Shown: positions 1-64,000, numbered from the stretch's first letter. The stretch is DNA of 64,000 nucleotides from a virus (IMGVR_UViG_3300047095_001251:6203-70202); one strand, 5' to 3'. Notes: generated from the letters alone by a model not told the origin. A program made the numbers and translations.

Positions 1-87
1 GAGGGCTTTCCTGTTGCCAGGAATGGGGACTCATTAACATGTGGTGATAAATGTGGACCCGGTTCTTCTGATACAATAGTCAACTAA
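1..87 (+). CDS. PAAR-motif baseplate spike tip protein, 3' end (partial)
   Basis: Frame 1 reads EGFPVARNGDSLTCGDKCGPGSSDTIVN*, matching the PAAR-type G-x-P-x-A-R-x-G-D...CG...GS pattern. Confidence 0.75.
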   Translation, partial: EGFPVARNGDSLTCGDKCGPGSSDTIVN

Positions 88-91
88 TTTT

Positions 92-436
92 TTGGAGTTT
101 GATATGTTAACTGAAGATGTGCGTACTGTAGAAAGTCATATTAAGAATATCCGAGAAGTTTTTCGCCCTAGTATTTCGGATTTATCATCAGTATTATCTG
201 TTCCTGCACAGGATTTATACTTATATTCCATAGGAACAAGAAATCCAGAGACAAAGAAACTTTTTAAAATTATAAAATTGAGTTCAGTTGCAGATAAGAT
301 TAAAAATTTAAATTCATCTTTTGATGAAATTATTAAAAGAGCAAGTTTGTTAGATAGATTTAATTTAACCGATTTATTACAATCGATTGATATTGTTGAA
401 GAGTATATCGATATTTTATCGGAAAGAAAAGAATAA
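92..436 (+). CDS. hypothetical protein, possible HTH-like N-terminus
   Basis: 114-aa ORF in operon context; weak helix-turn-helix-like SISDLSSVLSVPAQDLY. Confidence 0.5.
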   Translation: MEFDMLTEDVRTVESHIKNIREVFRPSISDLSSVLSVPAQDLYLYSIGTRNPETKKLFKIIKLSSVADKIKNLNSSFDEIIKRASLLDRFNLTDLLQSIDIVEEYIDILSERKE

Positions 437-968
437 GATTAATTCAAAGGAATTTTTTATGATAACCGCTAGGGATATATTAAAGAATAGCGAATTTTTC
501 TCAATTGAGGAAGATTTTAAGGATGTAGATATTGATAAAGTTCATTATAGATTATTAGAAGTATTGGAAGTTTATAGAAAATTTCTTGGGAGTAGGATTC
601 ATATTTCCCCTTTAGATGGATCTGTGTATGCAGATATTTCTAAAAAGCAACATTCTGAGAAATCTTGGCATTATATTATTGATGGAAGGAATAAATTCTC
701 CAGAGCTATTGATGTTTTTCCTGATTGTCCATTATATGAAGCGTTGTTTTTAGCATTACGGTTGCAGTGGGGAGGGATTGGTGTATATCCTTTTGCAGAT
801 TATAAAGACAAAGGAATAATTAGAGAAGATACCACGAGAGGAATGTTACATCTTGATGTTCGTACTTCTTTAAATTTTAGAGTTTTGTGGTGGGTTGATA
901 AGGAAGGTAATTATAATTATATTAATAATGTTTATGATTTTGAAAAATTATTAGATTTGATTAAATAA
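387..968 (+). CDS. peptidase M15-like (Zn D-Ala-D-Ala peptidase family) cell-wall hydrolase; real start probably ATG at 459
   Basis: SWH...RAID...GGIGVY...LHLDVR motifs typical of M15/YcbK-like peptidases. Confidence 0.65.
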   Translation: MILLKSISIFYRKEKNKINSKEFFMITARDILKNSEFFSIEEDFKDVDIDKVHYRLLEVLEVYRKFLGSRIHISPLDGSVYADISKKQHSEKSWHYIIDGRNKFSRAIDVFPDCPLYEALFLALRLQWGGIGVYPFADYKDKGIIREDTTRGMLHLDVRTSLNFRVLWWVDKEGNYNYINNVYDFEKLLDLIK

Positions 969-972
969 TAAA

Positions 973-1602
973 ATGGATATTTCAACTCAGGAAGATTTAC
1001 AGTTACCAGATTTGTCTCAATTAATAACTTCGACTGAATATGTCTCAAAGAACAGATTAGCGACAAATGCATTAGGATTTGTTATTCAAGATACTGTCAA
1101 TAACCCATTTTTTCCAATTCCCATTCCAATTTTAGATAAAGGTAGGGGTTATTTACATTTGGTATTTAGGCAATATATATCTATGTATCAGAAGCAATAT
1201 ACTAATAATACGTTACCGTGGCATTTTGTTGTTCAGTTTGATTCAGTTCAAGGATTTTATAATATTCATAATACTAGACCGATTAATTTAAAGTATCCAT
1301 TTGATAATAATCAATTAAAAGAAATTATTAATGTTAATGATCTAGATGTAGATGATAATATAATGAAATTATTAAATAACCCGAATACAGATCCTTCTGA
1401 GATGATACATATTTGTATTATTGGGGATACTAATTTAGATGTTTACACAAGAGATATTTATGAAAAGATTGGAGAATTTATAATTTCGCCGCTATCAAAA
1501 ATATATAAAATAAGCCCATTTATAAATGATGGTATATTTTTATTTAATACTGGTGACAAATTCAAACATAGTATGATAAGTAATTATATCAGAAGAATTT
1601 AA
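973..1602 (+). CDS. degenerate N-acetylmuramoyl-L-alanine amidase-like (T7 lysozyme fold) protein
   Basis: PWHFVV...TRP...IHICIIGD resembles the amidase_2 core; Zn-ligand set looks incomplete. Confidence 0.4.
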   Translation: MDISTQEDLQLPDLSQLITSTEYVSKNRLATNALGFVIQDTVNNPFFPIPIPILDKGRGYLHLVFRQYISMYQKQYTNNTLPWHFVVQFDSVQGFYNIHNTRPINLKYPFDNNQLKEIINVNDLDVDDNIMKLLNNPNTDPSEMIHICIIGDTNLDVYTRDIYEKIGEFIISPLSKIYKISPFINDGIFLFNTGDKFKHSMISNYIRRI

Positions 1603-1624
1603 AATTTTCTTTTGGAGATTTGTT

Positions 1625-2830
1625 TTGTTAAAATTGTCCAATATTCAAGAATTAGAGATAATTAGAAATTTATTTAATGTAATAGTAGGAACATCTATTT
1701 TAGAAAATAAAGAAACCAAAACATATAGTAAAGAAATAAATCAATTCTTTAATAAATTATACGAATTTAAATTTATATCTATAATTAAATATACAGAAGA
1801 GATCAGACAATTTCATCTGTTATATATTTTAAGTTTATTATTTTTAGATTTTAATGAAAATGAATTAAAGTTAGATTCAGATTTCTTTAAAGATAAAATA
1901 TATTATCCTAATATTATGGATCTTATTATTAATAATTTTAGTTTTTGTAAAAATTTAATTAAAAAACAAATAAGAGAAGCATATAAACAAATTAATGAAA
2001 GTAATAATGAAGTTGTAGAATTTTATTTAGTATTCTATAATACAGAACCAGCAATCATTCAGAATGACATTATCTCTATTTTTATTAAAGGATTATTCTT
2101 AGAGGAAGATCCGATTAATTTAAAAGATATAAGTGTATATTATTTATCTATTTTTAAATTTATATTATATAGTTATTTTAAAAATAAAACATCAAATATT
2201 TTATCCTTCGAATTAGACCCTTCAATTTTAGAGGATGACTCCGCAATGAATAGTAGGTATAAGATATATGAGAAAGGATTAAGGATTACACATATTCAAT
2301 ATCTTTGTAAAGGTAGTGAAACATTAAGTAGAATTTCTGATAATTATGATATTTTAAAAAATAGTTTATTACAAGAGAAACAAGTTATTTCTGAAAACTA
2401 TTTACAGAGGAAATATCATGATGTTGTAGATGGTAGTGTTGTTAAAGATAATAAATTATTAGTTTTGAAATCAAATAGTGATGGATATAATTTATCTAAA
2501 ATAAGTCAGAAGTTACCATTGATTTATAAATTATTAAGATCCGTTTATATTGAAAGTAAAAGTTCTAATTTATTAGAATCTGATAAAAAAGTAATATATG
2601 ACACTATTTATGAAGTGGTATATGGTAAATTTAAAGAAAGATTGAAGGATCCAGATCTATATATCGCATCACAGAGTATTTCCATAGCATTAACCAATGG
2701 ATTGACAAAAGGAACATTTGTTGATCCATTTACAATGACACAAACAAATGTATCTGGATGTGTCTTTGCAAGAGAACTTAAAGTATTTTTAAATATTCTT
2801 TTTCAAGGTTTAAATTTTAATGAGAAGTAA
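1625..2830 (+). CDS. hypothetical protein
   Basis: 401-aa ORF with GGAG RBS upstream. Confidence 0.7.
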   Translation: MLKLSNIQELEIIRNLFNVIVGTSILENKETKTYSKEINQFFNKLYEFKFISIIKYTEEIRQFHLLYILSLLFLDFNENELKLDSDFFKDKIYYPNIMDLIINNFSFCKNLIKKQIREAYKQINESNNEVVEFYLVFYNTEPAIIQNDIISIFIKGLFLEEDPINLKDISVYYLSIFKFILYSYFKNKTSNILSFELDPSILEDDSAMNSRYKIYEKGLRITHIQYLCKGSETLSRISDNYDILKNSLLQEKQVISENYLQRKYHDVVDGSVVKDNKLLVLKSNSDGYNLSKISQKLPLIYKLLRSVYIESKSSNLLESDKKVIYDTIYEVVYGKFKERLKDPDLYIASQSISIALTNGLTKGTFVDPFTMTQTNVSGCVFARELKVFLNILFQGLNFNEK

Positions 2831-3347
2831 ACAAAATCTTTTTTCCCAATTAGATGAAGAAGATGAAATTCAAGAAGAGGATGGAGAACAATCATCAGAA
2901 TCTAGATTTAAGAAAAATTTTAATAATTTAGATGACGATATCACCCATATTGAATTAAAGTTACAAGGTATAGACACACATGTTAAGGTATTAGAGATTA
3001 AGATTAATAATTTAGATAATTTAATCAATCAGGTACAACAGACTCCAAATTCCAATATTGATATTTCTAAGTTATATATGTCATATACTAAGTCTTACGA
3101 ATTATTATCTTTTATGCAGAAGAGTTATCAAGTTTATCTAGATTTGAAGTTTAAGTATAGAGTAGAACAGGATGACTTAAGATTCAAATTGCATAGAATG
3201 GATGAAATTGAGAAGAAGAAGATTAATGAATTAGATGAAATTAATAGTGCAGATATTGTTTCAGCATTAAGTAAATTTATGACGACACCTGGAAAACAAG
3301 AAACTGCTTTAAAAGAGGTATTGGATAATCCAAAATATAGTATATAG
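2820..3347 (+). CDS. hypothetical acidic coiled-coil protein
   Basis: 175-aa ORF overlapping the previous stop; heptad-rich. Confidence 0.65.
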   Translation: MRSKQNLFSQLDEEDEIQEEDGEQSSESRFKKNFNNLDDDITHIELKLQGIDTHVKVLEIKINNLDNLINQVQQTPNSNIDISKLYMSYTKSYELLSFMQKSYQVYLDLKFKYRVEQDDLRFKLHRMDEIEKKKINELDEINSADIVSALSKFMTTPGKQETALKEVLDNPKYSI

Positions 3348-3357
3348 GAGAACTAAA

Positions 3358-3447
3358 ATGATTTGGTTAGTTCTTTTTTTGGTAGGATTGATCGAGTTAT
3401 ATGTTTTAATTCGATTTTTGTTTTTTTATTATGACCGTGAAGATTAA
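3358..3447 (+). CDS. small membrane peptide (29 aa; not in ORF track)
   Basis: AGGAG RBS then MIWLVLFLVGLIELYVLIRFLFFYYDRED*. Confidence 0.5.
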   Translation: MIWLVLFLVGLIELYVLIRFLFFYYDRED

Positions 3448-3470
3448 TTTAATTTCTTAATTGGAGATTT

Positions 3471-4700
3471 TTGATGAGTGATCAAATTGAACAGCAATTG
3501 AAGACTGTTTTTGATGCAGTTTTGACTCAGAATTTTGGTAATTGTATCCCACCTGAACCGTTTGTGACTTCTACATCCATCCCTCATTTAGACGCTTTAT
3601 TGGGTGGAGGTATTGGTAGTTCTGCTCCTATTATGATATCTAGCTCTCCTGAAACAGGAAAGTCAAGTGTATGTATGTATTTAGCAGGGCAATTTATTAA
3701 ACAACATCCAAATTCAATTGCTGTTTATATTGATACAGAAGCGACATCATCAGGAACAAGTGATGCTCAATCTAGCATTAGTAAGAGAATCAAATCGTTG
3801 GGTATCCCTGAACATCGATTTCAATATAATTCATTAATGTTAGATATTCCTGGAATTTATGAATTAATTAAGAAATATGCAGATACTAAAAAGGACTTAG
3901 ATGCTAAAATTAAAGCTTCTGGAAAGGAAGAAGAAATTAAATTATTAATTATTATTGATAGTTTAGCGGGATGTCCTTGTAGTAAAGCTTTGGTTGCGGA
4001 AGATCCCAAAGAAGTTATCGGGTTACGAGCTAGAGAATTATCTCATAATATTGATAGAATCCGTCCGATTCTAGCATTTTCTAAAATTTCTTTAATTTTA
4101 ATTGATCAAGTTAGAGCAAATATGCAAATCCAAGGACAGTTTGCACCAGCACAAGAGAAAACTGTTGGTACGTGGAATAATATTAAAACGAGCACATCGT
4201 CGAATACATTACAGCATGCATTAAAAACTTGGGTATATTTGAGTAAGAAGAAAGAATTAAATCCTGGTGATATGGGGAATGTGATTGGTTGGATTTTGGA
4301 TGTTAAAACTGAGAAAAATAAATTAACCAATTCTGGTTATAGCGTTTCTTTAGTTTTTGATAAAAATTTAACATTACATAAATTATGGTCTGAATATTTA
4401 TTTCTTAAAGAGATGACTACTTCTGAAAAGAAATATTCAGGAGGGGATGCTAAGAAATTACCATACCCATTATTAGTAGGTACTTCTGGTCCATATAGAT
4501 ATATAGATATCGTAGATCCTATTACAAAAAAATCAGTTGGAAAATCTGATAGTTTTTTTGAAAAAGATTTAGAGAAAAAATATAATTCTGATGAGAAATT
4601 TAGAGAAGTTTTTGATAATGCTGTAAAGGTTTCTGTTTATGAAAGAATTAATAATTATCTTCTAAAGATGACGGTTGAAGAAGATGATTTATCAGAATAA
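3471..4700 (+). CDS. uvsX: RecA/UvsX-like recombinase
   Basis: LDALLGGG, Walker A SSPETGKS, YIDTE, Walker B IIIDSLA, DQVR, KNK motifs. Confidence 0.88.
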   Translation: MMSDQIEQQLKTVFDAVLTQNFGNCIPPEPFVTSTSIPHLDALLGGGIGSSAPIMISSSPETGKSSVCMYLAGQFIKQHPNSIAVYIDTEATSSGTSDAQSSISKRIKSLGIPEHRFQYNSLMLDIPGIYELIKKYADTKKDLDAKIKASGKEEEIKLLIIIDSLAGCPCSKALVAEDPKEVIGLRARELSHNIDRIRPILAFSKISLILIDQVRANMQIQGQFAPAQEKTVGTWNNIKTSTSSNTLQHALKTWVYLSKKKELNPGDMGNVIGWILDVKTEKNKLTNSGYSVSLVFDKNLTLHKLWSEYLFLKEMTTSEKKYSGGDAKKLPYPLLVGTSGPYRYIDIVDPITKKSVGKSDSFFEKDLEKKYNSDEKFREVFDNAVKVSVYERINNYLLKMTVEEDDLSE

Positions 4701-4719
4701 TCTTTGTTTTTTTATTAAA

Positions 4720-4737
4720 TTTCATAAAGATATTATA
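4720..4737 (+). promoter_or_regulatory. recurring phage promoter-like motif TTTCATAAAGATATTATA
   Basis: One of about 18 intergenic copies, each facing a downstream gene. Confidence 0.6.
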
Positions 4738-4760
4738 CAAAAAGTGGGGTTTCAAGTTCT

Positions 4761-5711
4761 GTGAATAGACCATTTATTAAACAAATAGTAGAATCTTATT
4801 TAATTGATAAAGAATTAGATAAGAAGAAATTCGACGAATTACATAATTATGTCTTGGAAGAAATAGAATTTTTAAAATTAGATTTCAAATGTGCATATGA
4901 CCTATTACATGAATTCGATATGGTATCTCAACAAAATTACATTTATCATATTTTAGATTTGAAGGATGTTGAGTTAACGACAGAATCAGACATATTTACG
5001 ATAACTACTGCAATTTTAATTGGTGCATTGCCTTATTTATATAATACCGATTACGCTAGGGAACTTGCACAAAAAGTTTTGAGTGGTATAGTTAAGGCTA
5101 GAATGGGAATTGTCGAATTTCTTGAAAATAAACCAATGTTTAAAAGATATAAAACAATTGATAAGATTATTTCTTCTAATTTTGAAGACTGTAAGAGAAA
5201 AGCAGGGATTAATAATAATGTATCAGACTCTATGATGTCTACGATATTACATTCTAAAATAAAAGGATCCTATCCATTAGATAAAGATCAACATGATAAA
5301 TTAGAATTATTAATAAATTGTTATATTGATTATTTAGTTTCGATGGTTGCGAATTTGACAGTTATTTATTCTAAATGTGTAGAAGAAACAGGAGAATCAA
5401 AGTTAAAAACAGATATGGGGATTAATTCAATTTTGTCAATTCCCACAGGATCCAAGTGTCAAGTATTACATGATCAATTAAGGGAATTACATGCTTCTTT
5501 AATTGATGTTTTAGAAATTTTTTATCCAGACGATAATAGAGTTAAACAAGATTGGATTAATAGATTAGATGATGCTATTAAATCATCTACCAGAGGAGAA
5601 TTTCTTAGAGGTGGTACTCCGTTTAAAAAATTTCAAAATGATTCAGGATTTAAGGATAAATTTCAAAACCCATCAAAACAATTTGAAGGTACCCCGAGTT
5701 GGAAGAAATAG
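4761..5711 (+). CDS. hypothetical protein (possibly virion-associated)
   Basis: 316-aa ORF. Confidence 0.65.
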   Translation: MNRPFIKQIVESYLIDKELDKKKFDELHNYVLEEIEFLKLDFKCAYDLLHEFDMVSQQNYIYHILDLKDVELTTESDIFTITTAILIGALPYLYNTDYARELAQKVLSGIVKARMGIVEFLENKPMFKRYKTIDKIISSNFEDCKRKAGINNNVSDSMMSTILHSKIKGSYPLDKDQHDKLELLINCYIDYLVSMVANLTVIYSKCVEETGESKLKTDMGINSILSIPTGSKCQVLHDQLRELHASLIDVLEIFYPDDNRVKQDWINRLDDAIKSSTRGEFLRGGTPFKKFQNDSGFKDKFQNPSKQFEGTPSWKK

Positions 5712-5849
5712 ATAAGCCGAAAAAAAGAAAGTATATTAAAAGAACAAAAATAGTTCAAGAAGAAGTAAATTTGGAAGAGCTACATAAGAAGATCAATAAG
5801 TTTGTAAAATCGAATTTCAAATACCCATCGTACTCAACCCTCAACAAAA

Positions 5850-6875
5850 GTGGAAAGTAAAGAATTGGATAGTTTTGAATCATTAACATCAGGGTTACTA
5901 TTAACAAATCCGTTCTCTGGAGAAACATTAGAAATTAATTCTGATAATCTAATTGGACAAATTATTAGTAATGAAGAGATAAATATAGATTCTTTAACTA
6001 AAGATATTTCTTTAAGTATTAGAAATGACAAAGAATACCCGGTCGAATTATTTGATTTAAATAGATTTCAAACTCAACTAAGGGCAAAATCTATTCAAAA
6101 AAATAAGGACTACCATTTACATAGTGAAAATATCAGTGGGCATGATTTAGCATCTGGGTGTAGTAGAAGCATTTATTATAGAATTAATAATGTTCCTTCT
6201 GATAATTATGCTAATAAATGGTTACCTGTTGATTTTAGATGTCATTTAGGATCTTCTGTTCATGAATTTATTCAAGACAATTATCAATCATTTACAGAAA
6301 AGGAAGTTTGTTTAAAAGTTCCTTCGAAAAGGTTATCGTGTAGATTAGATTGCCTAATAAATAATAATGTTTTAGTAGAAATCAAATCATGCAATTATGC
6401 AGATTTGAGTGAAATAATTAAAACCGGAAGACCGAGACAGAAAGATTTATATCAAGCAGTTCTTTATAAATACTTATTAGAGAATTACTTAGAGGAAATC
6501 AAATTACAGCAACCTACTAGGAATGGGGTAATCCCTTCTTTAGATTATTATAAAATAACGAACATCCAGTTAATTTATGTTTGTCATGAGCTAATTTCTG
6601 GGGATACTGAGAATATTAATGATGCTGTTGCATTTTCTAAGAATTTAGCAAAACTAAATAATAGTAAACAAAATCCATTTTGGTTTATTCAAACTATAAA
6701 TGTTGATTTAAAGAATACTAATGTTCAGTTATATGAAAATTTATTGGTGGATAAATTAGAAGACGTATTAAGTTTCTTAAATTCGAAAACCGTCCCTCCG
6801 TTGGATTCGAAATTTATTGATAAATCTGCTTGTTTCTTTTGTTTACATTCTAATGTTTGTAAAAATAGTGGGTAA
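5850..6875 (+). CDS. Cas4-like PD-(D/E)XK exonuclease with Fe-S cysteines
   Basis: N-terminal C (GCSR), GSSVHE, RLD...EIKS, QAVLY, C-terminal CFFCLHSNVC. Confidence 0.8.
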   Translation: MESKELDSFESLTSGLLLTNPFSGETLEINSDNLIGQIISNEEINIDSLTKDISLSIRNDKEYPVELFDLNRFQTQLRAKSIQKNKDYHLHSENISGHDLASGCSRSIYYRINNVPSDNYANKWLPVDFRCHLGSSVHEFIQDNYQSFTEKEVCLKVPSKRLSCRLDCLINNNVLVEIKSCNYADLSEIIKTGRPRQKDLYQAVLYKYLLENYLEEIKLQQPTRNGVIPSLDYYKITNIQLIYVCHELISGDTENINDAVAFSKNLAKLNNSKQNPFWFIQTINVDLKNTNVQLYENLLVDKLEDVLSFLNSKTVPPLDSKFIDKSACFFCLHSNVCKNSG

Positions 6876-7001
6876 TAGATTAAAAAGGTATGATTAATTA
6901 TTTGAAGTTATTAGAAAAATTTATTTTTATTTGTTTGGTGATGTTCGCGTTATACTCGTCATCACTAACTATTTTTTTAAAATTTTTGATATAGGTTTTT
7001 T

Positions 7002-9203
7002 ATGACAGATTTAGTCCAAGAAATAGGGTTACGGGGCGGGGGTATTTTTCAGACTATCAGACAGTCTGATAACAAGAAATTGCACGAAGGTGATTTGGTT
7101 TTTGTTTATCCAGTTGTGATAGATACTACATTAGATAAGATGTATGGGAAAGATATTAGAGATTTTATCTCATATCAATTAATTAACAGAGTAAAGCAAG
7201 CAAATTTATTTAATGTAGTAAGTTCCGCCGTTAGTGAACCACAACAGAAACAAGATAACGGATTAAATCCAGCTCAAGCATTATTAAAACATCTTGGGAA
7301 TAGTATCCCGCAAGAACAATTACAGAAATTTAATTATATGGATTCCTCTCGACCTCATCAATCAGAATACGAACGAGTATTATTTAAATTAAGAGAATAT
7401 ATTTTAAATCAAATAAATCATGATCCAAGATTTAAAGATCTAAATCCGATTATTAGTGAAGTATTTGCTAACAATCTTATACCAGTTCCATTAATATTGG
7501 GTACTAGTCAATTAAAAGTTAATTCAAATGTATTATTTTGGGTTTTATTTATTTCTGCTGGTCAAAACATTAATTTAACATCTAATGCAAATTTAGACAG
7601 AATTAAATTATTACTTAGGCAAATACCTAAAGATAATTATGAAGATTTTATGGGTAAAGATGTTATCCCTGATGCGTTTGGTAATCCTAGAAAATTACAA
7701 CAGATAATAAATAGTATTTGGGATGATACTGATAAAGCACTATCCAAATTTAATCTAGTTTTAGATGAAAAGAAATGGAATTCGGAAGTAGGGGTTAATA
7801 ATTTTACTGCATCGTTATCTACTGCAATTCAGAATTCTTCATTATCAGAAGGAACTATGGCAAGACGAGCTTCTGCGACATTTAAGAACTTTGTAGGTAA
7901 TGAAGTGGTCGGATTATTACAGAGTATAACTCATGCGATTATCCCAGAAACCGAAGTAGATATATCTTCAAAATTAATTAGATTTGTTAATAGTGTATCT
8001 GAGAATAGATCACATTATCAAACATTACATGATTTGACAATGCATAACATAATTAAAGAAGATTCCGTTGATCAAATGGATAAACTTCTAGAATTGGCAT
8101 TTAAGATTTGTAAAGAAAATGGTGATATTAATGTTGATAAAATATTTAGCCAATTAAATACATTACATTTTGGGATTACTGGTAAATCAAATTCCTCAGC
8201 ATTATGGGGTTCTAATTCTGGTGAAGTATTAGCTAAATTCGTGGAAGGATTAATTAAAGTATCTTCTATTTTGGCATCATATTCTAAAAATTTAGAGGAA
8301 AATATAAAGGACCTAGGCGGGATTGCTGCATTACAAGAATTATCAGATTATAAGGATCATTTTAGAAAATCAATTGAAGATTATTTTAGAGATGGATGGG
8401 AAACAGATCAGGGTATTACCACCACAAAAGATCTTCAAAACCCATTACAGCGAATGAGCAATATTGGTGGAAGTAAATTTTCATTATTTGATTCTAAGAG
8501 ATTTCTTCAGTTAACCGGACAAATAGATAATGACGGCGTTATTAGAAGGGTAAACGGGGCGACCCAGCAAGCTTTCGAAGATAATATGTTTTCTTCTATT
8601 ACTGAAATTTTACATTTCTTAAATATGTTTTCGTTTTTAAGTTATTTTTGTGAATATTTAAGAGAGATCGAAGTAGAGATGACTATTCAGAAAAGGGATG
8701 CTACTAGTTTTCCAAACTACTGTTTAGTTATTAGGAAAGAATTTATTTCTAGAATTTTCTGGGCATTAGCTACAAGAAATTTTGAAAATGAGATATTATC
8801 AGAAAAGAATAAAGATTCTCAAGAATTTAAAAATTCTATTATTGGAAAACGATTAAATTCAGAACTAAACGCTTTGAAGAACAGTTTGAAGAGTGAAAGA
8901 GATTCTCATAGGAAATCACAAATAGAAGTAGCCATTAATGATAAAGAAAGAGAGATCAACGATGCTAGTAAAGTAACATCTGGTATAATTTTAGATCAAT
9001 TTAGAATAGGAAGTATGTCAGATACTACCAAACAAATTAATCTTATAAAGGAACGTTTGAAGATCCCTAATATATTTGTTATTGATGAGAAAGAAAGAAA
9101 AGTGTATTATAAATTTATGTTTAATGATAGAGTGATGAATTTGAATTTGAGTACTATTGGGGAGTATATTAATTCTCAGAAAGATTTCATTGCGTCTAAT
9201 TAA
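7002..9203 (+). CDS. large hypothetical (probable virion) protein
   Basis: 733-aa ORF within structural gene run. Confidence 0.65.
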   Translation: MTDLVQEIGLRGGGIFQTIRQSDNKKLHEGDLVFVYPVVIDTTLDKMYGKDIRDFISYQLINRVKQANLFNVVSSAVSEPQQKQDNGLNPAQALLKHLGNSIPQEQLQKFNYMDSSRPHQSEYERVLFKLREYILNQINHDPRFKDLNPIISEVFANNLIPVPLILGTSQLKVNSNVLFWVLFISAGQNINLTSNANLDRIKLLLRQIPKDNYEDFMGKDVIPDAFGNPRKLQQIINSIWDDTDKALSKFNLVLDEKKWNSEVGVNNFTASLSTAIQNSSLSEGTMARRASATFKNFVGNEVVGLLQSITHAIIPETEVDISSKLIRFVNSVSENRSHYQTLHDLTMHNIIKEDSVDQMDKLLELAFKICKENGDINVDKIFSQLNTLHFGITGKSNSSALWGSNSGEVLAKFVEGLIKVSSILASYSKNLEENIKDLGGIAALQELSDYKDHFRKSIEDYFRDGWETDQGITTTKDLQNPLQRMSNIGGSKFSLFDSKRFLQLTGQIDNDGVIRRVNGATQQAFEDNMFSSITEILHFLNMFSFLSYFCEYLREIEVEMTIQKRDATSFPNYCLVIRKEFISRIFWALATRNFENEILSEKNKDSQEFKNSIIGKRLNSELNALKNSLKSERDSHRKSQIEVAINDKEREINDASKVTSGIILDQFRIGSMSDTTKQINLIKERLKIPNIFVIDEKERKVYYKFMFNDRVMNLNLSTIGEYINSQKDFIASN

Positions 9204-9241
9204 TTTTGTTTTAAAATTTTAATAAGGACTAGTTCGGAATT

Positions 9242-9973
9242 ATGTTCAAAAATATGAGTTTTATTAACGCAGAGGCAGAAGAGATCCAACGTATTGCTCA
9301 AGATGCATTACGTCGTCAAGGTAAGATATATACTAAAGAAGAAGAAAAAATTAATTTAATAGAAGAAAGATTATCCAAAATCGATTACGGTGCTATTATC
9401 TTTGAGGAATATGATAACTCAAAATGGGAATCTAAAGTTAAAATAGAATCAAATATATATAATCAATTAGTTAAGAATTTAGAAGAATCAGATTTAGAAA
9501 AGATTCAAACTCTATTGGGCGATTTATTATTATCTGTTAATGATCTATATGAACATGTTAATATTGCCCCTCAGTTATATTCTACCAAGATTAATTTAGA
9601 AGATTCTGAGAATACTATTGTTCAAGAAACAGATTTATTAATTGAGACATTTTTAAGTAAGAAGCATTATTCATTATCTACTTCTGAAAGAAATAAATTG
9701 TATATGGATGCTACTTTAAATTTAAGCAAAGATATTATTACCAATGAGAGTATTGATATTAAAGAAGCTGTTGAGCATTCTTATAAGTCATTAATTATGC
9801 AGAAGTTAATTGAAGAGGTCAATTTTCCAAAAACAGTATACTATAGATTACAAGAGTTAATGGAAAGTCCGTTATATGGTGAAATTTTCGAACAGGATAA
9901 GTTAATCGAAAAGTGGGACAATTTTAAAGAAAAGTCAAACACTTTATCGAGAGTTTTTGCGGCATTGGTTTAA
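9242..9973 (+). CDS. hypothetical acidic protein (possible head internal/scaffold protein)
   Basis: 243 aa, Glu-rich with several [IL]xE motifs. Confidence 0.6.
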   Translation: MFKNMSFINAEAEEIQRIAQDALRRQGKIYTKEEEKINLIEERLSKIDYGAIIFEEYDNSKWESKVKIESNIYNQLVKNLEESDLEKIQTLLGDLLLSVNDLYEHVNIAPQLYSTKINLEDSENTIVQETDLLIETFLSKKHYSLSTSERNKLYMDATLNLSKDIITNESIDIKEAVEHSYKSLIMQKLIEEVNFPKTVYYRLQELMESPLYGEIFEQDKLIEKWDNFKEKSNTLSRVFAALV

Positions 9974-10003
9974 TTCTAATTAATTTTTCTTTGGAGAAGA
10001 GCA

Positions 10004-11248
10004 ATGGCTGGGAAACCGATTGATGAGATTTTAAAGAAACTTGATGACCACTTTAAGGATCCTCAAGAAGAAAGATTAATTACGCTCACTGTTGAGAAAT
10101 TAGTAAGGAAAGCTAGATTAGACGCTGTTTCTGAGTTCTCTAAAGGGTATTGTATGAAATTTTCAATCCCATTAAATGATGTATCTTCTATTCTTGATAG
10201 TATCAATACTTTTGGGAGAGAAGATGTTAAACAAGCATTTTTGAGACAATGGCAAATCCCTGGCGAAACATTTATGTATTCAGATATTTATTATCATAAT
10301 TTGTTACTTTTAATGACCCATGGGTTAAGAACTAAAAATAAATCGTTAGTAGACAGTTCGTTTATTTTAATGATGTTGAAATTATGGAATGGTCGTTTAA
10401 TGAGTAGTATTAAATTTTGTGATCCTGATGTAATGTCGTATGTCGTCACAAATATGATGAACAAAAAAAATATATGTAATAAATTTCATAACCCTTTTGA
10501 AATGATTACTAATTATTTTGTTCCATATTTATTGAATACATATTCTGAAAGGATTCTCAGAGATACTACAGAACTTAAGATTCTATTTAGCCAGTCGTAT
10601 AATAGATTACGGCAAGTATTTAGAAGTGATTCTATTCCCGATAAAGAGACAGGCGAACCCAGATATAGATCTGGGTTACAACCATTATATTTTAAGGCGG
10701 TTGAATCTGGATTTAAATTTTCAACAATGGGTAGTAGAAATCATTCAGATGAAGAATCTTCTGCGGGTGACGTTTTAAGTTCTAGTGGATTAGATGAGCA
10801 AATTGAAAATGTAGTAAATTATATAGTTATGAATATTAACCCTAATTATGATAGAAAATTTTTGGAATTTGTTAACAATGAATCAACTATTAAGTTAGTA
10901 CACATTGATAAAATCATCAAAGCTATTCATAACCACAATTATATTGACCAAATTAGAGATATAGTTGAATTGATTTTCTCTAGACTAAGCGATATCCCAA
11001 AAGCAAAATTCTGTTCCCCTGATTTTATTAGTGATATTATTAAAAGAAAGATTATTAGTTCCAAGCATACATCAGAGATTACTGCATTAAAAACTAATAT
11101 AGATCAGCTTTTGAATATGATTTTAAATTCAGTTTTTGATAAGCAATATGATTATGACACGTATTCAAATACCCAAAAAGCTCAATGGAGAAGGATTATT
11201 GTATATGCTGTTGGGTATAATATACAAAGACAAATCTGTTTTAGTTAG
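10004..11248 (+). CDS. hypothetical protein
   Basis: 414-aa ORF with GGAG RBS. Confidence 0.7.
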   Translation: MAGKPIDEILKKLDDHFKDPQEERLITLTVEKLVRKARLDAVSEFSKGYCMKFSIPLNDVSSILDSINTFGREDVKQAFLRQWQIPGETFMYSDIYYHNLLLLMTHGLRTKNKSLVDSSFILMMLKLWNGRLMSSIKFCDPDVMSYVVTNMMNKKNICNKFHNPFEMITNYFVPYLLNTYSERILRDTTELKILFSQSYNRLRQVFRSDSIPDKETGEPRYRSGLQPLYFKAVESGFKFSTMGSRNHSDEESSAGDVLSSSGLDEQIENVVNYIVMNINPNYDRKFLEFVNNESTIKLVHIDKIIKAIHNHNYIDQIRDIVELIFSRLSDIPKAKFCSPDFISDIIKRKIISSKHTSEITALKTNIDQLLNMILNSVFDKQYDYDTYSNTQKAQWRRIIVYAVGYNIQRQICFS

Positions 11249-11259
11249 GAGTTTTCTCA

Positions 11260-12174
11260 TTGAGTGAAATATTTGATACTAACTATATTTTAAATGACCC
11301 CGGTAATACATTATTATTTAGGAAATTTTTAGAAAGATTAAAGGATAGTAATTTTCACCCGGATATTACTGGATATAGTTTAATATACTTAGTTCCTCCA
11401 GATATTCCGCTAGTATCTGATGATAATCCTTTATTTGTCGATGGGTGGATTCCTTTCTTAGCTATCGACTTTACCCCTCCAGAATCTAATTTACATGTAG
11501 TTGAAGAATCCTCTGGAGGAGGTAATGTTATTCCATATGCAACGAGGGTTGCTAGAAATGGATCATTAAGTTTAACATTTATAGAAGATTCTAATTTAAG
11601 AATTTTGGATTTACATAATTATTGGGTTGGATATATAGATGATCTAATTAAAGGAAGGAAAGATCCTCCAGAAGAATATATGAATGAGGTAGATAGTGCC
11701 GAATTGTGCTATGCGACTAGTGCATATATAGCAAAATTTAAACCAGATATGAGAACGTTAACATATTTAGGTAAAGCTGTTGGAGTATTTCCTATTAATA
11801 TCCCTGCAAAAGAGGTTATAGGTAATAGACAAAGTAATGAGTTATCGACTGTTACTGTTAACTATACTTGCGCTTATTATGGATCATTTATACCTAATTC
11901 GATTGGACAATCTGGAGAAATTAATAATTGGATATTTGAAGAATTTAAATCAGATTTAATGGATCATTTCAAAATGTTTCTTTCTGATAATGTTGTTAAC
12001 AATGATATCGATTTATCTTTATCTTCATTTCAAAATCCTAATAAATCATCTGTATTAAACTCTGATAGATGGTATGATGCTTTGCCGCTTATCCCAGATT
12101 TCTTTTCTAGAACTTCCGATGGAGTTATTGATAATTCCCAGAGTTCGTCAACATTATCTTCTTTTGGGTTGTAA
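11260..12174 (+). CDS. tail-tube-like baseplate/tube initiator protein
   Basis: Aligns by eye with the tube at 52077 (HPDITGY..LVPP vs HPFVSGY..FVP; FTPP; SLTFIE vs SVAFRE; GVFP). Confidence 0.6.
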   Translation: MSEIFDTNYILNDPGNTLLFRKFLERLKDSNFHPDITGYSLIYLVPPDIPLVSDDNPLFVDGWIPFLAIDFTPPESNLHVVEESSGGGNVIPYATRVARNGSLSLTFIEDSNLRILDLHNYWVGYIDDLIKGRKDPPEEYMNEVDSAELCYATSAYIAKFKPDMRTLTYLGKAVGVFPINIPAKEVIGNRQSNELSTVTVNYTCAYYGSFIPNSIGQSGEINNWIFEEFKSDLMDHFKMFLSDNVVNNDIDLSLSSFQNPNKSSVLNSDRWYDALPLIPDFFSRTSDGVIDNSQSSSTLSSFGL

Positions 12175-12183
12175 AGATTAAAA

Positions 12184-14889
12184 ATGGATAATTTAAATAA
12201 TTTAGTTACTCCTGATGATTATATTTCGTTTTATTATAACGAATTAAAGAAAGAATTTGATTCTCAGAATATACAGTTATCTAAAGTTGGGTTTGTTGGA
12301 TTTTTATTTAATTTATTAGGAAATACTCAATATGATGTTAAACATTATTATGATAATTTATTTAAAGAGGCATTTCCTATTACATCTTTAAATAATAAAA
12401 ATTTGAAATATCATGGTAATGTTTTTGGATATTCTGCAGAACTTGGAAAATATTCAACATTATCTGGAGTATTTAAATTTAACTTAGAATCACTTCCAGC
12501 ATTATACCCAGATATTGTAAAAAGAGAAATCATTTTAGAAAATATTAAAGTACAAATTGATGAATTAGAATATAATTTAATATCCAAATATCGATTAGTT
12601 TTAAATCAAATAAATGGAAGCATCTCTGGATTTGGGGAGATTACATTTTCTGATGGAAAACAAAAATTAATTCCTATTCAATATTTAGATATAAATTTAC
12701 CTATTTATGAATTAAATCAATACAAGGTAGAAACAATCACGTTTGTCTCTCCGAATTATGTTTATAGGACATTTTATTCTTACCCGATTAAAATAGATGA
12801 TGGTGAATTTTTAACTAATTTAGATGTTGGTATAATAATTAATAATCAAAAACAAAGTTTCGCCGCTCAAACAGATAAGAATAAATATTCATCTTCAGAC
12901 CAAGTAATTTTTTATGAAGTAACCCCAGATAATTATTTGAATATAGAATTAGGTTCAGGTGAAAATGGAGTATATATCCCTAATACAAAAGTATATATAA
13001 CTAAATATACAACAAAAGGAACTTTAGGAAATATAGGATCTAAATCTACTACTAATATTACTGGAGATATTAATATTATAGATTATGATATTAATAATAA
13101 TTCAACAGAACAATTTAATCCAATCCAATTAAATCAATTAATTACAACAAATATAGATAAAGGATATGGAGGAAAAGATCCATTATCTGGTGAAAATTTA
13201 AGAAATGATCTAATATCATATATACAATCTAGAAATAATTTCTGTAGTGAAACAGATTATAGATATATATTAAAAGATTATTTTGATGATTTTGAAATAT
13301 TATTTAAAAAATCAAAATTACAAGAAAATATATTCTATATATATCTATATTTAAAAGATAGATTTAATAATCCAGTTTATTCAATAACCTCTACAGTGTC
13401 CGAACAACAATTTATTTTAAATAAATTTGGAAATAATATATTTTATCCTGAATTTGAAATAGAAACTGAACAATTTATATCACCATTTTTATATATCTAC
13501 GATCCAATTCTAAATATATATAATGGATATATAGTTAAAAAGAATCCAGTATTTTACTCTTCTTCTATTTCTAATGTTATTACTACTTCAGAAAATCCAC
13601 CTATCATATTTTTAGAATTAGCGTATAATCAAAATAATACAATAATTTATTTGAAATCATATCAAGATTTAACTAATTATAATTTCGATTTTACTTCTAT
13701 TGATTTAAAAATACAAGATCAATTATTAGTTAGATCTAATATAGATAATAGTATATTTAGTATAATTATACCAGGGATTATTAAAGATAAAATAGATATA
13801 GAAATATCCGTTTATCCAACATCTACTAATGTTGAATTATTTAAAATTAAATTTACCGATGTTAAACAAGTTGAAGATTTCTCAGATTTAATTAAATTAA
13901 AAACATTTACTAAACCAGATGGAATTAAATACATTCTTAATTTAAGTTTAATTCATAAAGAAACTTTTCTTTCTGATGAAAATTATTATTTAGATAAATT
14001 AATAAATACATTCTCTAATATTAATATAAATAATAATAGAATGATTTCTGATGAGATTTCAATTAAATTACTTAATACTTTTAATGTTAATGGTGAAAAT
14101 CTTAGAAAAATAACTCTACAAAATCATAATTTGAATTCTAGAGAAGTAACCGAATTAAATGTAATTAAGGATACTAATGGAAATTTAAGTGGAAAATATT
14201 TTACATTATCTTCATTAGATGTCGATTATTATCTTTGGTTTTATATTGATGAATTAAATTCGCAAGATCCAAATTTAGTTAATAAAATAGGGATAAAATG
14301 CGAGATTGAAAAAAATAATTCAATAGAATTTGTTAGGTCTGCAATCGTTACGACTTTAAATTTAGTAAATGCATTTTCTTCTGAAATTGATTTAATTGAT
14401 AATGATACATTAAAAATCTATAATACCGAAGGAGGAGTTTTAAAAAATCATCTAAATGTTGGTAATACTGGATTTAATTCATTGATTTTGCAATATGGTG
14501 ATAATGTATCATTAAAGTTCCCTTTGAAATTAAAAATAGATATAATCGCTGATAAATTAGTAGTTGTCTCGAACGGTATTAATATGAACTCTGAGATTGA
14601 TAAAATTAAAGTGTCTATAGCTGAATATTTACTTAAGGATAAAACTAAGATATATCAAAGATTCTATTCTTCGGAAATAATTGATATGCTACAAAGTAAA
14701 CCTTTTGTTAAATATGTATCATGTACTATTACTGATAAATCAGATTCAGTAATACCAGGAAGTAATATTGAAATTTATCCTTATTATGATATTGAGAAGA
14801 AATTAGATAAATATCAATTATTGGATTTTTCCCCTCATTTATTCTGGTGGGATGTTAATAATTTAATTGTTAATTATAAATATAACTAG
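12184..14889 (+). CDS. baseplate wedge protein (T4 gp6/BplJ-like)
   Basis: IELGSGENGVYIP...YTTKGTLGNI...GGKDPLSGENLR...SRNNFCSETDY pattern. Confidence 0.7.
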   Translation: MDNLNNLVTPDDYISFYYNELKKEFDSQNIQLSKVGFVGFLFNLLGNTQYDVKHYYDNLFKEAFPITSLNNKNLKYHGNVFGYSAELGKYSTLSGVFKFNLESLPALYPDIVKREIILENIKVQIDELEYNLISKYRLVLNQINGSISGFGEITFSDGKQKLIPIQYLDINLPIYELNQYKVETITFVSPNYVYRTFYSYPIKIDDGEFLTNLDVGIIINNQKQSFAAQTDKNKYSSSDQVIFYEVTPDNYLNIELGSGENGVYIPNTKVYITKYTTKGTLGNIGSKSTTNITGDINIIDYDINNNSTEQFNPIQLNQLITTNIDKGYGGKDPLSGENLRNDLISYIQSRNNFCSETDYRYILKDYFDDFEILFKKSKLQENIFYIYLYLKDRFNNPVYSITSTVSEQQFILNKFGNNIFYPEFEIETEQFISPFLYIYDPILNIYNGYIVKKNPVFYSSSISNVITTSENPPIIFLELAYNQNNTIIYLKSYQDLTNYNFDFTSIDLKIQDQLLVRSNIDNSIFSIIIPGIIKDKIDIEISVYPTSTNVELFKIKFTDVKQVEDFSDLIKLKTFTKPDGIKYILNLSLIHKETFLSDENYYLDKLINTFSNININNNRMISDEISIKLLNTFNVNGENLRKITLQNHNLNSREVTELNVIKDTNGNLSGKYFTLSSLDVDYYLWFYIDELNSQDPNLVNKIGIKCEIEKNNSIEFVRSAIVTTLNLVNAFSSEIDLIDNDTLKIYNTEGGVLKNHLNVGNTGFNSLILQYGDNVSLKFPLKLKIDIIADKLVVVSNGINMNSEIDKIKVSIAEYLLKDKTKIYQRFYSSEIIDMLQSKPFVKYVSCTITDKSDSVIPGSNIEIYPYYDIEKKLDKYQLLDFSPHLFWWDVNNLIVNYKYN

Positions 14890-14899
14890 GAAGAATAAA

Positions 14900-14983
14900 A
14901 TGACAATCGATGTAGCAGTTCTTATTATTGTTATAGTGATTAGTATCGTTGTATTTTTTTTCACTGGTGATAGAGATTGTTAA
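14900..14983 (+). CDS. small membrane peptide (27 aa; not in ORF track)
   Basis: MTIDVAVLIIVIVISIVVFFFTGDRDC* followed by a terminator. Confidence 0.4.
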   Translation: MTIDVAVLIIVIVISIVVFFFTGDRDC

Positions 14984-14986
14984 TTT

Positions 14987-15029
14987 AAAATTCCCCCGTT
15001 AAAATTTAAAAATTAATGGGGGAATTTTT
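14987..15029 (+). terminator. intrinsic terminator
   Basis: AAAATTCCCCC...GGGGGAATTTT hairpin followed by T-tract. Confidence 0.65.
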
Positions 15030-15106
15030 ATTTTTTTGTTTTTTTCATAAAGATATATATTAATGGAAGAAGTTAATTTAAATCTTTGTGAAAAGGAGAA
15101 AATAAG

Positions 15107-15382
15107 TTGGATCAATCATTAATTAATATCAATATTAAAATTGTTGAATTGAGAAAAAAGATTGATGAGTTATATTCACAACTTAATGATGTAGAAGATG
15201 AAAAAAGGACATTAATTTCATCAATAATTCGTGACAAGTTTAAAAATACTTTAGATTTGTGTCCATCAGCATTGTCAAGTTGTCCAGATTCACCTATTGG
15301 AAATTGCATTTTTAAATCAACTATAGATATTATTGAAGATAAAGTAGATATTCGGTGTGTAGTGTGCGGTAAGATTGGCTAG
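15107..15382 (+). CDS. small coiled-coil plus Cys-rich protein
   Basis: C...CPDSPIGNC...CVVCG; preceded by promoter motif (15043-15060) and AAGGAG, followed by a hairpin. Confidence 0.6.
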   Translation: MDQSLININIKIVELRKKIDELYSQLNDVEDEKRTLISSIIRDKFKNTLDLCPSALSSCPDSPIGNCIFKSTIDIIEDKVDIRCVVCGKIG

Positions 15383-15420
15383 ATTGTCTAGCTAATCTTT
15401 TTTATTTTTTTGGGATTAGT

Positions 15421-17160
15421 ATGAATAATGTATTTCATAAAAGGCTAACTCCGGACGAGATAGCCAGAGAATTATTTTTATGTAAATCTAATATTTTATA
15501 TTTTATAGATAATTATGTCAAATTACCTCAACCAGGAGGATTTCTTGAATATAAATTAGATAATATTAATAAGAAGATTAGACAGTATATAGTCAGTACT
15601 ATTAAATTTCAAAAGAGTATAATCTGTGCTTCTCGACAATTAGGTAAAACTTCATCTGTTTCAGTTATGTTACTTTGGGCAACAATGTTTTTTCCAGGTA
15701 GTAAAGCTGTATTATTAACATTAAAGAAGCAAAATGCATTAGAATTTATTAGAGTAATTAACCACATTCATGGAATGTTACCAGATTGGATGAAGGTACC
15801 AATTAGAGGAAGAGGATCGTTATTAACATATATTGCATTTTCTAATGGTAGTAGAATTGATACGTTATATATTAGTTCATCTGTTTCTCCTGATAACATT
15901 AGCCGTGGTCTAACAGTTCCTATTATTGCAATTGATGAGTTTTCAAATATCGCACATATTAAAAGAGCATATGGTTCAGCAGTTCCTGCAATTTCAAAAG
16001 CAAGAGAGATTGCCAATAAAAACGGATATCCTACATTTATTACTATTCTAAGTACTCCTAACGGGGTCTCTGGTATTGGTGAATTTTTCTATGAGTTGTA
16101 TACAGGAGCAATTCCATCTGAAGACATATTTGATGATGATGGTAGATTAATAGAAGAGTATCGATTAATATTAGATAATCCTGAGAAAAACGGTTTCATT
16201 AGGGTAAGATATCACTGGAGTGAAGATAAGACCAAAGATCAGAAATGGTATAATGAAATGGTTAAGGATTTAAACTGGGATATGCGTCTAATCAATCAAG
16301 AAATTAATATTTTATTTGTCGGGAGTTCAAATTGTATTTTTGATGATGATACTATTGCGAAATTTAAATCTGCTGACCCTTTAGATAAAATAAATTTACC
16401 ATTTTTTCAAAAATTAAAAGTGTATAGGAAATTAGAGAAATACGATTATGCAATCATTGGGATAGATACTGCAAAATCATTAACTGGGGATTACACTGCT
16501 ATTGAGATTTATAGTTATAAGGATTTTGAACAAATCGCAGAGTATTCTGGCAAATTAGGTAGTTTAACTAAATTTTTAGAAATAGTTAAATTTGTTATTG
16601 ATTATGTTATGGAGTTCATGGGAGAAAGGGTTCTAATAGCTATTGAAAATAATAGTATTGGAGCAAGTATAATCGAAGGTCTCGAAAACGACACATCTAA
16701 AAAATATGCAGAGTTAATATATACACCTGAACCAAAGAAAGGGACTGGAATTAATACAAATTTAAAATCAAAACCAGTCATGGTTTCTGAATTTTATGAC
16801 CAAGTAGTAAATAATCCAGATATATTAGCTTCTTCTGATTTAATTAATCAGTTAAGTGTTATTGAAAAAAGAGCTAATGGTGTAGTTTGTGCTCAATCTG
16901 GATCAAATGATGATTTATTTATGGCATCTTCTTTTTGTGCATATGTGAAGAAAATTTCCTCTTTAGAATATGATCATAGAATAGGTGTATCGAATAAAAA
17001 AATAAAAGAAAGCGATAGAGCATTAGTAGATAATATTTATATTAATAAGTATGACAAGTTTTCCAAAATTAATGAAAGTATGGAAAAATATCTTAAAATA
17101 TATGGAGATGAAGACGAAACCCCTCAGGATAATGATTTTGATCTTCCATTCATTTTGTAA
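15421..17160 (+). CDS. terL: terminase large subunit (T4 gp17-like)
   Basis: Walker A ASRQLGKT, Walker B IAIDE, STPNG, RNase H-like GIDTA...DY and NDDLFMA. Confidence 0.92.
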   Translation: MNNVFHKRLTPDEIARELFLCKSNILYFIDNYVKLPQPGGFLEYKLDNINKKIRQYIVSTIKFQKSIICASRQLGKTSSVSVMLLWATMFFPGSKAVLLTLKKQNALEFIRVINHIHGMLPDWMKVPIRGRGSLLTYIAFSNGSRIDTLYISSSVSPDNISRGLTVPIIAIDEFSNIAHIKRAYGSAVPAISKAREIANKNGYPTFITILSTPNGVSGIGEFFYELYTGAIPSEDIFDDDGRLIEEYRLILDNPEKNGFIRVRYHWSEDKTKDQKWYNEMVKDLNWDMRLINQEINILFVGSSNCIFDDDTIAKFKSADPLDKINLPFFQKLKVYRKLEKYDYAIIGIDTAKSLTGDYTAIEIYSYKDFEQIAEYSGKLGSLTKFLEIVKFVIDYVMEFMGERVLIAIENNSIGASIIEGLENDTSKKYAELIYTPEPKKGTGINTNLKSKPVMVSEFYDQVVNNPDILASSDLINQLSVIEKRANGVVCAQSGSNDDLFMASSFCAYVKKISSLEYDHRIGVSNKKIKESDRALVDNIYINKYDKFSKINESMEKYLKIYGDEDETPQDNDFDLPFIL

Positions 17161-17175
17161 AAATAGGAGAATTGA

Positions 17176-20100
17176 ATGCCAATTCCTAGTCAAAAAATAG
17201 TAAATCAAAGATTAGCTGAGGAAGCATCTGCAGCTAGGACATATGGGAGCCCGGGTGCTAGATTCTTATTAGATTGGTCTAGGAAGACTCCTGCTCCGGA
17301 GGAAAATTATACTGGTAATAATCAATCTGGATTTAATATTTTACCATTATTAAACCAAACTATTAAAATAAATTCAAATTTAACAAATATATCCAATTCA
17401 TTTAGAGTTTATCAAAGAAAAGTTTTAGATTTTGAAGTTACAAAGATTAATTTACTAGGAGAGATTTCTAGTAAATTAGATAATGTTTATGATGGAATCG
17501 TCCAATCCGCTGAAGAAAGGATTGGAATGGCTGAACGCAGAGGACAATATGGAATCGGTACATTTGAAGGGAAGCAGCTTGGCATGGGTGCCGCGTTAGC
17601 ATTTCTTCCTAGTATACTGACTAAATTGGGGGATACTATCCCTGGCATTGGACCTGCTGTTTCTGGGTTAGCATCTAGTAATATGATGTTACTTGGAAAA
17701 GTTGCTGCTATTCCTATGATGTTAGATGCTATTTTTCAAAACGAATTAGGTAGAAAGAAGTTTGATACATATATGTTCAAAGCCAGTGAAATGATGGCTA
17801 AATATATTCCTTCCTTTACTCAATCTTCTTCTGAAAAATTATTTGAGATAGGTTCATTTCTTAGTGAGATTAGGCAGAAAGAGGTTGAGTTAGCTGGTAT
17901 TTTATCAGGTGGTGATCATAAAGTTGGAATGAAAACCATGAGAGCTTGGCAATTAGCTCCATTATTAATGACTCCTGCTAATTTAATTCATAGAAATTAT
18001 AAAACTCCACAAGAAAAACAAGTAGCGTTACTTAGTGGGATGTATGAATTTTTAAGGGAAATGACAGCGTGGCAAATTACTATTGGTAGACATGGGTTTG
18101 GATTAAGTGATAATATATTTTCTCAATTAACGCCAATTAAAAATGGACCGTTTGCTAGATTAGATAGATATTTACAGGATATTCCTGTAATTTCTGCTGG
18201 ATATAATATCATTAAAGATTTATTTACCGGTACTTATAAACTCGCCGATGTAATTTTCAATCCAGTAAAATATATAAAGGAAACATTTGGAAATTTAAAG
18301 TCTTGGATTGGCGAGGTAGCAGAAGAACTTCTACCTGATTCATTTAGAGGATTTTTAGAAAGTAAAGGATTTTTGCAAAAAACTATTATATCTAGCGAAG
18401 ATGCTATGAAAGGGGCAGGATTAAATCAATCATCATCAGATAGAGCTAATATTTTTACTGCGGAAGGTCTTCCTGGGGTTTTAGAAAAGATTAGAAGTTT
18501 AAATTTCCAGCAATATAATACACTAGAGAATATATATAATATATTAGATAAATTATTAAGAGAAACAACAAAAACTTCTTATAGAAGAAAAGATTTAAAG
18601 GGTGAGAGTTTAGTTTGGAGTTCTGTTGAAGGTAAATATTTATCTAAATCTGAGAATGATCAATCTATAAAGAAACAAAGACTTTCATTAATAGATTCTG
18701 CTAAGAAGCAAGGTATGACCGATGAAGCAGAGATTAAAAAAGTTGTAGATCAATCTATTCTTAAATTACAAAATTTACAAAAAGAATCTATTCGTCAGCA
18801 AAGAACTCAGGAAGATGCAGAAAGGGAAGATTTTTTAAAAAATTCAGAAAAGAATAAAAAGTTTTATGATTTTTTTAATACTCTTACAAATGTGGGGGCT
18901 GGAACTGCCGGTGCTGCTGCTACTTTTGGGGTTGGGTCTGCTATTGGGTTAGGTGGGTTATCATTGGGCATGGGAGCTGGAATCCCATTGGCTTTATTAT
19001 CACTATTGGCTGGAAACTTTTTTGCTAAAAAAGGAAGAGGGTTAAGGGATTGGTATATAGAGCAAAAGCAGAATAGGACAAGAAGTACATACGGCCCATT
19101 TGTTCCTCCTCGTGAAGCAAATGCAGAATCTGAGATAAGGGGGACTGCGTCCGGTGGAATGAATTTGTTTGAACGTATGAATCAGATGAGAACATCGATT
19201 CCATTTTTTGCAGAAGGAGGAATTGCAAAAAATCCTCAAATGGCAGTAGTCGGAGAAAAAGAACCTGAAGTAATTGGATCCCCAAAGAAGATTGTCAATT
19301 GGTTATCTGAAGCTTTATACAAATTACCAAATTTTAAAGAGAACCCTATTTTAACCGAGCTGAAAGGTATTAAGGGTTACTTGAGCAAAATCACTGATTT
19401 AGAATCTAAGTCATTTATTAAACAAGAAAAGAAAGATCAAGAAGCAGAAGCAGATAAGTTTTTTTCTGGAATAATGTCTGTTTTCTCATTAATTAAAGAT
19501 GGGTTATTTGGTGTATTTGATGGAATAAAATGGTTGTTTAGTGGAATAACTGGGATTTTCGGAGACGATGGTAAAAGTTCATCTTCTAATATCTTAAGTG
19601 GAATACTAGGGACTCTCGGAAACGATGGTAAAAGTTCATCTTCTAATATCTTAAGTGCTGTTATGAAGAATAAAAAAATTTTATCCACTATTTTTGGTGG
19701 TGGATCCCTTTACGCTTTAGCTGATTCTCTTATAGGTTCATATGTCGGGGAAAAAGAAACTCAAGATAAAAAAGAAAATATCACATCTTTTTTTTCAAAT
19801 CCCCTCGGATTTATATCTGATAAATGGGGTGAATTTACAGGGATAAAAGGGTTTTCTAAAGGCGGGACCATCCCTACTGGAGGTATTGGATTTGTTGGTG
19901 AGAAAGGTCCAGAGTTAGCAATTTCTGGTCCGAATGGAACGAACATATACCCTATTGAAGAAGATAAAATAAAAGCATTAATTAAGAAACATGAGTCAGA
20001 TGGTGTTCCTAAATTAAGAAGTTATTTAGATTCGAGAAATATCCCTACTATTGGATATGGGCATAATTTAAAATCTGTAAATATAAAAGGGTTAAGTGAA

Positions 20101-21513
20101 AATTCAGTTTTAACACCAGATGAAGCTGAACGATTATTTAATTTTGATTACCAGCGGATCACTAAGCCTTTTTCAGAAAATTTTCCAAGTTTTAATAAAT
20201 TCAATTACCCTGTTAAAGCAGCTTTATACGATATGGCATTTAATATGGGTCCTAGTTTTTTTAAGAATTGGCCTAATTTTGTTTCTGCTTTAGAAAGAGA
20301 TGATTATGAATCTGCAATTAAAGAAGTTCAAAATTCTAAATATTTTAGTCAGGTAGGGAAAGGTAGAACTGATGATATTATTGCTTTGTTAAGGATGGGA
20401 GGGGATCCTTCTGCGATTATTCCTGAGTCCGTTTCTGGTAATATCGGATTTAATAAATTTACAATTCCTGAATCATTTAGTGATTACGATGTTTCTAATG
20501 GGTCTGCGGGTAGATCTATCTTTGATTCTTTATTATCCCAGTTTAAAGGCGGGTTAAATTTCGATTTTGATGGATTTATTAATGGATTTAATTCATTATT
20601 TGGAGGATTTTTTGGTGGGAATGGTAGTAATAATGAATCGTTTTCTTTTGAAAAAATAAAAACTGGAGATTTTAGTCCAGATTCTAATCAGACCAAACCA
20701 CAACCACAATTTCAAACAGTTCTTGGTTCGATTGTAAGTCCTTCTAAAAGCAACATTGTTAATAGTCCATTCGGTTTAAGAAATGATGGAAGATCAATGC
20801 ATGGTGGTGTAGATTTCCAAGGGAAAATCGGAGATCCTGTTTTTGCTTCTAGAGATGGTACTGTTTCTGCTATTTTCAAAGATTGGGGTGGAGTTCAGAT
20901 TGATCATGGTGATGGAACTGCTGAAAAAAGTATCCATATGAGTAAAATATTTGCAAAGAATGGAGAATTTGTTCGAGCAGGACAGAAGATAGGAGAAGTT
21001 GGAGGAGTTGGACCTATTGGTGGGGAAACCCAATATAGACCGCATTTACATTGGGCATATCTGCAAGACGGGTCTCCTGTTGACGGTGTTCAAGTTTTAC
21101 AAAACGCAGGGTTACGATTTAGGCCACAGACTCCTACTGGTAAGATTAGTAATATTGCTAGTGTTAATGAGAAGCAAGCGATAGGTGGTGATGATCCTAT
21201 GTCGATTCTAATGTCCGTAATTAGTAAATTTGATAAAAATAATTCATTAAAATTAAAAAATAATTCTGTTCTAAATGAAGATTTGAAAAATGAGATACTT
21301 AATTTTAAGGAAAGTATTCGAAGAGAAACAGTTCAACCACAAGTGATTCCTATCCCAATGCCATCTCAAGATCAACAGACATCGATTGAAGTAAAGAATC
21401 AATATCAACCAGATATGGAATTAATGAATTTGTGTTCGATGTTATTTTCTTCTGTTAAAGGTAAACTGATCAACAATATGGAAGTATTGGGTGGAGAATT
21501 AATGTCAACGTAA
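17176..21513 (+). CDS. tape-measure-like tail protein with GH24 lysozyme and M23 peptidase domains
   Basis: Gly/Ala-rich hydrophobic stretches, two F-x-x-GG...VGEK-x-PE repeats, HE...YLDS...PTIGYGH lysozyme motif, HGGVD...HM...PHLH M23 motif. Confidence 0.8.
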   Translation: MPIPSQKIVNQRLAEEASAARTYGSPGARFLLDWSRKTPAPEENYTGNNQSGFNILPLLNQTIKINSNLTNISNSFRVYQRKVLDFEVTKINLLGEISSKLDNVYDGIVQSAEERIGMAERRGQYGIGTFEGKQLGMGAALAFLPSILTKLGDTIPGIGPAVSGLASSNMMLLGKVAAIPMMLDAIFQNELGRKKFDTYMFKASEMMAKYIPSFTQSSSEKLFEIGSFLSEIRQKEVELAGILSGGDHKVGMKTMRAWQLAPLLMTPANLIHRNYKTPQEKQVALLSGMYEFLREMTAWQITIGRHGFGLSDNIFSQLTPIKNGPFARLDRYLQDIPVISAGYNIIKDLFTGTYKLADVIFNPVKYIKETFGNLKSWIGEVAEELLPDSFRGFLESKGFLQKTIISSEDAMKGAGLNQSSSDRANIFTAEGLPGVLEKIRSLNFQQYNTLENIYNILDKLLRETTKTSYRRKDLKGESLVWSSVEGKYLSKSENDQSIKKQRLSLIDSAKKQGMTDEAEIKKVVDQSILKLQNLQKESIRQQRTQEDAEREDFLKNSEKNKKFYDFFNTLTNVGAGTAGAAATFGVGSAIGLGGLSLGMGAGIPLALLSLLAGNFFAKKGRGLRDWYIEQKQNRTRSTYGPFVPPREANAESEIRGTASGGMNLFERMNQMRTSIPFFAEGGIAKNPQMAVVGEKEPEVIGSPKKIVNWLSEALYKLPNFKENPILTELKGIKGYLSKITDLESKSFIKQEKKDQEAEADKFFSGIMSVFSLIKDGLFGVFDGIKWLFSGITGIFGDDGKSSSSNILSGILGTLGNDGKSSSSNILSAVMKNKKILSTIFGGGSLYALADSLIGSYVGEKETQDKKENITSFFSNPLGFISDKWGEFTGIKGFSKGGTIPTGGIGFVGEKGPELAISGPNGTNIYPIEEDKIKALIKKHESDGVPKLRSYLDSRNIPTIGYGHNLKSVNIKGLSENSVLTPDEAERLFNFDYQRITKPFSENFPSFNKFNYPVKAALYDMAFNMGPSFFKNWPNFVSALERDDYESAIKEVQNSKYFSQVGKGRTDDIIALLRMGGDPSAIIPESVSGNIGFNKFTIPESFSDYDVSNGSAGRSIFDSLLSQFKGGLNFDFDGFINGFNSLFGGFFGGNGSNNESFSFEKIKTGDFSPDSNQTKPQPQFQTVLGSIVSPSKSNIVNSPFGLRNDGRSMHGGVDFQGKIGDPVFASRDGTVSAIFKDWGGVQIDHGDGTAEKSIHMSKIFAKNGEFVRAGQKIGEVGGVGPIGGETQYRPHLHWAYLQDGSPVDGVQVLQNAGLRFRPQTPTGKISNIASVNEKQAIGGDDPMSILMSVISKFDKNNSLKLKNNSVLNEDLKNEILNFKESIRRETVQPQVIPIPMPSQDQQTSIEVKNQYQPDMELMNLCSMLFSSVKGKLINNMEVLGGELMST
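19565..19657 (+). repeat. in-frame 36-bp direct repeat with 57-bp period in the tape-measure-like gene
   Basis: ACGATGGTAAAAGTTCATCTTCTAATATCTTAAGTG occurs twice (DGKSSSSNILS). Confidence 0.85.
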
Positions 21514-21523
21514 GGGGATATGA

Positions 21524-22789
21524 GTGGCCAGTGATACAATAGTAACAAAGATCCCTTCTGGTGACGAGATTCTCGAAATCGGAAATCCGATAACATTTAA
21601 TGCCAGGACGGATCCTAATAATATAGTAAATAATAAATTTATTGAAGGTATGAATGTAGTTGAATTAATACCTATAGATTATGAATTTGATTTATCTAAT
21701 TGGGGAAGTAAGAAAGACGAAATAAAGAATAAACCCCCTTATATTTTAGCATATGATTTTAAAAAAGCAATAGAGAAATATGAAAAATTATGCAAATCTT
21801 ATGATCTGGAGCCAAAGAAAGGATTAAGGATTTTCCTAACGGGGGATTCTGTTCATCAAGAAACAATCACTAATGCATATTCTGCTAGTAACATTCAAAC
21901 ATACCTTAATAGGATTAGCGATTTTGGTAATCAATTTGGCAAAATAAGGTTAAAGGAGTTAGGACAAGAAGGATCCGATCCCAATTCTACCTTAGGGGCA
22001 GCCAAACAATTCGCTTCTACGAAATTTAAAGAGTTAGGCGGAACTGTTGGTAGCATGTTTGGTAATGCTGGGGCAGGGACCTTGGTTGCTAGTTCGTTAG
22101 CTAATATGTTTCTTGAAGGAACTCATTTTTCGTTACCTAAAGTTTGGAAAGAATCGTCATATAGTCCATCCTTAGCATTTAATGTTCAATTAATCAGTCC
22201 ATATGGGAATGAAGAATACATTAAAAAATTCGTACTAGAACCATTAATATATTTATTATTACTTGGTTCTCCTACATCTAAAGATGGGTTAACATATGGT
22301 AATCCAAAGTATGTATTTGTCAAATCTTATGGGATTTCTAATATTAATATAGGTGTTCTAGAGAGTATTACATTAAATAGGGGTGGTGCAGATATGACAT
22401 TTAATGCTAATCGACAACCGACATCGATCAATTTAAACATCAGTATAAAACCTGCATTTGATGGATTTGCTTCTGTTTGTGATACTGGTGGGAATACTGA
22501 TGAATTTAATACACAGAATTTTAAAATTAAAGACATAGCTACTATGAATGATTTTGGGAAACAGATATTATCTGTGGATTCGCCAGGGCCAGCTTTCACA
22601 ACCGTAGGGAACATCATTAGATCATTTGAAGCATTTAATCCTCAATATAAAAATTCCGCCGTTCCAGAAAGTTCAAAAACATCTCAACCAAATATATTCA
22701 ATACTCAAGATATAGGTATAAACAACGCATCATCAGCTTTAAATTCTGCTTTAAATTCATCAATTGCATCATTAAATATTCAAGGATAG
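21524..22789 (+). CDS. baseplate/tail hub-associated structural protein
   Basis: Follows tape measure; PKVWKESSY...FNVQL and PTSINLNISI resemble tube-fold baseplate proteins. Confidence 0.5.
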   Translation: MASDTIVTKIPSGDEILEIGNPITFNARTDPNNIVNNKFIEGMNVVELIPIDYEFDLSNWGSKKDEIKNKPPYILAYDFKKAIEKYEKLCKSYDLEPKKGLRIFLTGDSVHQETITNAYSASNIQTYLNRISDFGNQFGKIRLKELGQEGSDPNSTLGAAKQFASTKFKELGGTVGSMFGNAGAGTLVASSLANMFLEGTHFSLPKVWKESSYSPSLAFNVQLISPYGNEEYIKKFVLEPLIYLLLLGSPTSKDGLTYGNPKYVFVKSYGISNINIGVLESITLNRGGADMTFNANRQPTSINLNISIKPAFDGFASVCDTGGNTDEFNTQNFKIKDIATMNDFGKQILSVDSPGPAFTTVGNIIRSFEAFNPQYKNSAVPESSKTSQPNIFNTQDIGINNASSALNSALNSSIASLNIQG

Positions 22790-22793
22790 TATC

Positions 22794-24449
22794 ATGACTA
22801 TTAATAATCCTTACTCAAAATATAATTCTAGAATATTTAATATAATAGATCCAAAATTTTTAAATAATGATATCTTAAAAATAATTACTGATTTATATAA
22901 TGATATTAAAAATAATAAAATTAGATTATTAGATCAAAATAATGATTTAAATAATTCATTAGAGATATTACCAAATACAATAAATGAACTAATCAAATTT
23001 AAAGATGGGGATTATGAAGGATTTAATAAATTAAGAATTTATTCAGTTAGTAATCACCCAGAAGAACTTTTAGATAGAATAGAAGAATATTATAAATATA
23101 TATATACTCAATTAAAAAGTATACCTACAACAGATTTAGATACTTTTAGAAAATTAAACTATTTATATTTCAATTTTAAACAAAACAATATAGATAGTTT
23201 AAATTCTTTTTTTAAATATTTAGTAGTTTTTGAAAGAGATAGTAATCAATTAAATAGCTCTTCTTTTATTACAAATATTCTTTTATATTTAAAATTAAAT
23301 AATCTATATAAAAATAAATTATCAACAATTTTAAATAATTTTATAATTAAATGCTTTACTACTGTAGACCCTACTATCGAATTTAATATTACCGAAGATG
23401 AGTTGAACTTAACAGATAAAAATATTTTTGAAGGATTTAGTAATTTTATAGATAGAGATAAAAATAATATGTCTTTAGAATTAACTAATTTTTTAATTAA
23501 TAATATATTTGGATTGAATACCCCTTCCGTTAATTTTAAAGAGAGTATATCATCATTAATAACAGATAATTTTATAAATTATATAGATGAAATTTTTAAT
23601 AACTTATATATAAATAAAAATTATCACCAAGAGATAGCACAAAATACAATAATTAATTTATGTAATTATTTATTATTAAATAATATTTCTAATAAATCAG
23701 ATTATATTACTATTAGAGATGAGAGTTATATAATATATGACGAAAGAACAATATTTAATAAATTAACGGAGTTAATATTCAATAAAGAAAAATCAAATTT
23801 ATTATCATTCGAGTATACTGCATATCAATTTAAAAATGATCCTTTATTTTTTTTAAACAGTTACTTTATTACTTATAACAATTATTTAAATGATAGATTA
23901 GGAACAAATAACGATATATTAAATGATATGACATTTGTTAATGAAGAGAATATATCAGATTGGTTAAACTTAATAGATATCGATTTAAATAAATTTAATA
24001 ATTTAGAAATAAATTTGGGTAGTGAACTGTTAAATTCGAAAGCATTGGAGTATAGTTTTAATTTATATTTTATTAAGATAATATCTAAATTGGTAGATTC
24101 TGATGAATTTCATGACTTGATAATTAATAACTTGATTAATGTTTTTCATTTAAAATCAAATTATATTATAGATTATAAAAAGTCAATTTTAGACAATATA
24201 TATAAAATTAAAACGTTTATAAAAATTTATCTAGTAAAGAAATTAATAGATAAAAATTTATTTAACGAATTATTAACAGAATTTAATTTAATTTTCAATT
24301 CATTACAATTTGAATTTAATGAAGTTAATAATTTTAGTTTGAATAATATTTCTATAAATGATGATACAATCGAGTATATTAGGGGGATATTTTACACTGC
24401 TAATGTTGTGAACATATTAACCAATATTTTAAATTCGTATAGATTTTAA
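22794..24449 (+). CDS. hypothetical Asn/Ile-rich protein
   Basis: 551-aa ORF. Confidence 0.6.
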   Translation: MTINNPYSKYNSRIFNIIDPKFLNNDILKIITDLYNDIKNNKIRLLDQNNDLNNSLEILPNTINELIKFKDGDYEGFNKLRIYSVSNHPEELLDRIEEYYKYIYTQLKSIPTTDLDTFRKLNYLYFNFKQNNIDSLNSFFKYLVVFERDSNQLNSSSFITNILLYLKLNNLYKNKLSTILNNFIIKCFTTVDPTIEFNITEDELNLTDKNIFEGFSNFIDRDKNNMSLELTNFLINNIFGLNTPSVNFKESISSLITDNFINYIDEIFNNLYINKNYHQEIAQNTIINLCNYLLLNNISNKSDYITIRDESYIIYDERTIFNKLTELIFNKEKSNLLSFEYTAYQFKNDPLFFLNSYFITYNNYLNDRLGTNNDILNDMTFVNEENISDWLNLIDIDLNKFNNLEINLGSELLNSKALEYSFNLYFIKIISKLVDSDEFHDLIINNLINVFHLKSNYIIDYKKSILDNIYKIKTFIKIYLVKKLIDKNLFNELLTEFNLIFNSLQFEFNEVNNFSLNNISINDDTIEYIRGIFYTANVVNILTNILNSYRF

Positions 24450-24469
24450 TTTTAAAGGATCAACGAATT

Positions 24470-24970
24470 ATGCAAACATGCTGGGAATTTAATAATTGTG
24501 ATAAACTTGAGGTTTGCGATTTTTATAAAACTGCTAAAGAGAATAATACTCAAGATTTTTGTAGATGTTGGGAAGAAGATTCTAGTTTTTGTAAAATGAC
24601 AGAATGTGTTGGTAGATGTGTTGATTGTGAATACTTTTTAGAAGTTAGGAAAGTAGAAGGTAAAAGTTTTAAAATATTAACAAATAAAAATAATAGTAAA
24701 GAAATAATAATCGAAGTGAATACCGCAGTTACTAGTTATAATATATATAAATTTGAAGACAGAGTAATTAAAGAAATTTTAAAAAATAAGACTGATTTAA
24801 TTACTTTCGATTTTAAAAAAACTGAAAGGATAGATAGCTCATTTTTAGGTTGTTTATTAGTAATAAAGAATTTTCTTGACGATTCTCGGAATATTAAATT
24901 AATTAATTTGTCTGATCATTGTAAAAAACTGTTTGAAAGAGTTCAATTTGATAAACTATTTTCCATATAA
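24470..24970 (+). CDS. Cys-rich two-CW-like domain fused to STAS (anti-sigma factor antagonist) domain
   Basis: CWEFNNC...CRCWE...C...C..CEYF N-terminus; FDFKKTERIDSSFLGCL STAS motif with phospho-Ser. Confidence 0.75.
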   Translation: MQTCWEFNNCDKLEVCDFYKTAKENNTQDFCRCWEEDSSFCKMTECVGRCVDCEYFLEVRKVEGKSFKILTNKNNSKEIIIEVNTAVTSYNIYKFEDRVIKEILKNKTDLITFDFKKTERIDSSFLGCLLVIKNFLDDSRNIKLINLSDHCKKLFERVQFDKLFSI

Positions 24971-25597
24971 TAGTATATCGCAATTATCTTTATTTTTGCA
25001 TTCCTTTTTAATTTTGCAGAAATTACATATATTCGAATTAATAATATTTGATATTTCTTTTTTTGTTAAATTGATTTTTTCTTTCATTTCATTTAATAGA
25101 ATACCCTCATTATTATTATAATTAATACTTATTAATACATTAGTTATTTTTCCTATTTCATTTAATTTTACTAATATCTCATTTTTTAATTTATCTAATG
25201 AAACCATAAATTCGGTTTTGATATTGGATAATTCTCGGTGCTCCATGGTTTCATTATATATATTTTTTATAATCTCAATTGTTTTAGAAAACCCCAATGG
25301 GTTTTGTAAATAATGGGTATTATATTTTTTTATTATTAAATTAATCTCTTCATCACTATCTTTCGAAGTTAAAATAATTGGAATTGTGTTATTTTTTAAT
25401 TCTTCTCTTATATATTTTAAAAATCTTATACAATTTTCATTTTCTAATTGAAAATCCGAAACGATTATATCTGGGGAGAATTCATTAAATTTCATAACCC
25501 CTTCATCTATATTATTTTTAATTAAACATAAAAATGGCATATTTTCAAATAAAGCCTTGAGGAATGGGTCATTTCCTAAAATTAGAATTTTTATCAT
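24956..25597 (-). CDS. atypical response-regulator receiver domain plus coiled-coil
   Basis: KILIL...PDIIVSD...IPIILTS...YLQNP; acidic pocket and KP lysine altered. Confidence 0.72.
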   Translation of the reverse strand: MIKILILGNDPFLKALFENMPFLCLIKNNIDEGVMKFNEFSPDIIVSDFQLENENCIRFLKYIREELKNNTIPIILTSKDSDEEINLIIKKYNTHYLQNPLGFSKTIEIIKNIYNETMEHRELSNIKTEFMVSLDKLKNEILVKLNEIGKITNVLISINYNNNEGILLNEMKEKINLTKKEISNIINSNICNFCKIKKECKNKDNCDILLYGK

Positions 25598-25650
25598 ATT
25601 TTTTCCTAAATATAAAAAGCGATTAGTTAATTCTAATCGCTTATATTGGG

Positions 25651-26250
25651 TTAAATCCCAGATGTGAACATCCCAACCAATCCGAGCAAACTTCTTTTAG
25701 AATTATTGATCAAAATTAATAACTCATTTGAAATATTTCTTTTGTTTGTGTCTTCTATACTTGGATCTGATAATACATTTGACAAATGTCTAATTGAATC
25801 TAATCTATCAAATACATCACGTTTTAAACTTTCTAAGAATTCTTGCAATTTTTTTTCATTTTCTCTTAATTCATTTTTAATTTTTCCTTCTTCCTTAACA
25901 TGTCTTATTGTTTTTTTTACTTTTTCAAATCCAAGTGGATAATCCAATACCCATATACTCTCATACTCCAAAAATGAATATTCGATAACAGAAGAGATCC
26001 CAGGATCTTTATTAATGATGATTATCGGGAGTATTCTTGTTTGTGTTGAATTTCTTAACCACTTTATGAGGATCTCAGTTTCCTGATTATAGTCAACAAT
26101 AGCAACATCGAACTCTATTGATTTTGTTGCTTGCATACTTTCTTCTGGATTTTCGAAAAACAATGTATTAAATTGGGTTTTCCCAATTAAGTGTTTTAAA
26201 AAAGTATTTTCACTTAATACTAATAAATTCACGAGCATATCTTTGTTCAT
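25651..26250 (-). CDS. atypical response-regulator receiver domain plus coiled-coil (paralog of previous)
   Basis: FDVAIVD...WLRNSTQTRILPIII...VLDYPLGF; shares PLGFxK with the neighbour. Confidence 0.7.
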   Translation of the reverse strand: MNKDMLVNLLVLSENTFLKHLIGKTQFNTLFFENPEESMQATKSIEFDVAIVDYNQETEILIKWLRNSTQTRILPIIIINKDPGISSVIEYSFLEYESIWVLDYPLGFEKVKKTIRHVKEEGKIKNELRENEKKLQEFLESLKRDVFDRLDSIRHLSNVLSDPSIEDTNKRNISNELLILINNSKRSLLGLVGMFTSGI

Positions 26251-26405
26251 TTCAGTATTCCTTTAATAATTTGTAATAGAAAAGATTATAGTTTTTTTAA
26301 ATTATCTTTCCCTATTATATAATATCTTTATTAAATATTTGAAAACAAAGGAATTTTTAAATAAATTAAAGAATGGGTACGATAATCGCGTACCCATTCA
26401 GTATG

Positions 26406-26708
26406 TTAATTCTCCTTGTTGAACGGGAACATTTCTCGAAGTTCATTCTTCGAAATGCTGGTCAGTTTGTGGAAAATGTCACCATTCACAACTGTCACGT
26501 TGACTGGCATTTCCTCCAAAACCCCTTCGATTACTGTCACAGGGAAATTAATTTTTCCAGCTTCCTCTCCATTCGTGTCGTCTACCAAATTGGAGAAGAC
26601 AATGTCTGCTCCACAAATACATCTCTCTGTTTGGTTGGAATATGCGTCCTTCAACGTTACATGACGCTTTTTACAAACTAACTGAGAATATCCTTCGAAA
26701 CTCATGAT
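26406..26708 (-). CDS. hypothetical Zn-finger-like protein; likely start MSFEGY
   Basis: CKKRH...CICG; GGAGG RBS, promoter motif at 26744-26760, downstream hairpin. Confidence 0.6.
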   Translation of the reverse strand: MMSFEGYSQLVCKKRHVTLKDAYSNQTERCICGADIVFSNLVDDTNGEEAGKINFPVTVIEGVLEEMPVNVTVVNGDIFHKLTSISKNELREMFPFNKEN

Positions 26709-26798
26709 GTTAAATCCTCCGTTGGTTGGTTGGTTTTTATTAATATATAATATCTTTATAAGATATTTATAAAACAAAGTAATATTATAGGTTTAAAA

Positions 26799-27047
26799 AT
26801 GCCAAAAATTTTAACTGTGTTAGATAATTTAATTGAAGAAATGTGTTGTTCTTGTGATGATGAAGAACAAGATGAAGTATTAATTATATCAGATTTGTTA
26901 AATCCTGCAGATTTCACGAATGAAGATGGCGAAGTTAATTGTGAAAAATTGGAAAAAATGTTAACCGAAGCTAAGAAAATAGGAAACGAAGAATTAATTG
27001 AAGCATTAGAAGATACAATTGATGCGCTTTGTGAGGAAGATGATTGA
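26799..27047 (+). CDS. small acidic protein with shared N-terminal leader
   Basis: MPKILTVLDNLIEE leader; very Asp/Glu-rich. Confidence 0.6.
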   Translation: MPKILTVLDNLIEEMCCSCDDEEQDEVLIISDLLNPADFTNEDGEVNCEKLEKMLTEAKKIGNEELIEALEDTIDALCEEDD

Positions 27048-27483
27048 TATATTGGAAGTATTAGATTTGTTATTAGAATCTGTCGAATTGCCAACTACGA
27101 GATTTATCCTGCATCGACATCAAACGGAAAGGAAGAGGCCAGATCATTTTGATTTAAGAATTAAAAGATTGGATTCATTAACTAAAGCTATTTCTTTTGC
27201 TTTACCAAAAGCCACGATACCAAAAGAAGGAGAGAAATTATTATTAGTCAAAACCCCGGATCATAATGTAGCTTGGATTTTTGTTAATAATATTGAGATT
27301 CCTTCTGGTAACTATGGAGCTGGTAAAATATCTACCGAAGACCAAGGCAAATTTAAAATTTTGAAATGGGATACTAATGATAATATAACTTTCATAGCTA
27401 ATAGTAAATTAATGAATGGCGTTTATCATATAGTTAACACGAATAACAACAATTATATATTTTTTAAATCAAACAAAAGTTAA
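27040..27483 (+). CDS. LigD-type 3'-phosphoesterase (PE) domain protein
   Basis: RFILHRH...HFDLRI...SFALPK...TPDH...IPSGNYGAG..I..EDQG; GAGG RBS before ATG 27040. Confidence 0.85.
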   Translation: MIDILEVLDLLLESVELPTTRFILHRHQTERKRPDHFDLRIKRLDSLTKAISFALPKATIPKEGEKLLLVKTPDHNVAWIFVNNIEIPSGNYGAGKISTEDQGKFKILKWDTNDNITFIANSKLMNGVYHIVNTNNNNYIFFKSNKS

Positions 27484-27505
27484 ACTCCGCCGCTAAAACA
27501 ATCAA

Positions 27506-28195
27506 ATGAGAATATTAAATATTTTAGATAATTTAATTTATGAAATAGAGAATCCAAATACTATAATAATTCAAAAGAATAAATATTATAAAAATGGATT
27601 AAAAGAAATAGATATTTATAATTATTATCAAAAAAATAAAGAGAAAATATTAAAATCAGTAGATGAACAACCATTATCAAAGATTGTAATATTTATACAA
27701 TTAGACGATGGTAGAATAATAGTAAGAAAAGAAAATTTAGATATTCATAATAATTTTAATAAAGTATTACATCCAAGAGTAATAGGGTTAACTAAATTAA
27801 TGGTGTCTCCTACGAATCTAATAGTAATAGATATAGATGCAAAAGGAGATAATATTGCAGAGGATGAGAAAAAGAAATCATTATTGAATCTAATTAATTT
27901 AAATCTTTTAAATTCAAAATTATATAAAATATTAAATTCATCTACAGGTTATCAAGTATTTTTTAAATTAGATAAAGAATATGATATTGATAAATTAAGA
28001 GAATTGGTGAAAAATGAATTAAATATTAAAAATAAATTTAATTTTCCAGGTATTAAATATGATTTAACTATTATGTCAATTGGTGGGAATTATTTGGTAG
28101 AAAATTCATTAAATAGATCTACTGGATTAATAGTTAAAAATATAACTAATAATTGGAAAGATTATAAAAGAGAAGATTCAATTTTAAAAAAATAA
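27506..28195 (+). CDS. LigD-POL/AEP primase-polymerase-like protein (divergent)
   Basis: GLKEIDIYNYY, IVIDID, SSTGYQV, SLNRSTGL; adjacent to the PE module. Confidence 0.55.
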   Translation: MRILNILDNLIYEIENPNTIIIQKNKYYKNGLKEIDIYNYYQKNKEKILKSVDEQPLSKIVIFIQLDDGRIIVRKENLDIHNNFNKVLHPRVIGLTKLMVSPTNLIVIDIDAKGDNIAEDEKKKSLLNLINLNLLNSKLYKILNSSTGYQVFFKLDKEYDIDKLRELVKNELNIKNKFNFPGIKYDLTIMSIGGNYLVENSLNRSTGLIVKNITNNWKDYKREDSILKK

Positions 28196-28202
28196 AGGGA
28201 GG

Positions 28203-28448
28203 CTACTGCCTCCCAGGTCCTTGGTTTCTCGTTGTCAGAGTGCGTTCAGCACTCCAACCCAGAACCTTGTACCTCTGGTAAACCAAGTTGGTCCCCAACC
28301 CTGTCTCTTTCCCCCACTCCGTAGTAGTGAGGGAACGCCCGTTCCATGTTATGATCGTTGCCTTTTTCTTACGATGGCAACGAAGAGGGTCTTTGCTGCT
28401 TTCGATCCCCAACTTCTTCAGCGATCTTTCTGTTACATAATCACGCAT
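28203..28448 (-). CDS. small DNA-binding protein resembling homing-endonuclease C-terminal HTH
   Basis: ITWNGRSLTTTEWGKETGL...YQRY..LGWSAERTLT; higher GC; behind promoter motif. Confidence 0.6.
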   Translation of the reverse strand: MRDYVTERSLKKLGIESSKDPLRCHRKKKATIITWNGRSLTTTEWGKETGLGTNLVYQRYKVLGWSAERTLTTRNQGPGRQ

Positions 28449-28478
28449 CGTTCTTCTCCCAATAATGATGGTTAATAT

Positions 28479-28587
28479 TAATATATAATATCTTTATGAA
28501 AAATTTAAAAATAAAGTAGTCCAGTCTTTCGACTGGACGTATTGATTATCATCACTTTCCACCAGTTTCAAAATGGAGAACAGAATT
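28479..28587 (-). repeat. copy 1 of terminator+promoter cassette repeat
   Basis: Near-identical to 28891-28999 (direct) and to the inverted copy within 30886-31028. Confidence 0.9.
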
Positions 28588-28628
28588 ATTTAAAAATAAA
28601 GCCCGGCAGCACCGGGCTTACATCTACT

Positions 28629-28862
28629 TCATGACATGATTTTTTCGTGGATTTTCTGAATATCCACGAAAAGATTATTGTGGAACTTTGCACCGGAATC
28701 CATCCCTTCTTCAAATCCCTTTCCAGAGATGGCCCCAACCGTGCCACCTGTCAATATCGCAACAGTCCCTGTCGCGACACTCACCAACACCGTCACCGGG
28801 GCACCAATTGTTAGCCATGCTGCTTTCCCTACAACTTTCCCAACGTTTTTGATCAAAGACAT
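28629..28862 (-). CDS. small Gly-rich membrane protein
   Basis: MSLIKNVGKVVGKAAWLTIGAPVTVLV...; GAGGAG RBS; own terminator at 28599-28619. Confidence 0.65.
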   Translation of the reverse strand: MSLIKNVGKVVGKAAWLTIGAPVTVLVSVATGTVAILTGGTVGAISGKGFEEGMDSGAKFHNNLFVDIQKIHEKIMS

Positions 28863-28890
28863 CTTTCTTCTCCTCAATTGAGTTAATGTA

Positions 28891-29034
28891 TAATATATAA
28901 TATCTTTATGAAAAAGTTAAAAACAAAGTAGTCCAGTCTTTCGACTGGACGTATTGATTATCATCCCTTTCCACCAGTTTCAAAATTGAGAACAGAATTG
29001 CCCATTGCGTCTCCAGGCAAATCCTGGATTTTAG
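28891..29034 (-). repeat. copy 2 of terminator+promoter cassette repeat (~144 bp)
   Basis: Reverse complement of 30886-31028 with few mismatches. Confidence 0.9.
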
Positions 29035-29044
29035 ACGTTATAAC

Positions 29045-29079
29045 AAGAAACCCGCCTCTGTTAGGAGGCGGTAATTCAC
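29045..29079 (+). mobile_element. orphan IS200/IS605-family right-end-like hairpin remnant
   Basis: AAGAAACCCGCCTC-TGTTAG-GAGGCGGTAATTCAC; resembles the right end at 63854 (...GGTAGTTCAC). Confidence 0.5.
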
Positions 29080-29207
29080 ATCTCCTTTTTTAAAAAATAT
29101 CTTGTTTTTAATTTTTTTCATAAAGATATTATATAATACATTAATTACCCAGCATTAGAAAAGCCCCGTACTTTAGTGCGGGGGTCAAATTTAAATTTTT
29201 AAATTTA

Positions 29208-29573
29208 ATGAAAAACCAATCTTCGCTATACTATCATCTTATTTTTGTAACCAAATATAGAAAAAAACTTTTATATAATCAAGATATCAGGGATATTTTA
29301 AAAATCATATGCTACGAAGTAGCACATGATTTAGATATTAATATTGTTGAAATAGAAGTGACTATTGATCATGTACACATATTATTCAGATCGAAGATAA
29401 CCACAGATATATCGATATTTATTAAAATATTAAAAGGTAGGTCTTCATACATTTTAAAATCTAAATTCAATTTAAAATGTAATCATTTATGGTCACCATC
29501 TTATTATATTTCTACTTGTGGAAATGTAAAGATAGATATTATTAAGAGATATATTAAAATACAAAACATTTAG
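29208..29573 (+). CDS. tnpA: IS200-type Y1 HUH transposase
   Basis: YHLIFVTKYRK, DHVHIL, KGRSS, LWSPSYY, IKRYI. Confidence 0.95.
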   Translation: MKNQSSLYYHLIFVTKYRKKLLYNQDIRDILKIICYEVAHDLDINIVEIEVTIDHVHILFRSKITTDISIFIKILKGRSSYILKSKFNLKCNHLWSPSYYISTCGNVKIDIIKRYIKIQNI

Positions 29574-29589
29574 GATTGAGAAAGAGTTA

Positions 29590-30762
29590 ATGAGTTGTCG
29601 AGCATACAAAGTTAGGTTAAAGCCTAATTCCACAGAGATTAAATATTTTGAGAAGAATTTTGGAAGTGTTAGATGGATATGGAATACGATGTTAGCATTT
29701 CAGAAGAATCTTTATGAATCTACTGGTAAGATAGAGAATGCTTATGAATTAGAGAAAAATATAACATTTTTAAAAGATTTTTATCCATGGTTAAAGGAAG
29801 TAGAATCTACTGCGTTAATGGAGTCTGTTAAGAATCTTGGTAAGAGTTATGACGCATTTTTTAAATCAGTTACTGGTAAACGTAAAGGAGCGTTGATCAA
29901 TCTCCCCAAATTTAAATCTAAAAAACATCCATCTAAATCTTTTAGTATTTTATCAAATGATAGAATTAAGATTAATGGAGATTTTATTAAGTTACCGAAG
30001 ATAGGAGAAGTAAAAGTAGTTAAAGATCAATTAGATAGGATAACTGGAAGGATCTTAAGGGTAACTATTTCTAAAGATGCTGTTAATAATTATTATGCAT
30101 CTATTTTGGTTGAGGAAGATATAATACCCAGATATAATAAGACTGGGAAGTCTATTGGGTTAGATGTAGGTATAAAGACTACAATATCTGATAATTATGG
30201 CAATAGTTTTAATCTACCGATGGGAAAATTAGCTATGTTAGATGATAAGATAGTTAAATTAAATCAAGATTTAAGTAGGAAGCAGAAGGGATCCAAGAAT
30301 TTTAGTGATACGAGAACCAAGTTAGCTAGAATTTATAGGAAGAAGAGTAATATAGTTAATGATTTTCATCACAAGTTCTCTAATTATATAGTTAAGAATT
30401 ATGATGTTTGTTGTATAGAGACATTAGATTTAAAAGGGATGATGAGTAACCATAATTTTGCTAAGTCTCTTCAAGATAGAGCTATATATAAACTACAGAC
30501 GTATATAGAGTATAAGATGATGTGGGATAATAAAGATGTAGTAAGAGTGAGTAAGGTATTCCCGTCGACTCAGATATGTAATGTTTGTAAGTATAGGAAC
30601 AAGCAGTTAACTCTAAGTGATAGAGAATGGGATTGTCCTAAATGCAGTACTCATCATGACAGGGATACAAATGCAGCTTTAAACTTGTATAAAATAGGTG
30701 AATATTTTAGATTAAATAATAAGATACTGACGAGTAGTCAATATATCATATCGGGTGTATAA
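29590..30762 (+). CDS. tnpB: RNA-guided nuclease TnpB
   Basis: RuvC GLDVG / IETL / DRDTNAALN and Zn finger CNVC...CPKC all intact. Confidence 0.95.
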   Translation: MSCRAYKVRLKPNSTEIKYFEKNFGSVRWIWNTMLAFQKNLYESTGKIENAYELEKNITFLKDFYPWLKEVESTALMESVKNLGKSYDAFFKSVTGKRKGALINLPKFKSKKHPSKSFSILSNDRIKINGDFIKLPKIGEVKVVKDQLDRITGRILRVTISKDAVNNYYASILVEEDIIPRYNKTGKSIGLDVGIKTTISDNYGNSFNLPMGKLAMLDDKIVKLNQDLSRKQKGSKNFSDTRTKLARIYRKKSNIVNDFHHKFSNYIVKNYDVCCIETLDLKGMMSNHNFAKSLQDRAIYKLQTYIEYKMMWDNKDVVRVSKVFPSTQICNVCKYRNKQLTLSDREWDCPKCSTHHDRDTNAALNLYKIGEYFRLNNKILTSSQYIISGV

Positions 30763-30868
30763 TCTAAAACTACCCACGGACTGTGGGAAGGTTAAGCTCG
30801 GAGTTTTTAACCGAGAATCCCCGTACTTTAGTGCGGGGAGTATGTCAAGGTGGAGATGACATTATAGA
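30763..30868 (+). ncRNA. TnpB omega/reRNA 3' part plus flanking guide (GGUGGAGAUGACAUUAUAGA)
   Basis: Hairpins CCCACGGACTGTGGG and CTCGG...CCGAG, then the right-end stem; in TnpB systems the guide comes from DNA just beyond the right end. Confidence 0.6.
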
Positions 30869-30885
30869 AATGACGGAGAAATCCG

Positions 30886-31028
30886 CTAAAATCCAGGATT
30901 TGCCTGGAGACGCAATGGGCAATTCTGTTCTCCATTTTGAAACTGGTGGAAATGGATGATAATCAATACGTCCAGTCGAAAGACTGGACTACTTTATTTT
31001 TAAATTTTTCATAAAGATATTATATATT
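30886..31028 (+). repeat. copy 3 of terminator+promoter cassette repeat (inverted relative to copies 1 and 2)
   Basis: Contains GTCCAGTC-GAAA-GACTGGAC hairpin with T-tract, then TTTCATAAAGATATTATATA. Confidence 0.9.
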
Positions 31029-31132
31029 GAAGCAGTTTAACTTTTTAAATTAAAGGAGATTGAAATGTTTGGTCCAGTATTTTTTTAAAATTATAGATTA
31101 AAAATTAAAATTGTGGACAGGAGTTTTTTTAT

Positions 31133-32296
31133 TTGGAATATTTGAGTGTTGAAGTAATTAATAGATTAGGATTAACTATTGAAGAATTTAAATTAATGTC
31201 ATTAAAGAAACCTAATAATATGGGAGAATACATCAATCTCCCGTCAGAAGTAGTTGTAGCAAAGGTAGAGAAAGATTTAGAAATTTTAAATTTAGAATCT
31301 ATAGAAAATTTCCCCGTTAAAAAAGACACATATTTATTTTTACGAATGTCTAATTTTATTAAATTATTTAATAAGGGACATATATTACCAACATCTATTT
31401 TTAAACAAGTATATAAACCATATACTGGTCAAGATTTAAATAATAAACATTTACTAGTATGGGTTTTTAATGCAGGCATAGGTGATATAGTTTTTCAATT
31501 GACAGTTTTAAGATTATTAAAAATAAAATTTCCAAGATTATATATCACATATGCGGTACCAAAGGATTATATAGAATTTATTAAATCTATAAATATTGTA
31601 GATAACGTGATAATAAATATATTTGAAGCAAAACTATTATTAACATCAGATTACCATTTACATTTTGAAGGATTAATTAGATCTGGATTAGGGGAACATA
31701 CTAATATATATAAATTATTAGCGGAAAGGGTATATTTAAATAACACATTAGAAGAATTATATCCGCAATTCCCACCAAATCCGATATACCGAAAAGTTTG
31801 GGAAATAGAATTAAAAAATAGAAATATAGATGAATTTATTATTATTAATTTTAATTCAAATAACCCCATGAGGGGAGCGTCTTCTAATTTTAAAAATAAA
31901 TTATTAGATAAGTTTAAAGAAAAAATTATTGTGTTTATTGACCATCCGAGAAATTCATATAATATAGATAAATTAATAAAAGGTAGAGATAATTGTTACA
32001 ATTTTTCAGATTTATCTAAAAATTTAATTCAATCAGTTTCCCTTTTATCGTTAGCTAAGTTAGTAATTTCTGTAGATACTGGGTTAATACATTTAGCTGC
32101 TGCAGTCGGAACCCCTACATTTGGAATATATGGACCTTTCCCTGGAGAATTAAGAGTTTTAAGTTATCCAAATTCTAAATTTATTAATGGATTATGTAGA
32201 TTAAATAAATCATGTATGGAACATGATAAATTCAAATGTGATTATTGGAACATAGATGGTCCCGAATGTTATGATAATATAGATCTTTGTTTTTAA
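31133..32296 (+). CDS. glycosyltransferase family 9 (heptosyltransferase-like)
   Basis: AGIGDIV...LRLLKIKFP N-terminal motif and ISVDTGLIHLAAAVGTPTFGIYGP C-terminal motif. Confidence 0.88.
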   Translation: MEYLSVEVINRLGLTIEEFKLMSLKKPNNMGEYINLPSEVVVAKVEKDLEILNLESIENFPVKKDTYLFLRMSNFIKLFNKGHILPTSIFKQVYKPYTGQDLNNKHLLVWVFNAGIGDIVFQLTVLRLLKIKFPRLYITYAVPKDYIEFIKSINIVDNVIINIFEAKLLLTSDYHLHFEGLIRSGLGEHTNIYKLLAERVYLNNTLEELYPQFPPNPIYRKVWEIELKNRNIDEFIIINFNSNNPMRGASSNFKNKLLDKFKEKIIVFIDHPRNSYNIDKLIKGRDNCYNFSDLSKNLIQSVSLLSLAKLVISVDTGLIHLAAAVGTPTFGIYGPFPGELRVLSYPNSKFINGLCRLNKSCMEHDKFKCDYWNIDGPECYDNIDLCF

Positions 32297-32368
32297 CTTT
32301 TTCATAAAGATATTATATATTAATATAAACCGGACTGTGTCCAATAACTTCTCTTGAAAGGAGAAGCC

Positions 32369-32710
32369 ATGAGTACGTTGATTGAATTGATTGACCAGGA
32401 AGACGATGGTCTTTCTGTTCCGGACGAAGTAGTTCATAAGAAATTTCAGTCCAAAAGGGCTGAATTCATTAACGAAAGTCAGGTCGACCTTCGTAGTGAG
32501 TCATCTGACTCTCTATTGGTAGTTCGTTTCACGATGGCTCGTAGCTTTTGGATTTTCCCAGTAGTGGAAGTCCACGCTTGGAGTAAATCGGCGGGAATTG
32601 GCCCCCCCATGGTGAAATTGGGGAAAATCTCCAAAGATTTGGCATTAAAACTGATAGACATCGGGGACGCGAATATCGCGTTGACAACGGTGTTGTCGAA
32701 AGCGGGGTAA
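32369..32710 (+). CDS. hypothetical higher-GC cassette gene; likely start MSTLIEL
   Basis: Promoter motif 32300-32319, AAGGAG RBS, terminator AAGCGGGGTAACCCGCTTTTT. Confidence 0.65.
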   Translation: MSTLIELIDQEDDGLSVPDEVVHKKFQSKRAEFINESQVDLRSESSDSLLVVRFTMARSFWIFPVVEVHAWSKSAGIGPPMVKLGKISKDLALKLIDIGDANIALTTVLSKAG

Positions 32711-32797
32711 CCCGCTTTTTCTTTTATTTTTAAAAATAAAAATTAACCAATTATTATCAATTTGAATTTTTAATAACCTTTCATTTAAAGATAGAAA

Positions 32798-33049
32798 ATG
32801 AAATCAATTTTAGAAAGTTTAGATTTTTTAATTGAAGAATCAAATTATCATCATTATAGGAAAAATATTAAGTTAGGAAGTTTAGTTTCTGTGGTTAAAA
32901 AAGAAAATCAGAGAAATGGGATCCAACATAAAGGTGTAGTTCAAAAAATTTTAACTTCTAAATCTACACATACCCGAGGAATTAAGGTTAAAGTAAAATT
33001 AAGAAATGGAAGTGTAATTGTTGGCAGAGTTCAATCATTATTAAATTAA
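32798..33049 (+). CDS. YwbE/DUF2196-family protein with shared N-terminal leader
   Basis: RKNIKLG..V.VVKKENQR.G...GVV..ILT.K.THTRGIKV...GRVQ; leader MKSILESLDFLIEE. Confidence 0.75.
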   Translation: MKSILESLDFLIEESNYHHYRKNIKLGSLVSVVKKENQRNGIQHKGVVQKILTSKSTHTRGIKVKVKLRNGSVIVGRVQSLLN

Positions 33050-33055
33050 AAGAGA

Positions 33056-33079
33056 ATCAGGGGGACGAATCCCCCTGAT
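33056..33079. terminator. bidirectional hairpin terminator
   Basis: ATCAGGGGGA-CGAA-TCCCCCTGAT between convergent genes. Confidence 0.7.
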
Positions 33080-33091
33080 TAACTCAACCAT

Positions 33092-33250
33092 CTAGAGCTG
33101 GGTTGGCGATCCCTGGGCTGCCTGAATCCCAAAGAACACCAACCCAGAAGTGATGATCTCGGTGAGGTATTCCTTGACATCGGGAACAAATGCCACGACC
33201 GTCGCGATAATTCCAACAAACATTACCACAGCAACTGTTTTCTTATTCAT
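33092..33250 (-). CDS. 52-aa two-TM protein (not in ORF track)
   Basis: MNKKTVAVVMFVGIIATVVAFVPDVKEYLTEIITSGLVFFGIQAAQGSPTQL*; AGGAG RBS; promoter motif 33288-33307. Confidence 0.7.
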   Translation of the reverse strand: MNKKTVAVVMFVGIIATVVAFVPDVKEYLTEIITSGLVFFGIQAAQGSPTQL

Positions 33251-33344
33251 TTTATTCTCTCCTATTTTGTGAAAGGTTGTTTTATAATATATAATATCTT
33301 TATGAAAAAGTTAAAAACAAAGTAAAAAAAAGGATATTCGAAGA

Positions 33345-33824
33345 ATGCTATTATTAAAAATAGTAACAGCAGATAATAATATTAAGGAATTAATAACAGA
33401 AGAATCAGCAAATATTAATAATGTGATCGAAATAGATTTTCTTGAATTTATAAATGAACACATTTTAAAATATGTTAAATCTAATATAGAACAGTTTATT
33501 GTTGAAGATAATTTAATATTAACAAAAAATAATATTGCAAATTTTTCTAAAAATATGATATTAAATATTTTGGAAGAATTATCTTTGAGAGATAGATTAA
33601 AACACGGAATTTATAAGTTGGGAGCAGGTATTTCAGTTAAAGGACATGAAATTTTAAATGATCCAACAACACATCATACTATGTATAACGCCATTAGTAA
33701 CCCTAGTCTGAGAAATATTGGATTTGCTGGAGCTACATTAATAGGTGACAAAATTATTAAGAAAGCATTTGCGACAAAAACTGTTCAAAATGCATTAACG
33801 AAAATTAAAAAAAATAATAAGTAA
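33345..33824 (+). CDS. hypothetical (possibly processed head) protein
   Basis: Multiple [IL]xE sites in N-terminal half and a basic C-terminal half. Confidence 0.55.
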   Translation: MLLLKIVTADNNIKELITEESANINNVIEIDFLEFINEHILKYVKSNIEQFIVEDNLILTKNNIANFSKNMILNILEELSLRDRLKHGIYKLGAGISVKGHEILNDPTTHHTMYNAISNPSLRNIGFAGATLIGDKIIKKAFATKTVQNALTKIKKNNK

Positions 33825-33915
33825 TATACCCCTTTAAACGGGGGTATATTATTTTTATTTCTTGTCAATAAATGGACAATAACTAATCGATTATTAGTTT
33901 TTTTGCCCATCCTTA

Positions 33916-34080
33916 TTACTTTCTATCGATATACGGCATTGCGAAGAACCAAGCAAGGAAGATTAAACCAATTAGGGTATCAGGACGAATCAACTTATCT
34001 ACGCTTATATTGAAAATCAAGATCAACAAAACAGAAACGATTGTCATAATAAATGCTTTGATAGTAGTTATAATGATCAT
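33916..34080 (-). CDS. 54-aa two-TM protein (not in ORF track)
   Basis: MIIITTIKAFIMTIVSVLLILIFNISVDKLIRPDTLIGLIFLAWFFAMPYIDRK*; GGAGG RBS; TAATG coupling to upstream gene. Confidence 0.6.
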   Translation of the reverse strand: MIIITTIKAFIMTIVSVLLILIFNISVDKLIRPDTLIGLIFLAWFFAMPYIDRK

Positions 34081-34217
34081 TATCTTCCTCCAAAAAGCTC
34101 AACTACTTTGATGAAAAGTTCGAAGAAAAACTGTATAATGTATAATACCCCATTGAAAATCGCATGAAGTATATACACTAATACAGATATTATTTTATAG
34201 AAGATGATATCATCCAT
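34080..34217 (-). CDS. 45-aa hydrophobic protein (not in ORF track)
   Basis: MDDIIFYKIISVLVYILHAIFNGVLYIIQFFFELFIKVVELFGGR*; GGAG RBS; promoter motif 34251-34270. Confidence 0.6.
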   Translation of the reverse strand: MDDIIFYKIISVLVYILHAIFNGVLYIIQFFFELFIKVVELFGGR

Positions 34218-34445
34218 TTGTTTTTTCTCCATTATAGGGGTTTTTGATATTATATAATATCTTTATGAAAAAATTAAAAAAACAAAATTATTATTAATGA
34301 CTATAATTAATTTAAAAGGATAAAAATATAAAGATATTATAAATTTGAAATACTTGATTTTCAATATATTTCATATAGATATTAATAGTAAGAGAAGTTA
34401 AAAAATTCCGCCGCTAAAATTCCAACAATTTAAAAATGGTACATA

Positions 34446-36167
34446 ATGGAATCTAATCAACAAGAGACATCTCAAACAAGTTATAGTTTATATAATAGTT
34501 TTTTAATTAATTTTATTAATAAAGAATTTTTATCAAATTTAATTAATGTATCATTATATCAAGCAGAGTTAGAAAGAGATATAATAAAATTTATTAAAAA
34601 ATTTTTATTCTCATTAAGAAAGGACATTAAGAATACGAATGATTTAAATATACCAGTTAATCATTTTATTGGATTAATAAACACTTCAGAAAAAATATTA
34701 TCATTAAAAGAAGATTTTAATTCAGTTATTAATTATGATAACATATTAAATCATTTTAGTAAATTAGATTCATCGGTATTAATAACTGTCAAGAATATAC
34801 AGAATGAAAGAATAGTAGACAATACAATTTTTAAAAAGAAACTAGATGAAGTAATACAAGTAATACAGATTTATAATAAAATAAATGAGGTAGCAACTCC
34901 TGTATTATTACAATTAGGTTCATTAATAAATGAAGCTTTACAGGGAGGGTCTACTCCTACGGTTTGGGTTAAGAATTTTACAGATATTATTAGTTCAAGT
35001 CATTCTAATTTATCATCATTAAAAGAATTATCAAAAGAGGAAACAGTTTCAGATTTTATGTCATTAGGGGATTCGTCGAGTACTACTCCTATTATTTCAG
35101 AATTAATGACTTTTCTTTCTACTTCATTTAAGAGATATTCTACAGGATACCCTATCATAGATGAAAATGCTGGAGGAATTGAATCTGGCAGTGTTACTAT
35201 AATTTCAGGGCCTTCTAATCATGCTAAATCGATTTTCATGATTAATATTATGAAGAATATAGTTGAGCAAAATAGATGGGATGAGAATGATGCTGTTTTA
35301 TTAGTATCGTTAGAAGACGACAAATTTAAAGTTCTTTCTAGAGCGTTGAGTATATTTGGTAATTATAATAATAAAGTTATCAAAGAAGGATATATTCGTA
35401 CAGGTGAATTAAATCATAAAAATCCGAACTTATATTCTTCAATTTCACAATTTTGGAAAAATAAATTAGATGAATCAATTATTTCAATTACGAAAAATAA
35501 ATGTAAATTATTAATTAAACATTGTACTGCGAATTCTTTTTCTATGAATGATGTTAATTCATTTATAGAAAGAAGGAAAACAGAAGGTATAAATGTAAAG
35601 TTGGTAGCGGTAGATTATTTAGATTTAATGCAATCGTCATTTTCGAGATATTCTAGTACAACAGATGATTATCAACTTCATGGTGATATTGTATTAAATA
35701 TGAGGGATACTGCAAAAAATAAAGGAATCCCGATAATCACTATTTCTCAAAATAATAGGGGTTCTGAAGAAAACAGAGTACAATCTAATAATAGTATTGG
35801 AGGATCAATCAAAAAGATTAGGTATTCTGATTTAGTTGTAATGATAAATCAAGATTCTACGAAAGATTTATTAAACCCGCAAGTAATGAATGATATTAAT
35901 GGGCAATCAATTATTAATATTAATAATGTAAATGCTAGGGAGGCTATTCCATTCGAAGTAACGATTACAAAGAATAAGAATGGCGATAGAGATGTAAGGA
36001 AATATCATATTTTCTCTAAAAAGAATTTAAGAATATATGAGGATGCTTTAACTTTTGTAAATGAATCTAATCATTGCGATAGGAAGTCGAATAAAATGAA
36101 TGAAGATTTAAAAAATCTTGAATTCACAAATATCAATGACCAAGAATTGGGATTTGATCTAATTTAA
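34446..36167 (+). CDS. DnaB-like replicative helicase
   Basis: YSTGYPIID...GG, Walker A-like GPSNHAKS, SLED, VDYLDLM, ISQNNR, KNKNG. Confidence 0.85.
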   Translation: MESNQQETSQTSYSLYNSFLINFINKEFLSNLINVSLYQAELERDIIKFIKKFLFSLRKDIKNTNDLNIPVNHFIGLINTSEKILSLKEDFNSVINYDNILNHFSKLDSSVLITVKNIQNERIVDNTIFKKKLDEVIQVIQIYNKINEVATPVLLQLGSLINEALQGGSTPTVWVKNFTDIISSSHSNLSSLKELSKEETVSDFMSLGDSSSTTPIISELMTFLSTSFKRYSTGYPIIDENAGGIESGSVTIISGPSNHAKSIFMINIMKNIVEQNRWDENDAVLLVSLEDDKFKVLSRALSIFGNYNNKVIKEGYIRTGELNHKNPNLYSSISQFWKNKLDESIISITKNKCKLLIKHCTANSFSMNDVNSFIERRKTEGINVKLVAVDYLDLMQSSFSRYSSTTDDYQLHGDIVLNMRDTAKNKGIPIITISQNNRGSEENRVQSNNSIGGSIKKIRYSDLVVMINQDSTKDLLNPQVMNDINGQSIININNVNAREAIPFEVTITKNKNGDRDVRKYHIFSKKNLRIYEDALTFVNESNHCDRKSNKMNEDLKNLEFTNINDQELGFDLI

Positions 36168-36181
36168 CAAAAAATTTTATT

Positions 36182-36409
36182 TTGGAGATTCAAATGAGTA
36201 CTGAAAAAAATACTAATGTAGTTGATGAATTTGTTCTAAGTGCAGTTTTAGAAGGTGTTGCTAATGCACCGGTTGCTTTTATGGCGCAATTAGAAGAAGC
36301 TTTGCGTATGGATGTTGCTATTGCCAAAAGTGGAAGTGTAGATAAGTATTTACAAGAAATGATTTTAGCACAAATGGGAGAAGCTTCTGAAGAAGAAGTA
36401 GCGAAATAA
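36182..36409 (+). CDS. hypothetical protein; likely start MSTEK
   Basis: Small acidic ORF with GGAG RBS. Confidence 0.55.
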   Translation: MEIQMSTEKNTNVVDEFVLSAVLEGVANAPVAFMAQLEEALRMDVAIAKSGSVDKYLQEMILAQMGEASEEEVAK

Positions 36410-36442
36410 TTTTTTTATTTTTTGTGTTAAGGAGTTTTTCTT

Positions 36443-36760
36443 TTGAGTTATCTTGAAGATTTACAACCATTAGTTGATCAAATAGAGATAGTTTTTAAAA
36501 TAGAAGTAATTCCTAATTTAGATATTTTAATTAAAACGTTTGGAGAATCTACTTTAATTAATAAAAATTCTAAAGAAGAATTTTCTAAAATATGTAAATC
36601 GTCGATTAAGAAAATATTAACAAATTTATCTAAAAAATATATAGAGAAATTAATTGATTTATATTTTAGTGATGATGGGTTAGCGTTATATATATTTAAT
36701 GTAGTTTTAAATTCTTCTAAAGAATACATTGTAGAAACTTCGAGAAATAGGAGAGTATAA
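36443..36760 (+). CDS. hypothetical protein
   Basis: 105-aa ORF with AAGGAG RBS. Confidence 0.6.
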   Translation: MSYLEDLQPLVDQIEIVFKIEVIPNLDILIKTFGESTLINKNSKEEFSKICKSSIKKILTNLSKKYIEKLIDLYFSDDGLALYIFNVVLNSSKEYIVETSRNRRV

Positions 36761-36762
36761 TT

Positions 36763-38904
36763 ATGGCCGGATTTTTCGAAGATTTGTTTGGATCGAAGAA
36801 AGAAATGAGTAATGGAGTAGTTGATGATTTAATTTCAAGAATCGATTCTGCGGTTGACAATTTAAATATAAAAGCAGGAAACGATATTTTTTCAGAAGAT
36901 TCGTTAATTTCTAGATCTGTTTCTGATTTATTAATTAATAATGATCAATCTAATGATCCATTTGACAAATTTAAACCTACTGAAATAGATTCTCTTTTTA
37001 AAGACATCTCCATCCCAGCAGAACGAATTCAAAAATACCAAGTATATGATTCAATTTATACATCCGTGCCTATTATTAAACGGATTGTTACAGTTTATAT
37101 GGATAATATATTCCAGAAAGACACTATTAATAATAAAATCTTTAATATTAAAGAAATAAAAGCTGATAATTTTTCTGGAGATAAAGAAGAATACCTTAGT
37201 TTTATTAAAAAATTTATAGAGTTTTTTAATTTAGAAGAAAAGTTAAAAAATATAGTATTCAAATCTATTAAATATGGTGATTCATATATCGAATTGGTAA
37301 ATTTAGATAAGATCGAAGATAAGTTCCCAGTTGTAATGAAACCAAATTCCGCCGCTCAAGATAAAAACACATTATCAGAATACTCTAATAAAGTAGTAAC
37401 AGAAAGTGTAATTTTTGAAAGTTTAAAAAAGTCATTAGAGTTTAATAGTTATAAATTAGATTCTTTAGATTTTAATAAACTATCTGATCTATTATTCGAA
37501 TTTAAAGATATTACTACTTTAAATGAGGTAGAAGACACTTTTATTTTCGAATCTTCATCAAATAATAATTCTAAAAGTAAGGATAATATGCATGGTATTT
37601 TATTAAGATATCATAATCCACATAATATAATACCAGTAGTAACTGAATATAATTCAGTATTAGGATATGTAGAAATAAATGAAATAGAAAAGAAAAATAA
37701 TGAATCTTTTAATCCAACTTTAGGATTCTTAGATATAATTAAAAAAGTATCGTCAAATTCTTCAGGTACATTGGAACAAAATCAAGAAAAATTAATTAAA
37801 AACTTTGCAGTAGAAATAGCTAAGAAAATTATTCTTAAATATAATATATTCTATAGTAACGATAATAACTCTAATAATAGATTAAAATTAGAAAAAGATT
37901 ATAATCAAAAGATTAAAGATAATTTAGATAAAGAGATTTTCTATTCTTTAAAAAGAATGTTAGTCGAATCTAAATCTATTTCTCTTTTTCATAAGAAATT
38001 ATCTGTTAGATTTATTCCAGTTAATAATATGTTTAAGTTTTCAATTAATTCTGATCAAAATTTTCCATTTGGCGAGTCAATATTATCAAATTTAGTATAC
38101 CCTGCTAAATTATATTTATTAACACAATTATCAAATGTTATTAATAAATTAAGTAGATCTTCAATTATAAGGAAATGGACAGTAGATTTGGGTTCAAGAG
38201 AAAATGATGCAGAATTTGTTAATAGATTAAAACAACAATTAAGATCTAATAAAATTACTGCTTCAGATTTAACTACTAATAAAGATACTACTAGAATTTT
38301 ATCAGATTATAGAGATCTTTTAACATTTACTAAAAGAGGTCAACCATATGTTAATGTCGAGACATTACCATTAGGGGATTCTGGTTCAAATATTCGTGTC
38401 CAAGATTTAGAACAATTATTAAAGGAAATTATGAGTTTAAGTGGAATCCCAGGAACTTACTTGGGTATAGATATGAATGTTGAATTAAAAGATCAATTAT
38501 CTCATGTAAATATTTCCTTTGCAAATACAATTAGTTCTATTCAACACAATATATCAACTTCATTAAATGATCTAATGGATCGAGTAGCGAGCGAACTCGG
38601 ATTTAAAGATAGAGTATCGAGTGTTGCGAAAATTCATTTAGTACCTCCTATAGCTTTAATTTTACAATTAATTGAATCTGCAATTACATCAGTTACTAAC
38701 ATTAATAGATTATTTATTGATATCCCTGCGTTGAAAGATTTAGATCCATTATATTTATTAAAATCGTATGTACCTTATATCGATTGGGAAGAATATATGG
38801 AGTACAGTGATAGTAGAAAAAGAGAATTAGATATTATTAAATTAAAGCAACAAGTAATCCAACAACAAACTGGTTCGCAGCAACAAAACGGACCTCCATT
38901 TTAG
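36763..38904 (+). CDS. portal protein (T4 gp20-like)
   Basis: IKYGDSY, PFGESIL, RKWTVDLG, VETLP, LSGIPGTYL; upstream of protease and MCP. Confidence 0.85.
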   Translation: MAGFFEDLFGSKKEMSNGVVDDLISRIDSAVDNLNIKAGNDIFSEDSLISRSVSDLLINNDQSNDPFDKFKPTEIDSLFKDISIPAERIQKYQVYDSIYTSVPIIKRIVTVYMDNIFQKDTINNKIFNIKEIKADNFSGDKEEYLSFIKKFIEFFNLEEKLKNIVFKSIKYGDSYIELVNLDKIEDKFPVVMKPNSAAQDKNTLSEYSNKVVTESVIFESLKKSLEFNSYKLDSLDFNKLSDLLFEFKDITTLNEVEDTFIFESSSNNNSKSKDNMHGILLRYHNPHNIIPVVTEYNSVLGYVEINEIEKKNNESFNPTLGFLDIIKKVSSNSSGTLEQNQEKLIKNFAVEIAKKIILKYNIFYSNDNNSNNRLKLEKDYNQKIKDNLDKEIFYSLKRMLVESKSISLFHKKLSVRFIPVNNMFKFSINSDQNFPFGESILSNLVYPAKLYLLTQLSNVINKLSRSSIIRKWTVDLGSRENDAEFVNRLKQQLRSNKITASDLTTNKDTTRILSDYRDLLTFTKRGQPYVNVETLPLGDSGSNIRVQDLEQLLKEIMSLSGIPGTYLGIDMNVELKDQLSHVNISFANTISSIQHNISTSLNDLMDRVASELGFKDRVSSVAKIHLVPPIALILQLIESAITSVTNINRLFIDIPALKDLDPLYLLKSYVPYIDWEEYMEYSDSRKRELDIIKLKQQVIQQQTGSQQQNGPPF

Positions 38905-38925
38905 TCCTATCTGATAGGAGAAAAA

Positions 38926-39276
38926 ATGCACATTCTTCACCTTTTAATGGAAGCATCTAATTCTTTGCAAGGTCTCCAACAACAAGAACCAGTTCAACCG
39001 GATCAACCAGTTCAACAACCTGTAGTAGATCCCGCTGCACAACAATTGGCAGAACCTCCTGAAATGATAGAATTTAAAAAATATATCATTTTTGGTAAAT
39101 TAAAAGAATTAAAAGATTCATTAGAAAATGCTTCTATAGTTTATTCAAAAGATTATAAAGATGTCGTCTACTTTATTAATATATTAATTACTTTTTATGA
39201 TATTTTTGAATACGAACAATTAATTAATATTGTTAATGTATTAATAGATAAGATCGAAAAACTTAAAAAAAAATAA
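38926..39276 (+). CDS. probable prohead core/scaffold-type protein
   Basis: Between portal and protease; MHILHLLME leader and Gln/Pro-rich linker. Confidence 0.5.
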   Translation: MHILHLLMEASNSLQGLQQQEPVQPDQPVQQPVVDPAAQQLAEPPEMIEFKKYIIFGKLKELKDSLENASIVYSKDYKDVVYFINILITFYDIFEYEQLINIVNVLIDKIEKLKKK

Positions 39277-39292
39277 CACGGAGCTTTTATTT

Positions 39293-40069
39293 ATGAGAGG
39301 AATTACTTTAGTAATGGAGGAAACTTTTTCAGTTACTCCAGGTAATTTGAAAATTTTACAAGAATCTATTTTAGAGAATGGGTCGGGTAAAGTAAAATTT
39401 AAAGTTCCTCTACAAGATGCTGAAACTGTTAATGGAAATCGCAGATTTTATTCAAGAGAGACTTGTAATTCGATTGTAGAATCTCTTAAACCGATGGCTA
39501 AAAATAGATGTCTATTTCAAGAAATAGATCATCCTATGATATCTTCAAATGACCAAGATTCCATTAAGAAAAGAGCAGTAGTAGTAGAACTTAAAAACTG
39601 CGGAAGTATGATTAGTGACATATATATGGATGGTAATAATGTCATGGGGATTATTGAAACTCTTTCTGGGTTTAGAGGCCCGGACTTAGCTGATTTAATC
39701 TTAAAAGATAAAGCTAATATTGGATTTAGCTTACGTGCATTTTCTAGGGTTGAACCTCATCCTAGACTTGAAAATGTAATGGAAGTAAAAAATCCGATTA
39801 AATCAATTACTTATGATACAGTCACGAACCCATCCCATAAAAATTCAAGAATGGTTCAATTTACTACAGAATCTGCACAATTTAGAGAATTATTGAATTC
39901 TTCCGATGAAGATGAATTAAATATAATTCATGAGTGCGAGTCTATTTTATCTACCGATAATTTATATAACCCAAATACATCAAAACAGGTAATTGTCCAA
40001 TACCTTAATGAATTAGTACGGGAAGCTTATGATGAGCTTCGTACAATTACATTCAAAGTTGGCAAATAA
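39293..40069 (+). CDS. prohead maturation protease (T4 gp21-like)
   Basis: NGNRRFY, EIDHP, IGFSLRA, TYDTVTNPSH. Confidence 0.9.
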   Translation: MRGITLVMEETFSVTPGNLKILQESILENGSGKVKFKVPLQDAETVNGNRRFYSRETCNSIVESLKPMAKNRCLFQEIDHPMISSNDQDSIKKRAVVVELKNCGSMISDIYMDGNNVMGIIETLSGFRGPDLADLILKDKANIGFSLRAFSRVEPHPRLENVMEVKNPIKSITYDTVTNPSHKNSRMVQFTTESAQFRELLNSSDEDELNIIHECESILSTDNLYNPNTSKQVIVQYLNELVREAYDELRTITFKVGK

Positions 40070-40113
40070 TTCAAATTTCAAACAAATTAATAAAATAATT
40101 AGGAGTTTCATTA

Positions 40114-41811
40114 ATGGGCGTTATTAGAGATTACACCGATACTGTTTTCGAAAATTATAATGTATTTTTAAAAGAACATGATGAGTTTTTCCGTTCTCCA
40201 TCAAAAGCAATGGAGATGTTGGCTAGTAATGGTAGTTTCAATGCATTTGTTGGTCAATTAACCGATGGTATGGCTCCTCACTCAAAGTATGCTGTTGAAC
40301 AAGTACTAAAGCGTGAGCGTCAAATGTTATTAGAAGAGTCTGCTAGTGGCCAAATTGGTGCTACTTCTAGTGCTATTGGTTATGCAGTTTCCTATTTCCC
40401 AATCTTATCAGATATTTATAGTGATCCTGTAATTTCTCAAATTGCTACTACGTATCCCGTTTCTAAGTCAGTACTATCTATTCCCAAGATCAAACTATGG
40501 TCTTCATTTACAGATCATGCTGGTAATAAACAAAGACAACAAATGCCACGCACTGAGCTATTAGCAAGACAACCAGCTCTTTATACTCGTGTATCTGGAG
40601 GGACTTCAGTTAATTTATTTTCAGGTGCTCAATTCTCTAAAGTGTTGGGTGATACTGGAAACGTATTTACTATTTCATCAACAGTTGTCAATCCTAATAT
40701 TTCGAGAGTTAATAAGAGATTCTTAACGGTTGATCAATTTAATTATACTGACGTAGTAGGTGCTGCTGCTGGTAGTATTAAGGTTATTCTTCGTCCTGAT
40801 GCCAGAGGACAGATTAAAGGTGAAGCTAAGATTAAAATTGGTGCAACTGAGGCTACTTTGACGTTATTCGGTAGTATTAATTTTGATACTGGGGTATTTA
40901 CATTTTCAATGAGTTCGTCAAATGCTGCAGTAGCAACATTTAATAGTTTTGATATGTCGGTAATCTTTAGTCCTAAGTCTGGGGATTATGGACGTACAAA
41001 AGTAAGTTTAGAAATGGAAGGCTGGGATATTGATATCGATAACAGAGAAGAATTCGAAATCGAATTATACACCGAGCAACTCCAAGATTACCAAGATATC
41101 TATAACATAGATTTACTTCGTACTTTGAGTATGGGTATTAAAACCCAAATGTTATTAAATAAAGATCAAGATTTAGCATATTTCTTAGGTAAATATGAAG
41201 CAGATATGCGCTCAAATGGGGCCGCAGCATTCTGTGATTTAGAAGCTTTTAATAATGCATCCGGTAGTTTTACTCCTTCTAATATTACTGATATTTTCAA
41301 AGGGGTTGTACCTTTTATCACTGCATTAACTCGTCGTATTCATAAAAATTTCCGTGGTGCTCCTCAATATATTTTAGCTGGCGAAAGAACCGCTGCTATT
41401 TTAGAGAGCTTACAATCTTGGGAAGCAGCAATGCCAGGGATGAATGCAGGTAGTTTCGGAGCAAATAATGAGAGTAATATTATCTCTTTCCGTAAGCAAA
41501 CAATCCTTTGTTGCAACGCTCTACCAGAAGGTAAAATTTATCTAGTATATAAAGCTGCTGGTGATGATTTAGCCAGAACTGCTATTGCTGATATTGTTTA
41601 CAAACCATTATTTATGGTTGATGAAATTACTAATTCAATGAAGCGGACTTTCGTAAAATCGCGTACAGCATTAGAAGTTACTGCTCCGGAAGCATTAGGT
41701 GTTATCTATGTAGATGGGTATAATAAATATTTAGCTAACACTGGCGATTATGGTACCAACCATGGATTTGGTTCGTTATCTGACCTAACCATCACAGACA
41801 TGACCCCATAA
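40114..41811 (+). CDS. major capsid protein
   Basis: 565 aa after protease; highly expressed codon usage; strong RBS and terminator; possible cleavage at MLLEE-S. Confidence 0.85.
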   Translation: MGVIRDYTDTVFENYNVFLKEHDEFFRSPSKAMEMLASNGSFNAFVGQLTDGMAPHSKYAVEQVLKRERQMLLEESASGQIGATSSAIGYAVSYFPILSDIYSDPVISQIATTYPVSKSVLSIPKIKLWSSFTDHAGNKQRQQMPRTELLARQPALYTRVSGGTSVNLFSGAQFSKVLGDTGNVFTISSTVVNPNISRVNKRFLTVDQFNYTDVVGAAAGSIKVILRPDARGQIKGEAKIKIGATEATLTLFGSINFDTGVFTFSMSSSNAAVATFNSFDMSVIFSPKSGDYGRTKVSLEMEGWDIDIDNREEFEIELYTEQLQDYQDIYNIDLLRTLSMGIKTQMLLNKDQDLAYFLGKYEADMRSNGAAAFCDLEAFNNASGSFTPSNITDIFKGVVPFITALTRRIHKNFRGAPQYILAGERTAAILESLQSWEAAMPGMNAGSFGANNESNIISFRKQTILCCNALPEGKIYLVYKAAGDDLARTAIADIVYKPLFMVDEITNSMKRTFVKSRTALEVTAPEALGVIYVDGYNKYLANTGDYGTNHGFGSLSDLTITDMTP

Positions 41812-41821
41812 TTTTAATATT

Positions 41822-41857
41822 TTCTCCCTAGTAGGAATATTATCCTACTAGGGAGAA
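41822..41857 (+). terminator. strong hairpin after MCP
   Basis: TTCTCCCTAGTAGGA-ATATTA-TCCTACTAGGGAGAA. Confidence 0.75.
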
Positions 41858-41862
41858 TTTTA

Positions 41863-42069
41863 ATGGAGAATATTTTTATGATAAACGTAAAAGAAGTAGA
41901 AGAAGTAAAGAAAATAATTAGAGAAACAGTTCAAGTACCATCAGAAGTAAAATGTAATTGTGATTGTAAATGTAAATGTATTACAGAAACTCAAATTAAA
42001 AGTTTAATTAAATCTCTAGATGATAAATTAAACACGTTATACACTGAGATTCAAAAAATAACGAAATAA
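41863..42069 (+). CDS. small Cys-rich protein
   Basis: CNCDCKCKC motif plus coiled-coil. Confidence 0.55.
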   Translation: MENIFMINVKEVEEVKKIIRETVQVPSEVKCNCDCKCKCITETQIKSLIKSLDDKLNTLYTEIQKITK

Positions 42070-42106
42070 TTTTGTGTGAAAAATTTAATTTTTTTGTGAG
42101 GAAAGA

Positions 42107-43048
42107 ATGACGATTAATCCTGGAATGTTAAGTAAATTAAAAACATTTAATTCTTTAAGACAGAGACAAGTAGCCTTGCCTGTTGCCAAGATTAGGGCGA
42201 AGGTAAGTCCTTTGACCGTTAGAGATGATTTATCATTAAAGACTATGGTAGTATCTGTAGACAATTATGATAGAATTTTATGTAAATTATTATATGATAA
42301 TACTGAATTAATTGATATGAAATTACCAGACGGTAAAGATTATGAATTTAAATCCAAGCCCAGTTTTGATGAATTTTTAAATTTAATAAGTGATTTTGAC
42401 AAGCAGTCGTTATTATATGGATTATATTATTCGACGTATCACACATTTAATAAGCAGAAAATAGTATGTCCGTCATGTAAAAATGAATGGGAAGAAGAGA
42501 TTAATTGTGATCATATAATCACAAAAGACACATTTAGAATTTGGAATGAACCTATTGAATTTAGTAAATACTTGTTATCAATTGATATAGAAGTCTCAAA
42601 TAATCCGGCTATTAGTAAATTTAGATTTAATACAAAAGTTCCAACTATGAGAGATCATTTAAACATTTTAAAATTAATATCGTCTGATAAGATGAAGGAT
42701 AATTTTGATAAATTTCATAAAATTTTAAGTACATCTGAAGAATTAACATTAATTACTCAATCTATTGAGATTTTTACCAAAGTAACTCCTGCAGCTACCG
42801 AAGAGAATCCGGAACCTGAGGAAACAGAAGTATCTGAAAAAATTGATGGAATTTTAGATGTATATAAAACAATTAATGAATATATCCCATTAAATATTAT
42901 CGAAGATATTAGTAAGCAATATAGTGATAAATTCAGTCATTTTTCTCCGAAATTCAAAAAAGAGATTAGATGTGACAAATGTAAAAATGATTTTGATTTT
43001 CCTGTTGATATTGAAGTTGCACTATTTCGTAGTTTTTTAAAGATATAG
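42107..43048 (+). CDS. baseplate hub / tail assembly chaperone-like protein (T4 gp26-like); exon 1 is 42107-43033, unspliced form ends FLKI*
   Basis: V.LP...V.PLT, CPSC and CDKC Zn pairs, KVPT; stop codon lies inside intron P1. Confidence 0.7.
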   Translation: MTINPGMLSKLKTFNSLRQRQVALPVAKIRAKVSPLTVRDDLSLKTMVVSVDNYDRILCKLLYDNTELIDMKLPDGKDYEFKSKPSFDEFLNLISDFDKQSLLYGLYYSTYHTFNKQKIVCPSCKNEWEEEINCDHIITKDTFRIWNEPIEFSKYLLSIDIEVSNNPAISKFRFNTKVPTMRDHLNILKLISSDKMKDNFDKFHKILSTSEELTLITQSIEIFTKVTPAATEENPEPEETEVSEKIDGILDVYKTINEYIPLNIIEDISKQYSDKFSHFSPKFKKEIRCDKCKNDFDFPVDIEVALFRSFLKI

Positions 43049-43322
43049 AAAGCTCCTTATAGTAGAGATATTATAGGTTAACAAATTCCGTGAATTCAAA
43101 GAACGTCTAAGTTTAATTTTTAAAAATTAAATATGATAACATTGAGCTAAGTTTGAATTTATTCAAAAAAGTGCAACGACCATCTTAATAGAGTACATTT
43201 AAGTAAATGGAAGCGCGGAACATCTCAACATAATAAAATAAAAAGATGAAGATATGGTCTAAACTATATTGAAAGATATAGAAATTTATATAATTTAACG
43301 AATTATATATAATATTTTTTTG
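43034..43322 (+). ncRNA. group I self-splicing intron (IA2-like, no ORF, 289 nt)
   Basis: P1 AGU/UUUUUA...UAGAAAGCU with U-G at splice site; P2 GAGA loop; P3 UUCCGUG/CGCGGAA; P4 UUCAA/UUGAG; P7 GACCA/UGGUC in GCAACGACCA and AAGAUAUGGUC; P7.1, P7.2, P8 CAUCU/AGAUG; P9 GAAA loop; terminal G at 43322; P10 AGAAA/UUUCU. Confidence 0.9.
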
Positions 43323-43568
43323 TTTCTTGGATCAAATGAAATAGATGAACATGGAAGAAGTAGGAATCCTCAACGGGAAGCGTATGCATATTTTATAGAG
43401 ACTTTATTATATTATAGTAGATTATTCGAAGGAAATATCCCTAATATCAATGAGATACTAGACCTTGAGTATTTTTTATATTATGATCTTATTGTTAAAC
43501 AAGTTCAATTAAAGAAGAAAGAGAACCAGAATAAGGAAGCTGCTCAACGGAAACAGAAGAGAAAGTAA
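43323..43568 (+). CDS. exon 2 of the chaperone-like gene (spliced product 390 aa: ...VALFRS|FLGSNEID...)
   Basis: In frame with exon 1 after intron removal; no RBS before the annotated TTG. Confidence 0.75.
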   Translation, partial: FLGSNEIDEHGRSRNPQREAYAYFIETLLYYSRLFEGNIPNINEILDLEYFLYYDLIVKQVQLKKKENQNKEAAQRKQKRK

Positions 43569-43569
43569 A

Positions 43570-44103
43570 ATGTCTACATTAGTTGATTTAAATAATTTAC
43601 CAAAAATAATTTTGGATAAAATCCCATTATCAATTAGAGCGGCTAATAAAAAAGTAGAATTAGAAGAATTGCCATTAAGTATACAATATATGATTAATGA
43701 TTATATAATTGTAGAAAATGATGAAATTTATACTAATCCTGAATTTTATGATGTTCACCCAGAGATAACTCATTATAATGACTGTAAAATATTATCAAAT
43801 AGAAAAGAAATAGCGAAGTCTTATTTATTTAATTACTTTTCTACTAAGAAGGGTCATTACCCATTTGATCCTGAATTTGGTAATAATTTACATTTACATT
43901 TACAGACAAAGGATACGTCTCTTAGGAAGACGTTAATTTCGAATGAATTGAGTGATATTATTAGATTAGTAAATAGTTCATTTAGTTTTAATATTTCTGT
44001 TATAGAATCTGGGATATATTCTACTGATATTGGTGGTGGGATCGAATATTTTTTAAATTTAAAAATAAAAATTGAAGATGAAGTTATTCAATTAAGTGTA
44101 TAA
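43570..44103 (+). CDS. baseplate wedge / sheath initiator (gp25/GPW-like)
   Basis: TKKGHYPFDPEFGNNL motif. Confidence 0.75.
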   Translation: MSTLVDLNNLPKIILDKIPLSIRAANKKVELEELPLSIQYMINDYIIVENDEIYTNPEFYDVHPEITHYNDCKILSNRKEIAKSYLFNYFSTKKGHYPFDPEFGNNLHLHLQTKDTSLRKTLISNELSDIIRLVNSSFSFNISVIESGIYSTDIGGGIEYFLNLKIKIEDEVIQLSV

Positions 44104-44149
44104 CCCCATCCCTTTCGGGATGGGATTAATTTTTTGTTCATTGGGTGAT

Positions 44150-45061
44150 TTAGTCGATCTTCACCAACTCGTGAGTGATGGAGATGGTGGCCGAGTCACC
44201 ATTGTTCTTTTTGGAACGTGTGACTTCGACGATAACGGGGTAATCCACAGGGGATTCGATCCGTTTAGATTGCAAGAACTGTCCGTGCAATTCTTCAAGA
44301 AACGAGAGCGTGAGATACGCATACATCATACGATGGTTCACGCTGAATCCTGCGCTAACAACAGATTCGTTAGTACCGTCTTCGTCTTTTTGAACGAGGA
44401 ACGGAATGATATGTGTAAGTGCTGTCAGCAGCATTTTAAGATCCCGGCAATGCTTATTGTTCTTATCCCCCACATAGACTTGTGGGATTTTACCGACAAA
44501 TCCTGCTGACAAATTATCAACAGTGAAGATTGTTCGAGACGAGTTACCAGTTCTCGTTTTCCGGATCCCTGCTGAAAAGAATCCTTCTTCAAGAGTGGCT
44601 GAGAAGATCTTATGGTTACTATGTCCTCCACCATCTTCTTTATCTTCAAATCTGAAGGTATCCTTTACACTCGGTGAGAATGTTTTGGAAATTTTGTTTT
44701 GAAGCTGTTGATAAAATGAAATTTCGCCAGTATTGAGAGATACGTTACAAATCCCAATACAGTCACCAAGTGATGCGAATTGTAAGATTTGTTGCTCATT
44801 CAGAACATTACTGCAATCAACATAGATCTCAGTCTCACTTTTATTGACAGTGAATTTGGATTTCAACTGAGGGAATGTTGACAACAATACCTCCAATTTA
44901 CCGGAGATTTCATTCATATTCCCTCCGGTGAAAGAGATACCTGCCATCACTACACCCATTTTGACTGCCAATGGAAAGGTGAAAGTTCCTTTCCGGTGTG
45001 GGTCAATCAACAAAAGCTCGCCACTGGCACTCGTCAAGGGGAAAACACTCGCGTCCATCAT
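44150..45061 (-). CDS. hypothetical higher-GC cassette gene inserted in the structural operon
   Basis: Opposite strand, own promoter motif (45111-45130), AGGAG RBS, hairpin 44105-44124. Confidence 0.7.
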   Translation of the reverse strand: MMDASVFPLTSASGELLLIDPHRKGTFTFPLAVKMGVVMAGISFTGGNMNEISGKLEVLLSTFPQLKSKFTVNKSETEIYVDCSNVLNEQQILQFASLGDCIGICNVSLNTGEISFYQQLQNKISKTFSPSVKDTFRFEDKEDGGGHSNHKIFSATLEEGFFSAGIRKTRTGNSSRTIFTVDNLSAGFVGKIPQVYVGDKNNKHCRDLKMLLTALTHIIPFLVQKDEDGTNESVVSAGFSVNHRMMYAYLTLSFLEELHGQFLQSKRIESPVDYPVIVEVTRSKKNNGDSATISITHELVKID

Positions 45062-45149
45062 AATTCGTCTCCTTTTAATTTGTATTATATTTGTAGTTTT
45101 TACTGCACGTTATATAATATCTATATGAAAATATTGGAAAAAAAAGTAA

Positions 45150-46163
45150 ATGTTAACCAATTCGTTACAAGATATTCAGTATGTTGGTAGTTATTATGAT
45201 GAATATCTTACACAAATAGATAGATATAAAAACTTAAAAAGGCCATCTATTTTTTGTAGATATTTAAAATTAAATAAAACAGCTTCTAATTTTAATATTG
45301 AAACAGAAGGGACTCATGATAGATTCTATAATGGTGTTTATTATGATTGTTATGAATACACCCCTTTATATTTACTAAGTCCCATTGTAAATAATAGTGT
45401 AGACTCTCAAGATAAGATTGGAAGGATGTTTGATGGTACTACTGAAGCAGTAGTTTACACGATTGATCAACCTACACATAATGATATTATCGTATTTCCT
45501 TATGCCCCGAATTCAATATTGGGAGAAGTTTTTAGAGTTAAAGAAGTAAGTGTAAGTTTAAATAGTTTAAATAAAGGTGTTAAATACTCAAAGGTAATTT
45601 TAGAAAAGACATCTGTAGAACAGAATTTATTAAAGTATATTAATACATATGTATATATTCTTCCTTTAGAGAAATATATTTTTTCTCAAAAATACACAGA
45701 AGTAATAAAGGAATATAGTAGATTACAAGAAATATTTAGTATATTAATGAATAAATTTGATGAAAAGAATGAATTGTATTATTATGAATTTAATAATTTT
45801 AAAATTTCGCCGCTCAAGATAAATAAAACAATATATAATTTCTTATCTAATGTTAAAAACAATTCAAGATATTTCAATAATGTCAGGTTACCTTTCGGAG
45901 TATTAGAGTATAATAGTATAGATAGTAATAATGGATTAGATTTAAAATTAAATAAATTAACAGATTTAAATTATGACAATTCGCCAATATTATTAAATAA
46001 TGAAGAATTTTTAAATAAACTAATTTTTAAAACAAACATTCCATTATATAATAATGTAATAGATAGAAATTTTAATTCAACTATTTTAAATTACCAAATT
46101 AATAATCTAACTTTATTATTTGATCTAGAATTATTAATTTTTCAATTTAAAGGATACGAGTAA
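45150..46163 (+). CDS. probable neck/head-closure protein
   Basis: PTHNDIIVFP...GEVFRVKEV resembles neck proteins; position in operon. Confidence 0.45.
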   Translation: MLTNSLQDIQYVGSYYDEYLTQIDRYKNLKRPSIFCRYLKLNKTASNFNIETEGTHDRFYNGVYYDCYEYTPLYLLSPIVNNSVDSQDKIGRMFDGTTEAVVYTIDQPTHNDIIVFPYAPNSILGEVFRVKEVSVSLNSLNKGVKYSKVILEKTSVEQNLLKYINTYVYILPLEKYIFSQKYTEVIKEYSRLQEIFSILMNKFDEKNELYYYEFNNFKISPLKINKTIYNFLSNVKNNSRYFNNVRLPFGVLEYNSIDSNNGLDLKLNKLTDLNYDNSPILLNNEEFLNKLIFKTNIPLYNNVIDRNFNSTILNYQINNLTLLFDLELLIFQFKGYE

Positions 46164-46172
46164 ATAATTATT

Positions 46173-48212
46173 ATGGATTATAATGATTTAGTTAAATATT
46201 TCGAATTATATGTAGAGAATTATAAACCATATAAAGATAATAAAGTTTATAAATCTATGATTAAATTTCTTTATAACTATTACTTAGATCATAGTTATGA
46301 GGAAATTCCTTCTTCATTTAAAACTGCTTTTGAAGAACAGAAAATACCAACAGAATTTATAGATGTTTTACTTTTATCTAATGGGTTTCCAAAATTATTA
46401 TTAGATAATTTAAATGCTGCTGATAAAAATATTTTAGTAAATTCATTAATGGATTATAATCAATATAAAGGCTCAATATTAAGTGTTGAAAAAGTACTAT
46501 CCGCTTATGATGATAATTTTTCAGTATATGAATTATTCTTAGATTATAAAACAATAATCAATAAAGATGATGAAGAAGTAGAAGATTGGTTTTTTGTACC
46601 ATATGCAATTTATAAAGATCCAGATACAAAAGAAGAAGATATACCAGAATATTTTACATTTGATGAAATTTATGACGATGCAAAACACTTCTTTATTAAT
46701 AAAATCGAATTAAATGAATTAAGAAATAATAAAGAAATAGTCTTACCAATTAAAACTAATTTATTAATTCTAAATCAAAATAAAATAGAAAAAGCTTCAA
46801 TATTATTAAATTTCTTTTTTATTATTATCTTAAATGAAATAAAGGATGATAGAATTAGTTCTGGAAATAATAAAATTGAAGATATTCTTCTAGATGGATA
46901 TGATACACCTATTAATAATTTTACTATTTCAGATATTTTTTCGTTATGGTTCTATATTATATATAAGTTATATGGAAGAGATATAGTATTTAATTCTCCT
47001 GCATTCTCTATATTCTTTACTTTTGATAAAATAGAAAATATGAATTCCCCTTATACTATTTTACAAATTAAGGATTTGGAAGAAGAATATGCAAATTTAA
47101 CTAAACCTATCATTTCTGAATTTGGTCAAATTAAAAATATACAGGATACAAATTATAGAACTAGATTAGATAAATTCTATAAGGAAAGAATATACAATAT
47201 ATTTAATCAATTTCAATTAACTAATTTTAATAAGACTCAACAAGAATGGACTAGTATCTTCAAAGAAAAATATGGATATAAACTAATTAATTATATCGAT
47301 AATAAATTAGATAATCCAATAATAGGATCTACTTCAAAAACAGAAGCAAATAAAATATTTAATGTTTTATATAGCGCATTAGTTACCTATACTAGTAGTA
47401 AATCAGAACTTGAAAAAGAATTAATAGAAAAATATTTTTTAGACGTATTCCCGTTTATCATAATAGAACCAAAGTCTACACCATCATTTAAAGTGTTAGA
47501 TTTTATCAAACCATTCCATGTCGAATTATTAGCAGGTGCTAAACAAATATTAAAAGTAAATGATAGTTTTAATTCTGTCTTAATTGATGAGAATTTTTCA
47601 TTTTTTAATAATTTAATAAGAGCATCATTAAATGAAGCTAGTCATAATCTAATGTTTGATCTAAGATTTAAAAGTGTAGACAATTGTCATATATTAGATA
47701 ATTGCAAATATATAGTAAATAGAATCGTAAATGACGAATTGGCGATTTTAGAACATTATAATATTAAAATTATTTCAAGGGAAAATTCATTATTAAATTT
47801 TTCTCATATTTTTAATAATGAATTAATATTCCCTATTTCTCCGGTATCTATGAACATTATAAGTGCAGTTAAATATATAATTGATTCTAATTTTAAACAT
47901 ATTAACAATATAGATAATAATAAAAATTTATTAATTACGCTTCCAATTAAAGATTTACATAATTATATAAATGACAATTTTAATTTTGAAGTGAAATATA
48001 TATCAAATGAATTTTTAAATAATCTAGCGGAGTTAATTAAATATATTATTAAAATATCTGAAGTAATTGGGATTGATTATAAGTATGAATTTGAATCTAA
48101 ATTTTTATTTGATTCTTTATTTGATAATTCTGATCAATATAGTTATATCAGTGAATTAGATAATTTTGATAATAACCATATATTAATTTCTTATAGATTA
48201 GAAGTTTTGTAA
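46173..48212 (+). CDS. probable baseplate wedge protein (gp7-like)
   Basis: YKGSILSVEKVL and DFIKPFHVELL motifs. Confidence 0.55.
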   Translation: MDYNDLVKYFELYVENYKPYKDNKVYKSMIKFLYNYYLDHSYEEIPSSFKTAFEEQKIPTEFIDVLLLSNGFPKLLLDNLNAADKNILVNSLMDYNQYKGSILSVEKVLSAYDDNFSVYELFLDYKTIINKDDEEVEDWFFVPYAIYKDPDTKEEDIPEYFTFDEIYDDAKHFFINKIELNELRNNKEIVLPIKTNLLILNQNKIEKASILLNFFFIIILNEIKDDRISSGNNKIEDILLDGYDTPINNFTISDIFSLWFYIIYKLYGRDIVFNSPAFSIFFTFDKIENMNSPYTILQIKDLEEEYANLTKPIISEFGQIKNIQDTNYRTRLDKFYKERIYNIFNQFQLTNFNKTQQEWTSIFKEKYGYKLINYIDNKLDNPIIGSTSKTEANKIFNVLYSALVTYTSSKSELEKELIEKYFLDVFPFIIIEPKSTPSFKVLDFIKPFHVELLAGAKQILKVNDSFNSVLIDENFSFFNNLIRASLNEASHNLMFDLRFKSVDNCHILDNCKYIVNRIVNDELAILEHYNIKIISRENSLLNFSHIFNNELIFPISPVSMNIISAVKYIIDSNFKHINNIDNNKNLLITLPIKDLHNYINDNFNFEVKYISNEFLNNLAELIKYIIKISEVIGIDYKYEFESKFLFDSLFDNSDQYSYISELDNFDNNHILISYRLEVL

Positions 48213-48234
48213 TTATTTTGGGAGATTTTGCTAA

Positions 48235-48960
48235 ATGTTGATTACTCATCATGATAAGTTTTCAATTAGCGATTTCATTAATGGAAATAGTCAACTAATT
48301 AACGAGAAAAGAAAAGTTTCTCCATTCGTAGGGTTAGTTAGATTATTCCGAAATGATAAGCTAATAAGTAGGGAAGAGAGTAGAAATGGTGATGGAATTT
48401 TAACCAATATGACCATCGCACAAGGTAGAGAATTTGCAAACCAAAAATTATTTCAATTAAATACTATTCCTCAAGGGAAGCAAGATTTAAGAAATTATAA
48501 AATTAACGGATTTGGGGTTGGTTCCGGAGGTTCTATTATTGATACTAATTATAATATTATCCTTCAGGGGCCAAGTGTAGCAGATACAGGGTTATATTCA
48601 CCAGTAGAGATTAATGAGACATGTTTACTATTAAATTCTAAGAAGGTAGTCAAATTAATTACTTCTTCTGGTGCTGGTCCGGAAGGGGCAGGATCTATAG
48701 AATATGAAGTTAATCCTTCAGGAGAAACCCCTGGGTTTTACACTGTTACTAAATGTAGATGTATTATTGATTCAACTGAACCAGTTAGAGATGCAGCAGG
48801 GAATTCTGTATCAAATGGGCAATCTGTAAAAATCGACGAAGCATGTCTATACGCTACTGATAATGATTTAAACCCAATCCCATTTGCACATATCTGTTTC
48901 GCTCCTAAATTTATTGAACGTGAATCAACTTTTATTATTGAATGGTATATAATTTTTTAA
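48235..48960 (+). CDS. baseplate/tail structural protein
   Basis: N.T...GRE, FGVGSGG, IDEACLY, FAHI.F..K.....FIIEW.I.F. Confidence 0.6.
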   Translation: MLITHHDKFSISDFINGNSQLINEKRKVSPFVGLVRLFRNDKLISREESRNGDGILTNMTIAQGREFANQKLFQLNTIPQGKQDLRNYKINGFGVGSGGSIIDTNYNIILQGPSVADTGLYSPVEINETCLLLNSKKVVKLITSSGAGPEGAGSIEYEVNPSGETPGFYTVTKCRCIIDSTEPVRDAAGNSVSNGQSVKIDEACLYATDNDLNPIPFAHICFAPKFIERESTFIIEWYIIF

Positions 48961-48978
48961 TTTGGAGGTTGTTGAAAT

Positions 48979-51900
48979 ATGGCAATTCCTGCAGTTTATG
49001 TTACTATTGAAGATGCTAGTTTTGCTCTTCCTTCAACTAATACTGGTAGATCCGTTTATTTAGCGATTCTTGCTGATAGGGGTCCTCACAATAAAGTTGT
49101 TGAAGTAAATAGTATAAGTCAAGCAAGAAGATTATTTGGAAAACCCAATTATCAAAGAACTGGGCAAGGTCATTATCTAATGGAGAAAGCCTTACAGTAT
49201 ACCCAAAGAGTATATGTCGTTCGTCCAGTTTTATTAGAATCACCAACTGAGTCGAATAATGCTGCAATAGCAAATGCATCGATCAGATATAATGGTCCTA
49301 ATGATAGCACATCGCCCGTTAATGGTATTAAATTATTTTTTACTTCTAAAGCTGACATTCAAAATGATTCCGCCGCTCAAAGAGTATATGCTTTAGATTC
49401 AAATGTGGAAGAATATTTTTCAATCGGCGATTTAATCTGTAACGAGTCTGATAAAAATGTCGCTAGTACGAAAGCTAAAGAAGTTACAGCTATTTTAACA
49501 GATACTTATTTAAGTAAAAAGTACCTATTATTAGATTCTCCTTACGAAGGAACTTCTTCGAAGAATTCAAATAATAACTTAATCTATACCGGCACATTTA
49601 CTCCAATTGATTCTAATATGAATCATAAGTTTAAATTTACTAATGGTCAAACTAAAGTAATCTGTAATCAAAGTGCATTTGATGCTAGTTTAAATTTAGT
49701 TGATTCTTTTATTGTTTCATCCTTACAAAATTCAAATAAAGAAAGATCATCAACTAAAGTTTTAACAAACATTATTAAAACAAATGCAACTAAAAATAAA
49801 TACACTCTACAAATTAATTCTGTAAATTTAGATGATAATGTTATTAAATTAACGTCTCAATCTGGAGAAGATTTTTATATTATTTTTGATATTGATGCAG
49901 GAGGAATCACCGGGGTAACAATTCCCCCAGGAGCAAAATTAGTTAGTATTAATGGGTTTGACCCAATTAATGATACTGCAAATGATATTATCTCATATAT
50001 TATCGCATCTACTACAACTGATTTTAATACAGCATTTTTAACTACTCAGATCACTCAAGATACTGTAGAATTTGAATGTAATATTGCAGGGGTCGTACCC
50101 GGTAATAATCGGATTTCGGTATTAGGTGTTAACGCTTCTTCAAATTTCAATACCTCCACAGTAGAAGGTACTAATGATGAGTATTCATTAACTTTAACGG
50201 AAGGGTATAAAGGGAATACTACATCAACACTAGAAGTCGCAGATATTTTTTCAGTTATTCCTTCTGGTCAAAATGCAAATACTGTAATTAGATCAACTAC
50301 TGGATTAGAATTTAAAGCGGTAAAATATTTTCAAGCTCCTGAATTTATCTCAAATTCTCAATACTCATTTATTAATAATAGTTCAACAGTTACATGTATC
50401 GACCAAGTCGCATTTAACAGTGTTAATGAAGGTGATTGGATCTATACTGGAAACGATTATTCTGAAGCTAGACAAGTTATTGATAAAATTTCTTCTACTG
50501 TTAATAATGTTACTACTTATAATTTAATTCTAAATGCACCTTACTCTGGAATTTCTTCACCGATTAACGGGGAAAGTGTAAAAAAATATATTCCAATTGA
50601 AATAGTTAGTCAGGCTAACTCAAGATATTCTACTAATTTTCAATCCGAGAATAACAATATTTGGACTTTCTATGCAGTAGGTGCCGGAAAGTTTTATAAT
50701 AAATTATATTTGGTTGGTAGAAGAAATACTACTTTAGAAAAAATGTATGTTGATGGGAATGGAGTTGTTAAGTTTAAATATTTATTTATGGACTTATCAC
50801 TTTACCAAGAAAATGACGACGGGACAGCTACTTTATTAGAAGGTCCTTGGTCAGTATCTTTAGTTAAAGAAGTTCCATCTAATTCATCAAGTAGTGGGGA
50901 AAAACAGATTGTTAGAGATATATATTCTGGAAAAGAAATGTATATCGAAACAATTATTAATGATAAAAGTGAATTTATTAGATGTATCGAATCTGATGGA
51001 ATTTCAAGTCTATTAGATGAAGAAAATGGTGAAAGTTTGAGATTACAAGTTCAATCTATTTTCTCATCTGGTAAAGTATCTGGGACAAGTGTTATTGGTT
51101 CAGATGGATTTAAATTGCAAAGAGGAGAAGACGGAATCCAATTTAATGATCAAGGCAGGCTCAATATAGACGCTGTTTCAGGCGGTTCTGAGGAATCACC
51201 AGCAGAGATAGGGGGATTGCTTAAACAAGCCTACAATGGCACTCTAGATAGCGAGGATGGCTCAATTGAATTGATTGTACAAACTATCTATCCTAGATAT
51301 CAATTTGATTATGTTGTTTGTGGAGGATATCCTAACTATGTTCAAAGTTCCGCTAGACAATTAGCAGATCAACGTAGTGATTGTATGTGTTTAGCAGACA
51401 CTGGGAATAATTCAAAAGCAGATGACGATATAGCTTATCGTGATTCGTTAGGGTGGAATACATTTAACGCTATGTTATATTCTCAATTTAGAAAACGGTT
51501 TGATGAATTCACCGGATCGAGTAAATTCCAATTTACCCCTGTTTATCATGCTTTGGAAAATCATTTATTTATTGATGATAAATATTGGATTGCAGAACCA
51601 GTTGCAGGTATTTTAAAGGGTGCAATTCAAGAGCCTATTGAGTTAAGTTACTCCCCATCGATCATCAAGATGGAAGATTTAATGGATAAAGAAATAAATG
51701 TAACTATTTCAGAACCAGATGGAAAATACTTCCTTACTCAATTTACTGCATATAAACAACTTTCTGTATTAAAACGCGCACATGCTGTTAAATTTGTTCA
51801 TTATGTTAAAAAAGAAATTCCCAAATTATTAAAAGATATTTTGCAGCAAAAAGGAACTTCATATTGGACGAATATGGTTAATTCTAGAATTAATGGGTTC

Positions 51901-52059
51901 TTACGTAAATTCCAAGGAGATACGGGCAGATTTGCTGCTATTTCTAGTTTTTCAGTAGCTTCTAAATTCGATGAAGATAGATCGGAAATTGATGTGGTCA
52001 TTAGTTTACGACCTATTCGTGCAATCGAATCTATTAATGTTCGTATTGTTGTAAGTTAA
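48979..52059 (+). CDS. tail sheath protein
   Basis: PAVYVTIED, DRGP..FGKP, WIAEPVAG..G, C-terminal LRPIRAIESINVRI. Confidence 0.92.
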   Translation: MAIPAVYVTIEDASFALPSTNTGRSVYLAILADRGPHNKVVEVNSISQARRLFGKPNYQRTGQGHYLMEKALQYTQRVYVVRPVLLESPTESNNAAIANASIRYNGPNDSTSPVNGIKLFFTSKADIQNDSAAQRVYALDSNVEEYFSIGDLICNESDKNVASTKAKEVTAILTDTYLSKKYLLLDSPYEGTSSKNSNNNLIYTGTFTPIDSNMNHKFKFTNGQTKVICNQSAFDASLNLVDSFIVSSLQNSNKERSSTKVLTNIIKTNATKNKYTLQINSVNLDDNVIKLTSQSGEDFYIIFDIDAGGITGVTIPPGAKLVSINGFDPINDTANDIISYIIASTTTDFNTAFLTTQITQDTVEFECNIAGVVPGNNRISVLGVNASSNFNTSTVEGTNDEYSLTLTEGYKGNTTSTLEVADIFSVIPSGQNANTVIRSTTGLEFKAVKYFQAPEFISNSQYSFINNSSTVTCIDQVAFNSVNEGDWIYTGNDYSEARQVIDKISSTVNNVTTYNLILNAPYSGISSPINGESVKKYIPIEIVSQANSRYSTNFQSENNNIWTFYAVGAGKFYNKLYLVGRRNTTLEKMYVDGNGVVKFKYLFMDLSLYQENDDGTATLLEGPWSVSLVKEVPSNSSSSGEKQIVRDIYSGKEMYIETIINDKSEFIRCIESDGISSLLDEENGESLRLQVQSIFSSGKVSGTSVIGSDGFKLQRGEDGIQFNDQGRLNIDAVSGGSEESPAEIGGLLKQAYNGTLDSEDGSIELIVQTIYPRYQFDYVVCGGYPNYVQSSARQLADQRSDCMCLADTGNNSKADDDIAYRDSLGWNTFNAMLYSQFRKRFDEFTGSSKFQFTPVYHALENHLFIDDKYWIAEPVAGILKGAIQEPIELSYSPSIIKMEDLMDKEINVTISEPDGKYFLTQFTAYKQLSVLKRAHAVKFVHYVKKEIPKLLKDILQQKGTSYWTNMVNSRINGFLRKFQGDTGRFAAISSFSVASKFDEDRSEIDVVISLRPIRAIESINVRIVVS

Positions 52060-52076
52060 GGAGGGAAATATATATA

Positions 52077-52877
52077 ATGGATGTTATGAGTTTGTCATTG
52101 GCAGATTTTGTAAATACACTTGTTACTTTTAATACTGATATGCCACACAAGTTTAATAGATTTAGCGGAGGGTTTAATAGAATAGCCCATCCATTTGTTA
52201 GTGGATATTGGTACTTTTTAATTTTTGTCCCGGCTGCAATTTTTGAGGGAGGAGAACATTTAGTTAGTAGTTGGTTTCATTCGACTGCTGAATCGTTTAC
52301 ACCTCCTACGAAGTCCCTTAATAAATTCGATGTACCTGGAATGGGGGGAGTGGCTAGTAGTTTTATTGCGGGGCAAGAAATATCGAGAGAATTTTCTGTA
52401 GCATTTAGAGAATATCAAACATTGCCTATATCTACAGCACTAAGAACTTGGATTTCTGTAATTGATCCACATTTAGGCAGATCTCCTTTGAAACATTTTG
52501 CCCCTTATGAGTACAAGGGAGCAGCCATGGCGATTTTAGCAAACCCGACGTTTACTTTAGATGGTAACAAGCCATCTTTATCCAAGGACGATATTGATCA
52601 AGTTTATTATTTCGATGGGGTATTCCCATTGTCAAGTGGAGAAGATGCATTTGGATCAGATATCTCTACAAATGATGGGATTCAATTGAATGTATCGTTT
52701 ACTTTCGATGGAGGGTATTATACAAAAGAGACAACTGGATTAGTTGATAAAGCTATACGACTGCTAGATGATGTTTGGAATCCTGTGGGTGACTCTTTAA
52801 GTTCCGGGATCAACGATATGAGTTTATTATCTTTTGGACCGACTGTTGCAACTAAACCTATTGGCGGTAACGGGTAA
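52077..52877 (+). CDS. tail tube protein
   Basis: Directly after sheath; FSVAFRE, YYFDGVFP, LNVSFTFD. Confidence 0.8.
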   Translation: MDVMSLSLADFVNTLVTFNTDMPHKFNRFSGGFNRIAHPFVSGYWYFLIFVPAAIFEGGEHLVSSWFHSTAESFTPPTKSLNKFDVPGMGGVASSFIAGQEISREFSVAFREYQTLPISTALRTWISVIDPHLGRSPLKHFAPYEYKGAAMAILANPTFTLDGNKPSLSKDDIDQVYYFDGVFPLSSGEDAFGSDISTNDGIQLNVSFTFDGGYYTKETTGLVDKAIRLLDDVWNPVGDSLSSGINDMSLLSFGPTVATKPIGGNG

Positions 52878-52896
52878 CAAAAAATATTAATTATAA

Positions 52897-52921
52897 AAGA
52901 GACCGAAAGGTCTCTTTTTTT
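52897..52921. terminator. bidirectional terminator ending the structural operon
   Basis: AAGAGACC-GAAA-GGTCTCTTTTTT. Confidence 0.8.
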
Positions 52922-52949
52922 ACGATTTTATTATATTTAAATAAAAAAA

Positions 52950-53330
52950 TTATATATTTTCCAATATTAATTTCTCTAATTCAATATTTAATTCATCAAT
53001 ATCAATATTTAGATAACATAATATATTATTTCCACATTTTCGATATCGATTTTCATTAATACGTATACATGTATGGAGTTTTTCATAAAAAGATACATCA
53101 AATTGTAACGAATATTTGTTATCATCAGTAATATTCATAAAAAATGAGACACTATTTTTAATTTGATGATTAATGAAACAATTATTTTGCTCATTTTCTC
53201 CGATTATTCTGATTTTATGTTTCCAAAGAATAATTATCTGAAAATTTTTTAATCTAATATTTTGTGGATATTTTTTATATCCTATATTAAACAACTTGTT
53301 AATAGTATTTTCCAAGTTAACCTCATACAC
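52950..53330 (-). CDS. C-terminal-tag family protein 1
   Basis: Ends IDELNIELEKLILENI. Confidence 0.7.
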   Translation of the reverse strand: MYEVNLENTINKLFNIGYKKYPQNIRLKNFQIIILWKHKIRIIGENEQNNCFINHQIKNSVSFFMNITDDNKYSLQFDVSFYEKLHTCIRINENRYRKCGNNILCYLNIDIDELNIELEKLILENI

Positions 53331-53353
53331 ACCAATTTTAATTTAAAAAATAA

Positions 53354-53686
53354 TTAAATACTACTTAATATTAATTTCTCTAATTCAATATTTAATTCAT
53401 CAATATCTTCTGAATTCAAAAGCGATTCGATGACTAAATTATAGTCTAGTTTCGATGAGAATTCCAACCCATTTGAAAATTCTATTATTATATCTCTATC
53501 ATAATTAATCGCATAGATTTTATTTTTTTTAAGAATTGTTTGGAATGATTTTTTTATAAATATCTCTGGATAATAATATAAATTAAATTTTATTTTATAA
53601 TGAATTAAGTCGAAATCTATTGAAAAACACTCGTTTAATTTATATATATCTTTAAGTTTTTTACACGTATCTTCGATTATATTCAT
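53354..53686 (-). CDS. C-terminal-tag family protein 2
   Basis: Ends IDELNIELEKLILSSI; 41 bp identical to protein 1 (52963-53003 vs 53367-53407). Confidence 0.7.
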   Translation of the reverse strand: MNIIEDTCKKLKDIYKLNECFSIDFDLIHYKIKFNLYYYPEIFIKKSFQTILKKNKIYAINYDRDIIIEFSNGLEFSSKLDYNLVIESLLNSEDIDELNIELEKLILSSI

Positions 53687-53705
53687 AATAAATTATTCCT
53701 ATTAT

Positions 53706-54083
53706 TTAAATATTCTTTAATATTAGCTCTTCTAATCTTTCATTTAATTTTTCGAATATATTATTATTATAAAATCTATAATTAAGATTTATTAATTCTT
53801 CATTATTGATTTGTTGAATATTATCATCTTTTATATTATATAAATCGACGGTAAAGCCATCTTTTTTTTTATAAATGTGACGTATTTCCATTCCAAACGA
53901 ATGCATTATATACAACTTATTCCCAAATGATACTTGTATGGAGCAGTATTTACTGTGATCGAAGTATTCGAAGCGTATTTTAAAATAATGATATTTAAAA
54001 ACAAAAGACTTAATTTTTATTTTTTCTAATATTAAGAATGTATTACAAAGTTTATTTAAATTATCAATTATACCAGTATTCAT
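53706..54083 (-). CDS. C-terminal-tag family protein 3
   Basis: Ends FEKLNERLEELILKNI. Confidence 0.7.
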   Translation of the reverse strand: MNTGIIDNLNKLCNTFLILEKIKIKSFVFKYHYFKIRFEYFDHSKYCSIQVSFGNKLYIMHSFGMEIRHIYKKKDGFTVDLYNIKDDNIQQINNEELINLNYRFYNNNIFEKLNERLEELILKNI

Positions 54084-54406
54084 TAAATGGTATCCAGTAT
54101 CTTGAATTCTAATTCATTATTTAATCTATCTATCTCATTTTCTAATTTTAATAGATATAATTTATTATTTATTTTATTTAAAAATGATTTATTACTTACT
54201 AACTTGAGTTTTAAAAGTTCTAACGAATTATACTCTATATATTCTTTATTTAGGTATATTATTGGATTTTGATATTTATTTTTTTTAATATATAAATTAC
54301 TAGAAAATTTTAAATAGTAATAATTCATATTTAATTTTCTAATTAATTTAAATAATTCAATTATACCAATAGTGAAATCTATTTTTAATTGAGAGATTTT
54401 ATCCAT
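54083..54406 (-). CDS. C-terminal-tag family protein 4
   Basis: Ends IDRLNNELEFKILDTI; promoter motif 54440-54459. Confidence 0.7.
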   Translation of the reverse strand: MDKISQLKIDFTIGIIELFKLIRKLNMNYYYLKFSSNLYIKKNKYQNPIIYLNKEYIEYNSLELLKLKLVSNKSFLNKINNKLYLLKLENEIDRLNNELEFKILDTI

Positions 54407-54501
54407 TTTCCTCTATTTAATATTTAAGTTAAACTGATATATATAATATCTTTATGAAATAAATTAAAAATTAATTTCGCCGATCAAGAAGATAAATAAA
54501 A

Positions 54502-54843
54502 TCAAATATTTTCTAATATTAGTTCTTCTAATTTAATTTCTATTTCTTCTATATTTATAAAACTCGCAATTTTCACAAAGTAATCGAAATCTAATATTGT
54601 TATATTTAATTTATTTGTTTTTAAAATTAGTTTAGTAATTTTATCTAATTTGTATTCTTGAACTTTGTAATCATATTTAAAATCCAACTGGAACTCAACT
54701 ACATTAGATTGTCTAATAAATATTTTTGGATCAGTAAGTAATAATATAGTCAAAATATAATTTTCAAAAACAAACGACTTTTCTAAAAAAAAGCATTGAT
54801 CATAAGTGAAATTTAATATTTTTTCTAATTCTTTAATTAACAT
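54502..54843 (-). CDS. C-terminal-tag family protein 5
   Basis: Ends IEEIEIKLEELILENI. Confidence 0.7.
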   Translation of the reverse strand: MLIKELEKILNFTYDQCFFLEKSFVFENYILTILLLTDPKIFIRQSNVVEFQLDFKYDYKVQEYKLDKITKLILKTNKLNITILDFDYFVKIASFINIEEIEIKLEELILENI

Positions 54844-54853
54844 TTAAAAAATC

Positions 54854-55159
54854 CTATATATATAATAAAGTAAATTCTTCTATTATTATATTTAATTCGT
54901 CTATATTTAACATATTAATATATGATAGATAACCTAGATTTTGATATTCACCAAAAATAACTTTATATTTGTCTTCATATTTAATACATTTAACAAAAAT
55001 CGATACTATTATATTTTTTTCAAATTCTAAAAAAAAAGCATTTACGTCGGAATAAAAAGTAATTTTACAATTAGATACTTTGAAAATTAATGATTCTTTG
55101 AGTTTAGTTTTATTTAAAATTTTAAATAATATAATAAATTTATCAGTTATCTCATTCAT
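54854..55159 (-). CDS. C-terminal-tag family protein 6
   Basis: Ends IDELNIIIEEFTLLYI. Confidence 0.7.
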   Translation of the reverse strand: MNEITDKFIILFKILNKTKLKESLIFKVSNCKITFYSDVNAFFLEFEKNIIVSIFVKCIKYEDKYKVIFGEYQNLGYLSYINMLNIDELNIIIEEFTLLYI

Positions 55160-55190
55160 ATTTTTGATCGGCGAAATTTAAAAAAATTGA

Positions 55191-55562
55191 TTAAATGTTA
55201 GCTAATGTCAACTCTTCTAATTTAATATTTAATTCATCAATATCCATATTTAGCCAATGGAATGAACATTCACGCCCTCCTAAAAATGTTCTACGTACAT
55301 GTAGTCCTACATTCCAGTCATTATTAATATAATGGACGAATACTACTTCTATAATTAATGTTTTTTTATCTATCGTCTTAACCTGACGACGTATTGAAAG
55401 AAAATCATTAATTAACGTATTATTTTCATCATCAGTTCCTATAATATGTAACGTATTTTCATGAATTCTATCTGTGTTGGGTTTAATTATTTTAAATTTA
55501 TTTATAAAGATTGGGTGATCGAATTCCAATAATTTAAATATGCGATGTAATAAACTAATCAA
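55191..55562 (-). CDS. C-terminal-tag family protein 7
   Basis: Ends IDELNIKLEELTLANI. Confidence 0.7.
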   Translation of the reverse strand: MISLLHRIFKLLEFDHPIFINKFKIIKPNTDRIHENTLHIIGTDDENNTLINDFLSIRRQVKTIDKKTLIIEVVFVHYINNDWNVGLHVRRTFLGGRECSFHWLNMDIDELNIKLEELTLANI

Positions 55563-55576
55563 ATATAAATCCTTAT

Positions 55577-55831
55577 TTAAATTTTAAAAAAATCTTGTCT
55601 AAATTTTTTCATAAAGACGATAACATCATTTAAATTTTCAAATTCTTTATTAATTTCAGTATAATCATATTTAGAAACCGCAGAATATGCAATATACATA
55701 TATTCATTGATATGTCCAAGTTTATCTATTTTAAACGAGTATTCCCACGGGACATATTCAATATAAAATAATTCAAATGAATCAACATAAAATCCCTTCA
55801 ATTCTTCAGAAACTGCTAATAATTTAAACAC
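55577..55831 (-). CDS. hypothetical protein
   Basis: 84-aa ORF with AAGGGG RBS. Confidence 0.55.
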   Translation of the reverse strand: MFKLLAVSEELKGFYVDSFELFYIEYVPWEYSFKIDKLGHINEYMYIAYSAVSKYDYTEINKEFENLNDVIVFMKKFRQDFFKI

Positions 55832-55997
55832 TAATTTCCCCTTATTATATTACTTCAATTAAACTAATAAAATTCTTTATATCAATTTAATATATTGATA
55901 GTATTTATTAATATCTATATCAAATTAAATAAAAACAAATTTTTAAATTCCGCCGCTCAAGATATGAAATAAAAAATAATATATCTAAACTACTTTT

Positions 55998-56417
55998 TCA
56001 AATATTGATTAGGATATATTCCTCATAATATGTGTTTATTTTATTTATTAATTCGATATTGTTATTAACTAATATTTCATCAAGTTCAATAATTAGACCT
56101 TCAGATTGTTCTAATATATTTGCACTCATCAGTCTTCTCAAATAATAATCTTCAATATTAAAGTAAATCTCATCATAGCAAAACCGTATTCTATTAATTT
56201 GAATTCTATTATAATTTAATGAATCGTGTAGATGGCATTTATTATAATGTGTTGCCGCAAAAGCTTTAAGTTTATCTAAAATCTCATCATCCAATATATT
56301 AATTAATACTCTGTTCCTAATTAATTTAAAAGATATTTTATTCTTTAAAGAAAATGTTTTCTGTTTTTTATTTGGAAAATTATTAGATAAAAAAAATAAC
56401 GTTGTTAATGCATTCAT
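55998..56417 (-). CDS. C-terminal-tag family protein 8
   Basis: Ends INKINTYYEEYILINI. Confidence 0.65.
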   Translation of the reverse strand: MNALTTLFFLSNNFPNKKQKTFSLKNKISFKLIRNRVLINILDDEILDKLKAFAATHYNKCHLHDSLNYNRIQINRIRFCYDEIYFNIEDYYLRRLMSANILEQSEGLIIELDEILVNNNIELINKINTYYEEYILINI

Positions 56418-56422
56418 CTATA

Positions 56423-56923
56423 TTATTTTCGAATATTTAAATAATTAGACCAAGAACCCCCGTTAATCATAAAATTCAATGCGGTCTGCAAACAAGAAAA
56501 TTCAGATTTAGAAAATGTGAACATAAATTTCTCTCCATTTGTACTCATCGTTTTAATAATAAATCTATCATCCTCTTTACTGAATAACGTAATGTTTGGA
56601 GTCCATGGATTCTCTGCTCCAATAATTCTTTCTAAATTATAAAAATCAACTTGATTATTTAATATCTTAAAAGCGGTTTCACTAAATATGTTAATAGATG
56701 TTAAAAATCGCATTTTGTCTTTATTAATTGACGATTTTGTAATACTATCAGATTGAATTTCAAAAAATCCAATTCTTAAATTATTAAAATCTGCATTATA
56801 CCCTATAGTCAAAACCCCTACTTCCTTTGGATCACTATTTAATTCTTCTTTATCATATAGTTTTTGATTAATTAACCAATACATGTCTACAATATTATGC
56901 TTAGTTCTTTGAGTCTCTTCCAA
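56423..56923 (-). CDS. hypothetical protein
   Basis: 166-aa ORF with AAGGA RBS. Confidence 0.6.
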   Translation of the reverse strand: MEETQRTKHNIVDMYWLINQKLYDKEELNSDPKEVGVLTIGYNADFNNLRIGFFEIQSDSITKSSINKDKMRFLTSINIFSETAFKILNNQVDFYNLERIIGAENPWTPNITLFSKEDDRFIIKTMSTNGEKFMFTFSKSEFSCLQTALNFMINGGSWSNYLNIRK

Positions 56924-57024
56924 TTTAATTAATCCTTTATATTAATTAATGTTAATTTCTCTTTTAATTCGAGAAATTCTATTATAGTTCTTGTGATTGG
57001 ATATTTTGTGAATAATTATAGGAT

Positions 57025-58023
57025 CTATTTCCAACATTGAGGGTCAGATTTAAATGAATCTCCATGAATCCCAAACGATACAGCAGGGCATCCTCTACAA
57101 CTATTTACAATTTCACAATTTTTACACTTTTCATAATTATTAAAATTTCTTAATTTTTTCATTAAGTCGGAATTAACATAGATATCATAAAAACTCATAC
57201 TAGGGTGTTTTCCTATGGGAATTAATAATCTCCTACATGCATAAACTGAACCGTCACTCATTTTAGAAAGAAGACTAATCCCTGCCTGACATCCCCCTGA
57301 TACTTTGTCTGCAATATTATTTGCTAATAATGAAAATAATGGGTCTTTTAATAACAATTTAACTTTAGAATTTTTGGACATTTCTAATAATTCTGTTAAT
57401 ATACGTTTATACTCTGCAGTTTCTATATTTGTATCTACATTTATGAAATTTGTTTTCACTATTCTAGAAATTGCAAATCCGAATAAATCAGTATTCTCTG
57501 TTAGATATTTGTATAATGGTACTATTTGATCAATATTCTCATTTGAAACATTACATAAAACAACCGTTTTAATATTATTCAGATTTAATAAATTTACCAT
57601 GTTACAAGAATGTTCAAATAACCCAAGACTTTCTCTAACAAGATCGTGATAACTTCTTAACCCATCCAATGTGATCTGAAATGACTTTAATCCATTATTA
57701 TAAAGGTTCTTAATCAATTCGATATTTAAGTGATCTGGATTTCCAAGTATCCCAACTTTTATAAATTTTGATGAGGCATACCCAACTGCTTCTATTAAAT
57801 CTGGATGAAGAATCGGATCTCCACCAGTAAAATGAATAACTGGTGAAAATATAATATTTGATAAACTATTTAACTTATTTAAAAATTCAATAAAGTTATC
57901 GATTGTATTTTTAATGTCTACCATCTTAGAGTGATTATTTGGGTGATCTTCTCCAAGATAACAATGAGGGCATTGTTGTGTACATGCTTCTGTGATATGA
58001 TATTGTAAAGTGAAATCAATCAT
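57025..58023 (-). CDS. radical SAM/SPASM peptide maturase
   Basis: HITEACTQQCPHCY (CxxxCxxC), FTGGDP, SPASM CQAG...DGSVYACR...CKNC...CRGCPA...DPQCWK. Confidence 0.92.
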   Translation of the reverse strand: MIDFTLQYHITEACTQQCPHCYLGEDHPNNHSKMVDIKNTIDNFIEFLNKLNSLSNIIFSPVIHFTGGDPILHPDLIEAVGYASSKFIKVGILGNPDHLNIELIKNLYNNGLKSFQITLDGLRSYHDLVRESLGLFEHSCNMVNLLNLNNIKTVVLCNVSNENIDQIVPLYKYLTENTDLFGFAISRIVKTNFINVDTNIETAEYKRILTELLEMSKNSKVKLLLKDPLFSLLANNIADKVSGGCQAGISLLSKMSDGSVYACRRLLIPIGKHPSMSFYDIYVNSDLMKKLRNFNNYEKCKNCEIVNSCRGCPAVSFGIHGDSFKSDPQCWK

Positions 58024-58033
58024 AGTGAATTAC

Positions 58034-58135
58034 TTATCCGCACCCATTACAACCGCTACAATATGGATTCTCTTCTTTAGAATCCCCGATTAGATTATTT
58101 AAAAAACCAATTAATACAATTTCGTCGTTTGTCAT
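58034..58135 (-). CDS. putative RiPP precursor peptide, 33 aa (not in ORF track)
   Basis: AGAGG RBS; MTNDEIVLIGFLNNLIGDSKEENPYCSGCNGCG*; stop is 10 nt before the rSAM start; promoter motif 58233-58252. Confidence 0.8.
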   Translation of the reverse strand: MTNDEIVLIGFLNNLIGDSKEENPYCSGCNGCG

Positions 58136-58336
58136 TTTTAATTTTCCTCTAATGATTAAGTTGGGTTTGAAATTAATTCTTTTATACTTTTTTCTATTTT
58201 AAATATTTCCATTGGTAGTAGTTATTAGGTATTACATAATATCTTTATGAAATTTTTTAAAAATAAAATTCGGAAAAAATGCCCTTATCAGAGAGAGATT
58301 AGTCTCTTTGATAAGGGCTTATTTTTTTACAATTTT

Positions 58337-58576
58337 TTAATTTACTTCTTGTTGAGTGAATGCGAGTTCTTCTTCAATTTTTTCAAGTTTGGAAGAAATC
58401 TCATTAATTGAATTAATAACGATATCTTGGTCATCATTTAAATTAATTGATTCATTAATAACTTTGCCCAATTCATCAATTTTGGTATTTAATTTATCAA
58501 TTTCTTTTCTGATTGATAAGATATAAAAAAGATTTTCGAAAAAGAATTCCAAATTTTTAAAGAATGTTTCGAACAT
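58337..58576 (-). CDS. small coiled-coil protein
   Basis: AGGAG RBS; terminator hairpin 58282-58319. Confidence 0.6.
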   Translation of the reverse strand: MFETFFKNLEFFFENLFYILSIRKEIDKLNTKIDELGKVINESINLNDDQDIVINSINEISSKLEKIEEELAFTQQEVN

Positions 58577-58596
58577 TTTAATCTCCTATTATGAGG

Positions 58597-58959
58597 TTAG
58601 ATTATTTTAAGGATATACTCTTCATATGATTGTTTGATTAGATCTAGTTTATTATCTAGATCCAATATTTCATTTAAGAATTTAATATTAATATCTGTGA
58701 ATATTATCGTATGGATATCTGACTGAATCATAAAATATAACTGCCCTGTCTTCATTAATCTTACATTAAAAGTTAGTTCTTGTAATTTATAATTTTTAAA
58801 ATTAATAAAATCCAATTTGTTAATAATTAAGTTCTTGGAATTATAATTTAATAATTTTAATTCTACAAGGCTACAATCTTTTCGTTGTATAATTACATAA
58901 TCAGGAATAGTTAATTTTTTAATTTTAAAAAAGAAATTTAAATCTTGAAGATAAATCAT
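58597..58959 (-). CDS. C-terminal-tag family protein 9 (divergent)
   Basis: Ends LDLIKQSYEEYILKII. Confidence 0.6.
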   Translation of the reverse strand: MIYLQDLNFFFKIKKLTIPDYVIIQRKDCSLVELKLLNYNSKNLIINKLDFINFKNYKLQELTFNVRLMKTGQLYFMIQSDIHTIIFTDINIKFLNEILDLDNKLDLIKQSYEEYILKII

Positions 58960-58978
58960 AAAATATTTTCTCTTAGAG

Positions 58979-59281
58979 TTACTCCATAATCAAGGTTTCT
59001 TCTTGTGATTTTTGAATAGGTGTTCTTGGTTTGGTTGATCTGTTCCAAGTTTTTAATACTTTAATTTCATCTTCTAATAATTTAATTCTATCTCTTAATT
59101 GATCTATATCTTGTTTTTGTGAAGTTACTAATGATAATTTTGGTAAAATGTCTTTAAATACTTTTTCAACGTTATCAAATTTGATATTTATATTTTCAAA
59201 TGATTCTACTATTTGTCCGATTAGAATAGGTAATGACTTTTTATTTTTAGCGGCGAGATTTGCTAATTCACTTAATTTCAT
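58979..59281 (-). CDS. small coiled-coil protein
   Basis: 100-aa ORF behind promoter motif 59305-59320. Confidence 0.55.
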   Translation of the reverse strand: MKLSELANLAAKNKKSLPILIGQIVESFENINIKFDNVEKVFKDILPKLSLVTSQKQDIDQLRDRIKLLEDEIKVLKTWNRSTKPRTPIQKSQEETLIME

Positions 59282-59336
59282 TTATTTTTCCTTTGTGAAT
59301 GTTGTTATATCTTTATGAAATTTTCTAAAAAAATAA

Positions 59337-59699
59337 TTATATATTTAATTTTTCTTTTAATAATTCTTTAATTATATTTATATCCAAATTTAAAATTTCG
59401 CCGCTCAAAAAAACATGCGCAATTCTATTTTTAAAAATAATAATAAATGAATAATCAGATCTGCCTATTTCCAACATAGCGAATCCAATATCAGATTCCC
59501 AATTTAAAGTTATATTCCCAGTTATTTCAATATGTGCGTCTTCTGGGATTAATACATTATTTAAATCATTAATAACACTTAATGCATTATTAATTATCTT
59601 TAAATCAGGAGGAATAGCATTATATCCATCCCAATTATTTGGGAAATTACCAAATTCAATAATTTCTTTTTTAATCTCCCAACGATTTAACATATTCAT
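59337..59699 (-). CDS. hypothetical protein (NWDGY motif)
   Basis: NNWDGYNAIPPD...GNITLNW. Confidence 0.6.
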   Translation of the reverse strand: MNMLNRWEIKKEIIEFGNFPNNWDGYNAIPPDLKIINNALSVINDLNNVLIPEDAHIEITGNITLNWESDIGFAMLEIGRSDYSFIIIFKNRIAHVFLSGEILNLDINIIKELLKEKLNI

Positions 59700-62184
59700 C
59701 TGTAATATATTGTGCTAATTTAATAACCATTCTTCCATGAGTAGTAATCGTTTGTGCCAAATAATGATTAGAGTACCTAAATGTTTTTTGACCAAAACAA
59801 CCATAAATTGAATTAGACGCAACTTTAATCGCTAACTGTTTATTATTATAAAATTTATAATCTTCAGATCCAACTGGATACTTAAACATGTTATTCTTAG
59901 CTATAGTTCTCATACTTTTTAAATTTCTTAAATTCTCTGAGAATAATCCTAAATACTCTTCATGTTTAGAGAAACAACATCCAGTAATTGAAAAACTATA
60001 ATTTTTTATAAACTCAATAGTCTGATTGAAGGTTAGCCTTTCTATATATTTTTTAGGAGTGTGAATATCCTTTATCATATATAAATATTCATAATTCTTA
60101 ATTACATTCTCATGTTTATCAAAAATATAATCATATGCAAAATTATTATATTCTTTATTATTAGGATGTACTTCTTCAAATATATCTAAGAAAGGAATTA
60201 AATATTTAGATAATAAAATATTAGCCTTATCATTCTGGGGATTCATTATTTGACTTAATGTCAATCTAGAATCAAATAATACTTTTAATAACTTACTTAT
60301 TAAATAATAATACATAATTAATAATTCTCTCTTTTTAGAAGGGTTTTCCTCTTTAATAAATGTGTCAACTATTTCAAAAATTTTATTGTTTACCTTTGGA
60401 TCTAAATCACATTTTCCTAAATTATTATCAAGAAATGTAATAAAATTATAAGTAATCGGATTAATAATTTTACTTTTTAATGTATCAAATCCAATATTAG
60501 ATTGTAAAATCATACTAGGATATAGAGAAGTATTACAAACACCAACCCCACTACCTGCAAAAAACCTCTGAGTTTCCTCTACACTAATATCATAAACATG
60601 TCCAACATAAGTCTCTTTTTTAATATCTATAATTTTACTAATACATATCTCTTCTTTATATGCACTATCTAAAACTACTAGTTCATCACCGATTTTAAGA
60701 TATTCCGCTTTAATTTTCTCTACACTATTCGTTAATCTGTTAAAGAAAAATATGGAATGATTTGAAGTAACAGTTACACTCCTATTGTTTTCAGTTTTAA
60801 CAGTTATTAAATTTTTAAACCATTCCTTTTCTATTTTCCCAAGGATGTTCCTCCAACAAATATTGTTATTATCATCCCAAGTTAATGCTAAATCTCCAGG
60901 AATAAAATTATAATCTCTAAATTTCTCAATATAAATTATCCCATCCCGTTTATAAAATATGGTTTCCCATGGCGGAAGACTCGCATCTAAATCCATAATT
61001 AACCCTTTGTTAATAATTTTTGCAGTAGACTTCTTTACATAAGCTCCATCAAATTTTGCAGCTATACTTCTAAAATCACTACTCTCAATATCTAATGGTA
61101 AAATTATACCCTTCCTGTTTCTTGGTTGCGGAATATCCTTAAACTCGTCAGATTTATAACTAATCGAATTCTCAGTGTTTATTCCATGTCTAATCTTATT
61201 ATTTTTTTCTGTTAATTTATATAAAATATAACTATCATATAACGCACTATTGCCAATTAAACTTCTGGTATAAGGAGTGAATTGCATCCTTCTAATTAAA
61301 TTATGTAACTCAATATGTTTTAATTTTTCATCCAATTTAACTACAAGAATTACATCAATTAAATTATATAATAAATAATTAATAGGATCCATTAGAAAAA
61401 ATTCATCTAAATTTTTATTCGTTCCCTTATATTCAAATTTCTTTAATTTTAATTCAACATCAGATATGAAATCTAAACTATAACTGGCTAACGTTTTCCC
61501 GTAATTTAATCCGTATTCAGATCTCGGTTTATAAAATAATTGAACATCTCCATTACCATACTCAGGTATTTTTACCTTTTTACCATCGAAGGAAACATGA
61601 TTAAATTTACTAATCACACTATTCGTTTCATCATTATAATATTGAAGCGTCCTACGATATATATAAGGAGTGTCGAAGTTATCTGAATTAAACCCACCTA
61701 AAACAGTAGGATCTAATCTTTTTAATTCATTCCAAAAAGAAGTAATTAAATCTATTTCTTTATCAAATATTTTAATACTGATATTTATATCATTTTCTTT
61801 TTTGAAATAATCAAAATCAATTAATTGTTTCTTATAGTCTTTAATATAATTAGAAATATTTTCTTCTAAAAATTTATCCTTAATCGAGTCTATTAATAAT
61901 ATATAACAATGATATATATTTTCTTTAGTACTAAAAAACGTCAACGCATTAATAGGAAAATCCGATCTATTAAAATCAAATCTAATATTTGGATTATCTT
62001 TAAATACTTCAATATCATAAAATACCCTATGCAATGATTGATTATAATTGTCAATATTATCATTCTTATTTTCTAAATAATATTGAGTAGAGAAATAAAT
62101 AGGCAAGTTTAAATCTGAATTATAGAAATTGTAATATTTTAAATTTCCAGATTTAATTTCATTAACTAATTCATTAAATTCCAC
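59671..62184 (-). CDS. polB: family B DNA polymerase, N-terminal part (exonuclease plus motifs A and B), intein-containing, lacking motif C
   Basis: ExoI YDIE, ExoII GFNSDNFD, ExoIII YNLID, motif A DLDA[intein]TSLYPS, motif B KVASNSIYG; ORF ends before any YGDTDS. Confidence 0.9.
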   Translation of the reverse strand: MEFNELVNEIKSGNLKYYNFYNSDLNLPIYFSTQYYLENKNDNIDNYNQSLHRVFYDIEVFKDNPNIRFDFNRSDFPINALTFFSTKENIYHCYILLIDSIKDKFLEENISNYIKDYKKQLIDFDYFKKENDINISIKIFDKEIDLITSFWNELKRLDPTVLGGFNSDNFDTPYIYRRTLQYYNDETNSVISKFNHVSFDGKKVKIPEYGNGDVQLFYKPRSEYGLNYGKTLASYSLDFISDVELKLKKFEYKGTNKNLDEFFLMDPINYLLYNLIDVILVVKLDEKLKHIELHNLIRRMQFTPYTRSLIGNSALYDSYILYKLTEKNNKIRHGINTENSISYKSDEFKDIPQPRNRKGIILPLDIESSDFRSIAAKFDGAYVKKSTAKIINKGLIMDLDASLPPWETIFYKRDGIIYIEKFRDYNFIPGDLALTWDDNNNICWRNILGKIEKEWFKNLITVKTENNRSVTVTSNHSIFFFNRLTNSVEKIKAEYLKIGDELVVLDSAYKEEICISKIIDIKKETYVGHVYDISVEETQRFFAGSGVGVCNTSLYPSMILQSNIGFDTLKSKIINPITYNFITFLDNNLGKCDLDPKVNNKIFEIVDTFIKEENPSKKRELLIMYYYLISKLLKVLFDSRLTLSQIMNPQNDKANILLSKYLIPFLDIFEEVHPNNKEYNNFAYDYIFDKHENVIKNYEYLYMIKDIHTPKKYIERLTFNQTIEFIKNYSFSITGCCFSKHEEYLGLFSENLRNLKSMRTIAKNNMFKYPVGSEDYKFYNNKQLAIKVASNSIYGCFGQKTFRYSNHYLAQTITTHGRMVIKLAQYITDEYVKSLGD
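60532..60981 (-). mobile_element. 150-aa mini-intein in PolB motif A
   Basis: Starts SLPPWETI, block B VTSNHSIF, block F VYDISVE, ends GVCN followed by T; removal restores DLDATSLYPS. Confidence 0.9.
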
Positions 62185-62197
62185 CGTTAAAAATCCT

Positions 62198-62353
62198 TAA
62201 CCAACCGGAAGTTCTTTACTCCACTCTGCTTTTAATTTTTTAAATTCCTTATTATATCTATCACGATTTATTTTATTACAATTACATTTAGATTCTGAAT
62301 AATTACATTTTTTACAAATATCTTCTTCAATTTGTCTGGAAATGACTATCATC
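62198..62353 (-). CDS. small Cys-rich protein (not in ORF track)
   Basis: MIVISRQIEEDICKKCNYSESKCNCNK...LPVG*, directly upstream of polB. Confidence 0.45.
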
Positions 62354-62370
62354 TTATCACCTTTATCACA

Positions 62371-62904
62371 TTAGTTCAAAAAACAATCTAATAACCCAAT
62401 TTCTTTTAATTTATAATATAATTTATCAATCGAATCTCCATTCTGCTTACTCTTAGTATCATCTAAGAATATTAAAGGTAAAACTCTATTGGAATGTAAT
62501 AACTCAATTTTATAAGTGTTAGACATATTAATTAGAATAATCTCTTTTCTTTCATTTAAATTTGAATTATTTTTAAGTTCAATTAATTTATTATATACTA
62601 ATAATAGTTCTTTTTGAATTTTATATTCTTCATTATTTTTTAAATATTCATTTAATTTAATAATAGTGTCTTCTACCGCATCCCGTTTATATAGAAAATT
62701 AATAATATCAACTCTGTCTCCATAAGTTTTTTTAATTTTCGTATCTAACTTATTTAAAAATAACTGCTTTTTATCAGAAAATGCTTTTTTAACTATAACT
62801 AAATTTAACCAGTCATAAATATAAATTATTTTTTTAATTATGGTTTTTCTTTTAACACTTTCTAATAAATTAATTAATTCTAATTCTCTTTCTCTATAAG
62901 GCAT
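62371..62904 (-). CDS. hypothetical protein
   Basis: AGGAG RBS; promoter motif 62969-62984. Confidence 0.6.
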   Translation of the reverse strand: MPYRERELELINLLESVKRKTIIKKIIYIYDWLNLVIVKKAFSDKKQLFLNKLDTKIKKTYGDRVDIINFLYKRDAVEDTIIKLNEYLKNNEEYKIQKELLLVYNKLIELKNNSNLNERKEIILINMSNTYKIELLHSNRVLPLIFLDDTKSKQNGDSIDKLYYKLKEIGLLDCFLN

Positions 62905-63038
62905 TTGAAGAAACTCCTATTAAGTAAAATTAATATTTAAAAAATAATCTACTACTAGATATATTTAGTAATATCTTTATGAAATTTTTAAAAAAATAAA
63001 ATCGGACAGGTTTCCCTGCCCGTTTCGAAAATCAATGA

Positions 63039-63776
63039 TCAAACAATCAATTCAAGTTTACTATAATGTGTATTAGTATAGTCTGGATAACCATACGGAT
63101 TGCAAATCACACGAGTTCGGTCCATTGAATAATCAAACGTCGTATGCGTATGTCCATGGATCCACAACAGTGGTTGGTACTCGTATATCAGTTCATCCAA
63201 AGATGAGGCAAATGCTCCATTTGTTCTCTCGTGTCTGTATTGAGGTTTAATCGATTGATAGCTTGGGGCATGATGTGTAATTACAACAGATCTGCTATTC
63301 TTTCTTAATTCAGAATCTATGAACAATCTATGAAAACGGTGTATTAACACGGCATCATCTGTAGTAAAATGTTTGATTACAGAGAAATCATTTACACCTG
63401 CTTGACAATCCATCTTTGACAACGGGTTATTGTTATCAAAATCAGACCACAAAGTACATCCGATAAAATTTATACTTTCTATTTCAACTGATTTCCTGTT
63501 TAACACATGAAGATTTGCTATATCGAGACCGGATAATAACTTGTTTACAAGGTCAATTGAACAACCATAATATTCATGGTTACCCGGAACATACAATACA
63601 TGTTTGAATTTCGAACATATAATTCTCAATACAAATTCCAAACTTGGAACTGTAGATATATCACCCGCTAAAACCAAACAACCGTTCTTGTCCGATCCCA
63701 ATACCATATCAATGTATCTCTCGTGATCAAACTTAATAAACTCCAAATGTAAATCACTCGCAATTAGGATTTTCAT
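63039..63776 (-). CDS. calcineurin-like metallophosphoesterase
   Basis: SDLHLE, LAGDI, VPGNHEYY, ITHHAP, WIHGHTH. Confidence 0.92.
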   Translation of the reverse strand: MKILIASDLHLEFIKFDHERYIDMVLGSDKNGCLVLAGDISTVPSLEFVLRIICSKFKHVLYVPGNHEYYGCSIDLVNKLLSGLDIANLHVLNRKSVEIESINFIGCTLWSDFDNNNPLSKMDCQAGVNDFSVIKHFTTDDAVLIHRFHRLFIDSELRKNSRSVVITHHAPSYQSIKPQYRHERTNGAFASSLDELIYEYQPLLWIHGHTHTTFDYSMDRTRVICNPYGYPDYTNTHYSKLELIV

Positions 63777-63853
63777 CTTTACCCCTTAGTGAATTATAGT
63801 TAATTAATCAACGATTAATACATTATACAATATCTTTATGAAATTCTTTAAAA

Positions 63854-64000
63854 GTGAACTACCACCTACTGAAAGTAGGTGGCTTCTAGACAAAGTCTAG
63901 AATTTTTACGTATCTATAAAGCATACGTTTCCAACTTATTATTCATAGATACATATCGTCATCAAAAAAGACAATATTTTCACCATTAAATAATAATTGG
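63854..64000 (-). mobile_element. right end / omega-RNA region of a second IS200/IS605-family element (rest outside window)
   Basis: Minus strand reads ...CTAGAAGCCACCTAC-TTTCA-GTAGGTGGTAGTTCAC, preceded by further hairpins. Confidence 0.65.

Follow-up and report, generated by a model that had tools for sequence, protein, structure and literature searches.

The 64,000-nucleotide stretch of viral DNA analysed here (the window) contains a dispersed GC-rich word that is kept mostly on one strand, also inside genes, and that is a real DNA signal. The contig to which the window belongs comes from a lake water metagenome, has a G+C content of 28%, and represents about 26% of a large T4-like phage with a gp23-like capsid protein; it is collinear with the relatives G1–G3, and 31 of its 67 ORFs find a match. 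Our tentative interpretation is that the motif is the recognition site of a sequence-specific part of the phage's own gene-expression machinery, the likeliest class being that of promoters or initiators; that it starts transcription, and which protein reads it, we infer.

Allowing up to two mismatches, AATTYCGCCGCTCAA has 12 matches (10 on the + and 2 on the – strand) against 0.12 expected from dinucleotide shuffles; in 100 such shuffles the largest count was 2 and none reached 12. A weight matrix derived from the 10 best sites and scanned over the whole 70,202-base contig, with sites of at least 20 bits taken as robust, returned 13 robust sites, 11 on + and 2 on –, and an earlier note was thus right in describing an over-represented, dispersed GC-rich word in an AT-rich genome. 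Twelve of these sites are in the window and the thirteenth lies upstream of it, at contig position 4316 on the + strand. Five borderline sites of 14–17 bits, all on + (1482, 8061, 14989, 31307 and 62177), are each uncertain because 20 second-order Markov simulations gave maxima of 8.5–16.9 bits; the site at 8061 has no GCCG core. The list of about 15 copies from which the analysis started therefore keeps 12 robust sites and, as borderline, 1482, while 7221 (11.7 bits, inside the chance range) and 18239 (absent from a list with a 6-bit floor) are at chance level and are best left out. The robust sites of the window are as follows.

12856..12870, + strand: AGTTTCGCCGCTCAA, 28.6 bits; inside the baseplate-wedge-like ORF 12184–14889 (similar to gp6-like baseplate wedge proteins, from an Atlas lead), read S F A A Q.
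22652..22666, + strand: AATTCCGCCGTTCCA, a weaker copy, 21.6 bits; in ORF 21524–22789, its end 127 bases before the next start at 22794.
27483..27497, + strand: intergenic copy, 26.5 bits; overlaps the stop codon of ORF 27019–27483 (LigD_N phosphoesterase), with 8 bases and no Shine-Dalgarno sequence between its end and the ATG of ORF 27506–28195.
34404..34418, + strand: intergenic copy, 28.5 bits; 27 bases before the ATG of a DnaB-like helicase gene and 21 bases after a promoter-like box, TTTCATATAGATAT (34369–34382).
37345..37359, + strand: perfect copy, 31.5 bits; in ORF 36763–38904 (portal position), read N S A A Q, where the protein sequence is variable among relatives.
45803..45817, + strand: perfect copy, 31.0 bits; in ORF 45150–46163, read I S P L K.
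49366..49380, + strand: GATTCCGCCGCTCAA, 28.1 bits; in the tail sheath gene 48979–52059, read D S A A Q.
54473..54487, + strand: intergenic copy, 25.8 bits; antisense among minus-strand genes, 13 bases upstream of a minus-strand TTTCATAAAGATAT box (54446–54459).
55164..55178, – strand: copy filling the gap between two minus-strand genes, 26.9 bits; its end is 4 bases before the ATG of ORF 54854–55159, with no Shine-Dalgarno sequence.
55946..55960, + strand: perfect intergenic copy among minus-strand genes, 32.0 bits; 21 bases upstream of a weak minus-strand box, TTTGATATAGATAT (55911–55924).
59246..59260, – strand: AATCTCGCCGCTAAA, a weaker copy, 21.4 bits; codons 8–12 (N L A A K) of ORF 58979–59281.
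59394..59408, + strand: perfect copy, 30.3 bits; antisense in ORF 59337–59699, read there L S G E I, 73 bases upstream of a minus-strand TTTCATAAAGATAT box (59307–59320).

Four of the borderline sites have the following settings.

1482..1496, + strand: AATTTCGCCGCTATC, 15.6 bits, within the simulated range; in ORF 973–1602, its end 128 bases before the start at 1625.
14989..15003, + strand: AATTCCCCCGTTAAA, a C-run variant, 16.4 bits; supplies the 5' half of a hairpin stem (AAATTCCCCC...GGGGGAATTT) with a T run behind it, an arrangement that we read as a terminator.
31307..31321, + strand: AATTTCCCCGTTAAA, a variant, 15.1 bits; in the 5' part of ORF 31133–32296.
62177..62191, + strand: AATTCCACCGTTAAA, a variant, 16.1 bits; antisense over the GTG start of the DNA polymerase gene 59671–62184.

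The conserved unit measures 17–20 bases, with 17–18 positions conserved by information content and the flanks AAATT and CAAG, and the motif in full is approximately TTAAAATTYCGCCGCTCAAG(ATAAA); three copies have 20 identical bases in common. The block is asymmetric, with neither an internal repeat nor a hairpin, its copies in the window fold no hairpin, the robust ones are without a complementary partner, and a search of the whole window against Rfam gave no match. Copies occur about once per 4–5 kb, and the base that follows GCCG in the window sites is mostly C. An asymmetric block of 17–20 bases is the format of the single-block promoters of T7-type phage polymerases. The same dimensions bear on the earlier suggestion of a Chi-like site, at which a host nuclease of the RecBCD/AddAB type would be turned from degradation to recombination and whose orientation would be set by DNA-end exposure. 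AGCGG is the Chi of B. subtilis and GCTGGTGG that of E. coli, known Chi sites have 5–8 bases, and the E. coli Chi is about as dense as the motif, at roughly one per 4 kb. The motif resembles Chi in being polar (11:2 to 16:2), dispersed, over-represented and tolerated inside genes, the reverse complement of its GCCGCT copies contains AGCGG, and strong Shine-Dalgarno use together with the low G+C content would fit a low-GC host; however, the selected unit is 17–20 rather than 5–8 bases long and includes both flanks, no short core is over-represented or skewed beyond the pieces of the long motif (AGCGG counts are 12 versus 25, or about 12 versus 15 after removal of an estimated ~10 motif copies), and family members with GCCGAT or GCCGTT do not contain AGCGG. 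A Chi function built on AGCGG is therefore very improbable.

Selection acts on the DNA, since the intragenic copies (5 on + and 1 on –) are lost on synonymous-codon shuffling, which leaves about 0.1 expected on each strand; this codon-aware comparison, together with the occurrence of the motif in all three frames and in genes of either orientation, upholds the view that the signal is kept at the DNA and not at the protein level. The motif is made of rare codons (GCC 7%, TCG 8%, CCG 13%, CTC 2%). The reading frames named earlier were correct, both for NSAAQ at 37345 and DSAAQ in the sheath gene and for ISPL at 1482 and 45803, as was the antisense LSGEI at 59394; SFAAQ at 12856 is in the same frame as the SAAQ copies. 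By contrast, the name portal for ORF 36763–38904, which rests only on size, position and conservation, found no confirmation in Pfam, PHROGs or PDB sequence searches. One of the three frames of the reversed motif contains a TGA, so that intragenic copies could be biased to the sense strand.

Polarity stands as a count, 11:2 for the robust sites and 16:2 with the borderline ones, but strand cannot be separated from gene sense in a contig of which 70% is + coding, and only three robust + sites lie among minus-strand genes (in the minus-strand cluster 52950–63776 the robust sites are 3 + and 2 –). By gene sense, 10 of the 13 robust sites and 13 of the 17 sites classed are in the sense orientation, and three robust and one borderline + copies are antisense to minus-strand genes. 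Seven of the 13 sense sites lie at most 130 bases upstream of the next same-strand start (one of them assumes an internal ATG at 31346), and for five robust copies the nearest downstream start is over 350 bases away.

Such a distribution invites comparison with strand-specific DNA processing, that is, nicking by a phage nickase as in T5, the phiKMV-like phages and Pseudomonas phage tf, or, as a variant, fixed priming or loading sites on one strand; we regard this as a genuine though minority candidate. It would accommodate the one-strand placement of 11 of 13 robust (16 of all 18) sites, genic in any frame as well as intergenic, and the conservation of the 45803 position in the window and in the loci L003 and L006 (3 of 8 homologues), where the same codons also read ATT GCG CCG TTA. 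Inside minus-strand genes the + strand is favoured across G1–G3 and the present contig (G0) by 21:13, on crude ORF calls, and single intragenic copies in G3 are near parity (20 antisense, 22 sense), so a strand-level DNA process fits these observations better than ordinary promoters do. The + sites of at least 14 bits (15 sites, 8061 left out) also avoid each other, with a smallest gap of 1473 bases (P = 0.005), although the spacing test loses its significance when restricted to the 9 strongest + sites or extended to both strands. Against nicking, the opposite strand holds two robust copies, one of them only 148 bases from a + copy, the copies in G3 are divided 33 + to 28 –, and the motif replaces the Shine-Dalgarno region of three genes, which is unexpected for a pure DNA mark; moreover, no nickase, HNH or GIY-YIG domain was recognised among the scanned window ORFs of at least 80 amino acids (all but 3), most of which matched nothing. 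According to the tf study, the interruptions of T5, phiKMV-like phages and tf have, like the motif, an asymmetric consensus (9–20 bases, 20 in the phiKMV-like phages), occur in few to 17 copies, and are essentially confined to one strand: in tf, with its two convergent gene sets, the top strand carries the 14 nicks that were mapped as well as all 17 near-consensus words, and the relatives of tf have putative sites at similar positions (PMC3517423). The window motif differs in its two robust opposite-strand copies and in those at ribosome-binding positions; the function of the phage nicks is itself described as unknown (PMC3517423).

What leads us to prefer a promoter or initiator is the placement of copies relative to start codons. 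Three robust sites, and one in L003, lie in sense 4–27 bases upstream of a start codon, and the genes behind these three (starts at 27506, 34446 and 55159) have no GGAG-type Shine-Dalgarno sequence, whereas most other listed genes have one; the presence of the motif directly before such starts ties it to the expression of the downstream gene. A separate promoter-like box, TTTCATAAAGATAT, occurs 15 times in perfect form and covers only some of the genes. The motif would then be a promoter or initiator class made up of a single block, recognised either by an RNA polymerase that the phage encodes or by a sigma-like factor able to act without a –35 box, and firing mainly in the direction of the structural genes: copies right before genes without a Shine-Dalgarno sequence would give short-leader mRNAs, those within long structural operons could act as internal promoters, and + copies among minus-strand genes may yield antisense or read-through transcripts. 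The single-block promoters of T7, T3, SP6 and phiKZ-type phages have an asymmetric conserved block of about 17–23 bases, whose 5' part is AT-rich and whose core is specific, and occur in many copies per genome, mostly on the gene strand and some within upstream coding sequence.

Several results weigh against the promoter interpretation. Several copies, unlike those of the single-block phage promoters, are antisense or far (>350 bases) from starts; in the operon from 45150 the first copy does not come until 653 bases into the first gene; and none lies within 130 bases before the major capsid gene, either in the window or, by eye, in 21 relatives. No RNA polymerase or sigma gene is present in this contig, a 26% fragment, and Sigma70_r2 and r4_2 domains were not found in G0–G3, the only r4 matches being two sub-threshold ones in G002, beside intron-like elements; a T7-type polymerase was likewise not found, in a search whose control also gave no match anywhere. 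Antisense copies are not followed by a terminator acting on the + strand only, and the terminator nearest to them, at 58281, reads to us as bidirectional. Two other roles in transcription were considered and rejected: that of an intrinsic terminator, as only the borderline site at 14989 has a hairpin arm and T run and the robust copies have none, and that of an ops/RfaH-type antitermination site, as no NusG domain was detected in G0–G3 at an E value of 1 or less.

Proximity to starts and boxes could also reflect an operator, bound by a sequence-specific regulator or an architectural protein near promoters or starts, with an orientation that is incidental or set by coding; the generic idea of a binding site or cue for a protein, raised before, is compatible with the data, and we consider an operator in particular unlikely. 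Five of the 12 robust window sites are intergenic, although intergenic DNA makes up 5,369 of the 64,000 bases, four (34404, 54473, 55946 and 59394) lie 13–73 bases from a TTTCATAAAGATAT-type box, the TGA of the reversed motif could account for a sense bias, and genes for receiver-domain and STAS-domain proteins are present at 24470–25597. On the other hand, a monomeric asymmetric operator of 17–20 bases without half-sites would be unusual, promoter control does not readily account for the seven robust copies that lie deep in genes at the expense of rare codons, and no helix-turn-helix or other DNA-binding domain was recognised.

Less probable still is a signal acting in sense transcripts as RNA, where it would be bound by a phage protein and serve as a translational operator or as a processing site. 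The prevalence of the sense orientation, the three copies in initiation regions without a Shine-Dalgarno sequence and the one at codons 8–12 would agree with it, as would the Hfq domain protein encoded at contig 3266–3640 and the 13-pair hairpins that TTGCCGATAA forms beside ribosome-binding sites in G2 and G3, where the pairing of GACCT with AGGTC in one copy reads to us as a compensatory stem change. It is opposed by the antisense copies, by the equal use of both orientations among the single copies of G3, and by the lack of a hairpin or Rfam match in the window.

Within the promoter or initiator class that we favour, sigma-28 and T4 late promoters are further known types with which the motif can be compared. 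In the FliA study, the –10 element of sigma-28 (FliA/SigD) is given as GCCGATAA and reads TTGCCGATAA in many of the E. coli promoters listed, and 30 of 52 FliA sites in E. coli are inside genes (PMC4183435). The G2 and G3 word is TTGCCGATAA letter for letter, and GCCGCTAA and GCCGATCA of the window match it in 7 and GCCGCTCA in 6 of 8 letters; the window sites differ in that a –35 TAAA about 15 bases upstream of GCCG is found in 1 of 17 (background 0.051), that their AAATT flank is outside the sigma-28 consensus, and that GCCG is mostly followed by C. T4 late promoters, TATAAATA, which are read by gp55, are –10-only, occur about once per 3–4 kb, lie almost exclusively on the late-gene strand and are in part intragenic. 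The motif is similar to them in its density (about one per 4 kb) and in its bias to the strand of the major capsid gene, but it is GC-rich and missing before the capsid gene, and TATAAATA itself is not enriched on + here (8 vs 12).

The comparison extends to the wider group, as a related core, YYGCCGHTMA, is shown to be enriched throughout the phage clade: against its reversed control it counts 12:0 in G0, 4:2 in G1, 29:1 in G2, 61:5 in G3 and 42:12 in 60 other loci. In G2 and G3 the core reads TTGCCGATAA, which is their top enriched word, and many intergenic copies lie within about 12–30 bases of a start codon, from which, in the copies inspected, a Shine-Dalgarno sequence separates them. RNA polymerase beta-like genes, two in number, are seen only in the relative G003, which is 95% complete, and the clade thus plausibly needs promoter classes of its own.

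The GC-rich 15-mer dispersed over the window, here called the GC motif, is matched with up to two mismatches at 12 positions (10 on the plus and two on the minus strand) against 0.12 expected, and none of 100 shuffles reaches 12. Aligned copies have about 17-18 conserved positions, A-AATTYCGCCGMTMAA-G, and three copies have 20 identical bases in common. A weight matrix run over the whole contig finds 13 sites of at least 20 bits, 11 on the plus and two on the minus strand, and five further sites of 14-17 bits, all on the plus strand; since maximum scores in second-order Markov genomes lie between 8.5 and 16.9 bits, only the first 13, termed robust, are individually safe. Of the roughly 15 copies counted in the earlier note, the 12 close matches stand, but not the sites at 7221 (11.7 bits) and 18239 (absent from the sites above the 6-bit floor of the list), both of which are at chance level. 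The motif has a density of about one per 4 kb, and its spacing is significantly regular only when the 15 plus-strand sites of at least 14 bits are taken, being not significant for the nine strongest plus-strand sites or for both strands together.

The proposal that selection acts on the DNA is borne out by synonymous-codon shuffling, which wipes out the intragenic copies. The robust ones span two sense frames and one antisense frame: those at 37345, 49366 and 12856 translate as N/D/S-S/F-A-A-Q, that at 45803 as I-S-P-L-K and that at 59394, antisense, as L-S-G-E-I. Rare codons are used in the motif (GCC, 7% of Ala; TCG, 8% of Ser; CCG, 13% of Pro; CTC, 2% of Leu). Over 300 within-gene shuffles of synonymous codons, the core count of nine plus and two minus fell to means of 4.08 and 1.10; four plus and one minus intergenic copies are beyond the reach of this shuffle and make up the residual means, so that about 0.1 intragenic copies are expected per strand. 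Five on the plus and one on the minus strand are observed, far above this codon-aware expectation. In the protein at the portal position (ORF 36763-38904), for which a search of viral contigs gave no relative and a PDB sequence search no match, the motif falls in a segment variable among relatives. In ORF 45150-46163 it lies over a conserved K-I-[SA]-P-L-[KE], spelled ATT KCG CCG in three of eight homologues (the window and loci L003 and L006 of relatives) and with AT-rich codons in the other five. The codon-level cost shows that selection on the motif is strong.

A Chi-like recombination site based on AGCGG, also put forward in the earlier note, is very improbable. Were a short core the selected unit, its skew should persist away from the long motif, and none is seen there: the counts of AGCGG are 12 versus 25, and about 12 versus 15 once an estimated 10 or so motif copies are taken off. 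AGCGG is entirely missing from copies with GCCGAT or GCCGTT, and the over-represented short words that surface in maximal-order Markov tables, GCCGC and CGCCG, are nothing but fragments of the long motif.

The one sequencing run listed with this DNA is a lake-water metagenome in contig form, possibly its source sample, and the window covers bases 6203-70202 of one 70,202-base contig with 28% G+C, estimated by CheckV at about 26% of the genome. Recognised genes encode the terminase large subunit, tail sheath, gp23-like major capsid protein and prohead protease, a DnaB-like helicase, a UvsX-like recombinase and DNA polymerase, together with an IS200/IS605 pair (tnpA, tnpB), a LigD-type phosphoesterase and STAS-domain and receiver-domain proteins; Pfam PF07068 is present in some capsid homologues. 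Among cultured phages, neither a close DNA relative (megablast, 20 kb) nor anything similar by capsid protein (tblastn) was found, and the lineage is, as far as these comparisons reach, an uncultured one without relatives among the cultured phages of the collection. Collinear homologues for 31 of 67 ORFs are found in three IMG/VR records:

G001, 51 kb
G002, 88 kb
G003, 286 kb, 95% complete

The window has no Rfam family at gathering threshold and no tRNA by tRNA scan. Outside it, an Hfq-domain protein of 124 residues (contig 3266-3640, minus strand, locus L179; E 2.8e-13, two matched stretches) has as neighbours a DUF2201 (VWA-like domain) metallopeptidase-like gene and one that matches AAA ATPase weakly and below threshold. 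The STAS-domain gene (24470-24970, plus) and the receiver-domain gene (24956-25597, minus) are convergent and overlapping; the STAS domain is an anti-sigma-antagonist fold, and the pair suggests phage interference with a partner-switching or two-component pathway. The LigD-type 3'-phosphoesterase domain protein at 27019-27483 is followed by a 22-base gap filled by the GC motif and then by ORF 27506-28195, weakly matching a PHROG family annotated DNA polymerase/primase; a split end-repair module is suspected in these two ORFs.

In viral contigs the 19-mer is found in one unrelated contig (45% G+C) and the 15-mer in at least 118 stretches, with a single match each among the matches listed. Nine of these listed loci have a second, weaker matrix match each; no fetched locus holds a cluster, and never more than one extra, weaker match occurs. 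Because the viral-contig matches listed are single and unclustered, the exact word is, judged on them, private to this lineage. The conserved core YYGCCGHTMA exceeds its reversed control in every set, by 12:0 in this contig, 4:2 in G001, 29:1 in G002, 61:5 in G003 and 42:12 in 60 shorter loci. Locus L003, whose capsid is 57% identical, has TAAATTCCGCCGCTAAAT 15 bases ahead of a start codon, besides the conserved site of ORF 45150-46163. By unbiased count, GATCTTGCCG and TCTTGCCGATAA are at or near the top of the GC-containing k-mers in G002 and G003, where the word builds the arms of a hairpin family and is also intragenic, in dozens of single copies in several frames and both orientations:

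G002 and G003 (e.g. G003 34454-34480, 97370-97410, 124300-124340), 13-pair stems ATCGGCAAGATCT-loop-AGATCTTGCCGAT

Most of these hairpins lie, by our own reading, some 12-30 bases ahead of a start codon, mostly close upstream of a ribosome-binding site as well, and one follows the capsid gene; one copy reads as a compensatory stem change. Their 3' arm is the sigma-28 -10 word TTGCCGATAA.

Strand polarity was the other main claim. The split is 11:2 for robust sites and 16:2 for all sites of at least 14 bits, on a contig with 70% plus-strand coding. Within plus-strand gene territory all eight robust copies are on the plus strand; the minus-strand cluster has three plus and two minus, and a "one strand" model is, by our own arithmetic on the 13 robust sites, only about four times likelier than a "sense strand" model. 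Clade-core single copies in this contig and its three relatives, with crude ORF calls, favour the plus strand by 27:10 inside plus-strand genes and by 21:13 inside minus-strand genes, and these counts do not match a pure sense rule; G003 alone is near balance, with 33 plus versus 28 minus.

Such polarity could reflect a strand-level DNA process, and T5, phiKMV-like phages and tf, with their one-strand nick sites, offer the best parallel; by this analogy, nick sites are a possible but rather doubtful explanation. For tf, the published account (PMC3517423) describes convergent gene sets and 17 of 17 near-consensus words on one strand. The points counted against a promoter, namely deep intragenic and antisense copies, balanced orientation in G003, no copy ahead of the capsid gene and no known reader protein, all favour such a strand-level process. 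With similar reserve, the motif may be regarded as a strand-polar DNA mark and no transcription signal. It would then be kept across the whole clade of large T4-like phages, would set fixed points for nicking, priming or loading on the capsid-gene strand, would be recognised by a phage enzyme and would be held even in essential genes despite rare codons.

A second, AT-rich motif, TTTCATAAAGATAT, has 15 perfect copies, usually followed by TATATAAT-like bases, and 27 copies with up to two mismatches against 8.2 expected. Its sites are:

Window 4720, 15043, 28488 (minus), 28900 (minus), 29116, 31007, 32300, 33294 (minus), 34257 (minus) and others, TTTCATAAAGATAT
Window 54446 (minus), 58239 (minus), 59307 (minus), 62971 (minus), 63830 (minus) and others, TTTCATAAAGATAT

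By our own reading, nearly all perfect copies are directed at adjacent downstream genes; as orientation matches these genes, the motif is taken as a promoter class, probably a main one of the phage. In relatives, TTCATATAGATAT-like boxes occur in L002 and L003, that of L002 upstream of the helicase homologue. The GC motif is placed differently: three robust copies occupy gaps 4, 8 and 27 bases ahead of start codons, in sense, and the genes behind them lack the GGAG-type ribosome-binding site found at most other genes. In the minus-strand cluster, minus-strand TTTCATAAAGATAT-type boxes are preceded upstream by three plus copies at distances of 13, 21 and 73 bases, and the remaining copies are intragenic. 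The region ahead of the capsid gene is free of the GC motif in the window and in 21 relatives, as is that ahead of the helicase homologues in 11 relatives.

The 573-base gap of the minus-strand cluster also contains, adjoining a TTTCATAAAGATAT box, a 16-pair hairpin (58281-58318) with T runs on both strands by our own reading, a putative bidirectional terminator that hints at transcription of both strands there. Mobile and repeated elements are:

Window 28500-31010 and both contig ends, IS200/IS605 sequences (complete element with tnpA 29208-29573, tnpB 29590-30762)
L003, L033, L038, L048 and L051, G002 48377 and 60756, and window about 43165-43225, plus strand, structured repeat

A second tnpB-like reading frame is truncated at the contig start, and a repeat of about 100 bases with the hairpin GTCCAGTC-GAAA-GACTGGAC stands three times right beside TTTCATAAAGATAT boxes. 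An origin of the GC motif as an IS200/IS605 TnpB guide, considered from the repeats by tnpB, was dropped, these repeats having no visible likeness to it. The structured repeat (...aaggtKCAACGACTATCCCgnaaGGGAGTACACTCAAGCGAGTGGAAG...), dispersed on the plus strand of relatives, has eight copies within 7 kb of L051 and one in L003 within its match to the capsid gene, a match that covers 2.5 kb and not 1.6 kb; the window has one degenerate copy only, between 43048 and 43320. These repeats resemble self-splicing introns or some comparable mobile RNA element.

The likeliest single reading of the GC motif, held tentatively, is a phage-specific promoter or initiator, because it takes the form of one asymmetric block of about 20 bases at the density given, with copies tied to starts lacking a ribosome-binding site, a bias to the structural-gene strand, a sigma-28 -10-like core in relatives and polymerase genes in the clade. 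Work on the E. coli FliA regulon (PMC4183435) gives TTGCCGATAA as the -10 element in several sigma-28 promoters and places 30 of 52 FliA sites within genes. The window sites share six to seven of eight letters of this -10 element, but the -35 TAAA is wanting (1 of 17 versus a 5% background). In this contig and its three relatives no sigma, NusG or T7-type polymerase domain is above cut-off. The T4-type late box TATAAATA was rejected (8 versus 12, not enriched on the plus strand), as was the idea that a 901-residue ORF conceals an RNA polymerase, since Atlas indicates a baseplate wedge for it. G003 has two RNA polymerase beta-like genes (Pfam RNA_pol_Rpb2_6; loci L225 and L226, E 5e-40 and 1.5e-22):

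G003 178162-179391, RNA polymerase beta-like gene 1
G003 222385-223752, RNA polymerase beta-like gene 2

They occur in the same genome beside a T4 gp23-like capsid gene, and it is unusual for a giant phage to combine a T4-type head with multisubunit polymerases of its own. That the motif is instead an operator for a DNA-binding protein is unlikely; an RNA-level operator is improbable, and only a small chance is left to something outside the readings considered.

A cis-signal legible straight from DNA offers one of the rare ways into the programme of an uncultured phage lineage. If a promoter class, the GC motif would mark transcription units and suggest that a polymerase or sigma-like reader has gone unrecognised in a T4-like giant-phage clade. 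If it consists of nick or priming sites, it would be a second, deeply conserved example of the long-unexplained one-strand interruptions of T5-type phages, with sequence variation traceable across relatives. As a DNA mark, it would carry the unexplained "localized nick" phenomenon known from T5 and tf into a deep uncultured lineage, and its conserved core would be a lead to the enzyme.
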